Source: an uncultured Gammaproteobacteria bacterium (GTDB lineage: Bacteria > Pseudomonadota > Gammaproteobacteria > CAWCPV01). From it: a DNA stretch of 64,000 nucleotides. This document shows positions 1-64,000 of this stretch, piece by piece. The notes under the pieces are model-generated. The model worked only from the letters and a program-made list of their open reading frames with translations, ran no database searches and was not told the DNA's origin. The translations under genes were made by a program, and so were the position numbers. Location of the stretch: NCBI GenBank assembly GCA_963797555.1, contig CAWCPV010000003.1, positions 576,001-640,000 on the forward strand, given 5' to 3'. The first letter of the stretch is position 1. Every line of letters starts with the position of its first letter.

Positions 1-905
1 GGGTCGCTCCCGTTACCGTGGGCACGGCGACGGTCGCATGGGAACGCCGGAACCGCGAAGCCATCGTCGTCGGCTCCACCGCCGACTTCTTCCAGGTGCG
101 CCACCTGCAGCTCGCCCAGGGCCGTTTCTTTCCGCCCGGGGACCCGCGCCGGGCGGCGCGGGTGTGCGTCATCGGAGAGACGATTCGCCAGGAGCTGTTC
201 GGGGCCCGCCCGGCGCTCGGGGAGTCCCTGCGCATCGGGGACAGGCGCTTCCGCGTCATCGGAACCCTGGCCTCGCGGGGGGAGTCTTTGGGCATGAAGC
301 TGGACGAGATGGTGGTGATCCCGGTGGCCTCCGCGCAGAGGCTCTTCAACACACCTTCGCTGTTCCGCATCCTGGTCGAAGCCCGCAGCCGCGAGGTTAT
401 CGACACGGCCAAGCGCGAGGTGCTGGACATCGTCCGGCAGCGTCACGAGGGCGAGGAGGACATCACCGTGGTCACCCAGGACTCCGTGCTCGCGACCTTC
501 GACCGCATTCTCCGGGCACTGACCATGGCCGTCGGGGGCATCGCGGCCATCAGCCTGCTGGTCGCCGGGATCCTTATCATGAACGTCATGCTCGTCGCCG
601 TGTCGCAGCGCACCGCGGAGATAGGTCTGCTGAAGGCGCTGGGAGCTCCGGCGCGCAACATCCTGATCCTGTTTGTCACCGAGGCGACGGTGCTGTCGAC
701 GGCGGGGGCGCTCCTGGGACTGGCCGTCGGCGAGACCGGCAGTTGGGTCATCGGGAGGATCTACCCCAGCTTGCCGGTCGCCCCACCCTGGTGGGCCATC
801 GCCGCAGCCCTGGGAGTCGCGGTAGCCACGGGCCTGCTGTTCGGCGTGTTACCCGCGTCGCGCGCGGCGAAGCTCGATCCGGTGCGGTCTCTGGCCCCGC
901 GCTGA
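1..905 (+). CDS. ABC transporter permease, MacB/FtsX family (5' end truncated by window)
   Basis: MacB periplasmic core followed by an FtsX TM segment with GILIMNVMLVAVSQRTAEIGLLKALGA; C-terminal PASRAAKLDPV. Confidence 0.9.
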   Translation, partial: VAPVTVGTATVAWERRNREAIVVGSTADFFQVRHLQLAQGRFFPPGDPRRAARVCVIGETIRQELFGARPALGESLRIGDRRFRVIGTLASRGESLGMKLDEMVVIPVASAQRLFNTPSLFRILVEARSREVIDTAKREVLDIVRQRHEGEEDITVVTQDSVLATFDRILRALTMAVGGIAAISLLVAGILIMNVMLVAVSQRTAEIGLLKALGAPARNILILFVTEATVLSTAGALLGLAVGETGSWVIGRIYPSLPVAPPWWAIAAALGVAVATGLLFGVLPASRAAKLDPVRSLAPR

Positions 906-951
906 GCGCAGGCCATGCTGCGGCCGGAACCTTAGATTCGGAAGGTCGGAC

Positions 952-2151
952 ATGCTGTTTCTGGACTTCGTGAAGCTATCCGTCGGGTCACTCGTGGCCC
1001 ATCGGGTACGCAGTCTGCTCACCGCCCTCGGGATCGCCGTGGGCATTGCGGCCGTCGTGCTGCTCACTTCCATCGGAGAGGGCATCCACCGCTTCGTCCT
1101 CTCCGAGTTCACGCAGTTCGGCACTCATCTCATCGCCATCACCCCCGGACGCGCCACCACGCACGGGGTATCCATCGGCATTCTGGGCACCGTCCGCCCG
1201 CTCAGCATCGACGACGCCCAGGCCATGCGGCGTCTGCCGGACGTGCTCGCGACGGTGCCGGTCGTGCAGGGCAACGCTCGCGTGGAGTGGGAACGCAGGA
1301 GCCGCCGCGCCAATGTCTTCGGGGTGGGCGCCGAGGTCCCCGAGGTGTGGCGGTTCAAGGTGGGCTCGGGCAGCTTCCTGCCCCCGGACGATCCCCAGGC
1401 CGCGCGGGCATTCGCCGTCCTCGGCAGCAAGCTGTGGGCGGAGTTGTTCGGCGGCACCCATCCGCTCGGCCAACGCATCCGCGTGGGCGGGGACCGCTAC
1501 CGCGTCATCGGAGTCATGGAGCCCAAGGGCCAGTTCCTCGGCTTCGACATCGACGATGCGGTGTACGTCCCCGCAGCCAAGGCCCTGCAGCTTTTCAATC
1601 GGGAAGGGCTGATGGAGGTGGATGTGCTCTACGCCGCGGACGCGCCGGTCAGCCGCGTGGTGGATGCCTTGCGCCGCCACCTCGTGGCCCGCCACGGGCT
1701 GCAGGACTTCACCATCGTCACGCAGGAGCAGATGCTGGACGTGCTCGGGTCGGTGCTGAACGTGCTGACTTTCGCGGTGGGTGCGCTGGGCGGCATTTCG
1801 CTCCTGGTGGGAGCGGTGGGCATCCTGACCATCATGACCATTGCGGTCAACGAGCGCACCGCGGAGATCGGCCTGCTGCGCGCCATCGGAGCGAAGCGTC
1901 AGCAGGTTCTGGCGCTGTTCCTGGCGGAAGCCGCCCTGGTGGCCGCCCTGGGCGGCCTGGCCGGCCTGGGCCTCGGGGCCGGAGGGGCCTGGCTGCTGGG
2001 GACATTCGTCCCGACCTTGCCGGTACATACTTCGTGGACTTATGCGCTGCTGTCCGAGGTCGTCGCTGCCGCCATTGGTCTCGCGGCCGGGGTGTTGCCG
2101 GCCCGGCGCGCGGCGGCTTTGGACCCGGTCGAGGCCCTGCGCGCCGAGTGA
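952..2151 (+). CDS. ABC transporter permease, MacB/FtsX family
   Basis: RSLLTALGIAVGIAAV N-terminus; NERTAEIGLLRAIGA; PARRAAALDPVEALRAE; GAAGG upstream of the ATG. Confidence 0.92.
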   Translation: MLFLDFVKLSVGSLVAHRVRSLLTALGIAVGIAAVVLLTSIGEGIHRFVLSEFTQFGTHLIAITPGRATTHGVSIGILGTVRPLSIDDAQAMRRLPDVLATVPVVQGNARVEWERRSRRANVFGVGAEVPEVWRFKVGSGSFLPPDDPQAARAFAVLGSKLWAELFGGTHPLGQRIRVGGDRYRVIGVMEPKGQFLGFDIDDAVYVPAAKALQLFNREGLMEVDVLYAADAPVSRVVDALRRHLVARHGLQDFTIVTQEQMLDVLGSVLNVLTFAVGALGGISLLVGAVGILTIMTIAVNERTAEIGLLRAIGAKRQQVLALFLAEAALVAALGGLAGLGLGAGGAWLLGTFVPTLPVHTSWTYALLSEVVAAAIGLAAGVLPARRAAALDPVEALRAE

Positions 2152-2263
2152 CGGTCGGTCGAGGTGTGCCAACCCTGTTGACGCCCCTTGTGGCGCATGG
2201 GGAGAATAGGTGCCCGTTTGCTTGGGACCGGTGAGCCGAATGCGCTGGCACGGAGGTAGCCCA

Positions 2264-3232
2264 GTGGACTCTTCCTTTGCGACACGCATCTCCAACTTCA
2301 TCGGGGTAGAGTTCAGCCCTGTCGACCATGTCGAGAAGCTGGTCTCGGCGATCGGCGGCTTCATCGGGATCCTGATCGTCGCCTGGACCAGCACCTACTT
2401 CGTCGGAGCACATGCCTCGACCCTCGTGGTCGCCTCCATGGGGGCCTCGGCGGTGTTGCTGTTCGCCGTTCCCCACGGCCCCCTCTCGCAGCCTTGGCCA
2501 TTGCTGGGCGGGCACTTGGTCTCGGGCATCATCGGCGTCGCCTGCGCCCGTGCGGTCCCGGAGATCTTTCTGGCGGCAGCGCTCGCAGTGTCTCTCGCCA
2601 TCTGGGCGATGCATTACCTGCGTTGCATCCACCCTCCCGGGGGTGCGACCGCCCTGACCGCCGTGATCGGCGGCGCCAGCGTGCAGGCATTGGGATACCG
2701 CTACGTGCTCGCGCCGGTGCTGATCAACGTCCTGGTGATCCTCTGCGCGGCGGTGCTGGTCAATTACCTGTTCCCGTGGCGACGCTATCCCGTGGGTCTG
2801 GTCCGTCGGCGGGAGGAAGCAGTCCGGCTTCCGCCGGCCCAGTTGGAGGAACAGGCCGGGATCACCCACGCCGACCTGGAGTACGCGCTGCGCGAGATCG
2901 ACTCCTTCATCGACGTGACCGAAGAGGATCTGGCGCGCATCTATACGTTGGCCGCCGAGCACTCCGCCCACCGTCACCTGCAGCCCTCGCAGATCCAGGT
3001 GGGGCGCGCCTACAGCAACGGTCGGTACGGCGAGAGCTGGGAGGTGCGCCAAGTCGTGGATGCCGCCGGCGACGCGAGCCCGAGCAAGGATGTCGTCGTC
3101 TACAAGGTCGTGGCGGGGATGAACCGCCGCACCTCCGGCACGTGCACACGCCAGGAGTTCGCGTCCTGGGCGAAGTACGAGGTATCCCGCAACGAGTATT
3201 ACTGGCAGCGCGTCCCCAAGGAGGTCGCCTGA
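2264..3232 (+). CDS. HPP family membrane protein with soluble C-terminal extension
   Basis: SMGASAVLLF, PLSQPW and CIHPPGGATA motifs; GGAGG RBS before the GTG at 2264 (ORF track starts at 2210). Confidence 0.88.
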   Translation: MDSSFATRISNFIGVEFSPVDHVEKLVSAIGGFIGILIVAWTSTYFVGAHASTLVVASMGASAVLLFAVPHGPLSQPWPLLGGHLVSGIIGVACARAVPEIFLAAALAVSLAIWAMHYLRCIHPPGGATALTAVIGGASVQALGYRYVLAPVLINVLVILCAAVLVNYLFPWRRYPVGLVRRREEAVRLPPAQLEEQAGITHADLEYALREIDSFIDVTEEDLARIYTLAAEHSAHRHLQPSQIQVGRAYSNGRYGESWEVRQVVDAAGDASPSKDVVVYKVVAGMNRRTSGTCTRQEFASWAKYEVSRNEYYWQRVPKEVA

Positions 3233-3382
3233 GCCCGGCGACTCAGCGTCCGCTGGCCGCCGACGCCAGCCGCGGGCTATCGTGCGGTGCGCCCGCTTTC
3301 CCCGGGTTGCAGGCTGCGGCTTGGAAAGCCCGCTTCACGCCCCCATCTTCGGCGCTCGATTCCCTGTTGCAGGAGAACGTCC

Positions 3383-4003
3383 GTGAGCCCGCGATTGCGT
3401 GCTGTGCTTGCCCTCATGCTGACGCTGCTTCTTTCCGGCTGTGGATACAATCGGCTGCAGACCTCGGACGAGCAGATCAAGGCGAGCTGGGCGGAAGTGC
3501 TCAACCAGTACCAGCGACGGGCCGACTTGGTGCCGAATCTGGTCAACACCGTAAAGGGCTATGCGGCCCAAGAGCAGAGAGTGCTCCTGGGGGTCACCGA
3601 GGCGCGCTCCAGAGTGGGTGCCATCCAGGCCACGCCCGAACTCATCAACGACGAAGCCGCATTCAAGAAGTTCCAGGCCGCACAGGGCGAGCTGTCCTCG
3701 GCCCTTTCGCGGCTGTTGGTGGTGGCGGAGAGCTACCCGCAGCTCAAGTCCGACGCTAACTTCCGCGACCTCCAGGCACAACTGGAGGGGACCGAGAACC
3801 GCATCGCGGTCGCACGCAACCGCTATATCAAGGCGGTTCAGGAATACAACGGCTTGGTGCGGCGCTTCCCGTCCAATCTGACCGCGAAGCTGTTCGGCTA
3901 CGTAGTGAAGCCCACCTTCGCCGTGGAGCACGAACGGGAGATCTCCAAGCCGCCGACGGTGGACTTCGGCCTGCCCGCGCAGCCCCCGGCCAACGTCCGT
4001 TGA
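3383..4003 (+). CDS. lemA: LemA family lipoprotein
   Basis: LLLSGCGYN lipobox, YQRRADLVPNLV, YPQLKSD, LEGTENRI; AGGAG RBS before the GTG at 3383. Confidence 0.93.
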   Translation: MSPRLRAVLALMLTLLLSGCGYNRLQTSDEQIKASWAEVLNQYQRRADLVPNLVNTVKGYAAQEQRVLLGVTEARSRVGAIQATPELINDEAAFKKFQAAQGELSSALSRLLVVAESYPQLKSDANFRDLQAQLEGTENRIAVARNRYIKAVQEYNGLVRRFPSNLTAKLFGYVVKPTFAVEHEREISKPPTVDFGLPAQPPANVR

Positions 4004-4869
4004 TAGGGCCACGCCTTTTAGCGTTTGTCGCACTCTTAACGCTCGCGGCCGGGGCGGCGAGCGCCGAGGTGGCGGTTCCGGCCCTCAAGACCCCGGTGAC
4101 GGACCTGACAGGGACGCTCACTGCCCAGCAGACGCAAGATCTCGATCGGATTTTGGCGGCGTTCGAGAGGGAGAAAGGCTCCCAGGTCGCTGTCTTGATA
4201 GTGCCCACGACTCGCCCGGAGACTATCGAGCAATACGGTATCCGGGTCGCCGACGCGTGGAAGCTCGGACGCAAGGGTGTGGACGACGGAGCGATCCTGC
4301 TCGTCGCGAAAGACGACCGGAGTTTGCGGATCGAGGTCGGCTACGGCCTGGAAGGCGTCCTCCCGGACGCGACTGCGGAGCGCATCATCAGCGAGACCAT
4401 TGCTCCCCGGTTCAAGGCCGGAGACTTCTACGACGGCATCCTGGTCGGGGTGCGGCGCATTACCGGGGTGATCCGGGGGGAGCCGCTGCCGCCTCCTCCG
4501 GCGCGGCGCGTCGAGGCGCAGGGAAGGGGCAGCATCGACACGTTGTTCGCCATGGTCTTCGCGGCAGCCGTGGTAGGGAGCTTCCTCTCCCTCGTCTTCG
4601 GTCGTCTGACTGCCGGCATTGTCACCGGCGGCGTAACCGGCTTGCTCGCGTGGCTGCTGCTGTCCTCCGTGCTCATGGCGCTCCTTGCCGGCGCCGCGGC
4701 GTTCGTGCTGTCGGTGGGCGAGGTATTCAGGCAGGGATACCGCAGCGGCGGCTGGCCGGGAGGTCCGTGGTCCGGCGGGGGCTGGTCGGCTGGGGGAGGG
4801 TCCAGCGGCGGCACATGGGGAGGCGGGGGCGGCGGCTTCGGGGGCGGAGGTGCTTCGGGGCGTTGGTGA
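4000..4869 (+). CDS. TPM domain (YgcG-like) membrane protein with Gly-rich tail
   Basis: VTDLTGTL, WKLGRKGVDDGAILLVAKDDR, IEVGYGLEG; terminal GGGFGGGGASGRW. Confidence 0.92.
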   Translation: MIGPRLLAFVALLTLAAGAASAEVAVPALKTPVTDLTGTLTAQQTQDLDRILAAFEREKGSQVAVLIVPTTRPETIEQYGIRVADAWKLGRKGVDDGAILLVAKDDRSLRIEVGYGLEGVLPDATAERIISETIAPRFKAGDFYDGILVGVRRITGVIRGEPLPPPPARRVEAQGRGSIDTLFAMVFAAAVVGSFLSLVFGRLTAGIVTGGVTGLLAWLLLSSVLMALLAGAAAFVLSVGEVFRQGYRSGGWPGGPWSGGGWSAGGGSSGGTWGGGGGGFGGGGASGRW

Positions 4870-4870
4870 C

Positions 4871-5377
4871 ATGTACCGCAAGCGCATGCTCCGTCATCTC
4901 CTTGCGCCCGCCATGTCGGTGCGGCGCGCGCTGCCCCGCTCTGCATCGGATACCATCGAGCGGGCAGTCCGCGAGGTGGAGGCGGCTTGCGCCGGCCAAG
5001 TCCGTGTCGCGGTGGAGGGTGCGCTGGGTTTACGGCCGCTGCTGCGAGGGCAAAGCGCGCGCGAGCGGGCGGTCGAAGTCTTCTCCGAGCTCCGCGTGTG
5101 GGACACGGAGCGCAACAACGGCGTCCTCATCTATCTGCTCCTGGCGGACCGGGACGTTGAGATCGTCGCCGACCGGGGCATCCACGGGAGAGTGGGGACC
5201 GAGGGGTGGGAGCCCATCTGTCGCGACATGGAGGAGGCGTTTCGGGCCGGTCGCTTCGAGCAGGGCCTGATCGCGGGGATCCAGGCCGTGGGCCGTCATC
5301 TGTGTAGCCATTTTCCGGGCGAAGCTCCCGGGCCGAACGAGCTTCCCGATAGGCCCGAACTGAGCCCTCGGGCCTGA
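4871..5377 (+). CDS. TPM domain protein (second member of the lemA-TPM operon)
   Basis: VWDTERNNGVLIYLLLADRDVEIVADRGI and NELPDRP motifs; ATG 1 nt after the upstream stop. Confidence 0.9.
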   Translation: MYRKRMLRHLLAPAMSVRRALPRSASDTIERAVREVEAACAGQVRVAVEGALGLRPLLRGQSARERAVEVFSELRVWDTERNNGVLIYLLLADRDVEIVADRGIHGRVGTEGWEPICRDMEEAFRAGRFEQGLIAGIQAVGRHLCSHFPGEAPGPNELPDRPELSPRA

Positions 5378-5491
5378 CATCACCCGCTCTGGCGAAGGGC
5401 TGCTCGGTACCGAAACCCCAGCGTCGTAGAAAAGGGGCCTCTTCTCCCCACCGGACATTTGCTCGTCAGCGCTTGACCGTGCTGCGCTGCA

Positions 5492-5932
5492 CTACCATGC
5501 CTTGTACGGCAGGAACTTGCCGTTCATCGTTATCACGACGCGGTCGCCCTTCGGGTCCGCCTGCTTGTCGATGTCCAGGCTGAAGTCGATAGCGCTCATG
5601 ATGCCGTCGCCGAACTTCTCGTGAATGATCTCCTTGATGGTGTCGCCGTAGACGCCGACGATCTCGTACAGGCGGTAGACGACGGGATCCTGCGGCACCG
5701 CTTTATCCCATGCCTTGTGTGGGAACGCCTGAAGCGCTTCGAAGATATCTCCACCCAGCCCGAGGGACTCGCAGACCTTGTCCGCAGACTGCTTTGGCAT
5801 GCTGTTCATGCCGAGACAAGCCGAGGTCACCCATACCGTTCCCATGCCCACCCGGGCAGCGATCTGCTCCCAGGTCAGGGCTTTTTCTTTCTTCGCCCTC
5901 AGGATCGCGTCCTTCATCTTGTTCTTGGTCAT
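5492..5932 (-). CDS. cynS: Cyanate hydratase (cyanase)
   Basis: PQDPVVYRLYE, IHEKFGDGIMSAIDF and GKFLPY motifs; GAGGAAGAGG RBS. Confidence 0.96.
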   Translation of the reverse strand: MTKNKMKDAILRAKKEKALTWEQIAARVGMGTVWVTSACLGMNSMPKQSADKVCESLGLGGDIFEALQAFPHKAWDKAVPQDPVVYRLYEIVGVYGDTIKEIIHEKFGDGIMSAIDFSLDIDKQADPKGDRVVITMNGKFLPYKAW

Positions 5933-6492
5933 GTGCAATTCCTCTTCCTCACGGTGAATCCAGCCGGATGGTGCGGGCTGCCCGCTGCCCGCACCTTACC
6001 CGTCGTCGGCCCCTGTGCCCGACGCGCCTCTGGCGGAGATGCGGAGCGGATGGGGTTGGCGCGAAAACTCAGCGCCGGCTAGGGTCCGGACAGTGTCTGG
6101 AGCGAGTGCGGGAGGCCGACCCTCGCATTACTACAGAGGCTCGTCGTGGCCGCCAGCAATGCTCTCAGAGCTGGTGAATGAAGTCGTCCACGGGAAGCAC
6201 GACCGGCATTCTGCGCCAGTCGCAGCACGCCGCACGGCAGGCTTGACTTACCCAGGCGGCGCGCGCTGGTTGAGGTCATCAGCCCCGCGCCGCTAGTATA
6301 AGGCGGGCGCGGCCGCGGCGTTTCGCGTCAGCCGCAGAATGTCCATGGGGCATTGGGATGCGCACTCGATGTCATGAAAAGAATTCCGTCCTTCCAAAAG
6401 TGCATCCCTACCGATAGGCTTTTGCTGCGGTCGTCGCGGCGCTTTCGGGCGGGGGCCCGCTCCTCGCCGATGATCTGCCGGGCCGCACCGTC

Positions 6493-8046
6493 GTGACGCC
6501 GAAAGTGTCGCCCCGGCTTCCATGTCTCCTGATCCTGCTTTTGGTACCTGGGGTGGGGGCCGGTACGGGTACGGTCGACCCAGCCAGTACGCCGCACGCA
6601 CCCTCCGCCCCGCCCGAGCGCCCCGTCTCTGCGGCGCCGACCCCGGCCGTAGCGCACTGGCTGTCACTGCTGGCGAAGGAGGTGCCTCCGCTACAGCGTG
6701 AGCGGGGGAACCGATGGCCGCTCGTCCTATGGAGCGGTCCAGGGTACGAGCCGCTGCCGTCTGACAGCATCCGCATGTTGCTCGCCAGGGGCATCACGCA
6801 GCCGATCCGCCTGGACGACCGGATGATATTTACCGCCTTGGCGCTGCAAGAGGCGGGTTCGCCGGTGATTGCGCTGGAGGGTCGCAGCGCGGCCTGGCCC
6901 GGCAACCTCTGGCCTTATGACTTGGCCGGCGACAAGAGCGAGTGGGCACATCAGTATCCCCCGGATCAGAATGTCCCGGACCGCTGGCGCCGCATGCCGT
7001 CTCCTACCTGTTTCAAGGGATGGGCCATCGCTGCAGATCGGATACGGGAGACGCTGCGACGCTTCAAAGAAGCAGGTGTCACCGTCGACGCCATGTGGCT
7101 GGATTATGAGGGCGAGCCGAGCCAGGCTAGCTACGAGGCCGCGAAGGCGTCGCCCGGAACCCGAGAGTTGCTGCCGCCGCGGGCGCTGGAGAGCGAAGAC
7201 GCGTTCTACCGATACAAGCGCCAACTTTGGGTGCAACTGATGTCGGCCTACGTGGCGGCGCCGGCGCGGGAGATCTTCCCCAAGGTATCGGTGACTAACT
7301 GGGCGCTCACTCTGTCTTCTCCGGAGTTTCCGGTCTACGGCTGGGAGGACCAACCGCACCCTCCCTTGGGGCCGACCTTGTTCACGGCGACGAACCCCAT
7401 CGCGTACGCCATCGGGCGATTCCTAGTCCGCACCCAGAAGGCTCAATACCCACGGGATCGCCGTCACGTCGACGCGATCTACATGCATCTGATGCTCAGG
7501 CAGGTGTCCGCGGACGCGTACAACCGCCAGAAGCTGGCGCCCTACATGGGCGCGATAGTGTGGGTGAGCCGCTGGGTGCCCGACGGGGGCGACCCGGGCA
7601 CGCCAGTGATGAGTCGGGAGGCCTATCGGGAGGCCCTGCGCCACCTGTGGCTACGGGGAGTGGATGCCATGGAAGTGTTCAACCCGGTACGGAAAGGCTA
7701 CGAGAACATGTCGCTGTACGAGGTCCAGGATGCCGCCGCGATCTATGACGAGATGCTGAGTTTCAGGCGCTTCCTGGACCACGGCGTGGTCATGAACTAC
7801 GCCTACCCTCCCCTGTCGGACGACGGTCCGATGTGGTCCGGCATGCGCCTGGGCGATGAGGCACTCGTCCGCGTCGCCAGCCTGGGGGCACCGGGGAAGA
7901 CTGTCCAGGTGACCGCGTGGCGAGGTTACCCGGTCAGCTTGCCGGCCACCGAGTCCGGGAGCACATATCTGCTGCGGCTGCGCAACGACCTGCACTGCGT
8001 GGAGGTGACCGAAGTCGGCGCCCCCTCCGGTGGGAAGGAGTTGTGA
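6493..8046 (+). CDS. Secreted hypothetical protein, possibly a glycoside-hydrolase-like barrel
   Basis: 517-aa ORF with signal peptide and Pro/Ala linker; VDAMWLDYE motif; family not recognised. Confidence 0.65.
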   Translation: MTPKVSPRLPCLLILLLVPGVGAGTGTVDPASTPHAPSAPPERPVSAAPTPAVAHWLSLLAKEVPPLQRERGNRWPLVLWSGPGYEPLPSDSIRMLLARGITQPIRLDDRMIFTALALQEAGSPVIALEGRSAAWPGNLWPYDLAGDKSEWAHQYPPDQNVPDRWRRMPSPTCFKGWAIAADRIRETLRRFKEAGVTVDAMWLDYEGEPSQASYEAAKASPGTRELLPPRALESEDAFYRYKRQLWVQLMSAYVAAPAREIFPKVSVTNWALTLSSPEFPVYGWEDQPHPPLGPTLFTATNPIAYAIGRFLVRTQKAQYPRDRRHVDAIYMHLMLRQVSADAYNRQKLAPYMGAIVWVSRWVPDGGDPGTPVMSREAYREALRHLWLRGVDAMEVFNPVRKGYENMSLYEVQDAAAIYDEMLSFRRFLDHGVVMNYAYPPLSDDGPMWSGMRLGDEALVRVASLGAPGKTVQVTAWRGYPVSLPATESGSTYLLRLRNDLHCVEVTEVGAPSGGKEL

Positions 8047-8092
8047 TGCGGTCGCTGCTGGCGCGAACCGCATCGGCATCCACTAGCAACTG

Positions 8093-8155
8093 GTGAAGAA
8101 ATCGTCGCGATCACCCCGGGAGCGAGCAAGGCGCGTGGAGCGCAGCGACGAGACA
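8093..8155 (+). repeat. Degenerate partial copy of the MITE at 45457-45597
   Basis: gtgaagaaatcgtcgcga...gagcaaggcg...ggagcgcagcgacgagaca matches the reverse complement of ~45533-45592. Confidence 0.75.
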
Positions 8156-8431
8156 ACCAGTGCAACGGCGCGGCTACGTCGTTGCTGCGCCAGCAGGTCG
8201 CAGGCGGAGGGCGGCAACCGGTCGCGAAACGGTTCTGGGGCTATCCGAAGAAGCTCTTCTTGGCCAAGAGGATCCCGGACTCAACACGCTGCCGGAGCAC
8301 AACATCCGGCAGGCCGTGCACGCGCGTGGGACGAAAATTTTACCTACCGTTGACTGGCCCGTGACGGGCCTGGCTCATCCTTATGATCAGGACAGGAATC
8401 GAGGACGGCATTGGCCGGCACGGTGGTTTCG

Positions 8432-8920
8432 ATGAACGGGCACCTCACCAAGCACCGCCTTTGTCGACAGAACGACGAGTTTCGCGGGACGGGTGGTGTG
8501 AGTTCCGGCAACTGCTCCTTGGGCTTCACGCCGGCTTTTCTGGACAGCGAGACCGGACGCATCTACCGTTCCTGCTACGGCGACGGGAGGCCCGCGCCGA
8601 TCCATCTCTTAGACGGGCTCCCATCTGTCCTCCGAGTCCGGCCGGATGGCAAGAGACCTGCGACGGCCGTAAAGGGCTCGGTGATCCCCGGGTTCGCGTG
8701 CAACGGCCACTTCTATACCCGCGCCGAGGCGGCCCTGGCGGTCGCGCGGGAGATGCCCGGATCGGCGATGCCGGAGATTGGAAGCTTGGGTGAACACGCT
8801 GTTCAGTTGGCGCATTCCCTGGCAGAGATTGCCCTCCGGGGTCTCCACGACGAGACGGTAATGGTTGGTCATCAGGCAGTAGGCGTGACAGATCCAGTGG
8901 AACCGCTCCGCCACCCCTGA
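8432..8920 (+). CDS. Conserved hypothetical protein; 3' end runs through a transposase remnant
   Basis: GTGGVS..N...GF.PAFLD.ETG..Y...DGRPAP.HLLDGLP...GF...FYTR.EAA pattern, recalled from small proteobacterial hypothetical proteins. Confidence 0.7.
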   Translation: MNGHLTKHRLCRQNDEFRGTGGVSSGNCSLGFTPAFLDSETGRIYRSCYGDGRPAPIHLLDGLPSVLRVRPDGKRPATAVKGSVIPGFACNGHFYTRAEAALAVAREMPGSAMPEIGSLGEHAVQLAHSLAEIALRGLHDETVMVGHQAVGVTDPVEPLRHP

Positions 8921-9041
8921 GAGGATTTGCTGAAAGCGGTTGCGGTCGTGATCGATCCTCGTGGATCGGCTCCCCTCGGTCACCTCTGGAGGCGAGCTGA
9001 TAGAGCGCACCTTCGAATTCGATGCGTAACGGTCGGGCCAT
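8750..9041 (-). pseudogene. Y1/REP-associated tyrosine transposase (RAYT-like) fragment
   Basis: MARPLRIEFEGALYQLASRGDR, then after a frameshift CHAYCLMTNHYRLVVETPEGNL..GMRQLN...RSGHL; truncated. Confidence 0.85.
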
Positions 9042-9198
9042 GGGAGCATGATGATGGTAGACCCCGCGCGCGCTCGTCGATCTCCCGCCCGTCCATGGCG
9101 CGCGTAGCGGCGTATGATCCCGCTCTGTAGCGCCGACCCGCGCACCCATCGTGCGTGCACCGCACGCCACTATCGAGGACCAACGCTCGCCTCCACCC

Positions 9199-11772
9199 AT
9201 GCGTAGCCTTCTGAGGCGCGCTTCTTCTGCCAGGCTCCTGCGTCCCGCCGCGGCCCTCACCAGCGTGGTGGTGTTCTGCGTGGCCTTATGGGTGATTCAC
9301 CGCTCCGTTACTCAACTGTCGCTTCACGATGTGGCGCGTGCGCTGCACGCCGTGGCGTGGAGCGATGCCACTATCGCCTTCCTGCTGTCCTTCGGCAGCT
9401 ACGTGGCCCTCACCGGCTTCAACGTCCTGGGCCTTCGCTTCGTCGGCTCGCCCTTGCCCTACCGCCAGGTCGCGCTGGCCTCCTTCATGGCCCAGGCGAT
9501 TGCCCACACGGCCGGGTTCGCTGCGCTCACAGCGACCTCCATCCGCTTCCGTCTCTACTCCGACGCCGGTGTCAAGGCAGTCGACGTGGGCCGCGTGGCG
9601 GTCTTCTGTGCGACCAGCTTCGGGCTTGGCGCTACGGCGGTGATCGCGGTGGCCGCACTTTCCCAGACCCAGCATGTGGCCGACGCGTTGCGGCTGCCGG
9701 CCGTCCTGGTAAAGCTCTGTGGCCTGCTTGCCGCCGGGGCGCTGGTGGTTTACGCCGCCGTGACCGCGATGCGACCCCAGGTCCGCGTCAGGGGCTGGTC
9801 CCTGACCCTGCCGAGCTGGCGGACCACGCTAGGCCAGGCGGCCCTCGCCGTTCTCGACCTGACGCTGGCAGCGGGCGCCCTCTATGTTCTGATGCCCAAC
9901 GGCGCCGAGGGCAGCTTCCCCTCCTTCCTGGGTTTGTACACCATCGCTATCACGGCAGGCGTGCTGAGCCACGTGCCGGGCGGAGTGGGCGTGTTCGAGG
10001 GCATGATCCTTCTGTTCTTCCCGCAGCTTTCGACCGCGGACCTGCTCGGGGGCGTGCTCGTGTACCGGCTCGTCTACAACCTGCTGCCGCTGGTCCTCGC
10101 GGTCGGCTTTCTAGGGGTTTACGAGGTGGCAGACCGCCTGACTACGCTGCGGGCGGTGTTGCGCCGGGCCGGTGGGCTGGCCGAGCGCATCGCACCATCG
10201 GCGTTTGCCACTCTGGCCATGGTGGGAGGACTGGTCCTCCTCGCGTCATCGGCGACCCCGGCTGTGCCGAGCCGCCTGCATCTGCTGAGCGCTCTGGTGC
10301 CACTCCCGTTGATGGAGCTGTCGGCCATGGTGGCGAGTCTCGTCGGGGTGTTTCTGCTGCTGCTCGCCAGAGCCCTGTTCCGCCGCGTGGATGGTGCCTG
10401 GGTGGCCGGGGTAGGACTGGCCAGTGCAGGGGCCGTTGCGTCGCTGATGAAGGGCTGGGACTACGAGGAGGCCACCCTAATGGCGGTCACGGCGCTCCTC
10501 TTGGCGCTGACGCGGCGCGCCTTCTACCGCAAGGCCAGCATGCGCGCACAGCGCTTCACGGCCGGGTGGGCCGCGGCGGTGACGGTGGTGGTGCTAGGCG
10601 TGCTGTGGCTCGGATGGTTCTCTTTCAAGCACGCCGAGTACTCGACGCAGATGTGGTGGCAGTTTGCTCACGACGCCGAGGCGCCGCGCGCCCTACGGGC
10701 CACGATGCTGGCGTTGGTGGTGGCAGTCGTGGCGATGGCCTCTCGGCTGCTCTCCCCGGCGCCCCCGTCGCCTCGATGGCCGGGCCCGGAAGAGATTGAA
10801 AAGGCCGGAGGTCTGGCCCGAGGCGCTCAGTGCACTGAGGCACAGCTCGTGTATCTGGGCGACAAGCACCTGCTGTGGTCCGAGGACCGGACGGCCTTTC
10901 TGATGTATGGTCGGGCCAGCAAGTCTCTGGTGGTGATGGGTGACCCGGTCGGCCGCGCCGAAGCCTGGCCAGACCTGGTTTGGTCGTTCCGGGAGCTATG
11001 CGACCAGCATGGTCGCTGGCCGGTGTTCTACCATGTGCGGGCGGAGACGCTGCCGCTCTACCTGGAGCTGGGGCTTGGCTTTGTGAAGCTGGGCGAGGAG
11101 GCGCTGGTGCCGCTGGCCGGCTTCGGCCTGGACGGCTCGGCTCGCGCCGAGTCTCCGCTACCTACACCGCAGAGCCATGCGCAACGGGGCTACCTTCGAG
11201 CTGCTTCCGGAAGGCTCCGCCTCTCACTGGCCGGCAGACTCCAAGCCGTCTCCGATGCTTGGCTTACGCTGAAGCGTACCCGCGAGAAACGATTTTCCCT
11301 CGGGCGCTTCGACCTCGCGTACCTCGACCGTTTTCCGGTAGCTGTCGTCCGCCGGCGGGAACGCATCGTCGCCTTCGCCAATGTATGGCTGGGCGGCGAG
11401 CGCAGCGAGATGGCCATCGACCTCATGCGCCAGGGGCCGGAGGCTGGCTACGGCACCATGGATTACCTGTTCATCGAGCTGATGCTGTGGGGCAAGTCGA
11501 ACGGCTATCAAACCTTCTCGCTCGGCCTCGCACCTCTCTCGGGGTTCCGCGACAATCCCCTCGCCCCGCTATGGACACGCGTCGGGGCCTTCATCTTCAA
11601 CAACGGCGAGGGCCTGTACAACTTCCAGGGCCTCAGAAGATACAAGGAGAAGTTCGCTCCCCTGTGGCGGCCTCGCTTCATGGCGGGGCCTGGCGGCCTG
11701 GCTCTGCCCCAGGTGGCCGTGGACGTGGCGAACCTGGTTTCCGGCGGTATCATTGGACTGGTGAGCAAGTGA
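9199..11772 (+). CDS. mprF: Bifunctional lysyl/alanyl-phosphatidylglycerol flippase/synthase MprF
   Basis: SHVPGGVGVFE, YRLVY, KLGEEA, EKRFSLG, IDLMR and YNFQGLRRYKEKF motifs; compensated frameshift at ~11150-11225. Confidence 0.93.
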   Translation: MRSLLRRASSARLLRPAAALTSVVVFCVALWVIHRSVTQLSLHDVARALHAVAWSDATIAFLLSFGSYVALTGFNVLGLRFVGSPLPYRQVALASFMAQAIAHTAGFAALTATSIRFRLYSDAGVKAVDVGRVAVFCATSFGLGATAVIAVAALSQTQHVADALRLPAVLVKLCGLLAAGALVVYAAVTAMRPQVRVRGWSLTLPSWRTTLGQAALAVLDLTLAAGALYVLMPNGAEGSFPSFLGLYTIAITAGVLSHVPGGVGVFEGMILLFFPQLSTADLLGGVLVYRLVYNLLPLVLAVGFLGVYEVADRLTTLRAVLRRAGGLAERIAPSAFATLAMVGGLVLLASSATPAVPSRLHLLSALVPLPLMELSAMVASLVGVFLLLLARALFRRVDGAWVAGVGLASAGAVASLMKGWDYEEATLMAVTALLLALTRRAFYRKASMRAQRFTAGWAAAVTVVVLGVLWLGWFSFKHAEYSTQMWWQFAHDAEAPRALRATMLALVVAVVAMASRLLSPAPPSPRWPGPEEIEKAGGLARGAQCTEAQLVYLGDKHLLWSEDRTAFLMYGRASKSLVVMGDPVGRAEAWPDLVWSFRELCDQHGRWPVFYHVRAETLPLYLELGLGFVKLGEEALVPLAGFGLDGSARAESPLPTPQSHAQRGYLRAASGRLRLSLAGRLQAVSDAWLTLKRTREKRFSLGRFDLAYLDRFPVAVVRRRERIVAFANVWLGGERSEMAIDLMRQGPEAGYGTMDYLFIELMLWGKSNGYQTFSLGLAPLSGFRDNPLAPLWTRVGAFIFNNGEGLYNFQGLRRYKEKFAPLWRPRFMAGPGGLALPQVAVDVANLVSGGIIGLVSK

Positions 11773-12533
11773 TGCGATTTCTGCGTTCCGCGCTGGCGGC
11801 TTTGGTTGCCCTGGTTGCCGCGGCGGCGCTTCCAGCAGCGAGCGCTACGGGCCCTGCCCATATGGTCGATATGCCGGCGGGGAAGCCGGGGGGCGATCTG
11901 GCGGTGATCCTGTCCGGTGACGGCGGTTGGGCAGACCTGGACCGCGCGCTCGCGCGAGTCCTGGTCAAAAGGGGCGTGGCCGTAGTCGGCTTCGACTGCC
12001 TGAAGTACTTCTGGCGCCGGCGCACGCCTGAGGCCGCCGCCGCTGCCGTGGCAGATGCACTGCGGCAGCGGCTGGTCGCGTGGCACAAGCATCGAGTGCT
12101 GGTGATTGGTTTTTCCTTCGGAGCCGCCGTGGCGCCCTTCGTGGTCAATCGCTTGCCGCCCGATATCAAGGACCGGGTGGCGCTCGTTGCCATGCTGACC
12201 AGCAACACCTGGGCGAACTGGGAGGTCCATGTCGGTGACTGGCTGATCAACGCCAAGCACGACGGCTGGCTTCCAGTGGCGCCTGAAGCCAAAAGAGTCT
12301 CCGGGACGCTGCTCCTTTGCGTCTACGGACGCAACGAGAAGGAGACCTCCGTGTGTCCCCTGCTGGACGGGCCGGGGCGCGAGGTCATCGCCCTGCCGGG
12401 GGGACACCACTTCGACGGGAACTACGAAAAGCTGGCGGACCTCCTGCTATCCAGGGTGCCCACGGGTCTCGATTTCCCCGCGAAGTCTGCCGTCGGCCTG
12501 TCAGGTGGAGGACCCGCAGCAGCGGGACCTTGA
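11772..12533 (+). CDS. acvB: AcvB/VirJ family lysyl-phosphatidylglycerol hydrolase
   Basis: Signal peptide, SGDGGW, GFSFGA, LPGGHHFDGNY; start overlaps the mprF stop (TGATG). Confidence 0.9.
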   Translation: MRFLRSALAALVALVAAAALPAASATGPAHMVDMPAGKPGGDLAVILSGDGGWADLDRALARVLVKRGVAVVGFDCLKYFWRRRTPEAAAAAVADALRQRLVAWHKHRVLVIGFSFGAAVAPFVVNRLPPDIKDRVALVAMLTSNTWANWEVHVGDWLINAKHDGWLPVAPEAKRVSGTLLLCVYGRNEKETSVCPLLDGPGREVIALPGGHHFDGNYEKLADLLLSRVPTGLDFPAKSAVGLSGGGPAAAGP

Positions 12534-13089
12534 CGCCACCGGCGGAGCCCTTCGACTCATCGGGCTTTGGACCGGGTCAGCGGTCCTCGGGATGGCGAGC
12601 GAGATTCAGCTCAAACCGATGGGGGTGCACCGTCGGCGGTTGGGGTTCTTTCCGGGGGGGTGCCGCGGAAGCCTGTCCCGTTGGCAACTCCCTTCATCGT
12701 CATCGCGTGCACTCTCGGCATCTCGTCCGGCGAGTTCAACGGTAGATAAAGCATCCCCCTGGCCGTCCGTGATGAGGGTCGAGCCAGGTTCAACGCTCCA
12801 TATCTATGTTGACTGCACTTGTATGGATACCCCACTTAAGGATTGGTGATTTTGTCTCGTGCATTCACTCCATCGATTCCCCCCGCATGCCGCGCCTTGC
12901 CGCCTTCGCCCTGCGCCTCCAGCAGGCCGGAAAACCCAAGATGCCCACCGTCGGTGTAGCGTAGCAAGACTCGGCCCCACGAGCTGCGCTCGCCAAAACG
13001 AGGCACGGCCGGCGTCGTCTTGCAGGCGGGCGCTACGCGTTGAGCGGCTCCACAACCCGGAGCTGAAGAATGTACAGTGAGCGTCATGC

Positions 13090-14465
13090 TCTTAGCGTGA
13101 AAGAAGCCCGTTTTTAGGCGCACGGAGGCCTGACCGATGAAGGCCATGGTCTTGGGGAAGGTGAAGGGTTCAGGCGGCGGCTGGCAGGAAGCCGTAGCGG
13201 CTGAGGGCCTTGATCCAGCGTGGGGCGTTGCGTTTCACAAATAGGGCTTCATAGTCAGTGGCCGAATCCCGGTAGTGTTGGCCGCGCGAGAGCATGCAGA
13301 AGATGATACGCAACATCTTGTGGGCCAGAGCGATGATGGCTCGTTTGCGGCCGCGGCGCACCACCAGAGTCTGGAGCTTCGTCTGCAAGGCGCAGCGGGT
13401 ACGGCTTGCGGCATGGGCGAACTCGCACAGCAGACGACGCACATAGGGGTTGCCCTTGCGGGTGCGCCCCGATTGGCGCTTGCCGGCCGACTCGTGGTTG
13501 CCGGGGCAGATACCCACCCAGGAAGCGAGCCGCTCGGCATGACCGAAGGCGCTCATGTCGCTACCGATTTCCACCAGCAGCATGGCGGCACCGATGACAT
13601 TGACCCCTGGTAGGGTCTGCAACAACAGCAGGCTGTTGGCCTCCTCCTTCAGGCCTTCGAGCAAGCGAGCATCGAAGCGGGCGATGCGGGCTTCGAGCTC
13701 CTCGATGTGGCGCATCAATTCATCGAGGACGAAGCGATGAGACTCGGTCAGGTCCCCCTGCAGGGCATCGAGCAGCTCCTCGCGGCTCGCCTTCAGCCGG
13801 CGGCTGGCCAGGGGCAGGACCTCGTGGGCAGCAGCCCCCTGGATGAGGGCTTTCAGCATGGCACGGGCCGACTGGCCGTGGATATCGCTCACCACCACCC
13901 CCAGGCGGATGCCACCATCGGTGAGCACCTTGTGCAGCCGGTTCTTCTCCGAGGCAGCCAAGCCCACGAGCTTCTGTCGCTGCCGGGCGATCAGGCGCAG
14001 CTCGCGCAGTTTGGCCTTCGGCACGAAGGAGGCGCGCAACAGAGCGGCGCGAGCCAACATGGCCAGCCACTGGGCATCGCCGATGTCGGTCTTGCGTCCC
14101 GGGACCTGCTTGACGTGGCGGGCGTTGACCACCTTGGCTTGGATGCCGTGCGCCTCTAGGGCTGCGTAAGGACTTTTCCAGTAAATGCCGGTGCTCTCCA
14201 TGACCACCTCCTCCGGGCGAAATCCCGCGCACCACTCCGCGAGCGCCCGGCGGTCTTTCTTGAAGGCACCGAATTGGCGTTGCTCGATGTAGACTTGGCC
14301 GTCGGCCTCCTCAAGGATGGCACAGGCGGTCACTTGCCCCTGATGCACATCCAGACCGATGACACGCTTGAAGATCGCTACCAGTTCCATGTCGTCTCCC
14401 GTCGCAATACACTCAAGAGATGGGAGACGGCGGGTGCCGGACCGAGTGAGCCTGAAGGCGGCAAG
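13090..14465 (-). mobile_element. IS110 family insertion sequence (ends approximate)
   Basis: Intact transposase; upstream non-coding end with hairpin cgtctccc..gggagacg abuts a truncated cytochrome gene at ~14465; downstream end estimated. Confidence 0.7.
13170..14390 (-). CDS. IS110 family transposase/recombinase
   Basis: GLDVH, MESTG.YW, KTDIGDA DEDD RuvC motifs; GICPGNHESAG, GNPYVR, AIIALAHKMLR. Confidence 0.95.
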   Translation of the reverse strand: MELVAIFKRVIGLDVHQGQVTACAILEEADGQVYIEQRQFGAFKKDRRALAEWCAGFRPEEVVMESTGIYWKSPYAALEAHGIQAKVVNARHVKQVPGRKTDIGDAQWLAMLARAALLRASFVPKAKLRELRLIARQRQKLVGLAASEKNRLHKVLTDGGIRLGVVVSDIHGQSARAMLKALIQGAAAHEVLPLASRRLKASREELLDALQGDLTESHRFVLDELMRHIEELEARIARFDARLLEGLKEEANSLLLLQTLPGVNVIGAAMLLVEIGSDMSAFGHAERLASWVGICPGNHESAGKRQSGRTRKGNPYVRRLLCEFAHAASRTRCALQTKLQTLVVRRGRKRAIIALAHKMLRIIFCMLSRGQHYRDSATDYEALFVKRNAPRWIKALSRYGFLPAAA

Positions 14466-14800
14466 CCGAGACGAAGCCTACATTCGCTGGATCATAGAGG
14501 TCGTAACCCCGATAGAACACGGCGGGCCGCTGGGCAACGGGGCGCAACAGGTCGCGCAAGGTGGGCACCGAGCCGTTGTGAAGGTAGGGCGCGCTCAACC
14601 AGATACCGTCCAGATATTGAGCGACGTAGCCGACGAGCGGCGCTTCCACCAGGCCCTTCCTCTCGATGCCCATGGCGGTCACCACCGTGTTGGACGCCAC
14701 AGCGTGCTCCTTGCCCCAGGTTGCCATACACAACCTCGGCCAAAGGTATCGGCGTCCCAGTCCTGTAACTCCCTGAGGTAAGCCCCCGGCTGCAGGCGCA
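14466..14800 (-). pseudogene. Fragment of a RoxA/cytochrome c peroxidase-superfamily haem protein
   Basis: GYVAQYLDGIWLSAPYLHNGSVPTLRDLL..RPAVFYRGYDLYDPANVGF signature; cut by the IS110 end and the IS200 stub. Confidence 0.75.
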
Positions 14801-14904
14801 GGAAGGGGTTTCTCTCGCGATGCAACGGGAGGGCTGCGCCGCGTGGTGTGCAGCACAGGGACGCCAGCTTCAAGCGGTCTTTTCCGATGACGGCGCCTCG
14901 GGTG

Positions 14905-15100
14905 GACGCCCCGAAGATCTGCTTCTTCCTGCGCTTCGGGATGAATACCACATGGTACTTACAGTCCCACTTCGTGTGGCTCGGACTCTGGTACTCTTTC
15001 ATCGTGGATCCCCTTCTCTTGGCGGAGATTGAAGATTCACGGCGACCGTCGTATAGGTCAAACCTCGGTGAGTCCCCCGGTCAGCATGGAAACCCTGACG
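14905..15100 (-). pseudogene. tnpA: IS200/IS605 TnpA N-terminal stub with its upstream end
   Basis: MKEYQSPSHTKWDCKYHVVFIPKRRKKQIFG from 15002, similarity then lost. Confidence 0.85.
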
Positions 15101-15622
15101 TAGACAACCGCGGGGCCGTTGTTCTCTTGCGCCATGGCACAGAGCCTCTCGTCCGTCGAGTGCGTGCATTGGCCGCTTCTCAGGAAGGCAGAGCGCAGTC
15201 ATGGGCCGCTGCGTCGCGCTGCAAATAGAGGGATACAGCGCCCGGGGCGGCTCCCCGTTCCTCCCCTAAAGGCTGCGTGGCTCCTAAGGAACACCGGTGG
15301 CCGACACACGGCCGACTTGTGCTGGCGAGCCGCTGCGCCCGTGCCGGCCTCGAGCAGCACCGCGGCAGCTCTCTGCCTTCTCAGGCGGCGAGCGGCTCGC
15401 CGTCGCCGCGAGGTGGAACTGGAATTATTTGATCGACAAGGTCCTCAGAGAATCGTCGAGGACGCAAATGCAGAAATGGCAGCTCTCAGGGACATTGGAG
15501 AGCGCCGGCGCGCCACCAAAGTGCACTTCGACGAACTGAGGAATCAGGCCTCACGGGGGGTGCTCTGGGAGCAAGGGATCTCCGGCGACCCGATTAGACG
15601 GCTCCTCACGGTGCCCGCAGCA

Positions 15623-15880
15623 TCAAAAGTACCTCAAGACAAGATACGCGATGGCCGCTATACAGGCCAGAATGCCCGGAACGGCAATTAACGTCACGGT
15701 CCGTTGGCGCTGCAACGCGAGCCGCTGGAGACTGACGGACTCCGCGACGCTTTCCCTGGACTTTTTGATCTGTTCCTGTGCGATGGCCTGCTGCGCGGAC
15801 AGCAACTGAATTATCTCGCGCTGCTCGTCGCGGATCTCGCGAAGGGTATCAAGAATCTGCTGTTGGTTCTCTTCGCTCAT
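15623..15880 (-). CDS. Small coiled-coil membrane protein in an integron-like cassette
   Basis: 85 aa with coiled N-terminus and C-terminal TM; flanked by the 11-bp inverted repeat attagacggct/agccgtctaat. Confidence 0.7.
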   Translation of the reverse strand: MSEENQQQILDTLREIRDEQREIIQLLSAQQAIAQEQIKKSRESVAESVSLQRLALQRQRTVTLIAVPGILACIAAIAYLVLRYF

Positions 15881-15899
15881 CGCAATTTCAGCCGTCTAA

Positions 15900-15950
15900 T
15901 TGAGAGAGGGGAGGTCTCACGACCTCCCCCCACACCATCGCGGGTAGAGT
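15900..15950 (-). other. Group II intron 3'-end remnant (domain VI, degenerate domain V)
   Basis: Minus strand ggtgtg-gggggaggtc-gtga-gacctcccct-ctctcaat ends in AAT directly before TAGACGGC. Confidence 0.6.
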
Positions 15951-16154
15951 CCGGGTCAAGTCCTTCGCTTTGCCAACCCCGCCCGCTCGGGGCCCACTCT
16001 CGCCGTCCATGCCGCCCCATGACAGCCGACGGCCACCTCAATCGCGGCCCTTGTTAAGGCCACAACTGGCTCGAGGCCGGGGCGTTCTGCCCCTTGCACG
16101 TCGGTCAGCCCGACCAGTGGAGGGCGGCCGTCGTGAACGCGCAGCTACACCCGC

Positions 16155-16547
16155 TCAGTCGTGGGAGGCCTCCCTCACGTAGCCAGATTCTTTCTTCAGG
16201 TAGGCGATGATGTCCGCGCGTTCCTGGGCGCTGGAGACCGAGAAGTTCATGGCTTGGCCCGGGATCAGCTTCTCGGGATCGCTGAGCCACAGATCCAGGG
16301 TCCGCTCGGACCACACCACGTTGGCGGATCTCACGGCGTCGGAGTACGAGTAATCGGCGACCGAGCCCGCCTTGCGCCCGTAAACCCCCTTGTGGGCGGG
16401 GCCGACGAGGTTGTGCTCGATGGAATGACAGGCCCCGCACTGGGTTTCGTACAAGAGCTTGCCGCGAACGGCGTCGCCTGCCGCGTTGGCGCCGCCGCAT
16501 GCGCCGAGCAGGCAGAGATACACTCCCACTGTCATGTGCTTTGCCAT
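16155..16547 (-). CDS. Periplasmic class I cytochrome c (c2-like)
   Basis: Signal peptide, CGACH, GP.H.GVYGRKAGS, PGQAM distal Met; AGGAG RBS. Confidence 0.93.
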   Translation of the reverse strand: MAKHMTVGVYLCLLGACGGANAAGDAVRGKLLYETQCGACHSIEHNLVGPAHKGVYGRKAGSVADYSYSDAVRSANVVWSERTLDLWLSDPEKLIPGQAMNFSVSSAQERADIIAYLKKESGYVREASHD

Positions 16548-16562
16548 GATCGTTCTCCTTTC

Positions 16563-17927
16563 TCAGAAAGCCATCCACGCGCTCAGGAACAGGGTATTGT
16601 TGTCGGAGGCGTTGCGACCGGCCCCATCGTAGTTGTGCGCTGCACCGTCGAACTCGCTGTAGATGACGTACTGCAGCGTGAGCTGGACGTTCAGCCACGG
16701 CCAAAACGCGGGACCGCCATTCTTGTGCAAGGGCATGTAGTCGAGCTGGATGATCCAGCCGTTGCTGTTGGGACTGCCGGTGCGACTGTCTGCGTAAAGC
16801 AGCGGGTCGGTGTTGCCGTTGATGTTGAAGTACCCGAGGTTGAACCGATACGTCTTGTCGTAGAGATAGGCGAAGCGGGCCTTGAAGGTGCGCAGCGTAT
16901 CCTCGGCATTGCTCGTCTCGCCCAGCGGCTGACTGGCATCCCACCCCTGCTGCTCATGGATCCAACTGGTCTGGAAGGTCAGGCCGTGAACGTTGCCCAA
17001 GTATTGGTACTGGGCGTCGACCGCCACATCGGTGAAGTGGTTGGTTCCGCCGAGCTCGTCCCGCCCGAGGAAGGTATGGGCATCCAGCCCGAAGGTGCCC
17101 ACCTCCAGGGAGTGTTTGCCCCAGTTGTAGGGCAGCGCCACGCGCCAATAGGGCGCGGTGCCGTCGATCCAGTCCTCCTCGCTGGTGTTGACCCCGAAGG
17201 CGCGCTGCGTGCCGTTGGAGAGGGTACGGTAGCCATCGAGCTCGGCATACACCCGGTGGTCGAACAGGGTATAGCCCCCGAGTCCGAGGACCTGCTGAGC
17301 GAGCCCCTCGTCGATGAGGGTGGAAGCCGCCGGGGTGGGCGCCAGATCGGAGCTGACGAAGGGGAAGCTCCACACCGGCGTGCTGTTCCAGAGGTCTTGG
17401 ACCGAGGGGTTGTTGTTGACGGTGATGCCGTAGGTGACCGGCCGTTCGGCCATCGAGGCGCTGTGCGCGTATCGGATGTCGAGGTTGTCCCAGCCGAGAT
17501 TGTGTTCCACGCCGCTATAGGTGATCTGGGCGAACATGCCGAGGCTATCGAGGAGCCTGCCTCCGTAGAACACACTCGTCTCCTGCAGCGCCAGATTGTC
17601 GTTCGGGCCGAAGAACTCACCGGCCCCCTCGGGCTGGGAGGCGCTGGTATGGGTGAACGTCGGTACGAGCATTCCCGAGAAATGCCCGAACCATGAGAAC
17701 GCGTGGCTGTCCTTGACATAGCCGTTGAGCTTGAATTCCCGCCCGAACGGGGTGAGCTCCGGGTACGCCGTGTGGCACACGTTGCAGCGCAATCCCGTCT
17801 GGCGGGCAAAGGAGGGAATGGCCCAGGCATCGCGTGCGGGAATGGACAGGATGCCCGCAGCCAGCATGAGCAGAGCAAGGCGAGAGAGAACCACGCGCCG
17901 ATAGCCCGTACCCGACCAGTTGAACAT
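16563..17927 (-). CDS. cyc2: Cyc2-like fused monohaem cytochrome c-porin (outer membrane)
   Basis: Signal peptide then AIPSFARQTGLRCNVCHTAYPELTPFGREFKLNGY (Cyc2 haem-domain signature); beta-strand-rich body; terminal aromatic residue (WMAF). Confidence 0.85.
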   Translation of the reverse strand: MFNWSGTGYRRVVLSRLALLMLAAGILSIPARDAWAIPSFARQTGLRCNVCHTAYPELTPFGREFKLNGYVKDSHAFSWFGHFSGMLVPTFTHTSASQPEGAGEFFGPNDNLALQETSVFYGGRLLDSLGMFAQITYSGVEHNLGWDNLDIRYAHSASMAERPVTYGITVNNNPSVQDLWNSTPVWSFPFVSSDLAPTPAASTLIDEGLAQQVLGLGGYTLFDHRVYAELDGYRTLSNGTQRAFGVNTSEEDWIDGTAPYWRVALPYNWGKHSLEVGTFGLDAHTFLGRDELGGTNHFTDVAVDAQYQYLGNVHGLTFQTSWIHEQQGWDASQPLGETSNAEDTLRTFKARFAYLYDKTYRFNLGYFNINGNTDPLLYADSRTGSPNSNGWIIQLDYMPLHKNGGPAFWPWLNVQLTLQYVIYSEFDGAAHNYDGAGRNASDNNTLFLSAWMAF

Positions 17928-18288
17928 GTTGTTTCTCCTGTTATTCTTCGAGGGTCCTCTTGTGGACCGCTCAACGGGTTAGTGGGACGTTCGCGCCGTC
18001 CGGGAACTGCTAAATCAAGTTCTTCTTACCTCCACGGTCAGGCGGACTTTCCTTTCCCGCAGACCGACTTTTGAAATGTCAACGGTCAAAACTTCGGAAC
18101 AGAGAGGCCCAGGAAATGCCGCAACACCTCCCATTCGCACGCGCAACAGGTGTCTTGGGCGGCCCTCCTACGCGCGCTCGCTAGCGCCGGACATCTACAC
18201 CTTCCCAAGCCGGACTGCCTCGCTAGACAGCCGAGCACGTGTGCCCCTGCTGCGACACTGGCCTGCCAGCGCGACATGGCTCATCTCT

Positions 18289-19113
18289 TCACCCACTGGT
18301 CGATTTCGGTCGTCCTACCGTGGTGTGGCTGACTCGGGAGGACATATTCTCGAGTGTGATCAACACGGGATCTCGCTGGAGCACGGTGACGTCGTGACTT
18401 ACGTTCCCGCTCGTCAACGTCAAGAAGGACCCGTGGTCGACGAAGGTGAAGTTGTCCCCCCTGCTTGCGGTCGTCCCGCCGGTCGTGATCGAGATGTTTT
18501 GGGAGATATTTTCTCCGCTGATCGTCATGGCCCCGCTCGCCGTGATGTTCCCTTGGGCGGTATCCAGTACCGCGCCGGTGCTCCGGCTCAGAGTCGTCCT
18601 TGTCAGGTCGTAGGTTCCGTCGAGTGAGCCGGTCGATGTCCCGATGATGGCGAAGTTCTGCATGTTCTGTTGCCACTGGAGCGTTACGTTCGTGCCCGGT
18701 GACGGAAAATCGGGCGCCAGATGCAGGTTGTTCGCCCCGCGCAGAAATTCCTGACCGAAGGTAGTGACCGTGAATGCCGCCTGCCCGAACTCGACGCCAT
18801 CGGCGAGCGCGCGCACGGTATGGGGGCCATCGCCGAGCCGGTTGAAGTTGATCAGCAACGCGAATCCGTTGTTGGTATCGCCGCACACCGGGAGGGTGTC
18901 TTCGCGGATGGTGCCGTAAGCAGCATCCACCGTCTGCACGCCGTCGAACTCGATCTCGATGCGGGTCGCGCTGCAATTCCACCCCGAGACCACACCGATG
19001 CCGCTCATATAGGAAGCGGGCGCGGGGATCTCCAAATAGCCTTGCGCCCATGCCGGCCCGCCGCTCGCCAGTCCCACCGCCAACGCGAATACCGCTCTAG
19101 TCGTCCTGTTCAT
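18289..19113 (-). CDS. Secreted hypothetical protein (Ig-like and beta-rich domains)
   Basis: Signal peptide AWA-Q; LEIP..SGIG.VSGWNC, YGT.REDT..VCGDTNNGF.LL.NFN.LGDG.H. Confidence 0.7.
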   Translation of the reverse strand: MNRTTRAVFALAVGLASGGPAWAQGYLEIPAPASYMSGIGVVSGWNCSATRIEIEFDGVQTVDAAYGTIREDTLPVCGDTNNGFALLINFNRLGDGPHTVRALADGVEFGQAAFTVTTFGQEFLRGANNLHLAPDFPSPGTNVTLQWQQNMQNFAIIGTSTGSLDGTYDLTRTTLSRSTGAVLDTAQGNITASGAMTISGENISQNISITTGGTTASRGDNFTFVDHGSFLTLTSGNVSHDVTVLQRDPVLITLENMSSRVSHTTVGRPKSTSG

Positions 19114-19242
19114 GGGAGCTATTTCCTCCGGTGGAAGATGCTGTCGAGCACCATGTGCCTACTCCTTCGCCCGGCGGCCCGTCCGTGCCGCCGCCTATGG
19201 CGAGCCGGGCAGAAACGGTTTCTCGGGGTGCCCATCGCTGCG

Positions 19243-20910
19243 CTAGGGGATGATCCAATCTGTCTCGGGAACGAGCTGGTCGCTGTCGGGAGCAGCAAAA
19301 CGCACGATGTATCCCCCTTTGACGCGAAGCGCTGATTGGGTCCGAGGCTGAGGCGATGGTACATGGCGGTCGCCAAGCGTTTGCTGATCACGTCCTCGGC
19401 GGTTTCCAGGAGATAATCGCGGTGCAGATTCTCCTGCATTTCGTCGAGCTTTTCCGACATGAGAGCGCAGGCGAGATAGGCATCGGTCTGCACTCGCTCA
19501 TCGACCAGTTGCAAATTCCGTTTCTTGAACCAAGTGGAAATGAACGTATAGGCCATGTTCGCGCGCCGCTTGTCCGGAAGCTCGAACGGATACGCCATCC
19601 GCGCCAGCGCCTTCCAGGCAGGTGGGACCGGTGCCTGCTCTCCTCCTGCGAGGATCGCCGAGAAATAGGCCGCCGCGCCCGCGGCCGGCACCTCCGCCAG
19701 CTTCGCCACATCGGCCCCGCGCAGCCAAAATACCAGGACGTCTCCACTTCCCACATCGGCGATAGCTTGCCGCAGCACGGCCGCGTCGACCGTGTGCAGA
19801 ACCCGTTCTTCGAGCGGGATGACCCGACTTCCGCAGTGCCTTCTCCAGCGCCTGAGCAGCCCCGGCGGCGGCCGGGTCATCGCCGCGGATCTGGACCACC
19901 CGTTTCACGCCCGCGTGCTCACCCCGCTCACTGAGCTGATGTGCGAGTATGTGCGCTTCCAGGATGACCCCTTCGGAGAAGTAGACAGGGTAGTAGTCAG
20001 CCGGCGCGACCACCGGAAGATCCACCGTCGGAAACCAGCACGGAATACCCTGCTTCTCGCAGAATTCATGCACCGGCGCCCAGTCGCCCTGCGACAGGCC
20101 CGAGATCAGTGCGAATACCGGCTGGCGCTGGTAGTGGTCGGCGAGCTGCGCCTCCCACGTCTCGGGCGGACCGCTCAGATCCCACACCTGCAGATCCCAC
20201 GAGCGGTAGGTCTTGTACTGGGAGCCGGGGTAAGGCTGCTCGCGGAGCTTGTCGAGCCGCGTCCCCCTGTTCTTGATATCGAAGAAGGTATGCAGCACAT
20301 CGAGCATGGCCTTGCGCTTGGCCGGGTCAACGTCCGGCGTCATGACCGTGGCGAAGCGAATACTGTCCTCGGTGACGCCGGGCGACCATTGCTTCGAAAG
20401 TTGCTTCAGGTAGTCGACCAGAAGCTGCGCGTCGGAATCGCTCAGCGCGTAACGCGGCATCATCCCGTCCAGAGTGACGCCTGACGAGTCCGTGCCTTCG
20501 CGGATCGCGCGCACCAAGGTCTGGTCCGTATAGGGATCGTGCAAGCGGTTCCGGCCGAGAGCGTGGGCGAAGTCCGGACCGCGGGCGCGGTGCAGGTCCA
20601 TCGGACCGCCCGCGGTTGGCCGAGGCTGATACAGGAACCGACCGGTGATGGGCAGAATAATCCGGGTGCCCTCCACCGTGCCCAGCCCACTGCGGCGATG
20701 GCACAGGACGCACGCCGCGAAAGCGCCCGACACCACGACGCCGCCCGGGTGCGCCCCCCGCAGCGGCTCCCCCGAAGGCAACACGCCTTCGCGGTAGATA
20801 CGCTGGGCCATATACCCTCCCGCGGCGGCCGGGGCTTGAGCAGCAGCCGCACTCCAAGCGGGCGCCGCACAAGCCGTCAGCAGCGCACCGAGCAGCACCC
20901 GCACGAGCAT
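19243..20910 (-). CDS. Cytochrome c fused to a periplasmic-binding-protein-like domain (frameshifted)
   Basis: Signal peptide, CVLCH, MMPRY, WSPGVTEDSIRFATV; continues through 19119-19880 and ends FASKG/GYIVRF..DWIIP* at 19243 after two indels. Confidence 0.75.
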
Positions 20911-20968
20911 GGCCGGACCGGTCTGGGAACAGGGTGATGTGCGGTCTTATGTAACGCCGCGTATGCCG

Positions 20969-21610
20969 TCAGTTGGCCGCGAGGAACTGACGAGTTTCCT
21001 TGACCAGCTCGTCAGGCGGCACGAAGCCCTCGAGCCGCACCCAGGGCTTGCCCGGCGCCGCACGCAGAAACGTCACGGCGACGTGGTTCATCTTGTCCGT
21101 GCGGTACACATCGAATGCCTTCTGCAGCGCAACGCTCGCCTTCACCGTTCCGGTATAGAAGCTCCACTGCGGGCCGGCGTGGAACTTCTTCGCGTACTCG
21201 GTGAGCCGCGCCGGGGTGTCCTGCTCCGGGTCGATGGAGATCGAGACCATGCGCACTTTGCTGCCCTCGTCGCCGAGCCGGCTCTGGACTTGGGCGAAGG
21301 TCTGACTCAGGATGGGGCAGACAGCCGTGCAGGTGGTGAAGATGAAGTCGAGGATCACCGGCTTGCCGTCGTCGATCGCCTTGGGAAAGTCGACCTCGGC
21401 CCCGTCCGCCCGCACCAGCGTCACCTCGGGAACCGTGTAGCCGACCGTGGTCCTTTCCCAGGTGTCCGTCGCCGCCGCCGCAGGATGGTGATGGGCGTGC
21501 GGGTCCTGTGCGGTGTCGCCAACCGCAGCCCCCGAGACCGCCAGCGCAACGAGAGCACCCAGCAGCACCCCGCGGCCTGCGGATCGATTCGAGCGATTCG
21601 GCAGCTCCAT
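20969..21610 (-). CDS. SCO1/SenC family copper chaperone
   Basis: FIFTTCTAVCP (CxxxC), SIDPEQDTP, distal His (KMNH); His-rich N-terminus HAHHH. Confidence 0.93.
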   Translation of the reverse strand: MELPNRSNRSAGRGVLLGALVALAVSGAAVGDTAQDPHAHHHPAAAATDTWERTTVGYTVPEVTLVRADGAEVDFPKAIDDGKPVILDFIFTTCTAVCPILSQTFAQVQSRLGDEGSKVRMVSISIDPEQDTPARLTEYAKKFHAGPQWSFYTGTVKASVALQKAFDVYRTDKMNHVAVTFLRAAPGKPWVRLEGFVPPDELVKETRQFLAAN

Positions 21611-21622
21611 TTCCGTCTCCTG

Positions 21623-23525
21623 CTACTTGATCTTGATCGACAGGGGTTTCGTCGCGACCAGGGGGGGGCTCTGGCTGTGGTCGGTGACTTGGGCCGTGAA
21701 GCTGTAGGTGCCCGCCGTATTAGGCATGGGCACCCCCGTGATCTTTCCGGTCGTGGCGTCGAGGCTGAGCCCGGGCGGCAAGCTGCCCGCGGCCAGCGAC
21801 CACGCGTAGGGCTTTATTCCACCCTTGGCAGCCAACGCCTTGGAGTACGCCGTGCCGACAGTGCCTGCAGCGAGGGTCGAGGTGGTGATTATCAAGGGAT
21901 CGACGACCACCATGATGGAGAGCGGCTGTGTGGCTTTGCTCCCCAGCGTGTCTTTGGCCTGGACCGTGAAGCTGAACACACCGGGCGCCGTCGGCGTGCC
22001 GGAAATGGCGCCCGTCTTCGCGACGAGACTCAGCTTCGCCGGCAGCGTGCCTGAGATACGCGACCACGTGTAAGGGGGGGTGCCGCCGCTCGCCTGCAGT
22101 ATCTGCTTGTAGGCCACGCCCACGTGTGCGTTCGGGAGAGAGGTCGTGAGGATGCTCACGGGCATCGTTCCGGTGATGTCGGCATAGGCCGCGTACACGT
22201 TGATCAGACCGTATCCGTAGTTGTTGTCCGCCCCGGCCGTGCCCAGGTCCGTTGCGGTGCTCTCGAGCTCTTGCTCGAATCTCGCCCACTGTTAGGGTCG
22301 GGGACGCGCTGAGGAGCAGGGCTGCCGCTCCGGCGACGTGGGGCGCGGAGAACGATGTCCCCGAGACCCAGACATACCCTCCGCCTGGTTTCGCGGTCTT
22401 CACGCTCACGCCCGGAGCCACCGTGCTCGGGAACACGCCATTGAAACCGGGGCAGGCCGAAGTCCCTCGGCTGCTGAAGGACGCCACCGTGTTGGTGCTG
22501 TCGACGGCACCGGCCGAGAACCCATCGAGGTTGTTAGCGGGGCTGATGCTCGTCGACAGGTGCGGTCCGGAATTACCGGCGGAGAAGACCACGACGATCC
22601 CTGCAGACCTCAGCGTCTCGAAATCGCTCTGGAACGTGTTGTCGCAGGTGTTCACCCCGCTCAGCCCCCAGGAGGCATTGACGACGTCCGGAGCGTCCGT
22701 CGTGGTCGAATTCCCATCGGGGTCGAGAAGCCACTGGAATGCCTGGTGGATGATACTGAGCGTCGTGTTGCCGGAGTCGTCGAAGATCTTCGCGGCGATC
22801 CACGTCGCGTCCGGCGCCACGCCGATCGCCGTGCCCCCGGCGCTGCCGCCCACCATGACGCCCATCGTCTGTGTGCCGTGACCGATGGCATCATAGGGGG
22901 TCGGGTGAATCTTGTAGATGTCGAACGGGTCGAACCAGCTATCCGTCCCCCCGCGCCACTTGCTCTGCAGGTCCGGATGGGTGAAGTCGACGCCGGTGTC
23001 CATGTTGGCCACGACGACGCCGCCTCCCCCATCCCCGAGACTCCACACGTCGGGGGCATGAATGTCCGTGATGTTCCATTCCGGCGCCGCGGCGGCTGCC
23101 TGAGTCACTACCGGGGCGCTGACCGTCGAGTCCAGCTCGACGCTCTGGACGCCCGGGAACCTCGTCAGTGCACGTATCAGGCCCGGCTTGGCGGCGACCG
23201 CAATGCCGTTGATGATCCAAAGCGGCGTGAACCGTGCCGCCCCCCCTGCCCGCAGCAGCGCCCTGACCGGGCCCTGGGTCGCATCGCTTTTCGCCCGCAT
23301 GGCCTGGGCGATCTGCGCCCCACGCACATGCTTGTCAGGGGCCCGAAACGCCTTCGGGTCCACTCGGTCCGAAAGCGTCACGATGACCGGTATTTCATCA
23401 TTCGGACCGGCGGACTGGAGTGCTTCGGGGAGAGTCTGCGGAGTCGCGGCCTCCTGGGCGACCGAAACGGCGCCGCAAAGCACCAGAAGCAAACACCCGA
23501 CCGACGAAGCGAAAAGTCTTTTCAT
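21623..23525 (-). CDS. S8 subtilase with prodomain and C-terminal Ig-like (He_PIG-type) repeats; frameshift at ~22265
   Basis: Catalytic motifs MDTGVD, HGTQTMG, FSAGNSG, GTSFSAPHV; DNNYGYGLIN links it to ORF 21623-22198, which has two LQASGG..PYTWS..G.LP..LSL repeats. Confidence 0.88.
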
Positions 23526-23538
23526 GGTCTGGTCCCGC

Positions 23539-24033
23539 TCATTCCACGACGATGTTTTCCAGCTTGCAGTCCCCGATGACCACGGTGACCTTGCTGCCCT
23601 TCTTCACCTTCTCGAGGGCATTGGAAAACAAGATGTAGTACTGCTTGCCGACCACCGGCGGGTTTCTCACGCTCGCCCGCAGCGCGCCGACGTTGGTATC
23701 TTCCGGCGAGCCCAACGCCGACCGCGTTGCCGGGTCGAACAGGTAGGGCTTGATCCGCTGGTCGAAGAGAGGCCGTGCTTTGACGGCGTCGACCACCTGG
23801 TAGCGGAAATCCAGCATGCGGCCGCCGAACGTTGGGCGCAGAGCCACCGGCTTGATTCCCCAGGTGGCCTCGGGCGACGCGGCAGCGGTCTGAGCGGCCG
23901 ATGCCGGAGCCGGAGCCTGTTGCTGTTCCGCGGGGGCGGCCAAAGCCGGCGCCGCCACCGTCAGGGACGCGAGCGCACAAAGACCTACTACGCTCTCGAT
24001 ACGGTTCATAGCCAGGACAGTTGGGCGTCTCAC
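23539..24033 (-). CDS. Periplasmic/secreted hypothetical protein
   Basis: Signal peptide, Ala/Pro linker, MLDFRYQVVD..KA.PLFD..IKPYL, YYILFSN..VK.GSKVTVVIGD; tightly packed in the operon. Confidence 0.75.
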   Translation of the reverse strand: MRRPTVLAMNRIESVVGLCALASLTVAAPALAAPAEQQQAPAPASAAQTAAASPEATWGIKPVALRPTFGGRMLDFRYQVVDAVKARPLFDQRIKPYLFDPATRSALGSPEDTNVGALRASVRNPPVVGKQYYILFSNALEKVKKGSKVTVVIGDCKLENIVVE

Positions 24034-24116
24034 GCGGCCTTCGGTTCATCTCCCTCCCCCGGGTGTCGACCCGGGGGAGAAGAGAGTACGATGGCCCCCG
24101 ACGGCGCCGTCTCCGA

Positions 24117-25580
24117 TCAGCTTGCGGTGCCGTGCAAGGCAACGCTCAGGGTCGGCGTGGGGTTGTTGGTGGTGATGTTCAGGTTCGGCCCACCCGTGTT
24201 CCACTTGTTACCGGCCGTGCCACTGGGCGGCGCGAACCTGACGGTGAAGGTCATGCTGCCTCCTCCGGGGGCCAGGGTGGCCGGCAGCGGAACGCTGGTG
24301 GCGGTGACCGAGTACATGTTCCGGAATGCGGTGGTCCCGCCGGCAATCGTGTAGCTGGACACGAGCCCGGGTACCGTACCGGTATTGGTGACCGTCACGA
24401 CGCCTGTGGTGCAACTGCTCGTCGCCAGACAGTTGCGGGCCGAGCTCAGAACGAGCGGGGTCGGGCTCGCCCCCAGAGTCGGTGAAGCGACAGCCAGGTA
24501 CGCGAGCATGCCCCCGGGCGACAGGCCGTTGTTCGTGAGATTCAGGCGCCGGTCGAAGACCGGGATGTTGCCCAGCGCCGTCGGGGTGAGGATGGCATCC
24601 ATGGTCTTGCCCGCCGGCATCAGCACTTCATACTGCTGCTTGGGAGCGGGGACCACCGCGCCCGACGTGTCGATGGCGGACATGAAGTTCCCGTCCTCGG
24701 CAATGAGAGCCATGTCGGGCCCGAGCACCACGGGCGCCTTGGTCTCGAGGCCCGCATTCAGGAAACGCAGCAGCAGCTTGGTGCCGGGTGATCCGCCCGG
24801 CAGGGGCGCCGCGGCCCCCGTGTACGGCTGCCCATTGACGAGAAAATACTTCGGGTGGTAGTCGGACGTGCTCGTCATCGTGCCCGCCGGCCCGTAATCC
24901 CCGGTCGCAACGGCGTTGTGAAGCACCGGGTCGATCTCGCTCAGCAGCAGGGTCGTCTCGCTGTCGAACGCGCTCGACGGGTCGTCGTAGGCCCGCCCTG
25001 GGGTGGTAGGCAATACCTTGAGCACTCCATAGAGCCCCATCTGCTCCTGGACAGCCGGGTGCGTGCCGCTCTCGATCAGGTACGTTCCCGCCTTGAGGTT
25101 GTTGAAGGTGTACGTCGAGCTAACGCCCAGCGCCGTTTCCGTCGTGAAGGACCGCACCCGTTGCGTGGGGCTCGACCTGGGGCCACAGGGGCCAGTGGTC
25201 CAGCAGGGCCAACTGCCCGGCGTCAGAACAGGCGTCTGCCCGGGAATGACGACCGACACAGGCTCAATGTACAGGCCGCTCAGATCGTTCTCGACGTTGA
25301 TATTCAGCGTATCGCCCTCGACCGCCGTCAGGACCACGGGGCCCCATGGGGTTCCGGGGGCAGGCGCGGTGTAGCCGCTGTCGGTCACGTCGAAGCCCCA
25401 CATCGTGATGTCTGCGGGGGGGATGGTGGGCGCAGCCGCATTGTACGTTCCCGCGGGTATCGTGAACACGTCCGCCCTGAGGTACACATCCACCGTGGCG
25501 GCGGCTGCGTCCCCCGCCGCAACGAGCCCGAGGCATGTCGCCGCGGCAAGTCCTGCGCCGATTCTCTTCATGGTATTCAT
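24117..25580 (-). CDS. Two-domain cupredoxin (multicopper oxidase-like) subunit C, no canonical Cu ligands, with C-terminal Ig-like domain
   Basis: MWGF, GP...EGDTL.INVENDL, AGTYLIESGTHPAVQEQMGLYG, LVNGQPY, RFLNAG, IAEDG; no HxH or HCH. Confidence 0.8.
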   Translation of the reverse strand: MNTMKRIGAGLAAATCLGLVAAGDAAAATVDVYLRADVFTIPAGTYNAAAPTIPPADITMWGFDVTDSGYTAPAPGTPWGPVVLTAVEGDTLNINVENDLSGLYIEPVSVVIPGQTPVLTPGSWPCWTTGPCGPRSSPTQRVRSFTTETALGVSSTYTFNNLKAGTYLIESGTHPAVQEQMGLYGVLKVLPTTPGRAYDDPSSAFDSETTLLLSEIDPVLHNAVATGDYGPAGTMTSTSDYHPKYFLVNGQPYTGAAAPLPGGSPGTKLLLRFLNAGLETKAPVVLGPDMALIAEDGNFMSAIDTSGAVVPAPKQQYEVLMPAGKTMDAILTPTALGNIPVFDRRLNLTNNGLSPGGMLAYLAVASPTLGASPTPLVLSSARNCLATSSCTTGVVTVTNTGTVPGLVSSYTIAGGTTAFRNMYSVTATSVPLPATLAPGGGSMTFTVRFAPPSGTAGNKWNTGGPNLNITTNNPTPTLSVALHGTAS

Positions 25581-25594
25581 GGCCTGCCTCCGAT

Positions 25595-27163
25595 TCACCA
25601 GATGTGGCATGGATTGGATAGACCGGGGGCGCCCGGACACACGGCGGCTACGCCTTCGATTGGCAGCACGAGGGCCATCGTAGCCATACCACCGATGAAG
25701 ATGTCATTGGTCGTCAGCTCGCGCTCGTTGTGCGAATGCCACATGTACGAGAGCCCGCCCAACGGGTTCTTGTCGACGTGAATGGTTCCGTCCGGATTCA
25801 GGGGCGGAAGGGCCCCGGGAACCCCCAGGTACGGACTGCCGCCATACAACTGGCCGAACGCGAGCGTGCTCTCGTCAGCCAGCTCTACGGGCAGCGGCTT
25901 GTTATGGTCCGCGCACCACTCGTGGCTGGTCAGGTCGAAACCGCTCCCGTCGGGGGTGCAGGTGTGAGGGTTGATGTCCGTGGTGCCGTAAACGTCCCAC
26001 CCGAGCTTGGCTCCGGTCCAGGGTCCCCAGACGGCGTCCACCGTCTCGCCCGGCACCGACGTGGTGGTGTAGTCCGACACGCCCAGATCCGCAACGGCAG
26101 AGGCGCCCGAGGTCAGAACGGCGGTGCTCAACACTCTGCCATCGCGCGCGATGACCACGTGGTTCTGGCCGTGCGTGTGGAGGGGATGCAGGTCGGCCCC
26201 CGCGCCGACCATCCGCATCAGCACCTTCTCTCCCGGGTGCATCTGCGGCCAGCCGTTGTAAGGCTGAGTCGGAAACTGCGAGGCCACCGGGTACAACGTG
26301 CGGTCGGTAGGGTAGCCCGTCTGCAGGCTCGGCGGATTCGGAAAAGTGAGGGTGTCCGGGAAGTTCCGCCCGTTGATGAACCAGTCCGTGGGATGGCGCT
26401 GGGTCATGTCGATCTGCGTGAGCCTCGCTTGGATGGCAGGGACCGTCCTGGGGGACGCCTGGGTCGCGAAAGCCACCTTCTGGTGGATCACCGGGTCGGC
26501 GTCCGACAAGAAGAAGAGATACTCACGGTCGTAGTACGTCGACGCGTCGCCGTACGCCTGGTTCGGAATGACCGTGCAATTGGCCCCCGCGCAGACGCCG
26601 CCCACCGTCGGGCGCACGATGATGGTCCCCGCGAGCCCCATCTCGTCCTGCAGATCCGGTTGCGTCCCGCTGTAGTAGATGTAGGTTCCCGGCTGTGAGG
26701 CCGTGAATCGGTACGTCACGGTGCCGGTGGTGGTGTTCGGGGCGGCCGCGCCTATCTCACCCGTCAGGATGCCCGGGGTGCCCTGGTTGCTGCCCCCGCC
26801 TCCAACGGCCGTGCCCACAGTGGCGTTCAGGCCGGGGAACACGATCAACGTCGGGACCGGCAACTGGTTGCGGAGGTTGATGGTAACGTTCGCACCCTGA
26901 TTGACGATGACCGTCGGCCCCGGGGACTGCATCCGGTTGGGACAGGTCGTCGTGCTCGCGCACAGGGCATAGCCCCACATCCACATGCTGTCGCCGTCGC
27001 CGGTGCTGATGGCGTCGGCCTTGGCCATGAGGTTCACGGTCACGTTACCCGACGTGAGTACGCGGCCGATGATCGTCGCGTCCGCGACCTTCGGGACCAG
27101 GCCCGCGATCATAGGCAGGAGCAGGGCTCCCCACCTCGCGTTCATCTTGAATGACTTGCCCAT
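25595..27163 (-). CDS. Two-domain multicopper oxidase-like subunit B (T2/T3 His in domain 2 only)
   Basis: MWGY, PGPTVIVNQG, PGTYIYYSG..EMGL (no ligands); HPLHTHG and MWHSH..GGM in domain 2; GAGGAGG RBS. Confidence 0.85.
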   Translation of the reverse strand: MGKSFKMNARWGALLLPMIAGLVPKVADATIIGRVLTSGNVTVNLMAKADAISTGDGDSMWMWGYALCASTTTCPNRMQSPGPTVIVNQGANVTINLRNQLPVPTLIVFPGLNATVGTAVGGGGSNQGTPGILTGEIGAAAPNTTTGTVTYRFTASQPGTYIYYSGTQPDLQDEMGLAGTIIVRPTVGGVCAGANCTVIPNQAYGDASTYYDREYLFFLSDADPVIHQKVAFATQASPRTVPAIQARLTQIDMTQRHPTDWFINGRNFPDTLTFPNPPSLQTGYPTDRTLYPVASQFPTQPYNGWPQMHPGEKVLMRMVGAGADLHPLHTHGQNHVVIARDGRVLSTAVLTSGASAVADLGVSDYTTTSVPGETVDAVWGPWTGAKLGWDVYGTTDINPHTCTPDGSGFDLTSHEWCADHNKPLPVELADESTLAFGQLYGGSPYLGVPGALPPLNPDGTIHVDKNPLGGLSYMWHSHNERELTTNDIFIGGMATMALVLPIEGVAAVCPGAPGLSNPCHIW

Positions 27164-27174
27164 AGCGCTCCTCC

Positions 27175-28596
27175 TCACTTCACACTGGTGCTGGCGATAC
27201 GACGATCTCGGTCATCATGCCCCCGAAATCTTCGGCGTCGTTGCTGAGACGGTTGAGATTCGTGGTGTAGATGAAATAGGTCCCCGGTGCGACGCCGGTG
27301 GTGTCGAGCAGCACGTCCACCCCTTCCCCTCCCCCGAGGGTGACGGAGGCTCGTCGCATACGAGGTGTTCACCCCCGTCGGACCGCGCAGGAGCTGCGCG
27401 CCCTGCCCCACGATGCGCATCGGGATGCCCAGAACCCGGAGCGTGGAGAAGTCCACCGTGTTCAGGCTGGACAGATGAATCAGCACGCGCTGACCCGCCG
27501 CGATCGTGGCCGGCTGCCGGGTCCCGGCGACGATGGTCATGGGGATCGCGGGCATCGGCTGGGACGGGTTGCCGTTCTGGTTCATGATCGGGTCCGGGTT
27601 GACCGTGTCCGGATAGCCCCTTCCATTGAGCAGGAGGTAGGTGTCGTCCATATCGCTGAAGCTGATCTTGTTGTAGCTGCCGTCCGCGTTGTGGAAGACC
27701 GGGTCGAAGCCCGTCTCCTGAAGGAAGTACATGACGTTGTACCCGGTGGTGCCGCACAGATTGAGGTTCGGCGTCGGACAGTCGTCATAGGCGAACGTGC
27801 TGTACGTCATGCCGTTTATCACGTCCACGACGAAAGTCCCGTCCTGGGCGGGAAGGATGTACAGATTTCCCAGCATGCCCATCTGCATGTGCTCGGCGGC
27901 CTCCACGTGGCAGTGCCACATGTAGGTGCCGGGGAACTCGTTCCGGTAGAAGTAGGTGAGGCTGCTCCCCAGGTTGATGCCGAAGGACGCCGTCGGCTCG
28001 CCGTCGAACTGGGAGGCGGCGTTCGGGAAGCCGTGGTAATGGACCGTATGAGGGTCGAAGAGATCCGGGCGCTCGCGGAAGCCCGTGTTGGTGAGCGTAA
28101 GGTACAAGTCCTGCCCTTCCTTGGCGAACAGTGTGGGCGCGGAGAAATTGGCGCCTCCCAGCGGATATCCGGACGAATCGGTCGGATTGCCTCGGACCTC
28201 GATCTCGTTTTGCGCGACATTGGTAACGTCGGAGAAGCCGAAGATGTAGATGTCGTTCCCGTCCGCCATGTTGATGTGGCCGTCGCCGCAGGTGATGGCT
28301 CGGCACACCACGGCGGGGTCCGTGGTCGCCCCCGAGGGCTGGCCGGTAACCGGGTCGATCTGCACCTTGCAGTTATCGAAGGCGGGAGCGCCCGGGTCCT
28401 GGCAGTTGGGGTCGGTCGAATTGGATGGGGTCTTGGGGTCGAACGTGCAGACCCCCCCGCATGCGCCGGTATCCGTGTTCTGCGTCAACAGCGGGTCAGG
28501 ACACTGGTACTGGAGGGCCGCACTCACCGGCATCGCCGCAGCGAGCAGCAAGAGGCCGGGCACACCTACCAAGAATCTGTTCCTCTGAATCGTCAT
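27175..28596 (-). CDS. Two-domain multicopper oxidase-like subunit A (T1 plus T2/T3 ligands in domain 1); frameshift at ~27350
   Basis: HTVHYHG and YMWHCHVEAAEHMQMGM; the alternate frame gives a paralogous C-terminus PGTYFIYTTNL..FGGMMTEIVVSPAPV* ending at 27180. Confidence 0.88.
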   Translation of the reverse strand: MTIQRNRFLVGVPGLLLLAAAMPVSAALQYQCPDPLLTQNTDTGACGGVCTFDPKTPSNSTDPNCQDPGAPAFDNCKVQIDPVTGQPSGATTDPAVVCRAITCGDGHINMADGNDIYIFGFSDVTNVAQNEIEVRGNPTDSSGYPLGGANFSAPTLFAKEGQDLYLTLTNTGFRERPDLFDPHTVHYHGFPNAASQFDGEPTASFGINLGSSLTYFYRNEFPGTYMWHCHVEAAEHMQMGMLGNLYILPAQDGTFVVDVINGMTYSTFAYDDCPTPNLNLCGTTGYNVMYFLQETGFDPVFHNADGSYNKISFSDMDDTYLLLNGRGYPDTVNPDPIMNQNGNPSQPMPAIPMTIVAGTRQPATIAAGQRVLIHLSSLNTVDFSTLRVLGIPMRIVGQGAQLLRGPTGVNTSYATSLRHPRGRGRGGRAARHHRRRTGDLFHLHHESQPSQQRRRRFRGHDDRDRRIASTSVK

Positions 28597-28615
28597 GGTC
28601 TCCTCCTTCGGGTGG

Positions 28616-31600
28616 TCAGGCCCGCCGTGCCGGCGGGCCTGACTCTCCCGTTGCCTCTGCTGCTAGGGGGTTGGTCGACGTGCCCGTGACCGTCACGGAG
28701 ATGGCCGGCGGTGGCGTCGCTGCTCCGAACGGGTCGATGAGCACTGTCGCAGTCTTCGGACCCGCAAGCACCGCGGTCGTCGGCGCGAAGGTGACGGTGA
28801 CCGTCACGTTCCCTCCCGCCGGGACCGTCCTGTTGATGGGCCCCGAGGTGAACTGGTTGGGGCTCAGTCCAGGTCCCGCCGGTCTCGTCACCGTGAAGGC
28901 CACCGTGCCGCTCGTGTTGTTGTGCACGTTCACCAGCATTGACGTGCACGACGCGGTTGCTGCGCAGTTTCTGGGTATTCGGGAACGCGAGGCTGAGCGG
29001 CGACACGGTCAGGGGCGGACCCGCCATACGGGGCGCCGCCGTCTGGTCCGCACCGATGTCGATCGGCGCAGCCCGCGTGTCCTGGTCGAAGTCGAGGGTC
29101 TGCAGCGGCGGATACTGGATCGCGCCGCCCGCCCTCACCGCGGGCGAGAAAGTATCTCCCGGGATGTGGTGGTGTCGGGCCACGAGACCGTTCGGCGTGA
29201 AGGTGGCCACGACGAAGTTGCCCAGCGCCGCTCCCTTCGACGTCGCCGTATAGGTGTTGAAGTAGCTCTGAGGAACAGCGGATCCGTCCCGGTGAGGTTG
29301 GTCGGGTGGCGGTGGCGCCATCGGCGGCCGTGAGGATGGAGTACGTGGGGCTCATCGTCTACACCGGCTCGCCCCGGTGACCGTACCATGAGATCGCAGT
29401 AAAAGTTCGCGCCGAGCGTCGGCCCAGGCGCCGGGGCCGCGGGACAGTGGTTGTCGCTGCAAGGAGGGCACCTAGGCCATTGTTGGCGGTGGCGCACCAG
29501 TAGAACGAGCGGTTCTGCCAGACAATGTCGTCCACCAGGACCGGGTTGGAGATTCTGACACTTCGGGTGCTGTAGTTGGTAGTGCAACTCGAGCCAGCGC
29601 GATCACGCGAGCTCGGTGCTGTTGAGCCGTGGCCGTGATTCCACCGACCTGCGGTGATCGAGTTCGTCAGTCCGCCGGCAACCTCTGTAGGCGGACATTG
29701 CGCACCCGGCAGTGCCGGGGGCTCCGGGCAAGGGCCACCGAAGGCATCGGAGCTGGTGGCAGTGCTGGCGTTGTTGCGCGACGGTATTGCTGACAGCGAA
29801 TATGTTCACCGTGTCGTCGAACGCCATCCCGCCGCCCTGGTCGGCACTCGAGTTGTTGACGACCATGTTGTTGAAGATCTGGATCTGGTACCACTGGCTC
29901 GGATCGGCCGGATTGTTCGCCACGTCCAGACCGTTGACCTTGAGGGTCCGGATACCGCCGCCGTCGTCCCCGCCCTTGTTGCCCTGGATGAGGTTGCGGT
30001 TGACTACGACCGGGCCGGCGCCGTAGCTCAGCAAATCCGGCGGGACCGGCAAGTCGCCGGCGATGTGGAGCCCGCCTCCTTCGTCGAAGGACTCGTTGGA
30101 AACGAAGATGTTGTCCTGGATCAGGGACGTGTTGCCGGTCGTCGGACTCTTGAGGCTCAGGCCGAAGTGCCCGAGGCCTCCGCCGTACTGGGCCGAGAAG
30201 TTGGCGCAGACCATGTTGTGCGTGACCTGGTAGCCGTCGGAGCCCGCGTACAGCGCCATGCCGCCGCCGCCGCTGAACAGGCTGCCGTTCTTCGAGATGC
30301 GGTTGTGGTCGATGACCAGGTCCGCATTGAAGTTGCTCCCCGTCAGGTTGCCCGCCGTCCCGGCCAGAGCGCCCTCGCCGACGCGGATGCCGCCGCCGAT
30401 GCCGCCCTGGTTGGCGAAGACCTCGTTGTTGCTGATCGTCAGGTTGGGTGCGAAGCCGTTCACCAGGATGCCGCCCCCGGCCTCGGTCGCGCCGGTGATG
30501 GTCAGCCCGTCGATCTGGGCGTGCGCCCCGGGGCTGGAGAAGTCATTGCCGGTCGTGCAGCCGGCGGTGAAATCACATCCCGCCACCAGGATGCCGGCCC
30601 CTTGCTCCAGGGTGAAGTCCGAGGCCTGGCCGGGGACGATGCCGATGGCAGTGCTCGCGATCAAGCTCTGGACGGAGCCCGGATTAGTGAGGTCGCGAAC
30701 TGCCAGTCCTTGAGCGCGAAGTTGCCGAGCGCGGCGGTGCCGTCCAGGATGGTGACGGCGGCGCCGAGCCCCTGCAGGGTGATCGGCTTCCACAAGTTGA
30801 CATTCTCCTGGTAGCGGCCGACGCCCACCATGTTGTCCGGAGTCAGCACAACGATGGCGCCATTTTTCGCGGCGTCGATGGCGGGTTGGACTACCCCGCA
30901 CGCGATGCCGACGCAATTCGCGGCCGGGGGATCGACGACGAGAACGTCACAGGCGCTGCTGTACCCGCCGGGGAGACAGGAGACCGCACCAGCGCTCACC
31001 GCGTGCAGGGTGACCCCCACGGTCGAGGAGAGGCCGTTGTCCGCGGTGACCACCAGCTCGCCCGAGAGGCCGCCGGGGACGGTTGCCGTGATGGCGCCGT
31101 CGGCCCAGCCGGTGACCGCGATCGGCGTGCCGCCGACGGTCACGGTGCCGCTGCCTTGCGCTGCCCCGAACCCATGCCCCGGGACGGCGGTGATGGTGAT
31201 GCCCATACCCGTCGCCGGGATGATCACGTCACTCACCTGCTGGATCTCCGGCGTGCCGGCGACATAACTGCAGTTGACCGGTACGGGGTTCGTCACGAAG
31301 GCCGAAACCGGCAGCACGATGGTGTCGATGAACGTGGTCCGGCCGGGATAGAACTCCCAGTTCTCCCGGATCACTTCCTGGCTGTACGCCGGGTTGAAGA
31401 ACGGGTCGGTGATCCACTGGCCCGGGTCGGAGAGCGGGAGTTCGTGGATCGGACCCGGATCGTTCGGGGCGATGGTGTACATCTGCAGCACCAAGCCGAC
31501 GGGAATCGGCGGCGCGATGTCGTAGTTCGCCGGGACCAAGCCGTCGAAATGGCCCCACTGGTCGGTGTAGAACCGGGCGACCTCCGTCCCCTTCCAGTCC

Positions 31601-34574
31601 TTGATGGCGACCGGCAGGTAGGGCACCGCGAGGTTGCCGCTGGCGTTGGGGCTGTCCGGCCTGAACTCGAGCGCCAAGTCGTTCCAGACCGTACCCCAGA
31701 TGCGGGCCGCCTTGGGGACGAACGTGAACAGGTTGAAGTCGGTGGTGCCGTCGTCGCCGGGGTTCAGCGAGACTTCCTTCATGTTGCAGCCGGCGGCCTG
31801 TAAGCCCGGTACCCAGGGACCCAGGTCGCTCACGCTGGTGTCGGTCTCCACCATCTGGTCCGGGAACAGCGTGTGGTACTGCGGCACGTCGTAAAGCGGG
31901 CCCACGCAGTCCGGCAGCTCCTTCAGGAACGGGATCTTCGGATCCCCGAACTCGATGTTGCGGTCGCCCCACGAGACGACCTTGTAACCCGCCGGCGGGA
32001 CCACCTCCACGATGTAGGGGCCGGGGGCGATGGGGGTATGAGCGTCATCGCCCATGTCCTCGAACGTGTACGCGCCGTCGAAACGCCCGGGCCGGGTCTG
32101 ATCCCACTTGTGGAAGGTCTCGGCGCAGCTCGGGATGGCATACCCGTTGACTATCTCGTTTCCGGGGCCAGTTTCACCCCAGGCGGCGTTGTTCCACTTG
32201 CCGACGCAGTCCGTGGGCTGGTGGTCGTCCCAGCTATCGGACGTCGTAGTGAGCGGGAAACCAGCCGCGCCCTCGTCCGGGTCGATCGCCCAGCATTTGC
32301 CTTGGGGAGTGGCTCCCGCGTCAATGCCGTCCTGGGTGCAGGCGCTGCAGTTGACGTCGTCGCAATACTGCTGCCCCCGGTGAAGATGGACGGTGACCCT
32401 GGGAATTCCCGGCTCCCAGCCGTCGATCGCGCTGACGTGGGGGTCTTCCTCGGTGCGGGTGGTGGCATAGTTGACCTGTCCGCGGATGCCGCCGTTTTGA
32501 CAGTCAGTGGCGTCACCCGTGGCGCAGCCGCTCACGTCGTAATCGTGCTGGCCGAAGTCGATCCGAGCCGTCATGTCCTGGAAGAGCTGGAACGCCTCGG
32601 TCACCGCGGTGCTCCGCTCTGTCCGATATTGCCTTCCACCGGGACTCGACCCGGCGGGCTGCAGTTGGGGGTTGATCCCCGTTCCCGCGAACGCGCCGCT
32701 GGTGGGCAGGTTGCCGCCGTCGTCCACCACCGCGGTGATCCCGGTGGGCTTGAAGCGCGGCAGCCCGACCTCGGCCACCAGGTAACGCCACCAGGTGAAG
32801 TACTGGTCGACGGTGTAGCCGCCGTCCGGGCCAGTGGTGGCGTTCGCATACATCGAGCCGTCGCTGAAGCGCAGGTTGACGGGGACGTTGGGGATCCCGA
32901 TGCCTTCTGTGCTCTGGCGGTATCCGTCCTGGTTATTGTCCTGGAACACCGTCCCGGTGACGGTGGCGAACCAGCCGTAGACCGATACCGGTCCCATGGC
33001 AATCGTCGGCGTGGACGCGTCGCAGGTGATGGTCCGGAAGTCGATGATGGCGTTGATCGGCTTGTCCCACATGACGAGCTGATAGGTGCCCGCCGGCACC
33101 CCGGCGATGCTGAACTGGCCCGTGTTGGGGTCGGCCGCCGCCGTGTACACCTGCTCGTCGTTTCCGGACAGGTTGTTCAGGCCCACGTAGGCATTGGCCA
33201 CCGGAAGCCCGGGGCTCAGCCCGGGCGAGAGCGGAGGATGAGCGTCGTGGGCGTACACCACCTGCCCGGTGATGTTGCATACCGAGGCACCCAGTGTGGA
33301 CAGCGTATTCACATTGTTATGCACGAAGCCGTAGAACACGAGCCAGTTGAGCTGCCCCAGGGCGATGTTGTAGCGGGGCTCGGTGGCGCGCACCCAGGCG
33401 TCGTTTTGCCGGGTTCCCTCCAGCGTGGCGGTGAGCAGCATGTCGTGACAGTCCGAGTCCGAATTGCAGGGGGTTCCCGAGCCCGGCACCACCGGCTCGA
33501 TGGCGTACTTGTTCTCCGACATGTAGCGGATCACGGCCTCGCCGGCGGCCAGGTCGGTCAGCGTATAGGGATCCTTGCAGTTGGCGTCGTAGTACCCCGT
33601 CGGGTAATCGGAGGGAGCCCCCCCGCAGGTGCGGATGATCCCGTCCCCCAGGTAGTCGACGACCGGCAGACCGTCGGCATCGTATTGGAATATCGGCTGC
33701 TGCTCCGGAGGCAGCGGGTTGCCGCTCGCGTCGGCAGGCACGTTGAGGGCGATGCACGCCGGCTGGGTGCATTCGTAGGCGTATTTGTAAGTCGTCCCGA
33801 GGGGGTAGGTGAACTGGTCCTGCTGCAAAGCGCCGGCCACGTCGCTCACGAGGAGCTGGAAATTCGATAGCCCGTGCTCTGCGGGCTGGTCGTAGGCGCC
33901 GTTGATCGAGTCGTTGTCCTCGAAGACCAGCACCGTGATCTGGGCCAGGGGCTGCGGGAAGGGGTGGACCACCACGGTGGCGGTGGTCTGGCCGGCGGCG
34001 ATGTCGCGCCCGTTCATGCTGGTAGCCGGTCTGCAGGTTCGGGATGGTGCAGTCGGCGACGGTATCGCTGCAGGTGTGCCATGGCAGCACGGACAGGACG
34101 TAATTCTTCGTCGAATCGTAGCCCGGACAATTGCCGGCACCGATGGTCACCGACGCCTCGGCCGTGTCCGTGGTCGCCCCCGCATCCGGGCTGGTGTCGC
34201 CGACGCACACGGTCGGCGCGTGGCTGTGGTGGATGTTGACGGAGAGCGTGTAGCTCGGGTTGACGGCGCCCGGCGTCGAATCGAACGGCGCGTTCGGGCT
34301 CGGGGTGCCCGGGTAATGGTACTGGCACGCCCCCGGCCGGTCCCGCCCAGGGGCCGGTAGCGTCCGGAGCGGTCTTCTTGATCCCGTACGAGTTGTCCAG
34401 CTCGAGCAGCCAGCGGAACCCGTTGGTGATGGGATTACCCGCGTCGTCGTTCACGTTGACGGCGATGTCCGCGGCGGCCGGGCCGGCCATCAGGAGCCCC
34501 AACAGGACGACCAGGGTCGTCCACCAGTGGCTTGCCGCTGTTCCGAGAGATCTGTAAGATGCTTTAGCGCGCAT
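28616..34574 (-). CDS. Giant (~2000 aa) secreted protein with SdrD-B/carboxypeptidase-regulatory-like, IPT/TIG, beta-helix and terminal Ig-like domains; several frameshifts
   Basis: GGAGGAG RBS and signal peptide at 34574; continuous coding style across ORFs 34014-34586, 33317-34210, 30661-34140, 29603-30916, 29135-29587, 28593-29321 and 28616-28939; GTVFQDNNQDG, GFGAAQGSGTVTVGG, GGG-N beta-helix repeats. Confidence 0.75.
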
Positions 34575-35050
34575 GGGCTCCTCCATTGGTCGCCGCCGGT
34601 GCCTGCGGAGCGAAAGTCGAGGCGTCGATACGAAACGCCATCGTCATCGAGAAAATCGGTCTTGAGGAAACGTGCATGGGCCACTCCCGCGCCCGGCGCA
34701 GGGCGGCGCTTCTCGACAAAGTCCGCAGGTTCATCCGGATTCCTCCTCCAACTGCATACACCCCGACAAGAAAAGAGGCGCCGGCGGAGACGATCGGAGA
34801 GTGACTCCTCCGTCTCGACCGGTCACGCGTGGCTGTGGAGCTTGCCCAGGTCCTCGACGGCAGCCCCGGCGTCCCCGACAGCTCGGCTGAGCCGAGCCGG
34901 CACGCCGGATCGTTAGAAGACGGACACGAAGCGCTGGCTACCTTCATGAGTCTGCGACTGCTCCTATGGCTCGAAAGCCTAACGTTCCGTTCACGTGGGT
35001 ATACCCACGGTCACGGGTTACTTAAGGTTTGCTTAAGGTCGCTGACTACT

Positions 35051-35067
35051 AGCAAATGCCGGGCCAA
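35051..35067 (-). promoter_or_regulatory. Sigma54 (-24/-12) promoter for the oxidase cluster
   Basis: Minus strand TTGGCCCGGCATTTGCT = TGGC-N7-TTGC, exact spacing; divergent from a GAFTGA-type activator. Confidence 0.85.
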
Positions 35068-35153
35068 TGGCGTGCTCAGCAAAAATAGTGAGATTAACCA
35101 GCGCCTTATGCTGTCATCGCCGGTTGTTGTCGGCGATAGGCCTGGTCCAGAAG

Positions 35154-35168
35154 CTACAATTTTTGTAG
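35154..35168. promoter_or_regulatory. Candidate upstream activator site
   Basis: Palindrome CTACAA-ttt-TTGTAG ~90 bp upstream of the -24 element. Confidence 0.5.
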
Positions 35169-35190
35169 GTGGCCCCGATTCGCGTAGCTT

Positions 35191-36918
35191 ATGCCCTGGA
35201 TCTCTCGGCTGAGCCGTTTGCAGCGAAAACTCCTGGCGGTGGTCCTGGCCATGGTGGTGGTGCCGATGCTGGTGGCCGGGGTGCTGTCCGCCTACTGGGT
35301 GTCGCATCGCTTCGAGCGCTCACGAGAGCGCTGGATCCGCACCGCGGCCGAGATCGATGAAGACTCCCTGCAAGCCTCGCGGCGCAATGGGCAGCTGTTC
35401 GCCGAGGTGCTGGCCGACCTGTGGCGACAGGACATGGCGGCGCGGCCCATGGAACGCTTCGCGGTGCCCCCGGAGCTGCGCCCCATGATGGAACAGCTCG
35501 GCATCAGCCTGATCCAGGTCTACACGGTGCAGCGACAGCTCGCCTACTCGTCGCCGCCTGCGCAGATGGTGAGTCCGTGGGCGCCCGGACAGACTCAGGC
35601 CATGCTCAAGCTGAGGTCCGGGCAGCAGGCCCTGCTCGCGACGGTTGCCATCCGGCCGGTGCCGCGCCGCGGGCAGACTCGCTACTACCTGGTCGCCGGC
35701 ACCCTGCTGGATGGAGCCTATCTGGCTCGCCTGAGCCAGCGGAGCGGACTCGATGCCCGCCTGTTCTACCCGGACGGTCCTCAGGAGCAGACGTTTCACG
35801 ACGCCGCCGGAGCGACCGCGATCGAGCTGCCTGCCGAGGCCTTCGAGCGCTTCAAGACAAGGGAGGGCTATTACAGCGAACGCGCGGAGGGCGGTGCCTA
35901 CCGGGGCCTCTACACCCCCCTGCTGGATCCGGCGGGCCGGGTCGAGGCAGTGCTATTCAGCGGCCTGAAACGCCACGGGTCGAACGAGGTCGTCAGTCCC
36001 CTGAAGCTATCACTGGCCATCGTGCTGTTCGGCTTGCTCATCGGAGCGGTGACCCGGCTGGCGCTGACCCGTCTACTGGTAAAACCCATTGAGCGGCTGC
36101 GCAACGGCGTCTTGCAGCTCGCGGCGCAAGACTTCTGCGTGACGCTGCCCGACAGCTCGAACGACGAGCTGGGCGACCTCGCGCGCTCCTTCAACGCCAT
36201 GGCGGCGCGGTTGCGGGAGGCGCGGGACGAAGAGCACCGGCAGTTCCAGATGGACAAGCTCACCGCCTTGGGCGAGCTTTGCTTGGCGCTGGCGCACGAG
36301 ATTCGTAACCCTATTTCGGTCATCAATACCGCCTGCTCGTTGCTCGAAGCCACCCGTCAGGATCCGGACAAGCAGGCCGGTCTGGCCCAGATGGTCCGCG
36401 AGGAGACCGGACGCCTGAACCGGTTGTTGAAGGACTTCCAGCAACTGTCGCCCTCCCGCCGCCCACAGATCTCGACCTTCGACCCGGTGCAGCCCCTCGA
36501 TCGGGCGATTCGCCTGGCGCTCGCGGCCCGCGACGACATTCGCGTGGAACGCCACATCCATCACGGCGGGACCACGGTCAACGCCGATGCGGAGCTCATG
36601 CAGCAGGCATGGAGCAACCTGCTGAGCAACGCCTTGGAGGCTATCGGCGATCGGGCTGGAAGCCTGCGAGTGACGACGCTCGTGGAACGGGGCGAGGTCG
36701 TGGTGGCCCTGGAAGATACCGGACCCGGAATACCGGCGGAGCTGATCCCGCGGCTCTTCGAGCCGTTCTTCACCACCAAGGAGCGAGGGACCGGGCTCGG
36801 TCTCACGCTGGCGCACAGGCTGGTCGAGGCCAACGGGGGCCGCATCGAGCTGCAGGCCGCGCAAGGAAGTGGAGCCAGATTCGCTATGCGTTTTCCGGTT
36901 GACGTGACGGAGGAGTGA
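35191..36918 (+). CDS. Membrane sensor histidine kinase (HAMP, HisKA, HATPase)
   Basis: Two TMs, DELGDLARSFNAM, LAHEIRNP, NLLSNA, DTGPGIP, PFFTTK..GTGLGL. Confidence 0.95.
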   Translation: MPWISRLSRLQRKLLAVVLAMVVVPMLVAGVLSAYWVSHRFERSRERWIRTAAEIDEDSLQASRRNGQLFAEVLADLWRQDMAARPMERFAVPPELRPMMEQLGISLIQVYTVQRQLAYSSPPAQMVSPWAPGQTQAMLKLRSGQQALLATVAIRPVPRRGQTRYYLVAGTLLDGAYLARLSQRSGLDARLFYPDGPQEQTFHDAAGATAIELPAEAFERFKTREGYYSERAEGGAYRGLYTPLLDPAGRVEAVLFSGLKRHGSNEVVSPLKLSLAIVLFGLLIGAVTRLALTRLLVKPIERLRNGVLQLAAQDFCVTLPDSSNDELGDLARSFNAMAARLREARDEEHRQFQMDKLTALGELCLALAHEIRNPISVINTACSLLEATRQDPDKQAGLAQMVREETGRLNRLLKDFQQLSPSRRPQISTFDPVQPLDRAIRLALAARDDIRVERHIHHGGTTVNADAELMQQAWSNLLSNALEAIGDRAGSLRVTTLVERGEVVVALEDTGPGIPAELIPRLFEPFFTTKERGTGLGLTLAHRLVEANGGRIELQAAQGSGARFAMRFPVDVTEE

Positions 36919-38318
36919 TGGAGCGCACCGTGCTGGCCGTCGATGACGAGCCCAACATGCTGACTGTGATGCGCATGACCCTGGAGGACGCCGGCTACCG
37001 CGTGCTGACCGCAGAACGCGCAGAAGCGGCAGTCCCGTACCTGCGCGACCCTGACCTGGGCGCGGTGCTGTCCGATCTGCAGATGCCCGGCTTGAGCGGC
37101 GAGGACTTTATCGCCCTCTGCCGCAAGGAGCGGCCCGACCTGTCGCTCATCATCATCACCGGTTATGGCTCCATACGCTCGGCGGTCCAGAGCATCCGAG
37201 CCGGCGCAACCGACTACCTGACCAAGCCGTTCGAGCCGGACGAGTTGTTGCTCGTGGTGCACAAGGCATTCAAGCTGCACGAACTGCTCAGCGAGAACCG
37301 CCGGTTGCTGGCGGCGGTATCGGACGCGATGCCGCACAAGCGCCTGATCGGACAAGGCGCCGGGATGCGGAAGCTGCTCGAAGAAGTGCGGCGCGTCGCG
37401 CCGTACAAGACCAACGTCCTGATTACCGGCGAGAGCGGGACGGGCAAGGAGGCCGTAGCGCGCGCCCTTCACGACATCGGGCCGCGCCGCGACCACCCCT
37501 GGGTCGCGGTCAACTGCTCCGCCATTCCCCGCGACCTGATGGAAAGCGAGCTGTTCGGCTACGTCAAGGGCGCCTTCACCGGGGCCACCCAGACCCGCCT
37601 GGGCCGGCTGGAGCAGGCCAACGGCGGCACGTTGTTCCTGGATGAGATCGGCGATCTCGATTTGGCGCTGCAAGGCAAGCTTCTGCGTGTTCTTCAGGAG
37701 CGGGAGTTCTCCCCGGTCGGCAGCGACGCGCTGCGCAGGGTGGACGTGCGTTTCCTCGCCGCGACTAACCGCGACCTGAGAGAGCTGGTGCGTCAGGATC
37801 GCTTCCGGGAAGACCTCTTGTACCGGTTGGATGTGTACAACATTCACGTGCCGCCCCTGCGTGAGCGCATCGAGGATATCCCGCTGCTCGCCGCGGCTTT
37901 CCTGCAGGAGCTATGCGCGGAGATAGACAAGTCCGTAGAGGGCTTTACCGAGCAGGCGCTGGACGTCTTGAGCAGCTACTCCTGGCCGGGAAATGTTCGC
38001 GAGCTGCGAAATACCGTAGAGCGCGCCTTGCTGACGTGCACGGGACGTTCGATCGACCTTCCAGACCTGCCGAGATTGTTGGCTGATCGGGTTGACCGTG
38101 CGAGGACGCTCGGGACGGAGCTGGAGTCGCTCGGGGAGCGCGGGCTGGATGGGTGGCTCGAAGAGAGAGAGCGGCAGGTCATCCTGCAGGCATTGAAGCA
38201 GTCCCGCGGGGTCCAGGTCCAGGCAGCGAAACAGCTCGGCATCTCGGAACGCAGCTTGTGGCATCGCATCAAGAAGCTGAACATCCAGCTCGACCGAGTG
38301 GTGCGCGAGATCTCCTGA
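36915..38318 (+). CDS. Sigma54-dependent response regulator (NtrC/AtoC family)
   Basis: Receiver domain (VDDE, SDLQMP), GESGTGKE, ELFGYVKGAFTGA, WPGNVREL, Fis-type HTH. Confidence 0.96.
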   Translation: MMERTVLAVDDEPNMLTVMRMTLEDAGYRVLTAERAEAAVPYLRDPDLGAVLSDLQMPGLSGEDFIALCRKERPDLSLIIITGYGSIRSAVQSIRAGATDYLTKPFEPDELLLVVHKAFKLHELLSENRRLLAAVSDAMPHKRLIGQGAGMRKLLEEVRRVAPYKTNVLITGESGTGKEAVARALHDIGPRRDHPWVAVNCSAIPRDLMESELFGYVKGAFTGATQTRLGRLEQANGGTLFLDEIGDLDLALQGKLLRVLQEREFSPVGSDALRRVDVRFLAATNRDLRELVRQDRFREDLLYRLDVYNIHVPPLRERIEDIPLLAAAFLQELCAEIDKSVEGFTEQALDVLSSYSWPGNVRELRNTVERALLTCTGRSIDLPDLPRLLADRVDRARTLGTELESLGERGLDGWLEERERQVILQALKQSRGVQVQAAKQLGISERSLWHRIKKLNIQLDRVVREIS

Positions 38319-38498
38319 CCGGCGCAGAAGGCGTCGCAGGGGCGATACGGCATTGTTTTCCAATCTACTCTGCGCTCGCCTTGCGCCGTTACGCCGGAAC
38401 ATTCACAGGCTCTCACCCGACGCGCAAATCCGGCCCCCAATTCCGCAGCATGTCGCCGGAGTCGGCCCGGCGAGCTGGCCCGCGCTCTGCCCTACCGG

Positions 38499-39713
38499 CT
38501 ACCTGGAGCCTCCCCCACCGGCATCGCCCTTGACGAGGGCGGTATCGCCATACAGCGAGAGCCAGCGCAGGACGTCTTCGCGACGCAGCAGCCCGACTAC
38601 TCTCCCGGACTCGACCACGGGGAGTTGGTTGATATCTCGACGGGTCAGCGTCATCAGAGCCTCCGAAGCATCCTCCCGCGGCCCCAGAGCAGCGATGGCG
38701 TCAGCAGGTGTCATGATCTGACGCACTGCAGTGTGCGGCCATGCCTCGCGGCTCACCTTGCGAACATCTCCAAGGCAGACCAGCCCAACGAAGCGTTCGT
38801 GGTCGAGGACGGGAAAGGCGCGTTGATCCGTGCCCATCACGTGCTCGTCCACGAACCTGTCCACTGATGTGTCCGGCTCCACCGTGGAGAAATGCGATTG
38901 CATCAGACGCGATACCGGGACGTTCTCGAGCGACTGCCGCACCAAGAGCTGTTGGTAGCTCACGAGTGCCGCCCGGTTCAAGAACCAGCCGATGAAGGCG
39001 AGCCACAAGCCGCCCACCAGGCCGGTTCCGAACACAGGGACGTGCAACCCCAGCATCATGGCAAGCCCGGTAGCGATGAGAACCCACGCGAATGCCTGCC
39101 CGGCCGACGATGCCCACCGGGTGGCCCGGCGCTGATCCCCTGTCACGCCCCACATGATGGCCCGCAGCACACGCCCTCCATCGAGCGGGAAGCCGGGCAC
39201 GAGATTGAACAGGCCGAGCAAGATATTGACCGGACCGAGCCAAAACAGAAGCGTCGCCACAGGCCCCAGATGCGCGAAGGTCCGTCGAGGCTCCTCGGCA
39301 TCCACGTCGACGGGCCCGACCAGGTGGCTCCCGAGCACGATGAACAAACAGCCCAGGAGCAGGCTCGTCGCCGGTCCGACGATGGCCATCCACAGCTCCG
39401 CGCGCCAAGTTCCCGGCTCGCGCTCGAGCTGCGCCATCCCTCCGAAGATGAACAGGGTGATGCGCCGGATATCCACCCCGCAGGCGCGGCCGACCAGCGC
39501 ATGGGACAGCTCGTGCGCGAGAACCGACCCGAAGAACAGCACGGCGGCGGCGACGGATGTCAGCCATATCACGCCGGGAGACCAGTGCGGATGCCAGGCG
39601 GGGAACAGCCCGGCCCCGAGGCTGAACACGATCAGGAGAAAGATGATGAGCAGGCTCCAGTCCAAGACGATAGCGATGCCTGCGATGCTGCCGACACGTA
39701 TGCCGCTGCGCAT
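38499..39713 (-). CDS. Site-2 protease (M50) with tandem CBS domains
   Basis: HELSH, FNLVPGFPLDGGR, C-terminal CBS pair; GGAG RBS before the ATG at 39713. Confidence 0.93.
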   Translation of the reverse strand: MRSGIRVGSIAGIAIVLDWSLLIIFLLIVFSLGAGLFPAWHPHWSPGVIWLTSVAAAVLFFGSVLAHELSHALVGRACGVDIRRITLFIFGGMAQLEREPGTWRAELWMAIVGPATSLLLGCLFIVLGSHLVGPVDVDAEEPRRTFAHLGPVATLLFWLGPVNILLGLFNLVPGFPLDGGRVLRAIMWGVTGDQRRATRWASSAGQAFAWVLIATGLAMMLGLHVPVFGTGLVGGLWLAFIGWFLNRAALVSYQQLLVRQSLENVPVSRLMQSHFSTVEPDTSVDRFVDEHVMGTDQRAFPVLDHERFVGLVCLGDVRKVSREAWPHTAVRQIMTPADAIAALGPREDASEALMTLTRRDINQLPVVESGRVVGLLRREDVLRWLSLYGDTALVKGDAGGGGSR

Positions 39714-40398
39714 GCGAGGTTCTCCTCCAATAAAGCGAAGCCGTGCCGGCGCCCGTCCGTTTGAGCCCCTGACGGTCAAAAACCTGCCGGTGGATGCCAC
39801 AGTATCGCATCAGCTCCCCGAACAGAAGGTAACGGAGAATGCTGCTTCCCGCGCTAAGCCCGCTGGCACTGGGAAGTACCCTCACGGCGCAAGGAGGGCC
39901 GAGTGGCTCCGTGTATCGGACCGTGGCCGGGGCCTCTGACGTTGGTGTATCGCATCGGGGCTCTAAGCTCCGACTGCAACTCGCGTTCGGTGCGCCGTTG
40001 GAAGCGAACCGCCGAAGCTGGCTGTCGCCGGGCCGAAACATCCTTGAGCTGGGCCGCCGGCGTCTCGGGTGCACGGCCCGCGGCTCGGAGAGCTACAAGT
40101 TCGCGCTGTGAATGGATGGCTCCGCAGGAACCGCATGATGGACCCATGGACAGCATGCCAGCGGGCGCAGCGGCGCGTCACGTGTGCTCCCGCCTGGCCG
40201 GCCGTGCGCACCACGCCGGTTGCAGCGACTGGCCTGGTCACCCCCGATCGAGGCCACGGGCGACCTGCTTTTGTTTCTCCAGTTGCGCCGGAAGCGATTG
40301 CATCCGTCGCCCACATTGAGCAGAGTAATTCTCGGCGAATGCGCGATCACGGCAGACCGGCGTCTCACTCACGCTGCGAGAGAGGTGCATAGAGATCC

Positions 40399-41160
40399 AT
40401 GAAATACTTCGTCATCGACTCGACCGACGAGCGGCTCCATGCCGATGCCTTCCGCCAGGTCGTCAATGTTGCGGATGATCCGAGAGCGGCGGACGCCGTG
40501 GTCGTGTTCGGCGGCGACGGCGCGATGCTTCACTCCATCCAGCATTACATGGACTATGCCAAGCCCTTCATCGGGATCAACGCGGGCACCCGCGGATACC
40601 TCATGAACAATACCCCGGATGCGGACCACTTCCATCGGCGTCTGCCGGACGTCCGTTTTCAGGAGCTGTGGCTCCTCGAAGGCGTGGCCCTTACGGCCAG
40701 CCAGGAAGTCACGGTGCACGGGTTCAACGACATCTGGGTCGAGCGCAGCTCGCCGCAGACGTTGCGCATGCGGATCACAGTGGATGGCGCCCCGCAGCCC
40801 CCGTTGCTGGTCGGGGACGGCATCCTCTTCTGCACCCCGCAGGGGTCGACCGGCTATAACCTGGCGCTGGGCGGCAAACCGATCTGCCCCAGCGTCACGG
40901 TGATCCAGGTCACCCCAATGGCGTCCGTAATCGAAAAGTCACCCGCCAGCTCGCTCATCCTGTCGGGCGACGCGGTGGTCTCCGTGGACTTCGAGCAGCT
41001 CGAAAAACGCCCTTGCCGGCTGTTCTACGACGGCACCCACCGCTTCCAAGAGCCCGTGCGGCGCCTGACGGTGCGGCGCAGCGAGCGCACCGTGCGGCTG
41101 GGCTTTGTGGAAGAATATTCCTGCCTCAGCAAGGTGCTGCCGTGGCAACTCCACTACTGA
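40399..41160 (+). CDS. nadK: NAD(+) kinase
   Basis: GGDG, GINAGTRGYL, ND motif, GDGILFCTPQGSTGYNLALGG. Confidence 0.88.
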   Translation: MKYFVIDSTDERLHADAFRQVVNVADDPRAADAVVVFGGDGAMLHSIQHYMDYAKPFIGINAGTRGYLMNNTPDADHFHRRLPDVRFQELWLLEGVALTASQEVTVHGFNDIWVERSSPQTLRMRITVDGAPQPPLLVGDGILFCTPQGSTGYNLALGGKPICPSVTVIQVTPMASVIEKSPASSLILSGDAVVSVDFEQLEKRPCRLFYDGTHRFQEPVRRLTVRRSERTVRLGFVEEYSCLSKVLPWQLHY

Positions 41161-41349
41161 ATCAGCCCGACGAGCCGGACCGCTGCCGCGCAGGCGACCT
41201 TCGCGTTTCGCGGCACTATCGGTTACACTACGAGAGATTGCATATTGTCCAGGTCATTTCAGAAGTTCCTTCCCGGTAACCTCCTGTAAATTACCCTGTA
41301 TGATTTGCAATTGAACTCGACATCATAGACTTAACCAGAGGTGATTTAC

Positions 41350-41556
41350 ATGGCGACGGGTACCGTCAAGTGGTTCAACGAATCCAAGGGTTACGGCTTC
41401 ATCACCCCCTCCGACGGCAGTGCGGACGTCTTTGTGCACCACTCCGCGATTGTCGGTAGCGGCTTCAAGACCCTGGCCGAGGGTCAAACGGTCAGCTTCG
41501 AGGCCCAGATGGGGCCAAAGGGCCCGCAGGCGACCCGAGTCACGGCCCAGAAGTAA
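41350..41556 (+). CDS. Cold-shock protein (CspA family)
   Basis: [33 protein letters not shown]. Confidence 0.97.
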
Positions 41557-41581
41557 CTCTGGGATCGGTCTGCACCACACG

Positions 41582-41613
41582 GAGAACCCCGCAGCACGCT
41601 GCGGGGTTCTCTT
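41582..41613 (+). terminator. Hairpin terminator after csp
   Basis: gagaaccccgcagc-ac-gctgcggggttctc perfect stem; weak U-tract. Confidence 0.65.
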
Positions 41614-41665
41614 CCCCCTGCGCCGAATGGCGCTGAACCACCTCGACTCAGCGAGGATCCGCGAT

Positions 41666-41932
41666 TTGAAGAAAATGTTTGTCGGCAACTTGCCTCCCAG
41701 CGCCTCCGAAGAGACCGTGCGTGCCCTCTTCGCTCAATTCGGCACGGTTCGTTCGATACGCCTGGCCGCTGATGTGTTCACGGGTCAATGCCGGGGCTTC
41801 GGCTTCATCGAGATGGAAGGGCATGAAGCCAGGGCGGCCGTCGCGGCGCTCGACGGCAAGACTTTTGACGGCAAGTCGCTGCGCGTGCGCTTCGACGACC
41901 CCCGCAATCCCCGCGGGCGCAGACGCCGCTAG
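41666..41932 (+). CDS. RRM (RNP-1) RNA-binding protein
   Basis: KKMFVGNLP, RGFGFIEM, LDGKTFDGKSLRV; TTG start after GAGGA. Confidence 0.92.
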   Translation: MKKMFVGNLPPSASEETVRALFAQFGTVRSIRLAADVFTGQCRGFGFIEMEGHEARAAVAALDGKTFDGKSLRVRFDDPRNPRGRRRR

Positions 41933-42349
41933 CCACACGGGACCGGGCCGTCAGCGAGTCACGACACCCGCCCCTAGTCGCCCGGACGAGCACCTCTTCG
42001 CCGTACGCGCCCGTTCCGCCATGCCTCGTCGGCGTTTGCCGCAAGTCGCACGCGCGCAGAGCGTGAGCTAAGCCGCGGCGCCTCACGCCGTGGCACCAGT
42101 GCCTTTGGCGGTGGGCATACTACGGCGCCACTGGCGGGGCTGCGAAAGCCCAGCAGTTGGGCCTCAGACCATGGCATGCCGGAATCCTCGCAGGCGGGCT
42201 GTATGGCGGATGCCGTCTCAAGTTTCCACCAGCGCATGCAATTCGGCGTTCGTACGGCGCAACCGGATGGCGAGCACGCGCGCCAACGCGGAGAAAACGT
42301 GCAAGCCGAGCCGGGGCTCCGCTTGCGAGCACTCGTCGAAGGCGCGCCG

Positions 42350-42410
42350 CGAGACTTCATAACATCGACCGCCTGCGCCGCTTCGCCATCGGCCTCATCA
42401 AATCCTTTCC
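42350..42410 (+). pseudogene. Possible ISAs1-family transposase C-terminal scrap
   Basis: NIDRLRRFAIGLIKS resembles ISAs1 C-termini; very short. Confidence 0.35.
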
Positions 42411-42750
42411 TTGTCACCGCCGATCTTTCGATCGCATCTTCGACGGGTCCCCCCTTATCTTGCGCGTTTCGTGTTCGGCAGAGACCCAACATATTGCCCA
42501 CCAAGTCTTCGTCGCCTCTCTTGCAGGCCAGGCGCGGGCACCACCCCCAGTTCCACGCCGAAAGCCGCCGGACAGCGTGTACATGCCCTTCGGGCCTAGG
42601 TTAGAGCTTCCGGCATAGACGCCCATCAGGAATCCGGGGACCGGTTTCGGGATATGCGTGGCGGCGGGGAGCTTCCCCTCCCGCGCCTGGGCAGCGTGGC
42701 CGGACCCTGTGCTATGGTGCGCACCTGTTTGCCTGGGAGGTGGTTCGGCA

Positions 42751-44376
42751 ATGTTCGCGCGGGCCTACCGATGGCTGGACCGGAACATCCTCGAGCTGGC
42801 TCGGGAGATGCGCCTGTCCTATCTGCCGCCGCTCATGGTCTACCTGGCGGCGGGGGTCTCCGGCCTGACCGGCATCGTCGGGACGTTCTTCGTCAAGGAC
42901 TATCTGGGACTCTCGGCGGAGTTCCTGGCCGCCCTCGGCTTCTGGGCCGGCATCCCGTGGGTGCTGAAGATGCCCATGGGACACGTGGTCGACCTCATCT
43001 GGCGCTTCAAGTCGGCGCTCGTGTTCCTCGGCGCCGGGCTGATCGCCGTGAGCCTGCTCATCATGGTCGGCCTGCTCGGCTATACCGACCTGATGCGGCG
43101 GTTCGCCTCGGTCGAGGCCTGGTATGTGGCGAGCGCCATCCTGGCCCCCACCGGCTACGTCATCCAGGACGTGGTCGCCGACGCCATGACGGTGGAGGCG
43201 GTGCCGCGGGTGGATCGCGTAGGCCAGCCGTTCGACGCGGCAGCGCGGCGCCTCATGCACACCACCATGCAGACCCTGGGGCGGGTCGCGATCATCGTCG
43301 GCGGAGTCGCGGTCGCACTGCTCAACGTGTTCATGTTCAGCGGCGTGGAGCAGATCGGGGAGGCCCAGAAGGTGCGGATCTACCTGCAGATCTACGAGCT
43401 GGCGCTGGCCATCCCGGTGATCTCGGTGCTGGGGGTGGTGCTCGGGGATCTGCTCAAGGTACGCGACGCCCGCCGCCTGCGGCGCAAAGGCTTCGATGCG
43501 GGCCAGATCCGCGAGCTGCTCCAGGGGCATTGGGAGCGGCCGTCCGCGAACTGGTGGATCCTGGGGGGCAGCCTCGCCTTCGGCGTGTTCACGGTCTTCA
43601 TGGGCGTGACCGGGATCTTGTACAGCCAGGAGATCATCTTCGCAGGGTCCCTGGGAATCGTGCTGTTCCTGATGTCCCGGCTGGTTCGCGTGTTGGAGGT
43701 CGACGCGCGCCGGGTGCTGGTCGGAACGGCGGTCATCATCTTCGTGTTCCGGGCCATGCCCGGCCCCGGACCCGGGTCCACTTGGTGGATGATCGACCAG
43801 CTCGGCTTCGACCAGCGGTTCCTGTCGATCCTGTCCCTCATCGGGAGCGGCCTGACGCTGGCCGGGATGTTCATCTTCCGCCGCTTCATGGCGGAGCAAT
43901 CGATTGCCTACGTCGTGGCCTTCCTCACCCTGGTCGGCACGCTGCTCAGCCTGCCCGTCATCGGCATGTACTACGGTTTCGCCGACTGGACGGCCACCCA
44001 CACCGGCGGCGTGGTGGACGCGCGGTTCATCGCCCTGGTCGACACCGCCCTGGAGTCCCCCCTCGGCCAGATCGCCATGATCCCCATGCTGGCCTGGATC
44101 GCCAACTCCGCCCCGGCAAGCCTCAAGGCCACCTTCTTCGCGGTGATGGCCTCGTTCACCAACCTGGCGTTATCGCTCGGGCAGCTCGGCACCAAGTACC
44201 TGAACGCGATCTTCACGGTGAGCCGGGAGGTCAAGGACCACGTCACTGGCGCCGTGACGGTGCCGGCCGACTATAGCAAGCTCGGGGTGCTGCTGGTCAC
44301 CGCGACGGGCGTCGGACTGATCCTGCCGCTCGCGGCCATCCTGGTGGTGAAGGCGACCCGCCTGCGCAGTGCTTGA
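42751..44376 (+). CDS. BT1 family (folate/biopterin-like) MFS transporter
   Basis: PWVLKMPMG..VD, QDVVADAM.VE, AP...KATFFAVMASFTNL; multiple TMs; GGAGG RBS. Confidence 0.85.
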   Translation: MFARAYRWLDRNILELAREMRLSYLPPLMVYLAAGVSGLTGIVGTFFVKDYLGLSAEFLAALGFWAGIPWVLKMPMGHVVDLIWRFKSALVFLGAGLIAVSLLIMVGLLGYTDLMRRFASVEAWYVASAILAPTGYVIQDVVADAMTVEAVPRVDRVGQPFDAAARRLMHTTMQTLGRVAIIVGGVAVALLNVFMFSGVEQIGEAQKVRIYLQIYELALAIPVISVLGVVLGDLLKVRDARRLRRKGFDAGQIRELLQGHWERPSANWWILGGSLAFGVFTVFMGVTGILYSQEIIFAGSLGIVLFLMSRLVRVLEVDARRVLVGTAVIIFVFRAMPGPGPGSTWWMIDQLGFDQRFLSILSLIGSGLTLAGMFIFRRFMAEQSIAYVVAFLTLVGTLLSLPVIGMYYGFADWTATHTGGVVDARFIALVDTALESPLGQIAMIPMLAWIANSAPASLKATFFAVMASFTNLALSLGQLGTKYLNAIFTVSREVKDHVTGAVTVPADYSKLGVLLVTATGVGLILPLAAILVVKATRLRSA

Positions 44377-44775
44377 GCGAGGCGACCGGCCTCGGTGCGG
44401 CGGCACGGACGGGGCGGGTCTACGCCACCGCGGTGCCCGGGTTCGGCCCACGCGGTGTGGCGCCGGGAAGGGTCAACCGGATTCGACCCGAGTACAGTCG
44501 AGCGGAAGGTCCACGCAGTGGACCTACGTCGCCAGCGCGTCCGACCGGGTGCGCGCCGTGGGCGAACCGGGACGGCGGACCCGTCGCCCCGGCCTTCCTC
44601 TTCACGGCCCGGCGCGATGTAGCGCGGGAGGGTGCGGACCTGTGACCAGGCGAACCGTGAAGGTCCAAACAGCTATACTTTTGCCCGAGACTGCCCATCC
44701 ATGGCGGACCATAACCGCCGGGGCCGCAACCCGGTCCGCCGCGAGACCGCACCGTAACCCGTCGAGGACAGAGCC

Positions 44776-45456
44776 ATGCCGAGCATCTTCAAGCGCATCA
44801 ACGACATCATCGCCGCCAACATCAACGACCTGATCGACCGGGTCGAGGACCCGGAGCGCATGATCAAGCAGATCATCCGGGAGATGGAGGAGAACATTGG
44901 CCAAGCCAAGGAAGGGGTGATCGACGCCATCGCCAGCGAAAAGCAGCTCCAAAAGGAGGTCGAGGGGCACCGCCGCCACGCCGACGAATGGCAGGCCAAG
45001 GCGGAGGCGGCCTTGCGGGAGGGCAAGGAGGAGCTGGCCCGGTCTGCGCTGGCGCGCAAGAAGGAGCACGATCGGGTCCTGGCGAGCCTGGACCCCGCCT
45101 GGGAGTCCGCGATCAACACCAGCGCCAGCCTCAAGGCCCAGCTCCGCGCGCTGGAGGCCAAGCTGGAGGAGGCGAAGCGCAAACGCGGCACGCTGGTGGC
45201 GCGCCAGCGGGCCGCCGAGGCGCGCGAGCAGATGGAACGCATCGGCAGCCACTTCCAGACCGGTCTGGACGCGCAGAAGAACTTCATTCGCATGGAAGAC
45301 AAGGTGTCGGAGATGGAGGCCCGCACCGCGGCAATTCAGGAAGTCAACAGCGACCGCTCGGCGCTGGAGCGGAAGATCATGGCGATGGAGACGGACGCGG
45401 AGGTGGAGGCGGAGCTTGCCGAGCTGAAGAGCAAGCTACAGAACAAGAACGACTGA
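44776..45456 (+). CDS. pspA: PspA/IM30 family protein
   Basis: MPSIFKRINDIIAANINDLIDRVEDPERMIKQIIREME, GKEELARSAL, F.RMEDKV, VEAELAELK. Confidence 0.93.
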   Translation: MPSIFKRINDIIAANINDLIDRVEDPERMIKQIIREMEENIGQAKEGVIDAIASEKQLQKEVEGHRRHADEWQAKAEAALREGKEELARSALARKKEHDRVLASLDPAWESAINTSASLKAQLRALEAKLEEAKRKRGTLVARQRAAEAREQMERIGSHFQTGLDAQKNFIRMEDKVSEMEARTAAIQEVNSDRSALERKIMAMETDAEVEAELAELKSKLQNKND

Positions 45457-45597
45457 GAGCTTGTGAATAAATCTACTGCGCGTCCCGATAGCCGCGTTGC
45501 GCGGTGCTCGCTCCTCGCCTATCTACTTGATATGTCTCGTCACTGCGCTCCGTACGCCTTGCTCTCGGGCCGCTCGCGACGATTTCTTCACAAGCTC
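45457..45597. mobile_element. MITE, 141 bp, with TGA target duplication
   Basis: TIRs gagcttgtgaataaatc / gatttcttcacaagctc (16/17 match); tga on both sides (45454-56 is the pspA stop; 45598-600). Confidence 0.85.
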
Positions 45598-45667
45598 TGA
45601 GAGGCGGCGCGGCGCGCGCCGCGCGAGTGCACCGGCGGCGCCGGCCCGCGCTGCCAAAGGGGGCAGC

Positions 45668-48269
45668 ATGGGGTGGATAATCGCGTTCATCCTGGCGATC
45701 TCTGTTCGCCTCTAAGCGGGCAGAGCTGAAACGGCTCCGCTCCAAGGGGGGACGGCGCGAGGCGCACGGGCGCCCGGCGTCGACCACGGACACCGGAGAC
45801 GTGGCGGCGCTGCCTGGCGCCGATGACCTGATCATCCTGCGCCTGCAGCTCCGACGGATGGCCGACGCCGGGGAGCTGGATGAGGAGACGTACCGCCGGC
45901 TGTCCGAGCAGGTGGACGCCCAGTGGCGTGCAGTCTTGGAGGCGGCGCGCATCCAGCCTGACAGCACGGCCTGGCGAGAGCGCTGCCGTGCGGCGTGGCG
46001 CGTCCTGGCCGCCCACGGACACGTGCCCTTCGGGCCGTCGCCCTGGGAAGAGGCGTGGGGGACGGCACAGCTCGGGCTCGATCTCGAGCCGCCAGCAACC
46101 CCTCCGGTCCCCGTATCGGCGCCCTCGCCGGCCGCGACCGAGCCGCGTCCCATCGCCGCAGCGACTCCCGAGACGCCCGCGCGTGCATTCCCCGCCCCGG
46201 CTCGCGCGCCGGCAGCGCGCGTTGCGGCAAGACGGACCGAAGTCGTGCCCGAGACGGGTACCAGCCATGCCTGGAGGCCGGCCGAGCCAAGTCCGCTTGA
46301 AAAGGCGTTGCGCGCGGTTTCCGGCTGGCCCAGGGCGATCCTGCCCTTCCTGGCACAGAACATCGGCTGGTTCATCGGCGGCTTCCTGTTTCTCGCCGGC
46401 TCGGTGTTCCTGGTGGCCTACACCAGCGGCTTCATCAAGGGCCTGGTGGTATTCGCTGCGCTGTTCGCCTACACCACGTCCCTGCTCTGGGGAGGTTACC
46501 AGCTCCGCCTCAGGGAACCCGCGCTCCGGACCGGAAGTGCGACACTGATGACGTTGGGCCTGCTGCTGGTGCCGCTCAACCTGAGCGCGGTCGCGCGCCT
46601 GATAGTTGCGGGCGCCGGCTCGTTCTGGCTGGAGGCGGTCGGGCTGCTCACTGCCGCCCTGGCAGTGGGCGTTTTTCTCTTCGCGGCGCAGGTGGTAGCG
46701 GGCGTCACCGACCGGGCGCTGCAAGGCGCCCACCCCCGCGTGTTCCTGGGGCTCTCCTCGGTGCAGCTCGCCCTGCCCTTGCTGGATCGCTGGCCCGCCT
46801 GGCCCTTGCTCGCCGCGCTGCATCTCAGTCTGCTCGGACTGCTCGGGTACGGCTTGGTGAGCTACGCTCGCGATTGGATGCGCTCGATCTTCGTGGAGCG
46901 GCGCACCATCGCCTATTTCGCGGCCGGCACCCTGATCTACGCGGCGCTCATATCCTTCGTCCATCTGACGTGGGGGGCGGTGCCTCTCGCCCTCCCGGCG
47001 GGTTACTACGCACCTTACCTGATGACGGTATGCGGGCTGCTGTTCTATCTGGACGCCCAGTTCAAGGAATGGGTGCATCAGCACGCCTTCCTGTCGCGCT
47101 TCAGCTTCCTGATCTACGGCCTGTCGGTGCTGGCCGTAGCGCTTGCGCTCGACGCGCCGACGGCGCGTCTCATCACGCTGGTGCTCGCGGCAGCCGTTTA
47201 CGGCACGGTCGCCTGGCGCTACCTCACCCTGGTGCCCGTCTACCTGCTCCTCGCGAGCCTGGGCAGTCTCTATGGCCTGCTGATCCTGCAGCCGTTGCCG
47301 GCGGACCAGCACTTCCTCGGGAGCCTGCCCGGACTTGCCGGGATGCTCGCGCTAAGCCGCTGGGCGCAGGGGCTCGCCGCCAGGCGTCCGGGCGCCCGCG
47401 CCATCGCAGCCATGATCCACCGGGTGCTTTTCGGACTCGGCCTCGGCCTGGCCGCCTGGAGCCTCTACCATGCGCGTCCCGGCCTGCCGGCCATGACCAC
47501 GGCGCTGGTGCTGGCCGCGGCAGCCTGGTGGATGCTCGGGGCGGCACCGGCGCCGCTTCTCGGCCGCCTCGAAGGTGCGCAGCCGGAGTCGCAGACCCCG
47601 CCCGTGATGGCGGATCTGCGCAACGGACCCTGGCTGTACGCGGTCACTCTGGCGATGAGCGCGGCCGCTGCGTATGCCCCTCCCTGGATTCACCTGATGC
47701 CGGGGCTGCGCGTGGGCCTCGCCTTCGCCTTGCTGGCCTGGGTCTGGACTTGGCGGGCCGTGAACACGCGCCGCCGCGGACCGCAAGCCGCGCGGATCGA
47801 AGTGTACGCCAACAGCGCGTTGCTGAGCGTCGCCGTGGGCCTCGTCCTGGCGGTGCCGGTGCTTCCGCTGACGGGGACCTGGGCCGCGCTCCTCGCCCTG
47901 GTGCTGGCAGACACCGCCGGGGTGCTGGTGTGGCTGAGCCTGGGCCTGTACGTCCGCTGGCTCTTCTACGGCTTCCTGGTGCTGGCGGGCGGCGCCGCGG
48001 TGCTGATCAAGCTGGCGTTCTTTCCCGGACCGTCCACCGGCGCACCGGCGCTGATCGCGGGCCTCGCGGTCTGGGGCCTGCTGTGGTGGCTGGACCGCCA
48101 GCCGGACGCGCTGGAGGCCCTCAGGGCAGAAAAGCTGCCGCGGCCCCTTACGCTGCTCTGGGTATTGCCGGCGGCGGAGGGCTTCGGCGTGTCGGGCCAG
48201 CGCCGGCGAGGCCCCCTCGTCCCGAGGCCGCCCGGTCCTGTCACCCGCGAGGGATCCGGCGATGTATAA
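45668..48269 (+). CDS. Large polytopic membrane protein 1 (start likely 45668, frameshifted into ORF 45801-48269)
   Basis: MGWIIAFILAI joins LFASKRAELKR in the 45801 frame; Pro-rich linker, then PFLAQNIGWFIGGFLFLAGSVFLV and many TMs. Confidence 0.75.
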
Positions 48270-51200
48270 GTCCCTGCTGCGCCCGCCGCTGGGACAGACG
48301 TTGCTTCTGCTCTGGGTCGTCGGCCTCGTCCAGGTGACGCTGTGGCTAGTCCAGGCCCGCCCTCCTGCGGCGCTGACCGGCCCTGCGCTGCTCGGCGCCG
48401 CGCTCTCCGTCCTGATCTCGGCGCGGCTGCGCCGACCCCCGGTCCTGGTCGCCGCCGTCTTGCTCGGCCTGGTCGCGGTCTTCTCCATCGCAGGCCGGAT
48501 CGACAGTGCCGGGCCGGTCACCTGGGCGACGCTCACGGCCCTCTATGGGCTGGCGCTGTGGGGGCTCGTGGTGTCGACCCTGAGGCTGCGGGCGACCGAC
48601 CGGGTCGTGGCGCTGCTCGGCCTGAGCGGCGGCTACCCGCGGCCTGGGGGCCGGGTCGCGGTCGAATCCGTCACGCACTGGAGCAGCTTCACGCTCGCGG
48701 GTTTAGCCCTGGCAGGCTTCGCACTCGGGCACGGCGCGCGCGCGATACCGCCCGCGCCCCTGCCGGCGCTGGCCCTCAGCCTCGCGTTCCTGTGGCTCGC
48801 GGGGCGGCGTTACGGACTGCGGCTGCACAGCTATCTGTTGATTGGGCTGGGCCTGTGGGGCGTGCTCGGCGTCTACGCCGGGCTCAGCGCACCCGGCACC
48901 CGGCCCGCGGGGATCACCCCCGACGATTCGGGGCTGGGCTTCGTCCTCGCCTGTTACGGCCTCGCCGCTTGGGCCTTGGGCCAGCGCATCGCCGCCCGAG
49001 CGTCCGTGGCGGCGCTCAAGACGACTGCAGGCGACCTCTATTCTCGGCCGCTGCAAGTCTTTGCCGAGATCGTCGCCTGTTTGGCGGCAGCCCAGGCCGT
49101 GGTCACGGCGCTCGCGGGCGTGCTGGTTCCTCCAGGCTGGCCCGCGATGGCGGCCTGCGGCATGGCGGCGCTGACCCTGCTGCTGCCCGACCAGTCCCGC
49201 CCACACCCAGCGCTCACGCTCGTCGGGGTAGGCCTCGCGACGCTCACTCTGGCCTGGCTCTTCAGCGCAAGCATCCACCACACCCTGCCGTTCGGGCTTT
49301 GGCCGGGAGGTCCCGCGACCGGTGATGAGTGGCTCGTCCTAGCCCTGCTCGCCTTGGGGCTCGCCTCCTCCGCTCAGGTCCTCATGCGTCATCCGCGATG
49401 GGACCGGCTCTACGCACCTCCCCTCTGGATCGGGGCCGCCCTGACGTACGGCTGGACGCTGGCCGCAGCCCTAGCCATGCTGACGCACCAAGACACCGCT
49501 TATTTGGCGCCGGTGGCCGCAGTCCTGATCGCGGGGCTGTTTCCCCTGTTGCGACCGCTCGGCGAGATCGCGCCGAGCGTCCGGGGCGTCGGGCTGGCGC
49601 TCCTATCCACCCTGCTCGCCATGAGCCTGCTCGGCCCTTCGATGCTGGAGCGCTGGGGGGCGTTGGCCAGCGTAGTCTGGGCTTATGCGCTCTGGGCCAC
49701 GGGAAATCTCCTGCTGCCCCGCTTCAACGCGCGCTTTCCTCGGTCGGCCGCGGCTCCGGATGTCTGGCCGTGGCTCGGCTTGCTCTCGCTGGGCCTGGGC
49801 TTGGTCCTGACCGGACCCTCCGCGGCGCTGCGCTCGGGCTATGCCCTCGCGACCGCCGGCTATCTCTTTCTGATGCTGCGCAACAGCGCGTGGCCCGGCT
49901 TCCTCTGGGGAGCGGTGCTGGCACTGGCCTGGGTCGGCGTGGCGTTCAGCCTGGCGCGGCACCTCGACGGCATCTTCGCCTGGCGCCTGGATGCGGCGGG
50001 CGGCGCGGCGATCGAGATGCTGCTCTGGGCGAACGCGCTGCTCCTCGGGGTACCGCTCTGGCGACGCCATGGGAAGACACTCGCGGGGTGGGTCGGCTGG
50101 CGCAACTCCGCACTGCAGCCGCCGCTGGTCCCGGCGGCATTCGCTCTGTGCGGCCTCTGGCTCTTCCTGCTCGGGGTCTGGGACGTGGCGGTAATCCGGA
50201 CCCCCGAACTGGCACCGGCGGAAGCATCCGCCATGGTGATCGGAATACTGCTGTCACTCTCTCTGCTCCACGGCCTGCTCTGGTGGCGCTCGGAAGCCGC
50301 CGCCCAACTGCTGCTCCTGGGAGTGCTCTGCACCGTGCTGGCGGCGTGGGGGACGTGGCAGCCATTTCACCTGCCCCTGCTCCTCGCGCTCTGGGCGGCC
50401 GCATTGCTCGTCGCGGCTGCCGCCTTCCCCGCAACCGCAACGGGGCTCAGGGGCCTGCTCGGCCAGGCGCTCGAGCCCTGGTATGGGACGAGCCCGCTGG
50501 CAGCTTTGGCAGCTCTGGTGCTCGCACCGGGGATTCTCGCTCCCCGAGCGTCTGCTGACCGTGGCGGTGCTGTCGGGAACGGCGGCCCGCCTCGGCTGGC
50601 GCCGCCGGGACCGCGCGTGGCTTTACGGTGCGGCGCTGCTGGTTTTGGTCCTGCTGCACGGCGTGTGGTTCATCTGGATCCCGGTCGGCCAAGCCCTGGC
50701 GCTGCTCCCCTGGGTCTCCCTGGAGCTGGCTTTGCTCACCTGGGCCGTGCGTTGGCTCGTCTCACGCCTGCGGCGCGACCTGGGCGCGCGCGGAGAGGCG
50801 CTCACTCTCGTCGCCCGGACCCTCGCGCAGGTCACCCCATGGGTGGCGGGCCTGGCAGTCGCGGAGTGGGTCGTGCACCTCGGGAGCTTCGCATATACCT
50901 TGGGGGAGCGCTCGGGGGGACAAGGGCTGGTCGGGGTCTGGGACAGCATCGCGTCCCTGCTCGCCGTCGCTCTGCTGACGACCCTCGGTATCGCGGAAGC
51001 ACGGCGCCGGGGGCACGTCGGCTGGGTTTACGGCATCGCGCTTCTGGCAGGCCTCGGACTGGTGTACGTCCGCCTACTCTGGGCGGGGCTCGCGCCGCTC
51101 AGCGTGTGGGACACAGCGGCGATCATGGCTGCGGCATACGCTTTGTTCATACTGCAGCGCCTCACCCTGTCGGGGCCGATACTGCATCTGGCGATGTTGC

Positions 51201-51835
51201 TGCCGCTGCTCGCACTCTTCACGGTGCCGCTGCAGCTTGGTTCGGGCCATGCCGGTCTCACCTTGCTGTCGGCAGGGACCCTCTACCTGCTGACGCGCCG
51301 CGCCACCGGGATGCGCACGCCGCTCTACCTCGGCCTGCTGGCACTCAACGCAGCGATTTACCTCTGGATCCCGGACTTGGCTCGGCGATATGGGCTGCTC
51401 CAGGTTTATCTGGTCCCGGCAACAGTGAGCGTCCTGGTCCTGCTCCATCTGCACCGCCGCGAGATCAAACCCAGCGTGTTGAACGGCGCACGCCTCGCCG
51501 CTCTCAGCACGCTATATGCCGCCGCCACGCTGGACGTTTTCCTGCGCCAGGAGCTGGCGGTCTTCGTGCTGGCGCTCGGATTGAGCTTGACCAGCATCGC
51601 GGTGGGCATCGGAACGCGCACCCGCGCCTTCCTCTATGTGGGCGTCGCGTTCCTCGTCCTCAACGTGCTCGGGCAACTGATCCAACTCTACCCGGAACAG
51701 CGCCTGGGGCGGGCGCTGGCGCTCATGGCTCTGGGTGCCGCGATCACCGCTCTCATGGTCTGGTTCAGCATGAAACGGGAAGCCGTGCTGCAGCGCATCC
51801 GCGTGTTTCGCGCGGATCTCGAAAGCTGGAACTGA
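48262..51835 (+). CDS. Large polytopic membrane protein 2 (frameshift at ~50540)
   Basis: Hydrophobic frame 48262-~50540 continues in 50483-51835; C-terminus GIGTRTRAFLYVGVAFL..KRE..LESWN, as recalled for DUF2157-type proteins. Confidence 0.75.
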
Positions 51836-51852
51836 GAGCTTATGAATAAATC
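51836..51852 (+). repeat. Solo MITE terminal repeat directly after a stop codon
   Basis: tga-gagcttatgaataaatc versus tga-gagcttgtgaataaatc at 45454. Confidence 0.7.
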
Positions 51853-52274
51853 GCCACTCTGCCCCCCCTGGGTGGACAAACAAATGGCGAAAACCTACCT
51901 CATGCCGGTAGAGACTCGCGACTCGGCCTTACGGTGCCGGCCCGAACACCGCGATGTTGTTGGCCTCGTTCGTCTACGGCACCACATTCGATAACGTACG
52001 TGCCGGAGGCAGTAAGCCCGGCGGGCAGGCTGACCGTGAGCTTCACCCGCGTGCTTCGCCCGTAAGCCAAACCGTGAGATGCTCGTGCCTCTCCCGCCGC
52101 GCGGGAATACCGGCGTGCCTTCCGCCGCAGCGGGGACAGCCCGTAAGCTGTGGGCCGTAACCCGATGGTGGTTCCGCCGACTGCCGGGATGCGGCAGATC
52201 GCCCCTGCGGGCACCCGCGTACGCGGGCTTTCTTCGTCATGGTCGGTCACAACGATGATCCGGTTGGATTACTT

Positions 52275-52865
52275 TCAAATCATCGGCGGCTGCCCGCGGA
52301 ACACCCTATCCCAGTCGATGACGATCTGGGGCAGACTGGCCACCGCCAGGCTCTCCCTGGTCTCGCGTATGGCCGGCCGGCCATAGGCGCCATCTTCCAG
52401 GCGATAGACCGTCACCACGCGATCCACCGGGTGCACCAGCCAGTATTCCGGCACCCCCACCCGTTCGTACACCGCTAGTTTGAGTATCTGGTCGTACCCC
52501 GATGTCGCGGGGGAGAGCACCTCTACCACCCAGTCCGGCGTACCCCGGCAGCCGTGCTCGTCCAGCTTGAGCGGATCGCAGACCACAGCCAGATCGGGCT
52601 GCACCACCGTGTCGATGCGCTCATCCGCCTCCTCCCCCTTGGGCAGGCGCACATCGAAGGGGGCGATGTAAGGCCGGCAGGGCGAGCCTTCCAAAGCGTC
52701 GGCAACTTGACGGGCCAATTCCAAGAGTATCTCCTGATGCACCCGAGTCGGCGCCGGCGCCATGGCGTAGGCCGCGCCGTCGATCAGCTCGAAGCGGGCA
52801 CTCTCGCCCCACGTCAGATAGTCGGCATAGGTGTGATAGCCGGTGTCGCGCAGCGGCAGTCCCAT
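52275..52865 (-). CDS. Uma2 family (PD-(D/E)XK) putative endonuclease
   Basis: ELIDG..YAMAPAP..HQ, VVQPDL.VVCD, PDWVVEVLSPAT, K..VYERVGVPEYWLV. Confidence 0.93.
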   Translation of the reverse strand: MGLPLRDTGYHTYADYLTWGESARFELIDGAAYAMAPAPTRVHQEILLELARQVADALEGSPCRPYIAPFDVRLPKGEEADERIDTVVQPDLAVVCDPLKLDEHGCRGTPDWVVEVLSPATSGYDQILKLAVYERVGVPEYWLVHPVDRVVTVYRLEDGAYGRPAIRETRESLAVASLPQIVIDWDRVFRGQPPMI

Positions 52866-53472
52866 GACTGGTTTCCTTCGGGGGCCAAGTATCCTGGAAA
52901 ATTCTAGGCGCGACTTCGCTCACCGTCTATCCGGGGCCGGATCACGATGAGCGCCAGCCGGCAAGTAGGGGCACGGAGCGTCTTGTAGGTGGATGGCGCG
53001 AGCCGGCGAGCCGGTGAAAGAATGTCCGACACCCGCCCGAAGGGTGGGCGTCATCCGCGCGGTTTATGCCTTCGAATTGCGTGTACGATGGCGCAACTCA
53101 TGAGGGAGCCGTCATGGCTAGTGCTAAATTCCAACAGACCATGCCACACGAACCAAAGACGGTGCGCGCGTTAGTAAGCTTCCCGCGCGTGGATAACTTC
53201 CTGCGTCCACAGGCTTTTGGGGGGGTAAAACCAGTCCGTAGGCCACAACCCGTAGTGGGTCACCGTTCAGGGAGTACTACAACCAACAGCGGGTGCACAG
53301 CTCGCTCGGCGGAGCTACACGGGCGGAAGCGGGCGGTGACACCAGGATGCCCAGAGCGGGTCTCTATCAATTCCGCTGGCAGGCGCATTGTCGCGGACTG
53401 TTCCAACTGCCCGTTGCCGCATAATTAGCAATTCGCCAGGCACACGATAAACGATCACCGCAGGAGCAATCA

Positions 53473-55132
53473 ATGAACGACACCGAGAAATCCACGACCC
53501 AGAGCTTCTTCGAGAAGCTGGCCAGCCCGAAACGGCTGCTATCGACGTTGACCATCGCAGTCGGAATGGCGCTCGCGGCGAGCACGCTGCCCGCGTTGGC
53601 GCAGACCGCCGCCGCAGCCAAGAAGCCCAACATCGTCATCATCTGGGGCGCTGACATCGGCCAGACCAATGTCAGCGCCTACTCAATGGGACTGATGGGC
53701 TTTCACACGCCCAACATCGATCGTGTCGCCAAGGAAGGGATGATCTTCACTGACTACTATGCGGAGCAGAGTTGCACCGCCGGCCGCGCGTCGTTCATTA
53801 CCGGCCAGTCCGGACTTGCGTACCGGCTTGACCAAAGTCGGCATGCCGGGCGCCACGGTAGGGTTGCAGAAGGAGGATCCGACGATTGCAGAGCTGTTGA
53901 AGGCACAAGGCTATGCCACCGGCCAATTCGGCAAAAACCATCTGGGTGACCGCAATGAGAACCTGCCTACAGTGCACGGCTTCGACGAGTTCTACGGCAA
54001 CCTGTACCACTTGAACGCGGAGGAAGAGCCGGAACAGCCGGACTATCCGAAAGACCCGGCCTTCCGCGCCAAGTTCGGGCCGCGTGGCGTGATGGACTGC
54101 AAAGCCTCGGCCACGGACGAATCCGACCGTGGATCCTGCGCTTCGGCAAGGACGGAAAACAGATGTGCAAGGATACCGGTCCACTGACCAAGAAGCGGAT
54201 GGAGACCATCGACGATGACATCGCCGACCGAGCCGAGAAATAGGCAAGGCCGGCAAGCCATGTTTGTCTGGGTGAACTTCACCCACATGCACTTCCGCAC
54301 CCACACCAAGCCGGAAAGCATCGGCCAGTCCGGGCGCTGGCAGGGTCCTTATCACGACACGATGATCGACCACGACAAGAATGTCGGCACGGTCCTCAAA
54401 GCACTGGATGAACTGGGGATCGCGGACAATACATTCGTCATGTACTCGACCGACAACGGGCCACACATGAACTCCTGGCCGGACGCAGCGATGACGCCGT
54501 TCCGCAGCGAGAAGAACTCGAACTGGGAAGGCGCTTACCGGGTGCCCGCCATGGTCCGCTGGCCGGGTCAAGATCAAGCCCGGCAGCGTGTCGAACGAGA
54601 TCTGTCGCTCACCTCGACTGGCTACCGACATTTCTGGCCATGGCTGGCGACCCGCAAATGAAGGAACAGCTGCTCAAGGGCTACAAGATCGGCAACATGA
54701 CCTACAAGGTTCATCTGGATGGCGACAACTTGGTGCCCTACCTGACCGGGCAAGCCGCAAAGAGCCCGCGGGAATCGTTCTTTTACATCAACGACGACCA
54801 GCAACTGACCGGCCTGCGCTATGACAACTGGAAACTCGTGTTCATGGAGCAGCGGACCCCTGGAACGATGCGATCTGGGCGAACCCGTTCACCAACTTGC
54901 GGCTCCCGAAGATATTCAACCTCCGCATGGACCCGTACGAACGCGCGCAGACGTCACCTCGAACACGTACTGGGACTGGGTGATCGACCATGCTTTCCTG
55001 ATGGTGCCCGCGCAGGCCTATGTGGGCAAGTTCCTGGCGACCTTCAAGGAATACCCGCCGCGACAGAAGGCGGCCAGCTTCAACATGGATGAAGTTCTTC
55101 AAAAGCTGCAGGAGAGCGACGGATCGAAGTAG
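53473..55132 (+). pseudogene. Arylsulfatase (Cys-type), multiply frameshifted (pseudogene or read errors)
   Basis: [49 protein letters not shown] spread over at least five ORFs. Confidence 0.85.
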
Positions 55133-55195
55133 CCCGGATGCGTGCGGGGCGCTGCCCGAGCGCCCCCCCATTCACTCGCATCAAGAGGGCCATTG

Positions 55196-56823
55196 ATGAG
55201 AAGCGCACTGATGAAAATTCTGCTCCCCCTGCTGCTGCTCACACACGCGGCCTTTGCCGCCGACCCGCTTCCCTCCTGGAACGACGGACCGACAAAGAGG
55301 GGATCATCAGCTTCGTGGAGAAGGTGACGAACGAAGGCTCCTCCGACTTCGTCCCGCCGCCCAGCGCATCGCGGTCTTCGACAACGACGGCACGCTCTGG
55401 TGCGAGCAGCCGATGCCCGTTCAGTTGTACTTCGCCCTCGACCGCGTCAAGGCGCTCGCGCCGCAGCATCCGGAATGGAAGGACAAGGAACCCTTCGCCT
55501 CGCTGCTCAAGGGTGATGTGAAAACCGCACTCGCCGGCGGCGACCGCGCGTTGCTGGAACTTTATGGCCACGCACGCAGGAATGACCACGGAGGAATTCG
55601 AGAAGATCGTGAAGGATTGGATTGCCACCGCGAAGCATCCGAAGACCGGCAAGCTTTACACCGAGATGGTGTATCAGCCGATGCTCGAAGTGCTCGCTTA
55701 CCTGCGCGCGAACGGCTTCAAGAACTTCATTGTCTCCGGCGGCGGCATCGAGTTCATGCGCCCGTGGGCGGAGAAAGTCTATGGCATTCCGCCGGAGCAG
55801 GTCGTGGGCAGCAGCATCAAGACCAAATTTGAGATGCGCGACGGCAAGCCGGTGCTGGTCCGCCTGCCCGAGCTGAACTTCATCGACGACAAGGCCGGCA
55901 AGCCCGTCGGCATCAACCAGCACATCGGTCGCCGCCCCATCGCCGCCTTCGGCAATTCCACGGGCGACCGGGAGATGCTGGAATACACGCAGGGCGGCAG
56001 CGGCGCGCGGTTCATGCTGCTGGTGTTGCACGATGATGCGGCGCGCGAATACGCCTATGGCCCGGCCCTGGGATTGCCGGACGTCAAGCTGGGCGCCTTC
56101 ACGCCGGCGCTGTACGCGCAAGCAAAGAAGGATGGCTGGACCGTCGTGAGCATGAAGGACGACTGGAAGGCCGTCTTCCCTTCCTCACCCGCTGCGGTCA
56201 CGGCCGTTGACATCCTGCTGGAGCCGGACGCCACGATGCTCCAGCACGCCGAAGCCAACAACGCCCGCCTGCTCAAGGTCTTCCCGAAAGGCTTCGCCCT
56301 GGATGCAACGCACCGTCCGCACATCACGCTGATTCAGCGTTTCGTTCGTACAGCGGATCTCGACAAGGTCTACGCCGCCGCCGGCCAGGTTCTCGCCCGC
56401 GCCAATGTGAACGGCATGAAGTTGGAGGCCTTCAAGTACTACTACATCCCGACCAAGGACCTTGGCCTCTCGGGCATTGTCGCGAGGCCGACCCCTGAAT
56501 TGATCAAGCTGCAACAGGAGTTGATTGCCGCCGTGGCCCCGTTCACGGTGGAAACCGGCACGTGGGCCGCCTTCGTCACCACACCCGACGATCCGAACAA
56601 CGCGGCGTTGATCGAATACGTTTCGGTGTTCGTTCCGAAGTCTTCCGGCGAGCATTTCAATCCGCATGTCACCACCGGCATCGCCCCCCGGGTATACCTC
56701 GACAAGATGCTCACCGAGCCGTTCGAGTCGTTCACCTTCTCGCCGGCCGGCGCCGCCGTTTACCAACTCGGCCAGTTCGGCACGGCTGCGAAGAAACTCG
56801 AGCAGTTGGATTTGAAGCCGTGA
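55196..56823 (+). CDS. Secreted HAD-family phosphatase fused to a 2H-phosphoesterase-like domain (5' frameshifts)
   Basis: Signal peptide, LPSWNDG, FDNDGTLW, VSGGG, AAFGNS.GD, VSMKDDW; C-terminal HITL and HVTT motifs. Confidence 0.8.
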
Positions 56824-56834
56824 AGCGCTGGGAA

Positions 56835-57255
56835 CATACCGCCATGCGCTTGCTGTCGATGTCGTCGACTTTCAGCGCCACCACCTCCGAGGCGCGCAGG
56901 CCCGCCCCGTAAGCCACCGCCAGCGCCGCCTTGTACTTCAGCCCCGGCGCCGATTCCAGCAGGCGCATGATCTCCTCGGGGCTCAAGATCACCGGCAGCT
57001 TGCGCGGCTCGTGCACATGGCTCACCTTCGCCATCACCTCACCGTGCCCGACGGTCACCTCGAAGAAAAACTGCAACGCCGTCACCGCGGAATTCAGACT
57101 CGGGCTGCCCACGCCGCTCTCGACCAGATGGAGCTGAAAGCGGCGCAGATCCTCCGCCGTGGCCGTATCGGGGAACGTTTGAGAAAGCCCGTGAGGGTCT
57201 TCACCCACCGGATATAGTGGCTCTGGGTCTCGGACGAGAGCTTGCTTCCCGCTAA
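56835..57255 (-). pseudogene. Truncated tyrosine recombinase/integrase (SAM-like N-terminus)
   Basis: TQSHYIRWV..PDTATAEDLRRFQLHL, KLPVILSPEE, YGAGLRASEV..LKVDDIDSKRM, then cut before HxxR and the catalytic Tyr. Confidence 0.85.
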
Positions 57256-58000
57256 TGCACCTAGCCGCAGCCCGCCTCCCCCTACCGCGCGAGCGGTATA
57301 GTCCCTCGACCTTTATCGGACGTTCCAGCAGGGCAATGATCCCGTCTCGAAATGCACGGCTCGGCGAGGTAGGCGACGTGACCGACAAGCACCCGGCACC
57401 CCGCGTCCCTCAGGTGGCAACGATGTCGTTGGCAAACGAGCCGGGATGCCAAAGGCGATGGCGCAGAGGAGCTGAGGGCTTGGGAACCGATCTGCTGCGC
57501 GTCCCGATAGCGGCGTCGCACGGTGGTCATGGCGCACCTCCCCCTGTACGCCACCCTTTTGGGGCGTCCTGCGGACGTGCCGAATGGCTATCCTGCCATT
57601 CGGTCGCTCCTCGTCTATTTGTTACTGGACAGGTCTCGTCGCTGGGCTCCGTGCGCCACGTTCTAGAGCCCCTCCGTCCCCTGTCACACACGCGAACGGG
57701 AACGCCGCACCTTGACAGCTCTGCGAACACTGTCTATACATCATTCCCGTGGCGGGTAGTCTCCGCCTATGTGGGTCCGATAACGGCAAACCCGCCGAAA
57801 GGTTGGGGCGCAAAGCTTCCGGGTCTAAAGCTCCGAACGGGCTACGACGGCCGGGCTACCGAAGACCAACGACGTTGGCGCCAGGTTGGTCCGGTATCTC
57901 GGGTCACCTGGCGTTTTCGTTTTCTGCGCTCAGGCGCCTCTGAACAACAACGCGCGAGGGGGCCTCAAGGTGTCACGGGGCCTCCAGTGGAGGGGGGCAT

Positions 58001-58522
58001 ATGGACGAGGTCCGCCTCGTCGCCCGTGTGCCGGACGAGAATGGCCCGCGGCGCCGAGCGTTCTGGGAGCCGCAGCCTGCGCCCGAATACCTGCTGATGA
58101 AGCCGTCTTCCAGCGCGTGGGGGACCACTTCTGCCAGCGCATCGCGCAATTCCCGGAGGACATCCCCTCGCATACCGTGGAGAGTGCTCCTGCACCTGCG
58201 TCGTCTGCACGCCGAGGCGGCGTTCTCTGCCCTCGTGAACCTGTTCATCGGGCTCGGAGACAGATCGTCCGTCCCGCGAGCACGTGTTAGACCTGGCTGC
58301 GCGTGTCATAACCTGCACGCAGTTCGCAGCCCTGCGCAGATTCCTGGAAACGGCGCTGACGGCGAACGATCCTGCTGCCGCCGACGCCCCAATCGGTGCT
58401 CACCCGGTGTCTCAGCGGTACACCCGACCGCAAGAGCTTCGCGGACATGGCGTCGCGCCGACGAGTCGCCGGAAGCGGCTCAAACCTGGGCGGCCCTCGC
58501 CGCGATGTTCTCGGCGGACTAA
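58001..58522 (+). pseudogene. Frameshifted hypothetical gene heading the GTPase module
   Basis: GGAGG RBS and ATG; frames join as DHFCQRIAQFPEDIPSH / RVLLHL..FSALVNLFIGLG / LDLAARVI..LRRFLETAL. Confidence 0.5.
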
Positions 58523-58564
58523 CGGAAGGATGCGCTGCAGTTCTGAACAAGAGAGGTCGGTGAA

Positions 58565-59794
58565 ATGCCACTACGCGTTGCCACCTTGGGTATGGACGAT
58601 CGCTCGCGGGCCGCTTTGGACCTGGTTTTCAGGGGCCCCGGAAAGGGCGCCTTCGTCGTGGCGGACGAGGCATCCGCAGACGTCACGCTCGTCGACATGG
58701 ATGGAGGGGGTGCCGCGGAGCTGTGGGCTGGATACCGCGAGCGCTTACCCGAACGCCCCAGCATCGTGCTCTCGGTGCGGGAGCATGCAGAAACGGATGC
58801 GTTGTTTCTTTTGAAACCGTTGCGCATCGCGGATCTACTCCAGACACTGCAGGACATCAGCACCGGCGCGACAGAGCGCAAGCCGACAGGGGCGCAGTCC
58901 CCCGCCGCGGAAACCGTAACGCCATCGACGCGGCCGGGCATGGCCGAGGTTTCCGGTACACACCCCGGCGGGGGAGCCCGTCGAACGAAGGCTGCCCGAC
59001 GCGCGACCCTGGCTATCGAGCGGGAAGCCGTGAGTCGTTACGAGCAAACCATCCCCGATCTCCCCGACGTGGATCTCCGGGACCCGGAAGATTTGAGGAA
59101 GCTGTTCTTCTCCCTCGACGACTACGCAGGTGGGCGTGTGGTCCGCGAGATCAGGGCTGCTCTGTCCGATGGTGCGGCTCGGGAGGTCGCGGCGTGGAAC
59201 GGCCGCATCGTCGTCCTGCCACGCACCCAGCAGATCCTTACCGACCTGAGCGATACGCGGCTGAAGCAGTTCGCCTTGGTGCGCCTGACCGGTCTGGACG
59301 CGCCCGAGGCGGGCATGCTGCCCTTCGAGCTCCGATCCAAGGCGCTGCGCAAGAAGGAACAGGTCGAAGCCCTCGAGGCAGAGGCGCCACCCGGCATGCA
59401 CCGCACGCCGATCGATGCCTTCCTGTGGAAGCTCACGGCCTGGGTCGCCCGGGGCCGCATCCCCATCGGGACCAACCCGACCCTCCCCGCTGTCTTGCGG
59501 CATTGGCCCAACCTGACGCGGCTGCTTCTTCTGCCCGACGCGATGCGCATCGCCGCTCTGTGGATCGACCAGCCGCGCTCTTTGTTCAATACGGCCAAGG
59601 CGCTGAAGATCCCCCTCGCCCACGTGCTGACTTTCTACAGCGCCGCCCACGCGATCGATCTCATCACGTTGCCCAAGCGCCAAGTGGACTTTCTGTTCCA
59701 GCCTGAGCCGGTTAGAGAACACCGCGGGCGCGGACTCTTCGCGCGCATTCTGGACCAGCTCCGGGGTGCGGCCACGGCCGAAGAGGCATCCTAA
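58565..59794 (+). CDS. Degenerate receiver domain plus PATAN/wHTH-like protein
   Basis: N-terminal ADVTLVDMDG..SIVLS..FLLKPL; C-terminal FLWK...ARGRIP..LRHWPNLTRL..FYSAAHAI. Confidence 0.75.
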   Translation: MPLRVATLGMDDRSRAALDLVFRGPGKGAFVVADEASADVTLVDMDGGGAAELWAGYRERLPERPSIVLSVREHAETDALFLLKPLRIADLLQTLQDISTGATERKPTGAQSPAAETVTPSTRPGMAEVSGTHPGGGARRTKAARRATLAIEREAVSRYEQTIPDLPDVDLRDPEDLRKLFFSLDDYAGGRVVREIRAALSDGAAREVAAWNGRIVVLPRTQQILTDLSDTRLKQFALVRLTGLDAPEAGMLPFELRSKALRKKEQVEALEAEAPPGMHRTPIDAFLWKLTAWVARGRIPIGTNPTLPAVLRHWPNLTRLLLLPDAMRIAALWIDQPRSLFNTAKALKIPLAHVLTFYSAAHAIDLITLPKRQVDFLFQPEPVREHRGRGLFARILDQLRGAATAEEAS

Positions 59795-59812
59795 AGCCAG
59801 GGAGCACACGAG

Positions 59813-60349
59813 ATGGAACACAACAAGATCATCTTCACGGGACCTGTTGGCGTGGGAAAGACGACAGCCATCAACGCTCTCAGCGATATCCCGACGGTCA
59901 TGACCGACGCCCAGAGCACGGACATGACGGCCGCGGGGAAGACCCAGACGACGGTCGCCCTGGACTACGGGGTCATGAAGCTGTCCGGAGACGAGCGCAT
60001 TCACCTGTACGGCACCCCGGGGCAGGAACGTTTCGACTTCATGTGGGACATCCTCACCGAGGGCGGCATCGGGCTCGTGCTGCTCCTCGACAATACCCGC
60101 GCCGAGCCCTTTCGGGATTTGCGGTTCTTCCTCAAGTCCTTCGAAAAATTCATTGCGGGCGCAAGGCTCGCAGTAGGCGTGACGCGCATGGATCTCAAAG
60201 CCGCCCCGAGCATCGAGGAATACCACCGGCAGTTCTATGGGGCGAGCCTTAAGCCGCCCATCTTCGAGGTCGATGCGCGCCAACGCCGGGACGTGGTACT
60301 GCTCATCCAGGCGCTGCTCTACTCCCTGGACCCGGGTCTGCAGGACTGA
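59813..60349 (+). CDS. Small P-loop GTPase, MglA/CvnD (ATP_bind_1) family
   Basis: GPVGVGKTT, TTVALDYG, LYGTPGQERFDFMW, VTRMD, VDAR. Confidence 0.92.
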   Translation: MEHNKIIFTGPVGVGKTTAINALSDIPTVMTDAQSTDMTAAGKTQTTVALDYGVMKLSGDERIHLYGTPGQERFDFMWDILTEGGIGLVLLLDNTRAEPFRDLRFFLKSFEKFIAGARLAVGVTRMDLKAAPSIEEYHRQFYGASLKPPIFEVDARQRRDVVLLIQALLYSLDPGLQD

Positions 60350-60784
60350 CGCCGCAATATCGCCTCGCCAGCAGTCTCTATCTCGCGCGGACGCGATCTC
60401 CAAGGCCCTGTGGCCGACGGCTTTCGGCGGTCCTCCTCAATAAGCCCTTGGCGCTGGACCAGCTCGACAAGTAGCCGGGCAACCCCGTAGGCTCCAGCGT
60501 CCCTCCGCCGGCGCCTACGGTGTCCGCCATCACGCGGAGCGGCTGTCCGTGCGCAGGCGCTCTGCTATTGTCCTGGCCCGAGGCTTGCCTTAATATGCCG
60601 CGGGGCTTCTGGGCAGTCGTCGGTCAGCGACGCTCGGAGTCGGGCCCTGGCCGCTGAGCGCCGGGGTTGCCGTCGGGCGAGGCCGTCACGCGGAGGGGTG
60701 CGCGTGGGCTGTCGCAGATTGCGGTCCGACTCTGCTTGGCGCTCCTTCCTCAACCAGGCCCACCTTGACAATGCGACCGCAGCC

Positions 60785-62161
60785 ATGAACCTCTTCCGTA
60801 CCAAGGACCCCAACGCCGAGCACAACAGACCGAGCGCGCTGCGCAAGGTGCTGGGACCGGTGGACCTTACGCTGATGGGCATCGGCGCCATCATCGGAGC
60901 GGGAATCTTCGTGCTGACGGGCATTGCCGCCGCGACCCAGGCGGGGCCCGGCATCGTCCTGTCCTTCGTCGTCTCGGGCCTGGCCTGTGCGTTCAGCGCG
61001 CTCGCCTACGCGGAGCTTGCAGCATCCATCGGTGGGTGCGGCAGCGCTTACGGTTATGCCTATGCGGGACTCGGCGAGCTCATCGCCTGGATCATTGGTT
61101 GGGACCTCATCCTCGAGTACGGGGTGGCCACCTCCGCCGTAGCCATCGGTTGGTCAGGTTACTTCAACAACGCGCTCACCGCCCTGGGGCTGCCCCTGCC
61201 CGAGTACCTCCTCCACGGGCCCGCGGAGGGGGGCATCATCAACCTGCCCGCCGCCACGATCATCCTGAGCCTAGGGGTACTGCTCGCCATCGGCGTGCGT
61301 GTGAGCGCTCAGTTCAACGCGGCCATGGTGTTCATCAAGCTCATGGCCATCGCCGTCTTCGTAAGCGTCGCCCTGCCCCACGTCCGACTGGCCCATTGGC
61401 AACCTTTCCTGCCGTATGGGTGGACCGGCGTCATGCATGGAGCCGCGCTGATCTTCTTCGCCTACATCGGGTTCGACGCGGTGTCGACGGCCGCCGAAGA
61501 GGCTCGTAATCCGCAGCGCGATCTGCCCATCGGCATCCTGACATCGCTGGCTATCTGCACCTTCATCTACGTGTTGGTCGCTGCGCTCCTGACCGGCATC
61601 GTGCCCTACCACACTCTGGACGTCCCCTCGCCAGTAGCCGACGCGCTCCTTCGGATCGGATACCACTGGGCCTCCGCACTGATCGCGGCGGGCGCCATCG
61701 CGGGCCTGACCACCGTGATGTTGGTCCTGTATTACGGCCTGACGCGCATCTTCCTGGCGATGTCCCGGGACGGTTTGCTGCCTCCGGTGTTTGCGACCGT
61801 CCATCCGCGCCGACAGACCCCGGTGAGGGTAATCCTCGCCGCCGGGATATTCATGGCGTCGGTCGCCGGCCTCACTCCCATTCACGCCGTGGCGGAGCTG
61901 GTGAACATCGGCACCCTCGCAGCCTTCGTACTGGTCTGCCTCGGGGTGGTGGTGCTCCGGGTCACCAAACCGGAGATGCCGCGCCCCTTCATGACCCCCT
62001 TGACGCCGCTGGTGCCCCTACTGGGCGTCGCGTTCTGTCTCTATCTGATGGCCAGCTTGCCCCTAGTCACCTGGCTGAGGTTCGTGATCTGGATGGCCAT
62101 CGGCTTGGTGGTCTACTTCGGCTACTCCCAGACCCACAGTGAGCTCGCCGAAGAGATGTGA
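60785..62161 (+). CDS. APC family amino acid permease
   Basis: GIGAIIGAGIFVLTG, YAELAA, GSAY.Y, FFAYIGFDAVSTAAEE..NPQRDLP. Confidence 0.95.
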   Translation: MNLFRTKDPNAEHNRPSALRKVLGPVDLTLMGIGAIIGAGIFVLTGIAAATQAGPGIVLSFVVSGLACAFSALAYAELAASIGGCGSAYGYAYAGLGELIAWIIGWDLILEYGVATSAVAIGWSGYFNNALTALGLPLPEYLLHGPAEGGIINLPAATIILSLGVLLAIGVRVSAQFNAAMVFIKLMAIAVFVSVALPHVRLAHWQPFLPYGWTGVMHGAALIFFAYIGFDAVSTAAEEARNPQRDLPIGILTSLAICTFIYVLVAALLTGIVPYHTLDVPSPVADALLRIGYHWASALIAAGAIAGLTTVMLVLYYGLTRIFLAMSRDGLLPPVFATVHPRRQTPVRVILAAGIFMASVAGLTPIHAVAELVNIGTLAAFVLVCLGVVVLRVTKPEMPRPFMTPLTPLVPLLGVAFCLYLMASLPLVTWLRFVIWMAIGLVVYFGYSQTHSELAEEM

Positions 62162-62340
62162 GGAGCCACCCTGCGCGGGGCCGTCGGGAACCTTACAGAG
62201 CTTGTGCAATGCGTAGATGGTGCACATCCCGCCAGCCGGCCGCGCGGTGCGCGCTCCTCGCCTCTGTAACCGGATAGTCTCGTCGCTGCGCGCGGTAGGC
62301 CTTGCTCCGGGACCGCTCGGGACGATTTCCCCGCGAGCGC

Positions 62341-63921
62341 TCAGCGTGGGAGCCGCAGATCTACACCGCGCTCCACCTCCCCTCGTCCGCTCAGAGCCCG
62401 CTTGAGGATCTTGCCGGCAGCGTTCTTCGGCAACGCAGGAAGGAGATAGACCCTACGCGGAACCTCGTGGCGGCCCAGGTTCTCGCGACAAAACGCGCGG
62501 ATCTCTCGCTGCGTCATCACGTGTCCTTCGCGCAGCACGACGTAGGCGACCGGGATCTCGCCATGCAGCTCGTGGGGCTCTCCGACGACTGCAGCCTCCA
62601 GGACGGCCGGGGCTCGGTACAGGACTTCTTCGACGACGCGCGGGTACACATTCATGCCGTTCACGATGAGCATGTCCCTCAATCGGTCGACGAGGTGGAA
62701 ATAACCATCCCCATCCCTGTAGCCGGCGTCGCCGGTACGGAACCAGTCGCCGAAAAACGCCGCGCGAGTTTCTTCAGGCAGACCCCAGTATCCCTTCATG
62801 ACGTTCGGCCCCTGTACGCAGATCTCTCCTGTCTCGCCGCCCGGAAGCTCGCGACCAGCCCCATCCAAGACTTTCATCTGCACCAGGGGCAGCGGCAGAC
62901 CGACCGACCCGGGCTTGCGGACACCGCCGATGGGGTTTACGCACGTCACCGGAGAGCACTCGGTCGGGCCGTCGCCCTCGTAGATGGGCTTGCCGAAACG
63001 GGTTTCGAACTGCTCCATCACCGCCTCCGGCAGCGCCGCCCCCCCGGAGATACACCAGCGCAGTGAGGCCAGCTTGCCGACGGCCGTCTGAGGAAGGCGC
63101 AGCAACAGGTTGTACATACTCGGCACGCCCAGGAAGATGGTGGCGCGCCGCGCCTGGATGGCGTCGGCAACGAGCTGCGGGTCGAAACGCGGAACGGGCG
63201 CGAGCGTGCAACCGCTGAATAGGGGTGTAAGCATCCCGACCGTGGCGGCGAACGCGTGGAACATGGGCAAGACCACCAGGACGACGTCCTCCCCCGGCCG
63301 GATCTGAAAAGCCTTGCGCACACTCCAGCTATTCGCCGCGAGGTTGCGGTGGGTCAGCATCGCGCCCTTCGGCCGACCCGTGGTCCCCGAGGTGTAAAGC
63401 ACCACCGCAACGTCCTCGCCAGTGTCGAATACGGGCTGGGGCCGCGGTCCGGAAAACTCGACGGCCTGCCGCCACGCGTGTCCCGGACCCTGCTGCTCGG
63501 CACTCCCCGCACGCAGGCAGACCACCGACCCCCCGAGCTGCGGCAAGATCCCGGAAACCGCTTCGGTGAAAAGCTCATGGTAGATCAATCCACGCACCTG
63601 GGCGTCCTGCAAGACGAAGCTCAGCTCCTTGGGATTCATCAACAGGTTGAGGGGGACCCCGGTCGCACCTGCCTTGAGGATGCCGAAATAGGCGAGCGCG
63701 AAGACATCCGAATTCGGACAGTACAGGCCTACCCGGTCTCCCTTCTCGATCCCCTGCGCGGCGAGGAAGCCAGCGATCCGATCGGACACCTCGTCGAAGG
63801 TCAAAAACGGCAGATCCCGGTCCCCCGACGCCACGGCGATGTGCTGCGGGCAGCGCCGTGCGGCGTCCTTCAACAGCGCCGGCAGCGGAGAATCGTCGAA
63901 CTCACTGTCGGGTGTCCTCAT
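62341..63921 (-). CDS. Long-chain fatty acid-CoA ligase
   Basis: YTSGTTGRPKG, EGDGPTECSP, WFRTGD, DRLRDMLIVNGMNVYP, LPKNAAGKILK. Confidence 0.93.
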   Translation of the reverse strand: MRTPDSEFDDSPLPALLKDAARRCPQHIAVASGDRDLPFLTFDEVSDRIAGFLAAQGIEKGDRVGLYCPNSDVFALAYFGILKAGATGVPLNLLMNPKELSFVLQDAQVRGLIYHELFTEAVSGILPQLGGSVVCLRAGSAEQQGPGHAWRQAVEFSGPRPQPVFDTGEDVAVVLYTSGTTGRPKGAMLTHRNLAANSWSVRKAFQIRPGEDVVLVVLPMFHAFAATVGMLTPLFSGCTLAPVPRFDPQLVADAIQARRATIFLGVPSMYNLLLRLPQTAVGKLASLRWCISGGAALPEAVMEQFETRFGKPIYEGDGPTECSPVTCVNPIGGVRKPGSVGLPLPLVQMKVLDGAGRELPGGETGEICVQGPNVMKGYWGLPEETRAAFFGDWFRTGDAGYRDGDGYFHLVDRLRDMLIVNGMNVYPRVVEEVLYRAPAVLEAAVVGEPHELHGEIPVAYVVLREGHVMTQREIRAFCRENLGRHEVPRRVYLLPALPKNAAGKILKRALSGRGEVERGVDLRLPR

Positions 63922-64000
63922 CTCACCCCCTCGCTGTACAGACGCAGGCAAGCCCCCGCGACCCGGCGGTCCCGCACGCGGCTCGGGAACTGCGGCGCCC

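Follow-up and report, generated by a model that had tools for sequence, protein, structure and literature searches.

A long row of genes for secreted copper and haem proteins is found at positions 16155-38318 of a 64,000 nt stretch of DNA (the window) from an uncultured gammaproteobacterium. The initial annotation viewed the row as one sigma-54-controlled module, assembling and copper-loading a surface oxidase and coupling it to an outer-membrane haem conduit. Which enzyme do these genes encode, where does the module end, and may a cluster interrupted by so many frame breaks still function? The operon running from 34574 to ~19243 probably specifies a secreted, scaffold-tethered, heteromeric multicopper oxidase together with its maturation factors.

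Organization of the locus

Eleven minus-strand genes diverge from genes for a kinase and a GAFTGA regulator, all present as annotated. Signal peptides had been assigned to all eleven products, and by eye a hydrophobic, signal-like stretch is seen at every N-terminus. The first gene (~28616-34574) encodes a giant secreted scaffold, ~1,990 aa if read through, made of SdrD-B/CarboxypepD_reg/TIG-like Ig domains, a right-handed beta-helix and an ASH/Ig-like C-terminus; homologues free of breaks measure 1812-1936 aa. Three cupredoxin genes follow. McoC (27180-28596, one frame shift near 27350) and McoB (25595-27163, intact) feature two cupredoxin domains each, and the paralogue McoA (24117-25577, intact) terminates with a 'choice-of-anchor D' Ig-like domain. 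The next gene (23539-24009) encodes a small secreted protein, 156 aa counted from ATG, predicted to fold as an Ig-like beta-sandwich and having no conserved His, Cys or Met. The unknown periplasmic protein of the initial annotation corresponds to the frame 23539-24033, whose homologue is a conserved neighbour elsewhere, and not to the Arg-rich ORF 23522-24142.

Downstream reside genes for an S8 subtilase with C-terminal Ig-like repeats (21623-23525, frame shift near 22278), a SCO1/SenC copper chaperone with a His-rich N-terminal stretch (20969-21610), a MofC-like monohaem cytochrome c fused to a periplasmic-binding-protein domain (cytochrome c-PBP, ~19243-20910, frame shifts near 19800 and 19312), and a secreted protein of 274 aa, function unassigned (18289-19113). 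The cytochrome c-PBP is 41% identical to a paralogue located within a mofABC-like set, which resides separately in this genome on contig C14. A non-coding gap of 361 nt (17928-18288) precedes, on the same strand, the gene for a Cyc2-family fused cytochrome-porin (16563-17927, 454 aa), in which the motifs AIPSFARQT-GLR-CNVCH-TAY-PEL are followed by a predicted 16-strand barrel. The last gene (16155-16547) encodes a class I cytochrome c of 130 aa, with a CGACH motif and a lipobox-like LLGAC within the signal peptide. On the plus strand are found a sensor histidine kinase (35191-36918), featuring a periplasmic CHASE4-like region, HAMP, HisKA and HATPase_c domains, and an NtrC-family sigma-54 activator (36915-38318), made of a receiver, an AAA+ domain with GAFTGA at residue 219, and a Fis-type HTH.

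Conservation of the core

The cluster was compared with 71 distinct metagenome loci. A core is conserved in the order scaffold, mcoC, mcoB, mcoA, small protein, S8 protease. mcoB, mcoC and both parts of the scaffold were found in all 24 loci with at least 8 kb of upstream sequence. Among the 18 loci with at least 7 kb downstream, the small protein gene is present in all, always after mcoA, and the S8 gene in 16; SCO and the MofC-like cytochrome c-PBP were each identified in 6, and the 274-aa protein in none (0/18), being specific to the version of the cluster carried by this genome. The core order is identical in a complete genome (G385). Homologues reside also on chromids of Cupriavidus, Ralstonia and Paraburkholderia, in which mcoA and the scaffold gene form a fusion; in Cupriavidus metallidurans CH34 one frame of 2698 aa unites a McoA-like domain and the scaffold. 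Slit_1816 of Sideroxydans lithotrophicus, as described in print, agrees with such a fusion (PMC5566968). Synteny across the metagenome loci supports the view that the genes form a dedicated module, in which a secreted copper oxidase is accompanied by helpers of its own.

Copper ligands are split between McoC and McoB

Domain 1 of McoC features the motifs HxxHxH (H183, H186, H188) and HCH-x5-H-x4-M (H228, C229, H230, H236, M241), which correspond to a type-1 copper site plus four histidines of the trinuclear cluster; all eight residues are invariant in 37/37 sequences. The remaining four cluster histidines are found in domain 2 of McoB, in the motifs HxxHxHG (H326, H329, H331) and WHSH (H476, H478), and these residues are invariant in 50/50 sequences. 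Domain 1 of McoB has lost the copper ligands, the HCH position reading YSG. McoA (56 sequences) is devoid of ligands of the copper cluster, and only H173, M180 and H220 are conserved. Judged from these residues, none of the three proteins is by itself a complete multicopper oxidase, a feature which is new here.

In profile searches of solved structures, McoC and McoB matched best the two-domain oxidases 3g5w (E values 1.5e-19 and 1.9e-15, respectively) and 2zwn (6.2e-18 and 7.1e-17). McoC domain 1 aligns with the domain 1 motifs of these enzymes (PHTIHWHG, YHCH...EH...M), McoB domain 2 with their domain 2 HxH motifs. At the level of sequence, McoC and McoB are thus family relatives of type C two-domain oxidases. 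Since the type-1 copper and four histidines are in McoC, and the other four histidines in McoB, the oxygen-reducing centre would form only at the McoC-McoB interface.

The intact McoB and McoC of one metagenome locus (L016) were modelled as a pair, along with 3 controls. The pair scored 0.91 (0.91, 0.92 and 0.91 in separate runs) and the best control 0.20, although the score may be high from likeness to the homotrimeric two-domain oxidases already solved. In the benchmark, 116 of 157 solved complexes attained that mark, as did 2 of 215 mismatched pairs. Runs had at least 90% of contacts in common, with partner pLDDT of at least 92. The modelled interface involves residues 291-300 and 434-444 of McoB (including H295, H297, H441) and 162-176 and 210-214 of McoC (including H166, H168, H210). 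Because ligand residues are contributed by both proteins, the two halves of the ligand set face each other in the model. Sequence and model suggest an obligate McoC-McoB heteromer descended from two-domain oxidases.

Relation to known systems

Type C two-domain oxidases are homotrimers, in which the trinuclear cluster lies between subunits. The best profile matches of McoC and McoB, from Nitrosomonas europaea (3g5w) and a metagenomic laccase (2zwn), share with them a type-1 site and two HxH-type motifs in domain 1, two HxH motifs in domain 2, and, as proposed for McoC-McoB, an oxygen-reducing cluster built across a subunit interface. In type C enzymes all four motifs reside in one polypeptide, and the trimer has three active sites. 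In contrast, the domain 1 set is kept only in McoC, the domain 2 set only in McoB, and neither in McoA, so that at most one active site is expected per C-B-A assembly. Ceruloplasmin-type oxidases are single chains of six cupredoxin domains arranged in a ring, and retain several type-1 sites. By analogy of the cupredoxin fold, the arrangement may resemble them in having six domains in a ring and only one trinuclear cluster, placed where two domains meet, but would be made by three chains of two domains with one type-1 site.

The initial annotation knew of no characterized system of this composition. This holds biochemically, but the core had already been described in the iron-oxidising Sideroxydans lithotrophicus ES-1, as the cluster Slit_1812-1818 with its three cupredoxin genes in tandem, SCO gene and MofC-like cytochrome gene (He et al. 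2017, PMC5566968). According to the published description, the three tandem cupredoxin proteins are secreted, two having copper-oxidase motifs and one lacking them, and are accompanied by small hypothetical proteins, SCO1/SenC and a MofC-type cytochrome. On the same basis, the cluster is collinear with mcoC, mcoB, mcoA, small protein, SCO and MofC in the window. Homology is drawn from this description and from the matches in Cupriavidus, Ralstonia and Paraburkholderia, which the paper names; Paraburkholderia and Ralstonia are indicated as carriers in the Slit papers, and homologues were found there in this analysis. Slit_1816 to Slit_1818 proteins are reported to be higher on magnetite than on Fe(II)-citrate (PMC12016527; bioRxiv 10.1101/2024.09.20.614158).

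Compared with the published accounts, the two clusters differ in several respects. The adhesin/beta-helix protein is here encoded by a separate first gene (~2,000 aa), there it forms the tail of the cupredoxin protein devoid of ligands. Further features of the cluster here are an inserted S8 protease gene, a kinase and a sigma-54 activator diverging upstream, and an adjoining Cyc2 cassette. Two of the Sideroxydans proteins are presented as canonical multicopper oxidases, whereas here, as in all aligned homologues, each protein carries half of the ligand set. The Leptothrix mofABC and Geobacter sulfurreducens ompB clusters, as described, similarly pair a secreted copper oxidase gene with a MofC-type cytochrome c-PBP, and the ompB cluster has also a SCO1/SenC gene, as here; in contrast, the oxidase is there one large MofA/OmpB protein, and MofB (FKBP isomerase) is absent here (PMC5566968).

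Promoter and regulation

A sigma-54-type promoter candidate, TGGCCCGGCATTTGCT, is found on the minus strand at 35051-35066, the start codon of the scaffold lying ~470-490 nt downstream of it. The spacing of GG and GC is correct, and 7 of 8 further consensus positions match. Sites as good number 34 in the whole genome, both strands considered, which means that ~0.002 would be expected by chance within a 620-nt stretch. The site previously noticed is real, but the loose pattern quoted for it is not a rare feature, occurring 7 times in the window vs 2.9 expected. No coding signal was detected in the leader between promoter candidate and scaffold. Comparable sites, with leaders of 408-659 nt, were identified in 4 of 21 distinct loci; since the other 17 have no sigma-54-like site by the criterion used, regulation is not uniform across the family. 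Several loci, as well as one complete genome of the same class, have a sigma-54 regulator or a kinase close to the cluster, and activator genes are located upstream in loci L042 and L085/L088/L089. The genome studied here has genes for more than 11 strong sigma-54 activators. Searches of its assembly with two models did not reveal rpoN; completeness is 84.6%, and the assembly also lacks rpoB and rpoC. Most likely, the divergent kinase/NtrC-type pair drives transcription from the site at 35051-35066.

Proposed assembly and function

The operon would comprise the core, followed by SCO and the MofC-like cytochrome c-PBP, with the 274-aa protein gene as the last one in this genome. The cyc2-cytc pair at 16155-17927 is read as a separate, duplicated two-gene module, which among the genomes and loci compared adjoins the cluster only here. 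The ligand-less McoA may complete a ring of three subunits and six domains, arranged C, B, A, which would resemble a trimeric two-domain oxidase with two of the three active sites given up. McoA might, in addition, connect the enzyme with the giant adhesin/beta-helix protein. The signal-like N-termini, read by eye as Sec-type, suggest that folding and copper loading occur outside the cytoplasm, which would explain why the module has a SCO chaperone of its own. Putative maturation or assembly factors are the subtilase and the small protein with the beta-sandwich fold. Most likely, the enzyme would use O2 to oxidise a reduced metal outside the cell, probably in solid phase; candidate substrates are Mn(II) or, following the suggestion made for Sideroxydans, Fe(II) minerals. 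The electrons of a complete oxidase go to O2, which leaves no obvious route to energy conservation and is awkward for a lithotrophic role.

Alternative readings

The enzyme may be real and yet not act on an energy metal, being a surface laccase-like oxidase of phenolics or humic matter with a polymer-binding scaffold, or a cuprous oxidase conferring copper tolerance. The closest solved relatives are indeed two-domain laccase-type oxidases, the scaffold combines a polysaccharide-lyase-like beta-helix with adhesin-type Ig domains, and homologues reside on chromids both of the metal-resistant Cupriavidus metallidurans and of soil- and plant-associated members of Paraburkholderia and Ralstonia. 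Weak matches to the NCBIfam CopA and CueO models also favour this reading. It is held to be rather unlikely: the NCBIfam scores fall far below the cut-offs for copper-resistance oxidases (27-38 bits vs 479), partners of the MofC and SCO types have otherwise been described in mofA/ompB metal-redox clusters, and where expression has been measured in a described relative, the published data point to solid Fe(II). Somewhat more plausible, though still doubtful, is that the cluster is a decaying pseudogene array making no working enzyme. Mapping against intact homologues revealed at least 10 frame breaks within ~18 kb: 6, probably 7, in the scaffold (near 34350, 34040, 30665, 29775, 29303, 29270 and ~28960), one each in mcoC and the S8 gene, two in the cytochrome c-PBP gene. 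If real, they would make the copy of the cluster in this assembly dead. Seven of seven long housekeeping genes (valS, secA, gyrA, dnaE, uvrA, alaS and a leuS-like gene) are unbroken, hence breaks are unevenly spread, and many near-identical IS copies mark the genome. However, similar breaks occur genome-wide, 420 in 4067 confident ORFs vs 1 in 309 in 400 kb of a complete relative analyzed with the same detector, a rate ~30 times higher. In-frame stops are not in excess (same-frame continuation after a stop in 113 of 2916 ORFs vs 27 of 328 in the control), and all segments between shifts are open and 41-86% identical to intact homologues. Homopolymers of 4 or more are absent from 8 of 9 mapped break intervals, which we take to look more like consensus error than replication slippage. 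The breaks are probably assembly errors.

The least probable reading is the one initially advanced, a single sigma-54-controlled system in which the oxidase is electrically coupled to the Cyc2 conduit via the cytochrome c-PBP and the class I cytochrome c. The eleven genes are co-oriented, and the scan of the gap at 17928-18288 revealed no terminator, so that read-through is possible; neither was a consensus sigma-70 promoter found there by the same simple scan. In other loci different cytochromes follow the core, either MofC-like or, in L016, a multihaem protein of 470 aa, haem partners being thus a recurring theme. The 16563-17927 protein matches the published description of Cyc2 (Keffer et al. 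2021, PMC8406198) in signal sequence, single CXXCH, AxPxFAR[Q/K][T/Y] and PxL motifs and length, and is modelled as a 16-strand barrel; the same paper cautions that, beyond the clade of known iron oxidisers, the function of Cyc2 is uncertain. Against the coupling, cyc2 and the cytochrome c gene adjoin the cluster in none of the 18 loci that extend at least 7 kb downstream, which as regards synteny is the outcome that the initial annotation had itself named as refuting it. Neither these genes nor that for the 274-aa protein were found near the cluster in Cupriavidus CH34 and the related genomes G174 and G385, the last searched over 13 kb downstream. Moreover, a multicopper oxidase with a full trinuclear cluster gives electrons to O2, not to a cytochrome. 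The cyc2-cytc cassette is present twice in the genome, 97.9% identical over 1649 nt; the duplication spans the coding parts only, and the second copy, on contig C12, has no cluster gene alongside. An IS110-family element and a dispersed 174-nt repeat are located just downstream of cyc2-cytc. The nearest relatives of the Cyc2-like protein are soil and sediment proteins.

Organization of the gene cluster

Eleven co-oriented genes occupy positions 16155–34574 on the minus strand, as confirmed by Pfam and NCBIfam matches and by comparison with related loci. The first, with its ATG at 34574, encodes a giant secreted protein, here called the scaffold, which features Ig-like domains (SdrD-B, CarboxypepD_reg, TIG) as well as a right-handed beta-helix. 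It is followed by three paralogous cupredoxins, McoC (27180–28596), McoB (25595–27163) and McoA (24117–25577), and then a small secreted protein (23539–24009), an S8 subtilase (21623–23525), a SCO1/SenC protein (20969–21610) and a MofC-like protein, in which a monohaem cytochrome c is fused to a periplasmic-binding-protein domain (cytochrome c-PBP; about 19243–20910). The last three genes encode a 274-aa secreted protein (18289–19113) and, beyond a non-coding gap of 361 nt (17928–18288), a Cyc2-like cytochrome-porin of 454 aa (16563–17927) and a class I cytochrome c (16155–16547). N-termini of all eleven products, judged by eye, resemble signal peptides. A HAMP/HisKA sensor kinase (35191–36918) and an NtrC-type activator carrying GAFTGA at residue 219 (36915–38318) are encoded divergently upstream. 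The eleven minus-strand genes and the divergent kinase/regulator pair agree largely with the initial annotation; the unknown periplasmic protein listed there is the 23539–24033 frame, not the overlapping Arg-rich ORF.

A predicted copper site divided between two genes

Putative copper ligands are split between McoC and McoB in all the homologues examined, and this conserved division is the most interesting result of the analysis. In McoC, residues H183, H186 and H188 (HxxHxH), as well as H228-C229-H230, H236 and M241 (HCH-x5-H-x4-M), are invariant in 37/37 sequences. In McoB, H326, H329 and H331 (HxxHxHG), and H476 and H478 (WHSH), are invariant in 50/50. None of these ligands is found in McoA in 56 aligned sequences. 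The four motifs which a single-chain multicopper oxidase carries in one polypeptide are thus distributed over two, McoC and McoB jointly supplying the full set.

Two-domain oxidases build the trinuclear cluster from four histidines in domain 1 of one subunit and four in domain 2 of the neighbouring one. Members of this group, 3g5w and 2zwn, are the nearest relatives of McoC and McoB in a profile search of solved structures (E 1e-15 to 1e-19). Domain 1 of McoC aligns to domain 1 of both (PHTIHWHG, YHCH..EH..M), domain 2 of McoB to the HxH motifs of their domain 2, and domain 1 of McoB has YSG at the position of HCH. Homology to type C two-domain oxidases is clear, yet the two motif sets are not carried by one chain, which places the pair outside that class. 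Since the ligand halves are kept in different genes, neither McoC nor McoB alone should be able to reduce oxygen. A nitrite reductase was considered and discarded; matches to NirK structures are weak, and eight histidines in four HxH-type motifs denote a trinuclear cluster, not a type-2 site.

The McoB–McoC complex was modelled with the intact pair of a homologous locus, L016. The model scored 0.91 (0.91, 0.92 and 0.91 in separate runs), whereas the best of three controls gave 0.20; of 157 solved complexes 116 attain this mark, as do 2 of 215 mismatched pairs. Separate runs have at least 90% of contacts in common, with partner pLDDT of at least 92, and the predicted interface is made by the motif-bearing stretches (residues 291–300 and 434–444 of McoB, 162–176 and 210–214 of McoC). 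Because homotrimers of the family have been solved, the score measures likeness to that interface, and is not proof of binding. Read in this way, the model supports a site shared by McoC and McoB.

McoA would complete a ring of order C-B-A as its third subunit, as suggested by its constant co-occurrence, the gene order and the geometry of the related trimers. In Cupriavidus, and by the published account also in Sideroxydans lithotrophicus ES-1, McoA and the scaffold are fused, which argues that McoA connects enzyme and scaffold. The most complete form of this proposal is an obligate McoC-McoB-McoA heterotrimer, a six-domain ring with one trinuclear cluster contributed by two genes and one type-1 site, in which the ligand-free McoA would fasten the enzyme to a 2,000-residue adhesin, both being joined into one protein in Burkholderiales; it would be a natural intermediate and a mineral-surface oxidase widespread in sediments under a wrong label. 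We hold this proposal tentatively, at slightly less than an even chance. Ceruloplasmin-type enzymes are single-chain six-domain oxidases, and the proposed ring would stand between them and homotrimeric two-domain oxidases; if real, a ring of three genes and one site would preserve in living form the transition long assumed to lead from trimeric two-domain to six-domain enzymes. Current annotation would then mislabel three proteins as ordinary 'multicopper oxidases'. If the site forms only between two different subunits, expression of single genes should yield inactive protein, and marker-gene surveys scoring each gene as an oxidase would over-count. No description of a split-site heteromeric oxidase of this kind was found in the literature searched. 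The McoC/McoB ligand split is the part for which no description was found in print, the cluster type itself being known in outline.

Conserved set and distribution

Metagenome contigs scanned with the McoA alignment yielded 352 confirmed stretches, from which 80 loci, 71 of them distinct, were kept. Where the locus extends 8 kb or more upstream of mcoA, genes for McoB, McoC and both scaffold parts were found in every case (24/24). In the 18 loci with at least 7 kb downstream, the small protein is encoded in all, the S8 protease in 16, SCO and the cytochrome c-PBP in 6 each. A complete genome of the same class (G385) carries the whole set through the cytochrome c-PBP, a second related genome (G174) the core only. 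Representative clusters matching at E of 1e-30 or better number 136.

A scan of genome contigs with McoA returned one locus only. Among class and phylum genome samples, McoA was detected in 3/401 genomes and McoB in 9/41, the source assembly being counted in both; beyond it, the McoB match is strong in one genome only (G010). Matches are too sparse to sustain any phylogenetic statement. Twelve chromid records of the plasmid collection contain a McoB match of 37–40% identity (Paraburkholderia 6, Ralstonia 4, Cupriavidus 2). The order in Cupriavidus metallidurans CH34 is mcoC, mcoB, a 2698-aa fused frame, small protein, MofC-like cytochrome. The fused frame (chromid NC_007974.2, 13527–21623 of the extracted stretch L102) joins a McoA-like cupredoxin to the Ig and beta-helix parts of the scaffold, and is unannotated in the record of the collection used. 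The cluster is common in sediment and soil metagenomes, and some of its carriers, C. metallidurans among them, can be cultured and are genetically tractable.

Accessory proteins

The initial annotation read the cluster as a module for the assembly of a copper oxidase, and the data support this reading. The signal peptides look, by our own inspection by eye, of Sec type, and SCO would accordingly fit a loading of copper beyond the cytoplasm. The small secreted protein matches no Pfam or NCBIfam family, and is modelled as an Ig-like beta-sandwich (pLDDT 78). Foldseek returned no match to it at E 0.001 or better, and the best VIA-align score (Z 6.6) is within the chance range for beta-sandwiches. 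A PCuAC-type copper chaperone (Z 4.7–5.2) was rejected as identity of the small protein, in which neither His nor Met nor Cys is conserved.

The position of the cytochrome c-PBP is occupied by different cytochromes in other loci, in L016 by a 470-aa multihaem protein. The latter, MtrC/MtrF-like and cytochrome c7-like, is encoded at 13824–15233 of that locus, right after the S8 gene, and replaces SCO and MofC. The 274-aa protein matched only unnamed clusters in the ESM Atlas, with an Ig-domain lead. Paralogues of it are encoded elsewhere in the assembly, two in tandem on contig C16 (58216–59094) and one on contig C3 (984969–985803); next to the C3 copy are the gene of a sigma-54 activator (C3:983574) and, on the minus strand at C3:987388, a sigma-54-like site.

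Relation to described clusters

Copper proteins have often been proposed to act in neutrophilic iron and manganese oxidation and, to our knowledge, have never been shown to do so. The cluster is a candidate to fill this gap, and the sole lead for its type is, as far as the published description goes, a rise on magnetite in Sideroxydans. According to that description (AEM 2025, PMC12016527, and its preprint), the three cupredoxin proteins of the Slit_1812–1818 cluster of S. lithotrophicus ES-1 reach a higher abundance on magnetite than they do on Fe(II)-citrate. Two are described as having canonical oxidase motifs; the third, which is larger, as lacking them and having adhesin- and polysaccharide-lyase-like domains (PMC12016527). 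Similar clusters are named there in Paraburkholderia, Ralstonia, Anaeromyxobacter and Steroidobacteraceae (PMC12016527).

Judged by the published accounts, the window cluster resembles Slit_1812–1818 in its tandem row of three cupredoxin genes, of which two carry motifs and one does not, in its small hypothetical proteins, and in the presence of SCO1/SenC and of a cytochrome. The comparison is drawn through the published description and the Burkholderiales homologues named in it. In contrast to the described ES-1 arrangement, in which the ligand-less cupredoxin is fused to the adhesin/lyase-like domains, the scaffold is encoded by a separate upstream gene in the window, as in 24/24 metagenome loci. 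The separate scaffold gene at the first position, the S8 protease and the regulators set the window cluster apart from the Slit type as described. The cluster is a variant of a described, uncharacterised cluster type. The initial statement that no characterised system has this composition holds in so far as the described type is uncharacterised, but the type is known in outline, by the published account, as Slit_1812–1818.

MofC-like proteins are described as combining a cytochrome c domain with a periplasmic binding one (He et al., PMC5566968). Only MofC-like and SCO genes are shared by the window cluster and the mofABC/ompB systems; the latter differ by a large MofA/OmpB-type oxidase and, in mof, the FKBP MofB, both missing from the window cluster. 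A mofABC-like locus resides on contig C14 of the same assembly (about 136400–143400; 6452–13369 of the extracted stretch L100), and encodes a Cu-oxidase_2 oxidase, an FKBP, a MofC-like cytochrome c-PBP 41% identical to that of the window, a second FKBP, SCO and ApbE. At C14:131208 there is a site of sigma-54 type.

The cyc2 cassette

The 454-aa cytochrome-porin is a Cyc2 by the motif, length and barrel criteria published in PMC8406198, with the barrel taken from a predicted structure. The N-terminus has a hydrophobic stretch, seen by eye, and a single CXXCH (CNVCH at residue 48). The motif AxPxFAR[Q/K][T/Y] expected before CXXCH, and PxL after it, are represented by AIPSFARQT-GLR-CNVCH-TAY-PEL. 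Residues A36, P38, A41, R42, Q43, T44, C48, C51, H52 and L58 are invariant across 32 homologues. With 454 aa the protein exceeds the minimum of 365 residues, and its AlphaFold model (pLDDT 79.5) has the 16 strands of the required porin; best Foldseek matches of the model are 16-strand porins, e.g. 5mdq (E 8.2e-10). No Pfam or NCBIfam model matches the protein, and the ESM Atlas returned only unnamed clusters with a porin lead. The family is a very large one, E 0.001 or better being reached by 7675 of the 8000 candidates scored, and the function of Cyc2 is described as uncertain outside clades of known iron oxidisers (PMC8406198).

The initial annotation tied Cyc2 to the copper oxidase, and named lack of synteny elsewhere as one half of what would speak against this coupling. 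The neighbourhood search returned that: outside this genome, cyc2 and the cluster are never adjacent in the sample examined. Among loci with at least 7 kb downstream, 0/18 encode Cyc2, the class I cytochrome c or the 274-aa protein, and no metagenome locus contains a match to any of the three at E 1e-6. No cyc2 lies within the 1.7–5.9 kb past the cytochrome c-PBP gene in the six loci bearing it, nor within 13 kb after it in G385. Moreover, the cyc2–cytochrome c cassette is duplicated: the segment 16186–17834 is repeated at 19686–21334 of contig C12 (7668–9395 of the extracted stretch L099), with 97.9% identity over 1649 nt. Flanks of the C12 copy, encoding an MFS transporter and a DUF1529 protein, are unrelated to those in the window, and identity ends inside both coding regions, a pattern which suggests gene conversion or recent duplication. 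A third Cyc2-like gene, 41% identical, resides on C14. Absence of synteny and duplication of the cassette leave the coupling unsupported, and adjacency in a single genome should not be taken as a functional link.

Mobile and repeated sequences lie just downstream of the cassette. An IS110-family element (13088–14468, transposase 13170–14390) has copies of 98.6–99.8% identity on contigs C3, C5, C10, C14 and C16, and a 174-nt dispersed repeat (14907–15080) recurs at least 17 more times, on C3, C7 and C14.

Promoter and regulation

The initial annotation reported an exact TGGC-N7-TTGC promoter. This loose pattern is not rare (7 occurrences in the window vs 2.9 expected), but the site holds by a fuller consensus. 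At 35051–35066 the sequence TGGCCCGGCATTTGCT has the correct GG/GC spacing, and matches 7/8 further consensus positions. Sites of such quality number 34 on both strands of the 5.35-Mb assembly, and about 0.002 are expected in the 620-nt stretch that contains it. The site is located about 470–490 nt ahead of the scaffold ATG, which is preceded by GGAGGA. The leader in between has no coding signal, and an Rfam scan of the whole window returned no match in either the 470-nt leader or the gap upstream of cyc2. In 15600–19300, a simple scan for promoters and terminators detected neither a sigma-70 site nor a coding-strand terminator.

Comparable sites, with leaders of 408–659 nt, precede the scaffold gene in 4/21 distinct related loci; the opposite strand of the same stretches contains 2. 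Genes for sigma-54 activators are situated upstream in L042 and also in L085/L088/L089; L028, L060 and L087 have homologues of the kinase or the activator on the downstream side. In G385 the cluster is flanked by a kinase and a regulator in divergent orientation. Searches of the source assembly (PF04552, TIGR02395) did not retrieve rpoN; the assembly is 84.6% complete, and rpoB and rpoC are missing too. Sixteen sigma-54 activator-domain matches were found in it, eleven with E below 1e-40, and such a number of activators argues that the factor exists. With both the -24 GG/-12 GC elements and a nearby GAFTGA activator present, sigma-54 control of the cluster is likely in this genome; it is not constant across the cluster family.

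Frame breaks

Compared to intact homologues, the scaffold gene is broken near 34350, 34040, 30665, 29775, 29303, 29270 and probably about 28960, mcoC near 27350, the S8 gene near 22278 and the cytochrome c-PBP gene near 19800 and 19312. Breaks are spread over the genome: a cleaned detector, which picks up 2 of the breaks of the cluster itself, counted 420 in 4067 confident ORFs (about 10%), vs 1 in 309 ORFs (0.3%) in 400 kb of G385. Counts by an earlier detector (638 events in the assembly, 125 in the 400 kb of G385) were discarded, its codon model being contaminated by antisense shadow frames.

Either the assembly is in error or the genes are truly decaying; we regard assembly error as the probable cause, and decay as a less probable one that still deserves weight. 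In favour of error, genes interrupted by in-frame stops are not in excess (113/2916 vs 27/328 in the control) when the cleaned version of the test is used, the earlier one having rested on the same contaminated codon model. On the same side, every segment between breaks is open and 41–86% identical to homologues, and 8/9 mapped break intervals are free of homopolymers, runs of 4 or more occurring in 1/9. Decay is favoured by the integrity of 7/7 long housekeeping genes, yet zero events in these 19.9 kb is not significant, 1.6 being expected with the same detector; rpoB, rpoC and ileS, sought as further test genes, are missing from the assembly as far as searched. Also in favour of decay, one activator gene and a second gene of dnaE type are split, and the genome is rich in IS copies. 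No sequencing runs are listed that cover 25500–35200.

Other features of the window

A c-di-GMP-I riboswitch was identified on the plus strand at 57775–57863 (72.8 bits vs a gathering score of 35); the next coding-like ORF noticed on the same strand begins at 58565. An intact gene at 9151–11772 (plus strand) encodes a MprF-like lysyl-phosphatidylglycerol synthase of 873 aa.

Follow-up and report, generated by a model that had tools for sequence, protein, structure and literature searches.

Three neighbouring genes in the 64,000-nucleotide stretch of uncultured gammaproteobacterial DNA analysed here (the window) encode two-domain cupredoxin paralogues, termed A, B and C, which probably work together as one heteromeric multicopper oxidase, a ring of six cupredoxin domains formed by three two-domain chains with a single catalytic centre. 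To our knowledge, all characterised multicopper oxidases draw the whole catalytic centre from one gene product, either as a single chain or as identical chains. The evidence leans towards this widespread family being an obligate heterotrimer of paralogues, the first among multicopper oxidases, with one composite site, a ring in the order B-A-C and a link to a giant surface protein. If this is true, the division of the eight cluster His between two paralogues, together with a third that has no ligands, represents a new quaternary design, in which a three-site homotrimer would have become a one-site pseudo-trimer, the solution seen in ceruloplasmin, before any gene fusion took place.

Three two-domain cupredoxin paralogues

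The initial annotation had recognised in this region three paralogues with two cupredoxin domains each, and open reading frames for all three were located at the positions concerned (Table 1). Profile comparison with hhalign relates every pair over both domains: B and C with a probability of 100 (E 1.3e-51), A and B with 99.8 (E 3.7e-29) and A and C with 99.4 (E 7.5e-22). The likely starts of B and C are Met6 (27163) and Met21 (25580), each of which falls on a conserved Met column of the orthologue alignment. The cupredoxin fold of the multicopper oxidase superfamily is evident from the Pfam matches of A and B, the models of B and C and the related profiles of all three proteins. A and B match the Pfam families Cu-oxidase_3 and Cu-oxidase_2, the Cu-oxidase_2 score of B being 19.2 bits, below the cut-off of 20.4, and the Pfam search gave no match for C. 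When the profiles of A and B were used, 3g5w and 2zwn ranked first with the ligand motifs aligned. The model of C (pLDDT 90.2) aligns with 2zwn and 3g5w across about 350 columns, and that of B (pLDDT 78.3), which is poor in the loops 241-257 and 406-432 (core numbering), finds its best matches in 2zwn (TM on target 0.73) and 3g5w (0.70). One chain consists of two cupredoxin domains, as in enzymes of the 2zwn/3g5w kind. The cores of A, B and C amount to about 1,190 residues in the window, and the smallest orthologous trio has at least about 1,024.

Table 1. Positions of the A, B and C genes, their ligand motifs and the neighbouring genes in the window
Feature	Position	Strand	Description
Subunit A gene	27180-28596	minus	Two cupredoxin domains; domain 1 with type-1 site and one half-set of trinuclear-cluster ligands
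A motif HTVHYHG (residues 183-189)	28030-28050	minus	H183 type-1; H186, H188 cluster; aligns with PHTIHWHG of 3g5w
A motif WHCHVEAAEHMQMGM (residues 227-241)	27874-27918	minus	H228, C229, H230, H236, M241
Frameshift in A	27345-27348	minus	Four bases against one orthologue codon; one base extra
Subunit B gene	25595-27163	minus	Two cupredoxin domains; domain 2 with the other four cluster His
B motif HPLHTHG (residues 331-337)	26168-26188	minus	H331, H334, H336
B motif WHSH (residues 480-483)	25730-25741	minus	H481, S482, H483
Subunit C gene	24117-25580	minus	Two ligand-free cupredoxin domains and a C-terminal choice-of-anchor-D-like domain
C choice-of-anchor-D-like domain	about 24222-24434	minus	C-terminal part of C
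Giant secreted protein	28597-34210	minus	SdrD-B-like, carboxypeptidase-regulatory-like, TIG, beta-helix and choice-of-anchor-D/ASH-like parts
Small secreted protein, 164 aa	23539-24033	minus	Conserved, no known family; matches in 47 loci
Subtilisin-like S8 peptidase	21623-23525	minus	He_PIG Ig-like repeats; frameshifted
SCO1/SenC-type copper chaperone	20969-21610	minus	Downstream of A-B-C
MofC-like protein	19119-20910	minus	One CxxCH cytochrome c and a periplasmic-binding-protein domain; frameshifted; downstream of A-B-C
Divergent two-component pair	35191-38318	plus	CHASE4-HAMP histidine kinase and sigma-54-dependent response regulator

Copper ligands are divided between A and B

In the initial annotation, the copper ligands of A lay in domain 1 only, making up a full type-1 site and four cluster His; those of B lay in domain 2 only and comprised the other four His with no Cys; and C had none. 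The translations bear out this reading, and the motif coordinates of A and B fit them, with Ser482 of B occupying the position of the type-1 Cys. No ligand motifs of this sort are present in the window translations of domain 2 of A, domain 1 of B or any part of C. The type-1 site, made of two His, a Cys and an axial Met, is complete only in domain 1 of A (H183, C229, H236 and M241) and is absent from B and from C. Eight His in four HxH motifs are supplied only by A and B jointly, H186/H188 and H228/H230 coming from A and H334/H336 and H481/H483 from B. The consequence of this division is that no single subunit can make a working O2-reducing site, which has to be assembled at the contact of two different ones, and that an active homotrimer of any one subunit is impossible. 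Because the half-sets reside on two paralogues and the third has none, a ring can hold at most one site.

The partition is kept in 78-81 orthologous loci belonging to at least ten phyla. In the orthologue alignment of A, 75 of 79 rows retain H183, H186 and H188 and the remaining four have gaps there; H228 and C229 are present in 77, H230 likewise in 77, H236 in 78 and M241 in all 79. H331, H334, H336, H481 and H483 of B are kept in each of its 82 rows. The alignment of C has 11 invariant and 36 nearly invariant columns, none of which holds a His or a Cys, in agreement with the ligand-free character assigned to C. This conservation of the motifs is far above chance. Among further homologues of A, both HxxHxHG and HCHx5Hx4M occur in all 119 and a second-domain His motif in none of them; among those of B, HxxHxHG occurs in 120 of 120, WHSHxE in 119 and the HCH motif in none of the 120. 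No full ligand set was encountered among these homologues, and the partition holds in all 119 of A.

A predicted interface between A and B

Prediction of the A+B complex with ESMFold2 gave ipSAE values of 0.76, 0.75 and 0.75, a score that may partly reflect the solved homotrimeric two-domain oxidases, against 0.01 for the best of three controls. The mark applied to ipSAE is reached by 58 of 80 solved complexes, compared with 2 of 110 mismatched pairs. The model, which contains no copper, has 204-206 contacts, of which at least 93% are shared between runs, and a partner pLDDT of at least 76. Six of the eight ligand His are included in its interface list, A H228 and B H481 being absent from the listed contacts, and H188 and H186 of A are among those paired across the chains, with H334 and H336 of B, respectively. 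The suggested contact between domain 1 of A and domain 2 of B is modelled as a confident interface at which ligand His of the two chains are opposed.

Gene order, co-diversification and fusions

The family is widespread in bacteria, with about 3,900 protein clusters for A and for B each, and its carriers comprise Geobacter-like bacteria, Anaeromyxobacter, Sideroxydans/Gallionellaceae, Rhodoferax, Acidobacteria, Planctomycetes and Verrucomicrobia. Current annotation names these proteins generically as 'multicopper oxidase' or, by automatic transfer, as 'manganese oxidase'. Both A and B are present in all of the 80 loci compared, which represent many phyla, and the order A-B-C was found in 76 of the 76 loci that reach past B, so that no A lacking B and C came to light. 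A search started from A was positive in two of 400 genomes, both of them with B and C adjacent, and 60 genomes of the same class contained one true orthologue (in G010) and one weak match (in G011, E 8.2e-11).

In a tree built with FastTree, whose support values are local only, A, B and C are each monophyletic (support 100, 99 and 99). B and C each hold a subclade of 16 rows that comes from the identical 16 loci, and the A part of the tree also has a 16-row subclade (support 99; member loci unlisted). Mean column identity is 24% in C, the least conserved of the three, compared with 36% and 38% in the other two.

Gene fusions provide a further view of the system. Fusions of a B-like with a C-like protein were found in 3 of 150 listed representatives, two of which retain the B ligands. 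In these fusions B comes first and C follows, separated by linkers of about 135 to 490 residues. This order conflicts with a ring that places A between domain 2 of B and domain 1 of C, and only the long linkers reconcile it with the ring B-A-C. An A-B-C fusion was found neither among the seven longer B-type matches, which are weak (E 3.6e-14 and weaker) and carry Y_Y_Y/Big_13 domains, nor among the 150 representatives; rather than six cupredoxin domains in one polypeptide, there are three genes in 80 of 80 loci. Of the 80 loci, 27 have the giant module as a gene of its own, 9 as an N-terminal fusion with A and 35 as a C-terminal extension of C; one more locus combines the fusion to C with a separate copy, and in 8 the module was not seen. 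The heterotrimer with a single site between A domain 1 and B domain 2, as originally proposed, is supported on these grounds, its A/B part by the ligand partition, the synteny and the model, and none of the three observations named beforehand as refuting it was made. C would be the third member of the ring, as suggested by the synteny, the congruent trees, the natural B-C fusions and the fusion of the giant protein to A or to C according to lineage.

Another explanation, which we regard as unlikely but as the strongest of the competitors, is that A and B alone constitute the oxidase, as a heterodimer or some other A/B oligomer, and that C lies outside the cupredoxin ring as a separate ligand-free protein with a structural, anchoring or substrate-binding role in the same surface machine. 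The modelled interface is indeed one between A and B only, and both the low conservation of C and its anchor-like C-terminal domains or giant module would suit such a role. C nevertheless retains the full two-domain fold, is present in every locus reaching past B, co-diversifies with B and is fused to it in some relatives. Known two-domain oxidases, like nitrite reductases, also form rings of three chains, and a ring in which A or B served as the third chain would leave an orphan half-site.

Frameshifts in the assembled sequence

Residues 1-416 of A correspond to positions 27349-28596 and are followed, in another frame, by a conserved C-terminal piece of 54 residues (27183-27344) with 86% identity to the nearest orthologue; the 473-residue open reading frame of A ends in a false tail because of the frameshift after residue 416. 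The giant protein occupies four frames in this assembly and single open reading frames of about 1700-1900 residues elsewhere, and the peptidase and cytochrome genes are each split. If the frameshift in A is real, this copy is dead, and the system of the window might be viewed as a decaying pseudogene cluster, the shifts in the genes for A, the giant protein, the peptidase and the MofC-like protein then being genuine. Against this view, to which we assign a low probability, the frames are open and orthologue-like on either side of every shift, the right frames contain no premature stops, and unrelated genes are hit, with a shift roughly once per 1.5 kb, in a genome of 20 contigs that is 84.6% complete. 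This pattern fits the indel errors of an uncorrected assembly, and the frameshift in A is probably assembly noise. In three soil-metagenome contig sets with 5-6% of the sampled words, no contig covers positions 27180-27795.

Proposed mechanism and function

That A, B and C are not an oxidase, no cluster being assembled, A serving as a type-1-only electron carrier and B and C being degenerate relatives, would accord with the weak or missing Pfam matches of B and C but is very improbable, since the eight cluster His, four each in A and B, show little or no variation from phylum to phylum, a constancy that would be difficult to account for if no cluster were formed, and the ligand His are opposed in the A+B model.

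In the favoured heteromeric oxidase, a substrate would reduce the type-1 copper of A domain 1 (H183, C229, H236 and M241), and its electrons would pass on through the H228-C229-H230 triad to the trinuclear copper cluster. This cluster, predicted to be held by H186, H188, H228 and H230 of A domain 1 and by H334, H336, H481 and H483 of B domain 2, would reduce O2 to water. Having lost all ligands, C may close the ring between domain 2 of A and domain 1 of B. The binding of copper, a 1:1:1 stoichiometry and the ring order B-A-C are likewise predicted parts of this scheme. The three proteins are predicted to be exported and to act outside the cytoplasm together with the giant beta-helix/Ig-like surface protein. 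Copper is probably loaded by the SCO1-type chaperone, and the oxidase may have the MofC-like cytochrome c as its redox partner. The substrate may be a metal ion or a cytochrome, and the functions given here to the neighbouring genes are likewise presumptive.

The family, which is large and unstudied and has cytochrome and copper-chaperone genes as neighbours, may represent a machine, so far unrecognised, with which iron- and manganese-cycling bacteria reduce O2 or oxidise metals outside the cell. Surveys of metal cycling score each gene as an independent oxidase, and this would be wrong if only the trio is active.

Comparison with known copper proteins

In both sequence and fold, A, B and C come closest to 2zwn, the metagenome laccase mgLAC, and 3g5w, the blue copper oxidase of Nitrosomonas europaea, two-domain oxidases that we take to be of 'type C'. 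Shared with them are the type-1 site in domain 1, the motifs PHTxHxHG and HCHx5H in domain 1 and HxxHxHG in domain 2. Each of these two enzymes is a trimer of identical chains, with the two half-sets in every chain and three active sites, whereas here the half-sets reside on two paralogues and the third is without ligands, as are domain 2 of A and domain 1 of B.

In oxidases of the ceruloplasmin type, a ring of six cupredoxin domains has a single trinuclear cluster at one interface and the other interfaces are degenerate; six-domain oxidases are one polypeptide, with type-1 sites in even-numbered domains. The proposed ring resembles the ceruloplasmin type in its six cupredoxin domains and single cluster and differs from it in being made of three chains and in having its sole type-1 site in domain 1 of A. 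The idea that the trio is an intermediate between two-domain and six-domain multicopper oxidases therefore holds as an analogy but fails for an ancestor, as a type-1 site in domain 1 indicates a parallel to ceruloplasmin and not its precursor. By this analogy, the A-B-C system is best seen as a parallel route to the six-domain oxidases. If the heterotrimer is real, it shows, in present-day bacteria, how triplicated genes can divide their labour without being fused, it exemplifies the step usually postulated between homotrimeric two-domain and six-domain oxidases, and the evolutionary scheme becomes testable with living proteins.

Copper nitrite reductases, also trimeric rings of two-domain cupredoxins with the catalytic copper between chains, give strong fold matches here. 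Their type-2 site is formed by three His between chains, and they do not have HxH pairs in each of the two domains. Identity with these reductases was rejected on the grounds that the motifs here, four HxH pairs (4+4 His), correspond in alignment to those of the oxidases 3g5w and 2zwn and that the NCBIfam model scored 20-22 bits compared with a cut-off of 296.

In two-domain oxidases the cluster is sited where domain 1 of a chain adjoins domain 2 of its neighbour, as is stated for 9cck (PMC11761707). The trimer of this oxidase, Nmar_1354, is termed an 'alpha-alpha-alpha-prime heterotrimer' in the account of the structure, and its chains are described there as one gene product with or without a proteolysed extra domain, not as paralogues that divide the ligands (PMC11761707). 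In the literature searched for heteromeric or heterotrimeric multicopper oxidases, only this proteolytic case and unrelated papers were found. The 'three multicopper oxidase genes' of PMC6400856 are an unrelated gene count.

An earlier description of the split A-B-C layout was not found in the literature searched beyond a one-sentence remark on "three tandem MCO genes" of Sideroxydans (He et al., 2017, PMC5566968). According to that paper, the Sideroxydans cluster also includes a gene for a cytochrome c with a periplasmic-binding domain and an SCO1/SenC gene, so that the ES-1 genes match the layout of the window by description. The single paragraph devoted to these genes considers the proteins not homologous to known metal oxidoreductases, infers no function and mentions neither a ligand partition nor a heteromer (PMC5566968). 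Two loci from Sideroxydans metagenome-assembled genomes (L069 and L075) carry A-B-C. OmpB of Geobacter sulfurreducens and MofA of Leptothrix discophora are secreted copper oxidase-like proteins encoded beside MofC-like cytochrome and SCO1 genes, in clusters that occur in iron- and manganese-cycling bacteria, as described in the corresponding part of the same paper (PMC5566968). They are single large proteins, unlike the A-B-C trio, and the Sideroxydans tandem genes are reported to have no homology to OmpB/MofA (He et al., PMC5566968).

Neighbouring genes

Among the fetched loci, an SCO1 gene was found in six and a MofC-like gene in three, counts that weigh little either way because the flanks often end inside the giant gene. 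A scan of the window for sigma-54 promoters gave 4 matches, compared with 4.9 expected; the match at 35052-35066 is well placed, yet it does not amount to statistical evidence. For the 164-residue secreted protein, the nearest clusters in the Protein Atlas are named 'hypothetical', and one of them carries the automatic name 'Copper(I)-binding protein', which serves purely as a lead.

Partition of the copper ligands

The division of copper ligands among the tandem minus-strand ORFs A, B and C is, as judged from their alignments, conserved and not a local accident. The initial annotation had assigned a type-1 site and four cluster histidines to domain 1 of A, the other four to domain 2 of B and none to C; the coordinates of its four ligand motifs agree with the translations of A and B, and the split is kept in orthologues. 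A scan with B of one genome per species returned 230 stretches encoding B relatives, and 80 loci were kept. Their sources (taxa as recorded) comprise Geobacteraceae, Myxococcales, Anaeromyxobacter, Desulfobacterales and Nitrospiraceae, together with Verrucomicrobiota, Kiritimatiellia, Lentisphaerae, Planctomycetes, Acidobacteria, Methylomirabilota and Gamma-, Beta- and Alphaproteobacteria, including Sideroxydans, Gallionellaceae, Rhodoferax and Paraburkholderia. Conservation was counted after aligning the window copies with their orthologues (79 rows for A, 82 for B). H183, H186 and H188 of A are kept in 75/79 rows (the remaining 4 are gaps), H228 and C229 in 77, H230 also in 77, H236 in 78 and M241 in all 79, and H331, H334, H336, H481 and H483 of B are kept in 82/82. 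Ser482 of B is invariant in a 60-row alignment, and the invariant and nearly invariant columns of C hold neither histidine nor cysteine. Among further A homologues, HxxHxHG and HCHx5Hx4M occurred in 119/119 and any domain-2 histidine motif in 0/119; among further B homologues, HxxHxHG was present in 120/120, WHSHxE in 119/120 and HCH in 0/120. At E 1e-20 or better, the A family contains 3,950 clusters and the B family at least 3,687 among the 8,000 candidates scored. Other histidines are also conserved: His425 of B (80/82) and the above His331, both with no assigned copper, and the DPxxH-motif histidine of the inter-domain linker, found in 79/79 rows of A and 81/82 of B and represented in C by 32 His and 43 Asn of 75.

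Features of the A-B-C cluster and its surroundings in the window
Feature	Coordinates	Strand	Basis or remarks
A ORF	27175-28596	minus	ORF translation
B ORF	25595-27178	minus	ORF translation
C ORF	24117-25640	minus	ORF translation
A 54-residue C-terminal piece	27183-27344, stop 27180-27182	minus	conserved, other frame
A His302 (DPxxH)	~27691-27693		inter-domain linker
B His232 (DPxxH)	~26483-26485		inter-domain linker
C His241 (DPxxH)	~24918-24920		inter-domain linker
Conserved secreted protein, 164 aa	23539-24033		no family; downstream of C; matches in 47 related loci
S8 peptidase with Ig-like repeats			downstream of C, beside the 164-aa protein gene
SCO1/SenC copper chaperone			next downstream after S8 peptidase
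[quoted passage not shown]
CHASE4 histidine kinase and sigma-54-dependent response regulator			upstream of operon, divergent
Sigma-54-like -24/-12 element, TGGCCCGGCATTTGC	35052-35066	minus	intergenic, upstream of operon
IS110-family transposase gene	13170-14390		DEDD_Tnp_IS110 and Transposase_20

Reading frames and gene starts

Starts and frames were corrected from conserved columns and the translation of other frames. The printed tail of the A ORF lies in the wrong frame, and the true frame past residue 416 restores the 54 conserved residues; at the point of the shift (27345-27348), four bases stand where orthologues hold one codon. By the same alignments, translation of B probably starts at Met6 (27163) and that of C at Met21 (25580). 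The gene of the giant secreted protein upstream of A (28597-34210) is split over four frames and those of the S8 peptidase and MofC-like cytochrome contain one shift each, so that frameshifts occur about once per 1.5 kb across 19119-34210, in unrelated genes, with conserved sequence on both sides of each. Because other genes are split in the same way and the genome is in 20 contigs and 84.6% complete, these shifts look like indel noise of the assembly; among public reads sought over the site in A, none crossed 27345-27348.

Paralogy and shared descent

A, B and C are paralogues sharing one two-domain fold. Profile-profile comparison matched B with C (probability 100, E 1.3e-51), A with B (99.8, E 3.7e-29) and A with C (99.4, E 7.5e-22), each time across both domains. 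Pfam detected both Cu-oxidase_3 and Cu-oxidase_2 in A and B, the B match to Cu-oxidase_2 falling slightly below cut-off, and no family in C; by NCBIfam, C matches copper oxidases weakly and has a choice-of-anchor-D-like domain at its C-terminus. The top solved structures for the A and B profiles alike were 3g5w, the blue copper oxidase of Nitrosomonas europaea, and 2zwn, a metagenome two-domain laccase; the domain-1 motifs of A align to PHTIHWHG and YHCHVNVNEH..GM, and the domain-2 motif of B to HAIHTHG. For C, the AlphaFold model (pLDDT 90.2, pTM 0.89) aligns across ~350 columns with 2zwn, 3g5w and copper nitrite reductases; for B, the model (pLDDT 78.3) best matches 2zwn (TM-score 0.73 on target).

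A is followed by B in 80/80 loci and B by C in all 76 that reach past B, the other four stopping at most ~430 bases from B. A search starting from A was positive in 2/400 other genomes of the phylum, both with B and C adjoining in the same order. Occurrence of A without B and C, which would have spoken against an obligate assembly, was thus seen neither in these 76 loci nor in the two additional genomes. A FastTree phylogeny was built from 30 sequences each of A, B and C, taken as alternate rows of their 60-row alignments (90/180 rows), and resolved each paralogue as one clade with local support of 100, 99 and 99; a 16-row subclade of B and one of C comprise the identical 16 loci, and A likewise holds a 16-row subclade. 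The three clades, the subclade shared by B and C and the constant synteny point to a single ancient triplication, after which A-B-C was inherited as a unit. The 60 genomes nearest to that of the window share only its class, every one belonging to a different family, and contain one true orthologue of the cluster; its rarity there, yet wide spread across phyla, suggests patchy inheritance or transfer.

A probable composite site between A and B

A composite site formed by domain 1 of A and domain 2 of B is very probable, being well supported by conservation and consistent with a model of the complex. In ESMFold2, A was entered as two unaltered pieces, each with its alignment, and B as the scored partner. 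The ipSAE values were 0.76, 0.75 and 0.75, and the highest among the three controls was 0.01. Contacts numbered 204-206, the runs agreed to 93% or better and the partner had a pLDDT of 76 or more. The tool's mark, which is reached by 58/80 solved complexes and 2/110 mismatched pairs, applies here only roughly; since homotrimeric relatives with this type of interface are already solved, the pass is read as likeness to them and not as proof of binding. The predicted interface sets domain 2 of B against domain 1 and a few domain-2 loops of A and lists the ligands H186, H188 and H230 of A and H334, H336 and H483 of B (full-length numbering); A H228 and B H481 are absent from its listed contacts. 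The lowest-error cross-chain pairs include A H188-B H334 and A H186-B H336. The conserved LGGGE loop in the C-terminal piece of A contacts P332, H334 and H483 of B in the model.

C as the proposed third member

Cupredoxin-domain rings of this superfamily are closed by three two-domain chains. A passage of the paper on 9cck (PMC11761707) states this arrangement for 9cck. With domain 2 of B on domain 1 of A, the third chain would give its domain 1 to domain 2 of A and its domain 2 to domain 1 of B. This chain would be C, in the order B-A-C, because A or B in its place would leave an orphan half-site and C has no ligands to orphan. The full A-B-C heterotrimer is the best reading and a likely one, in which the place of C is deduced; the presence of C in every locus extending past B and the congruence of the C and B trees speak for its membership. 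Among the 150 representatives listed from the whole-library protein search, three distant relatives (P0276, P0283 and P0343) join a B-like to a C-like unit through a long linker in a single protein. Two of the three retain HPFHPH and WHSH in the B part; the C part is free of His motifs. The order of these fusions, B before C, argues against a simple B-A-C ring, and their linkers (~135 to 490 residues) permit such a ring, though they do not prove it. Two other proteins differ in architecture: in P0289 (B-like, 899 aa) the cupredoxin domains are separated by an inserted HpiC1-cyclase-like domain (E 4e-63) and an HCH motif lies near residue 792, and P0352 has two tandem ligand-free C-like units with a type I dockerin domain after them.

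The attachment of the giant secreted SdrD-B/beta-helix/ASH-like module varies between lineages (loci L009, L055 and others). It is encoded separately in 27/80 loci; an in-frame fusion to the N-terminus of A occurs in nine and a fusion to the C-terminus of C in 35, one more locus has both the latter fusion and a separate copy, and in eight the module was unseen. Since the same module is joined to either A or C, A and C are suggested to belong to one assembly. The giant proteins carry signal peptides and lack haem motifs; the beta-helix part of L009 gave a borderline match to NosD (periplasmic copper-binding; 23.3 bits vs a cut-off of 23.6).

Comparison with known oxidases

The A-B-C system would work in the same way as the two-domain oxidases 2zwn and 3g5w. 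Unlike in these, no chain holds both half-sets, so one defining feature of that family is lacking. Like ceruloplasmin, the proposed ring would hold one cluster per six domains, but it consists of three polypeptides with the sole type-1 site in a domain 1. The system is for this reason better regarded as a parallel solution than as the possible intermediate between 2-domain and 6-domain enzymes first envisaged. A literature search for heteromeric or heterotrimeric multicopper oxidases, with subscription journals and supplements outside its scope, returned only the Nmar_1354 trimer, a proteolytic alpha-alpha-alpha-prime assembly according to a passage of PMC11761707, one paragraph of He et al. 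(2017; PMC5566968) and unrelated papers. Homologues of A and B carry generic database names ('FtsP/CotA-like multicopper oxidase', 'multicopper oxidase domain-containing protein') or the automatic name 'manganese oxidase', and A-B-C represents a widespread, unstudied variation on a known enzyme type.

Neighbouring genes and proposed role

According to He et al. (2017), MofC-like proteins with exactly the domain pair found here adjoin OmpB/MofA-type oxidases; the same paper notes three tandem multicopper oxidase genes in Sideroxydans, and the cluster of the window is taken to be the system described there. A-B-C may act as an exported oxidase that reduces O2; its electrons would come, as a guess, from a metal ion or the MofC-like cytochrome. 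One Atlas neighbour of the 164-aa protein is automatically named 'Copper(I)-binding protein'. The sigma-54-like element adjoins the gene of a sigma-54 activator (36915-38318), and such matches are no more frequent across the window than chance would give. An IS110-family transposase gene also lies in the window.
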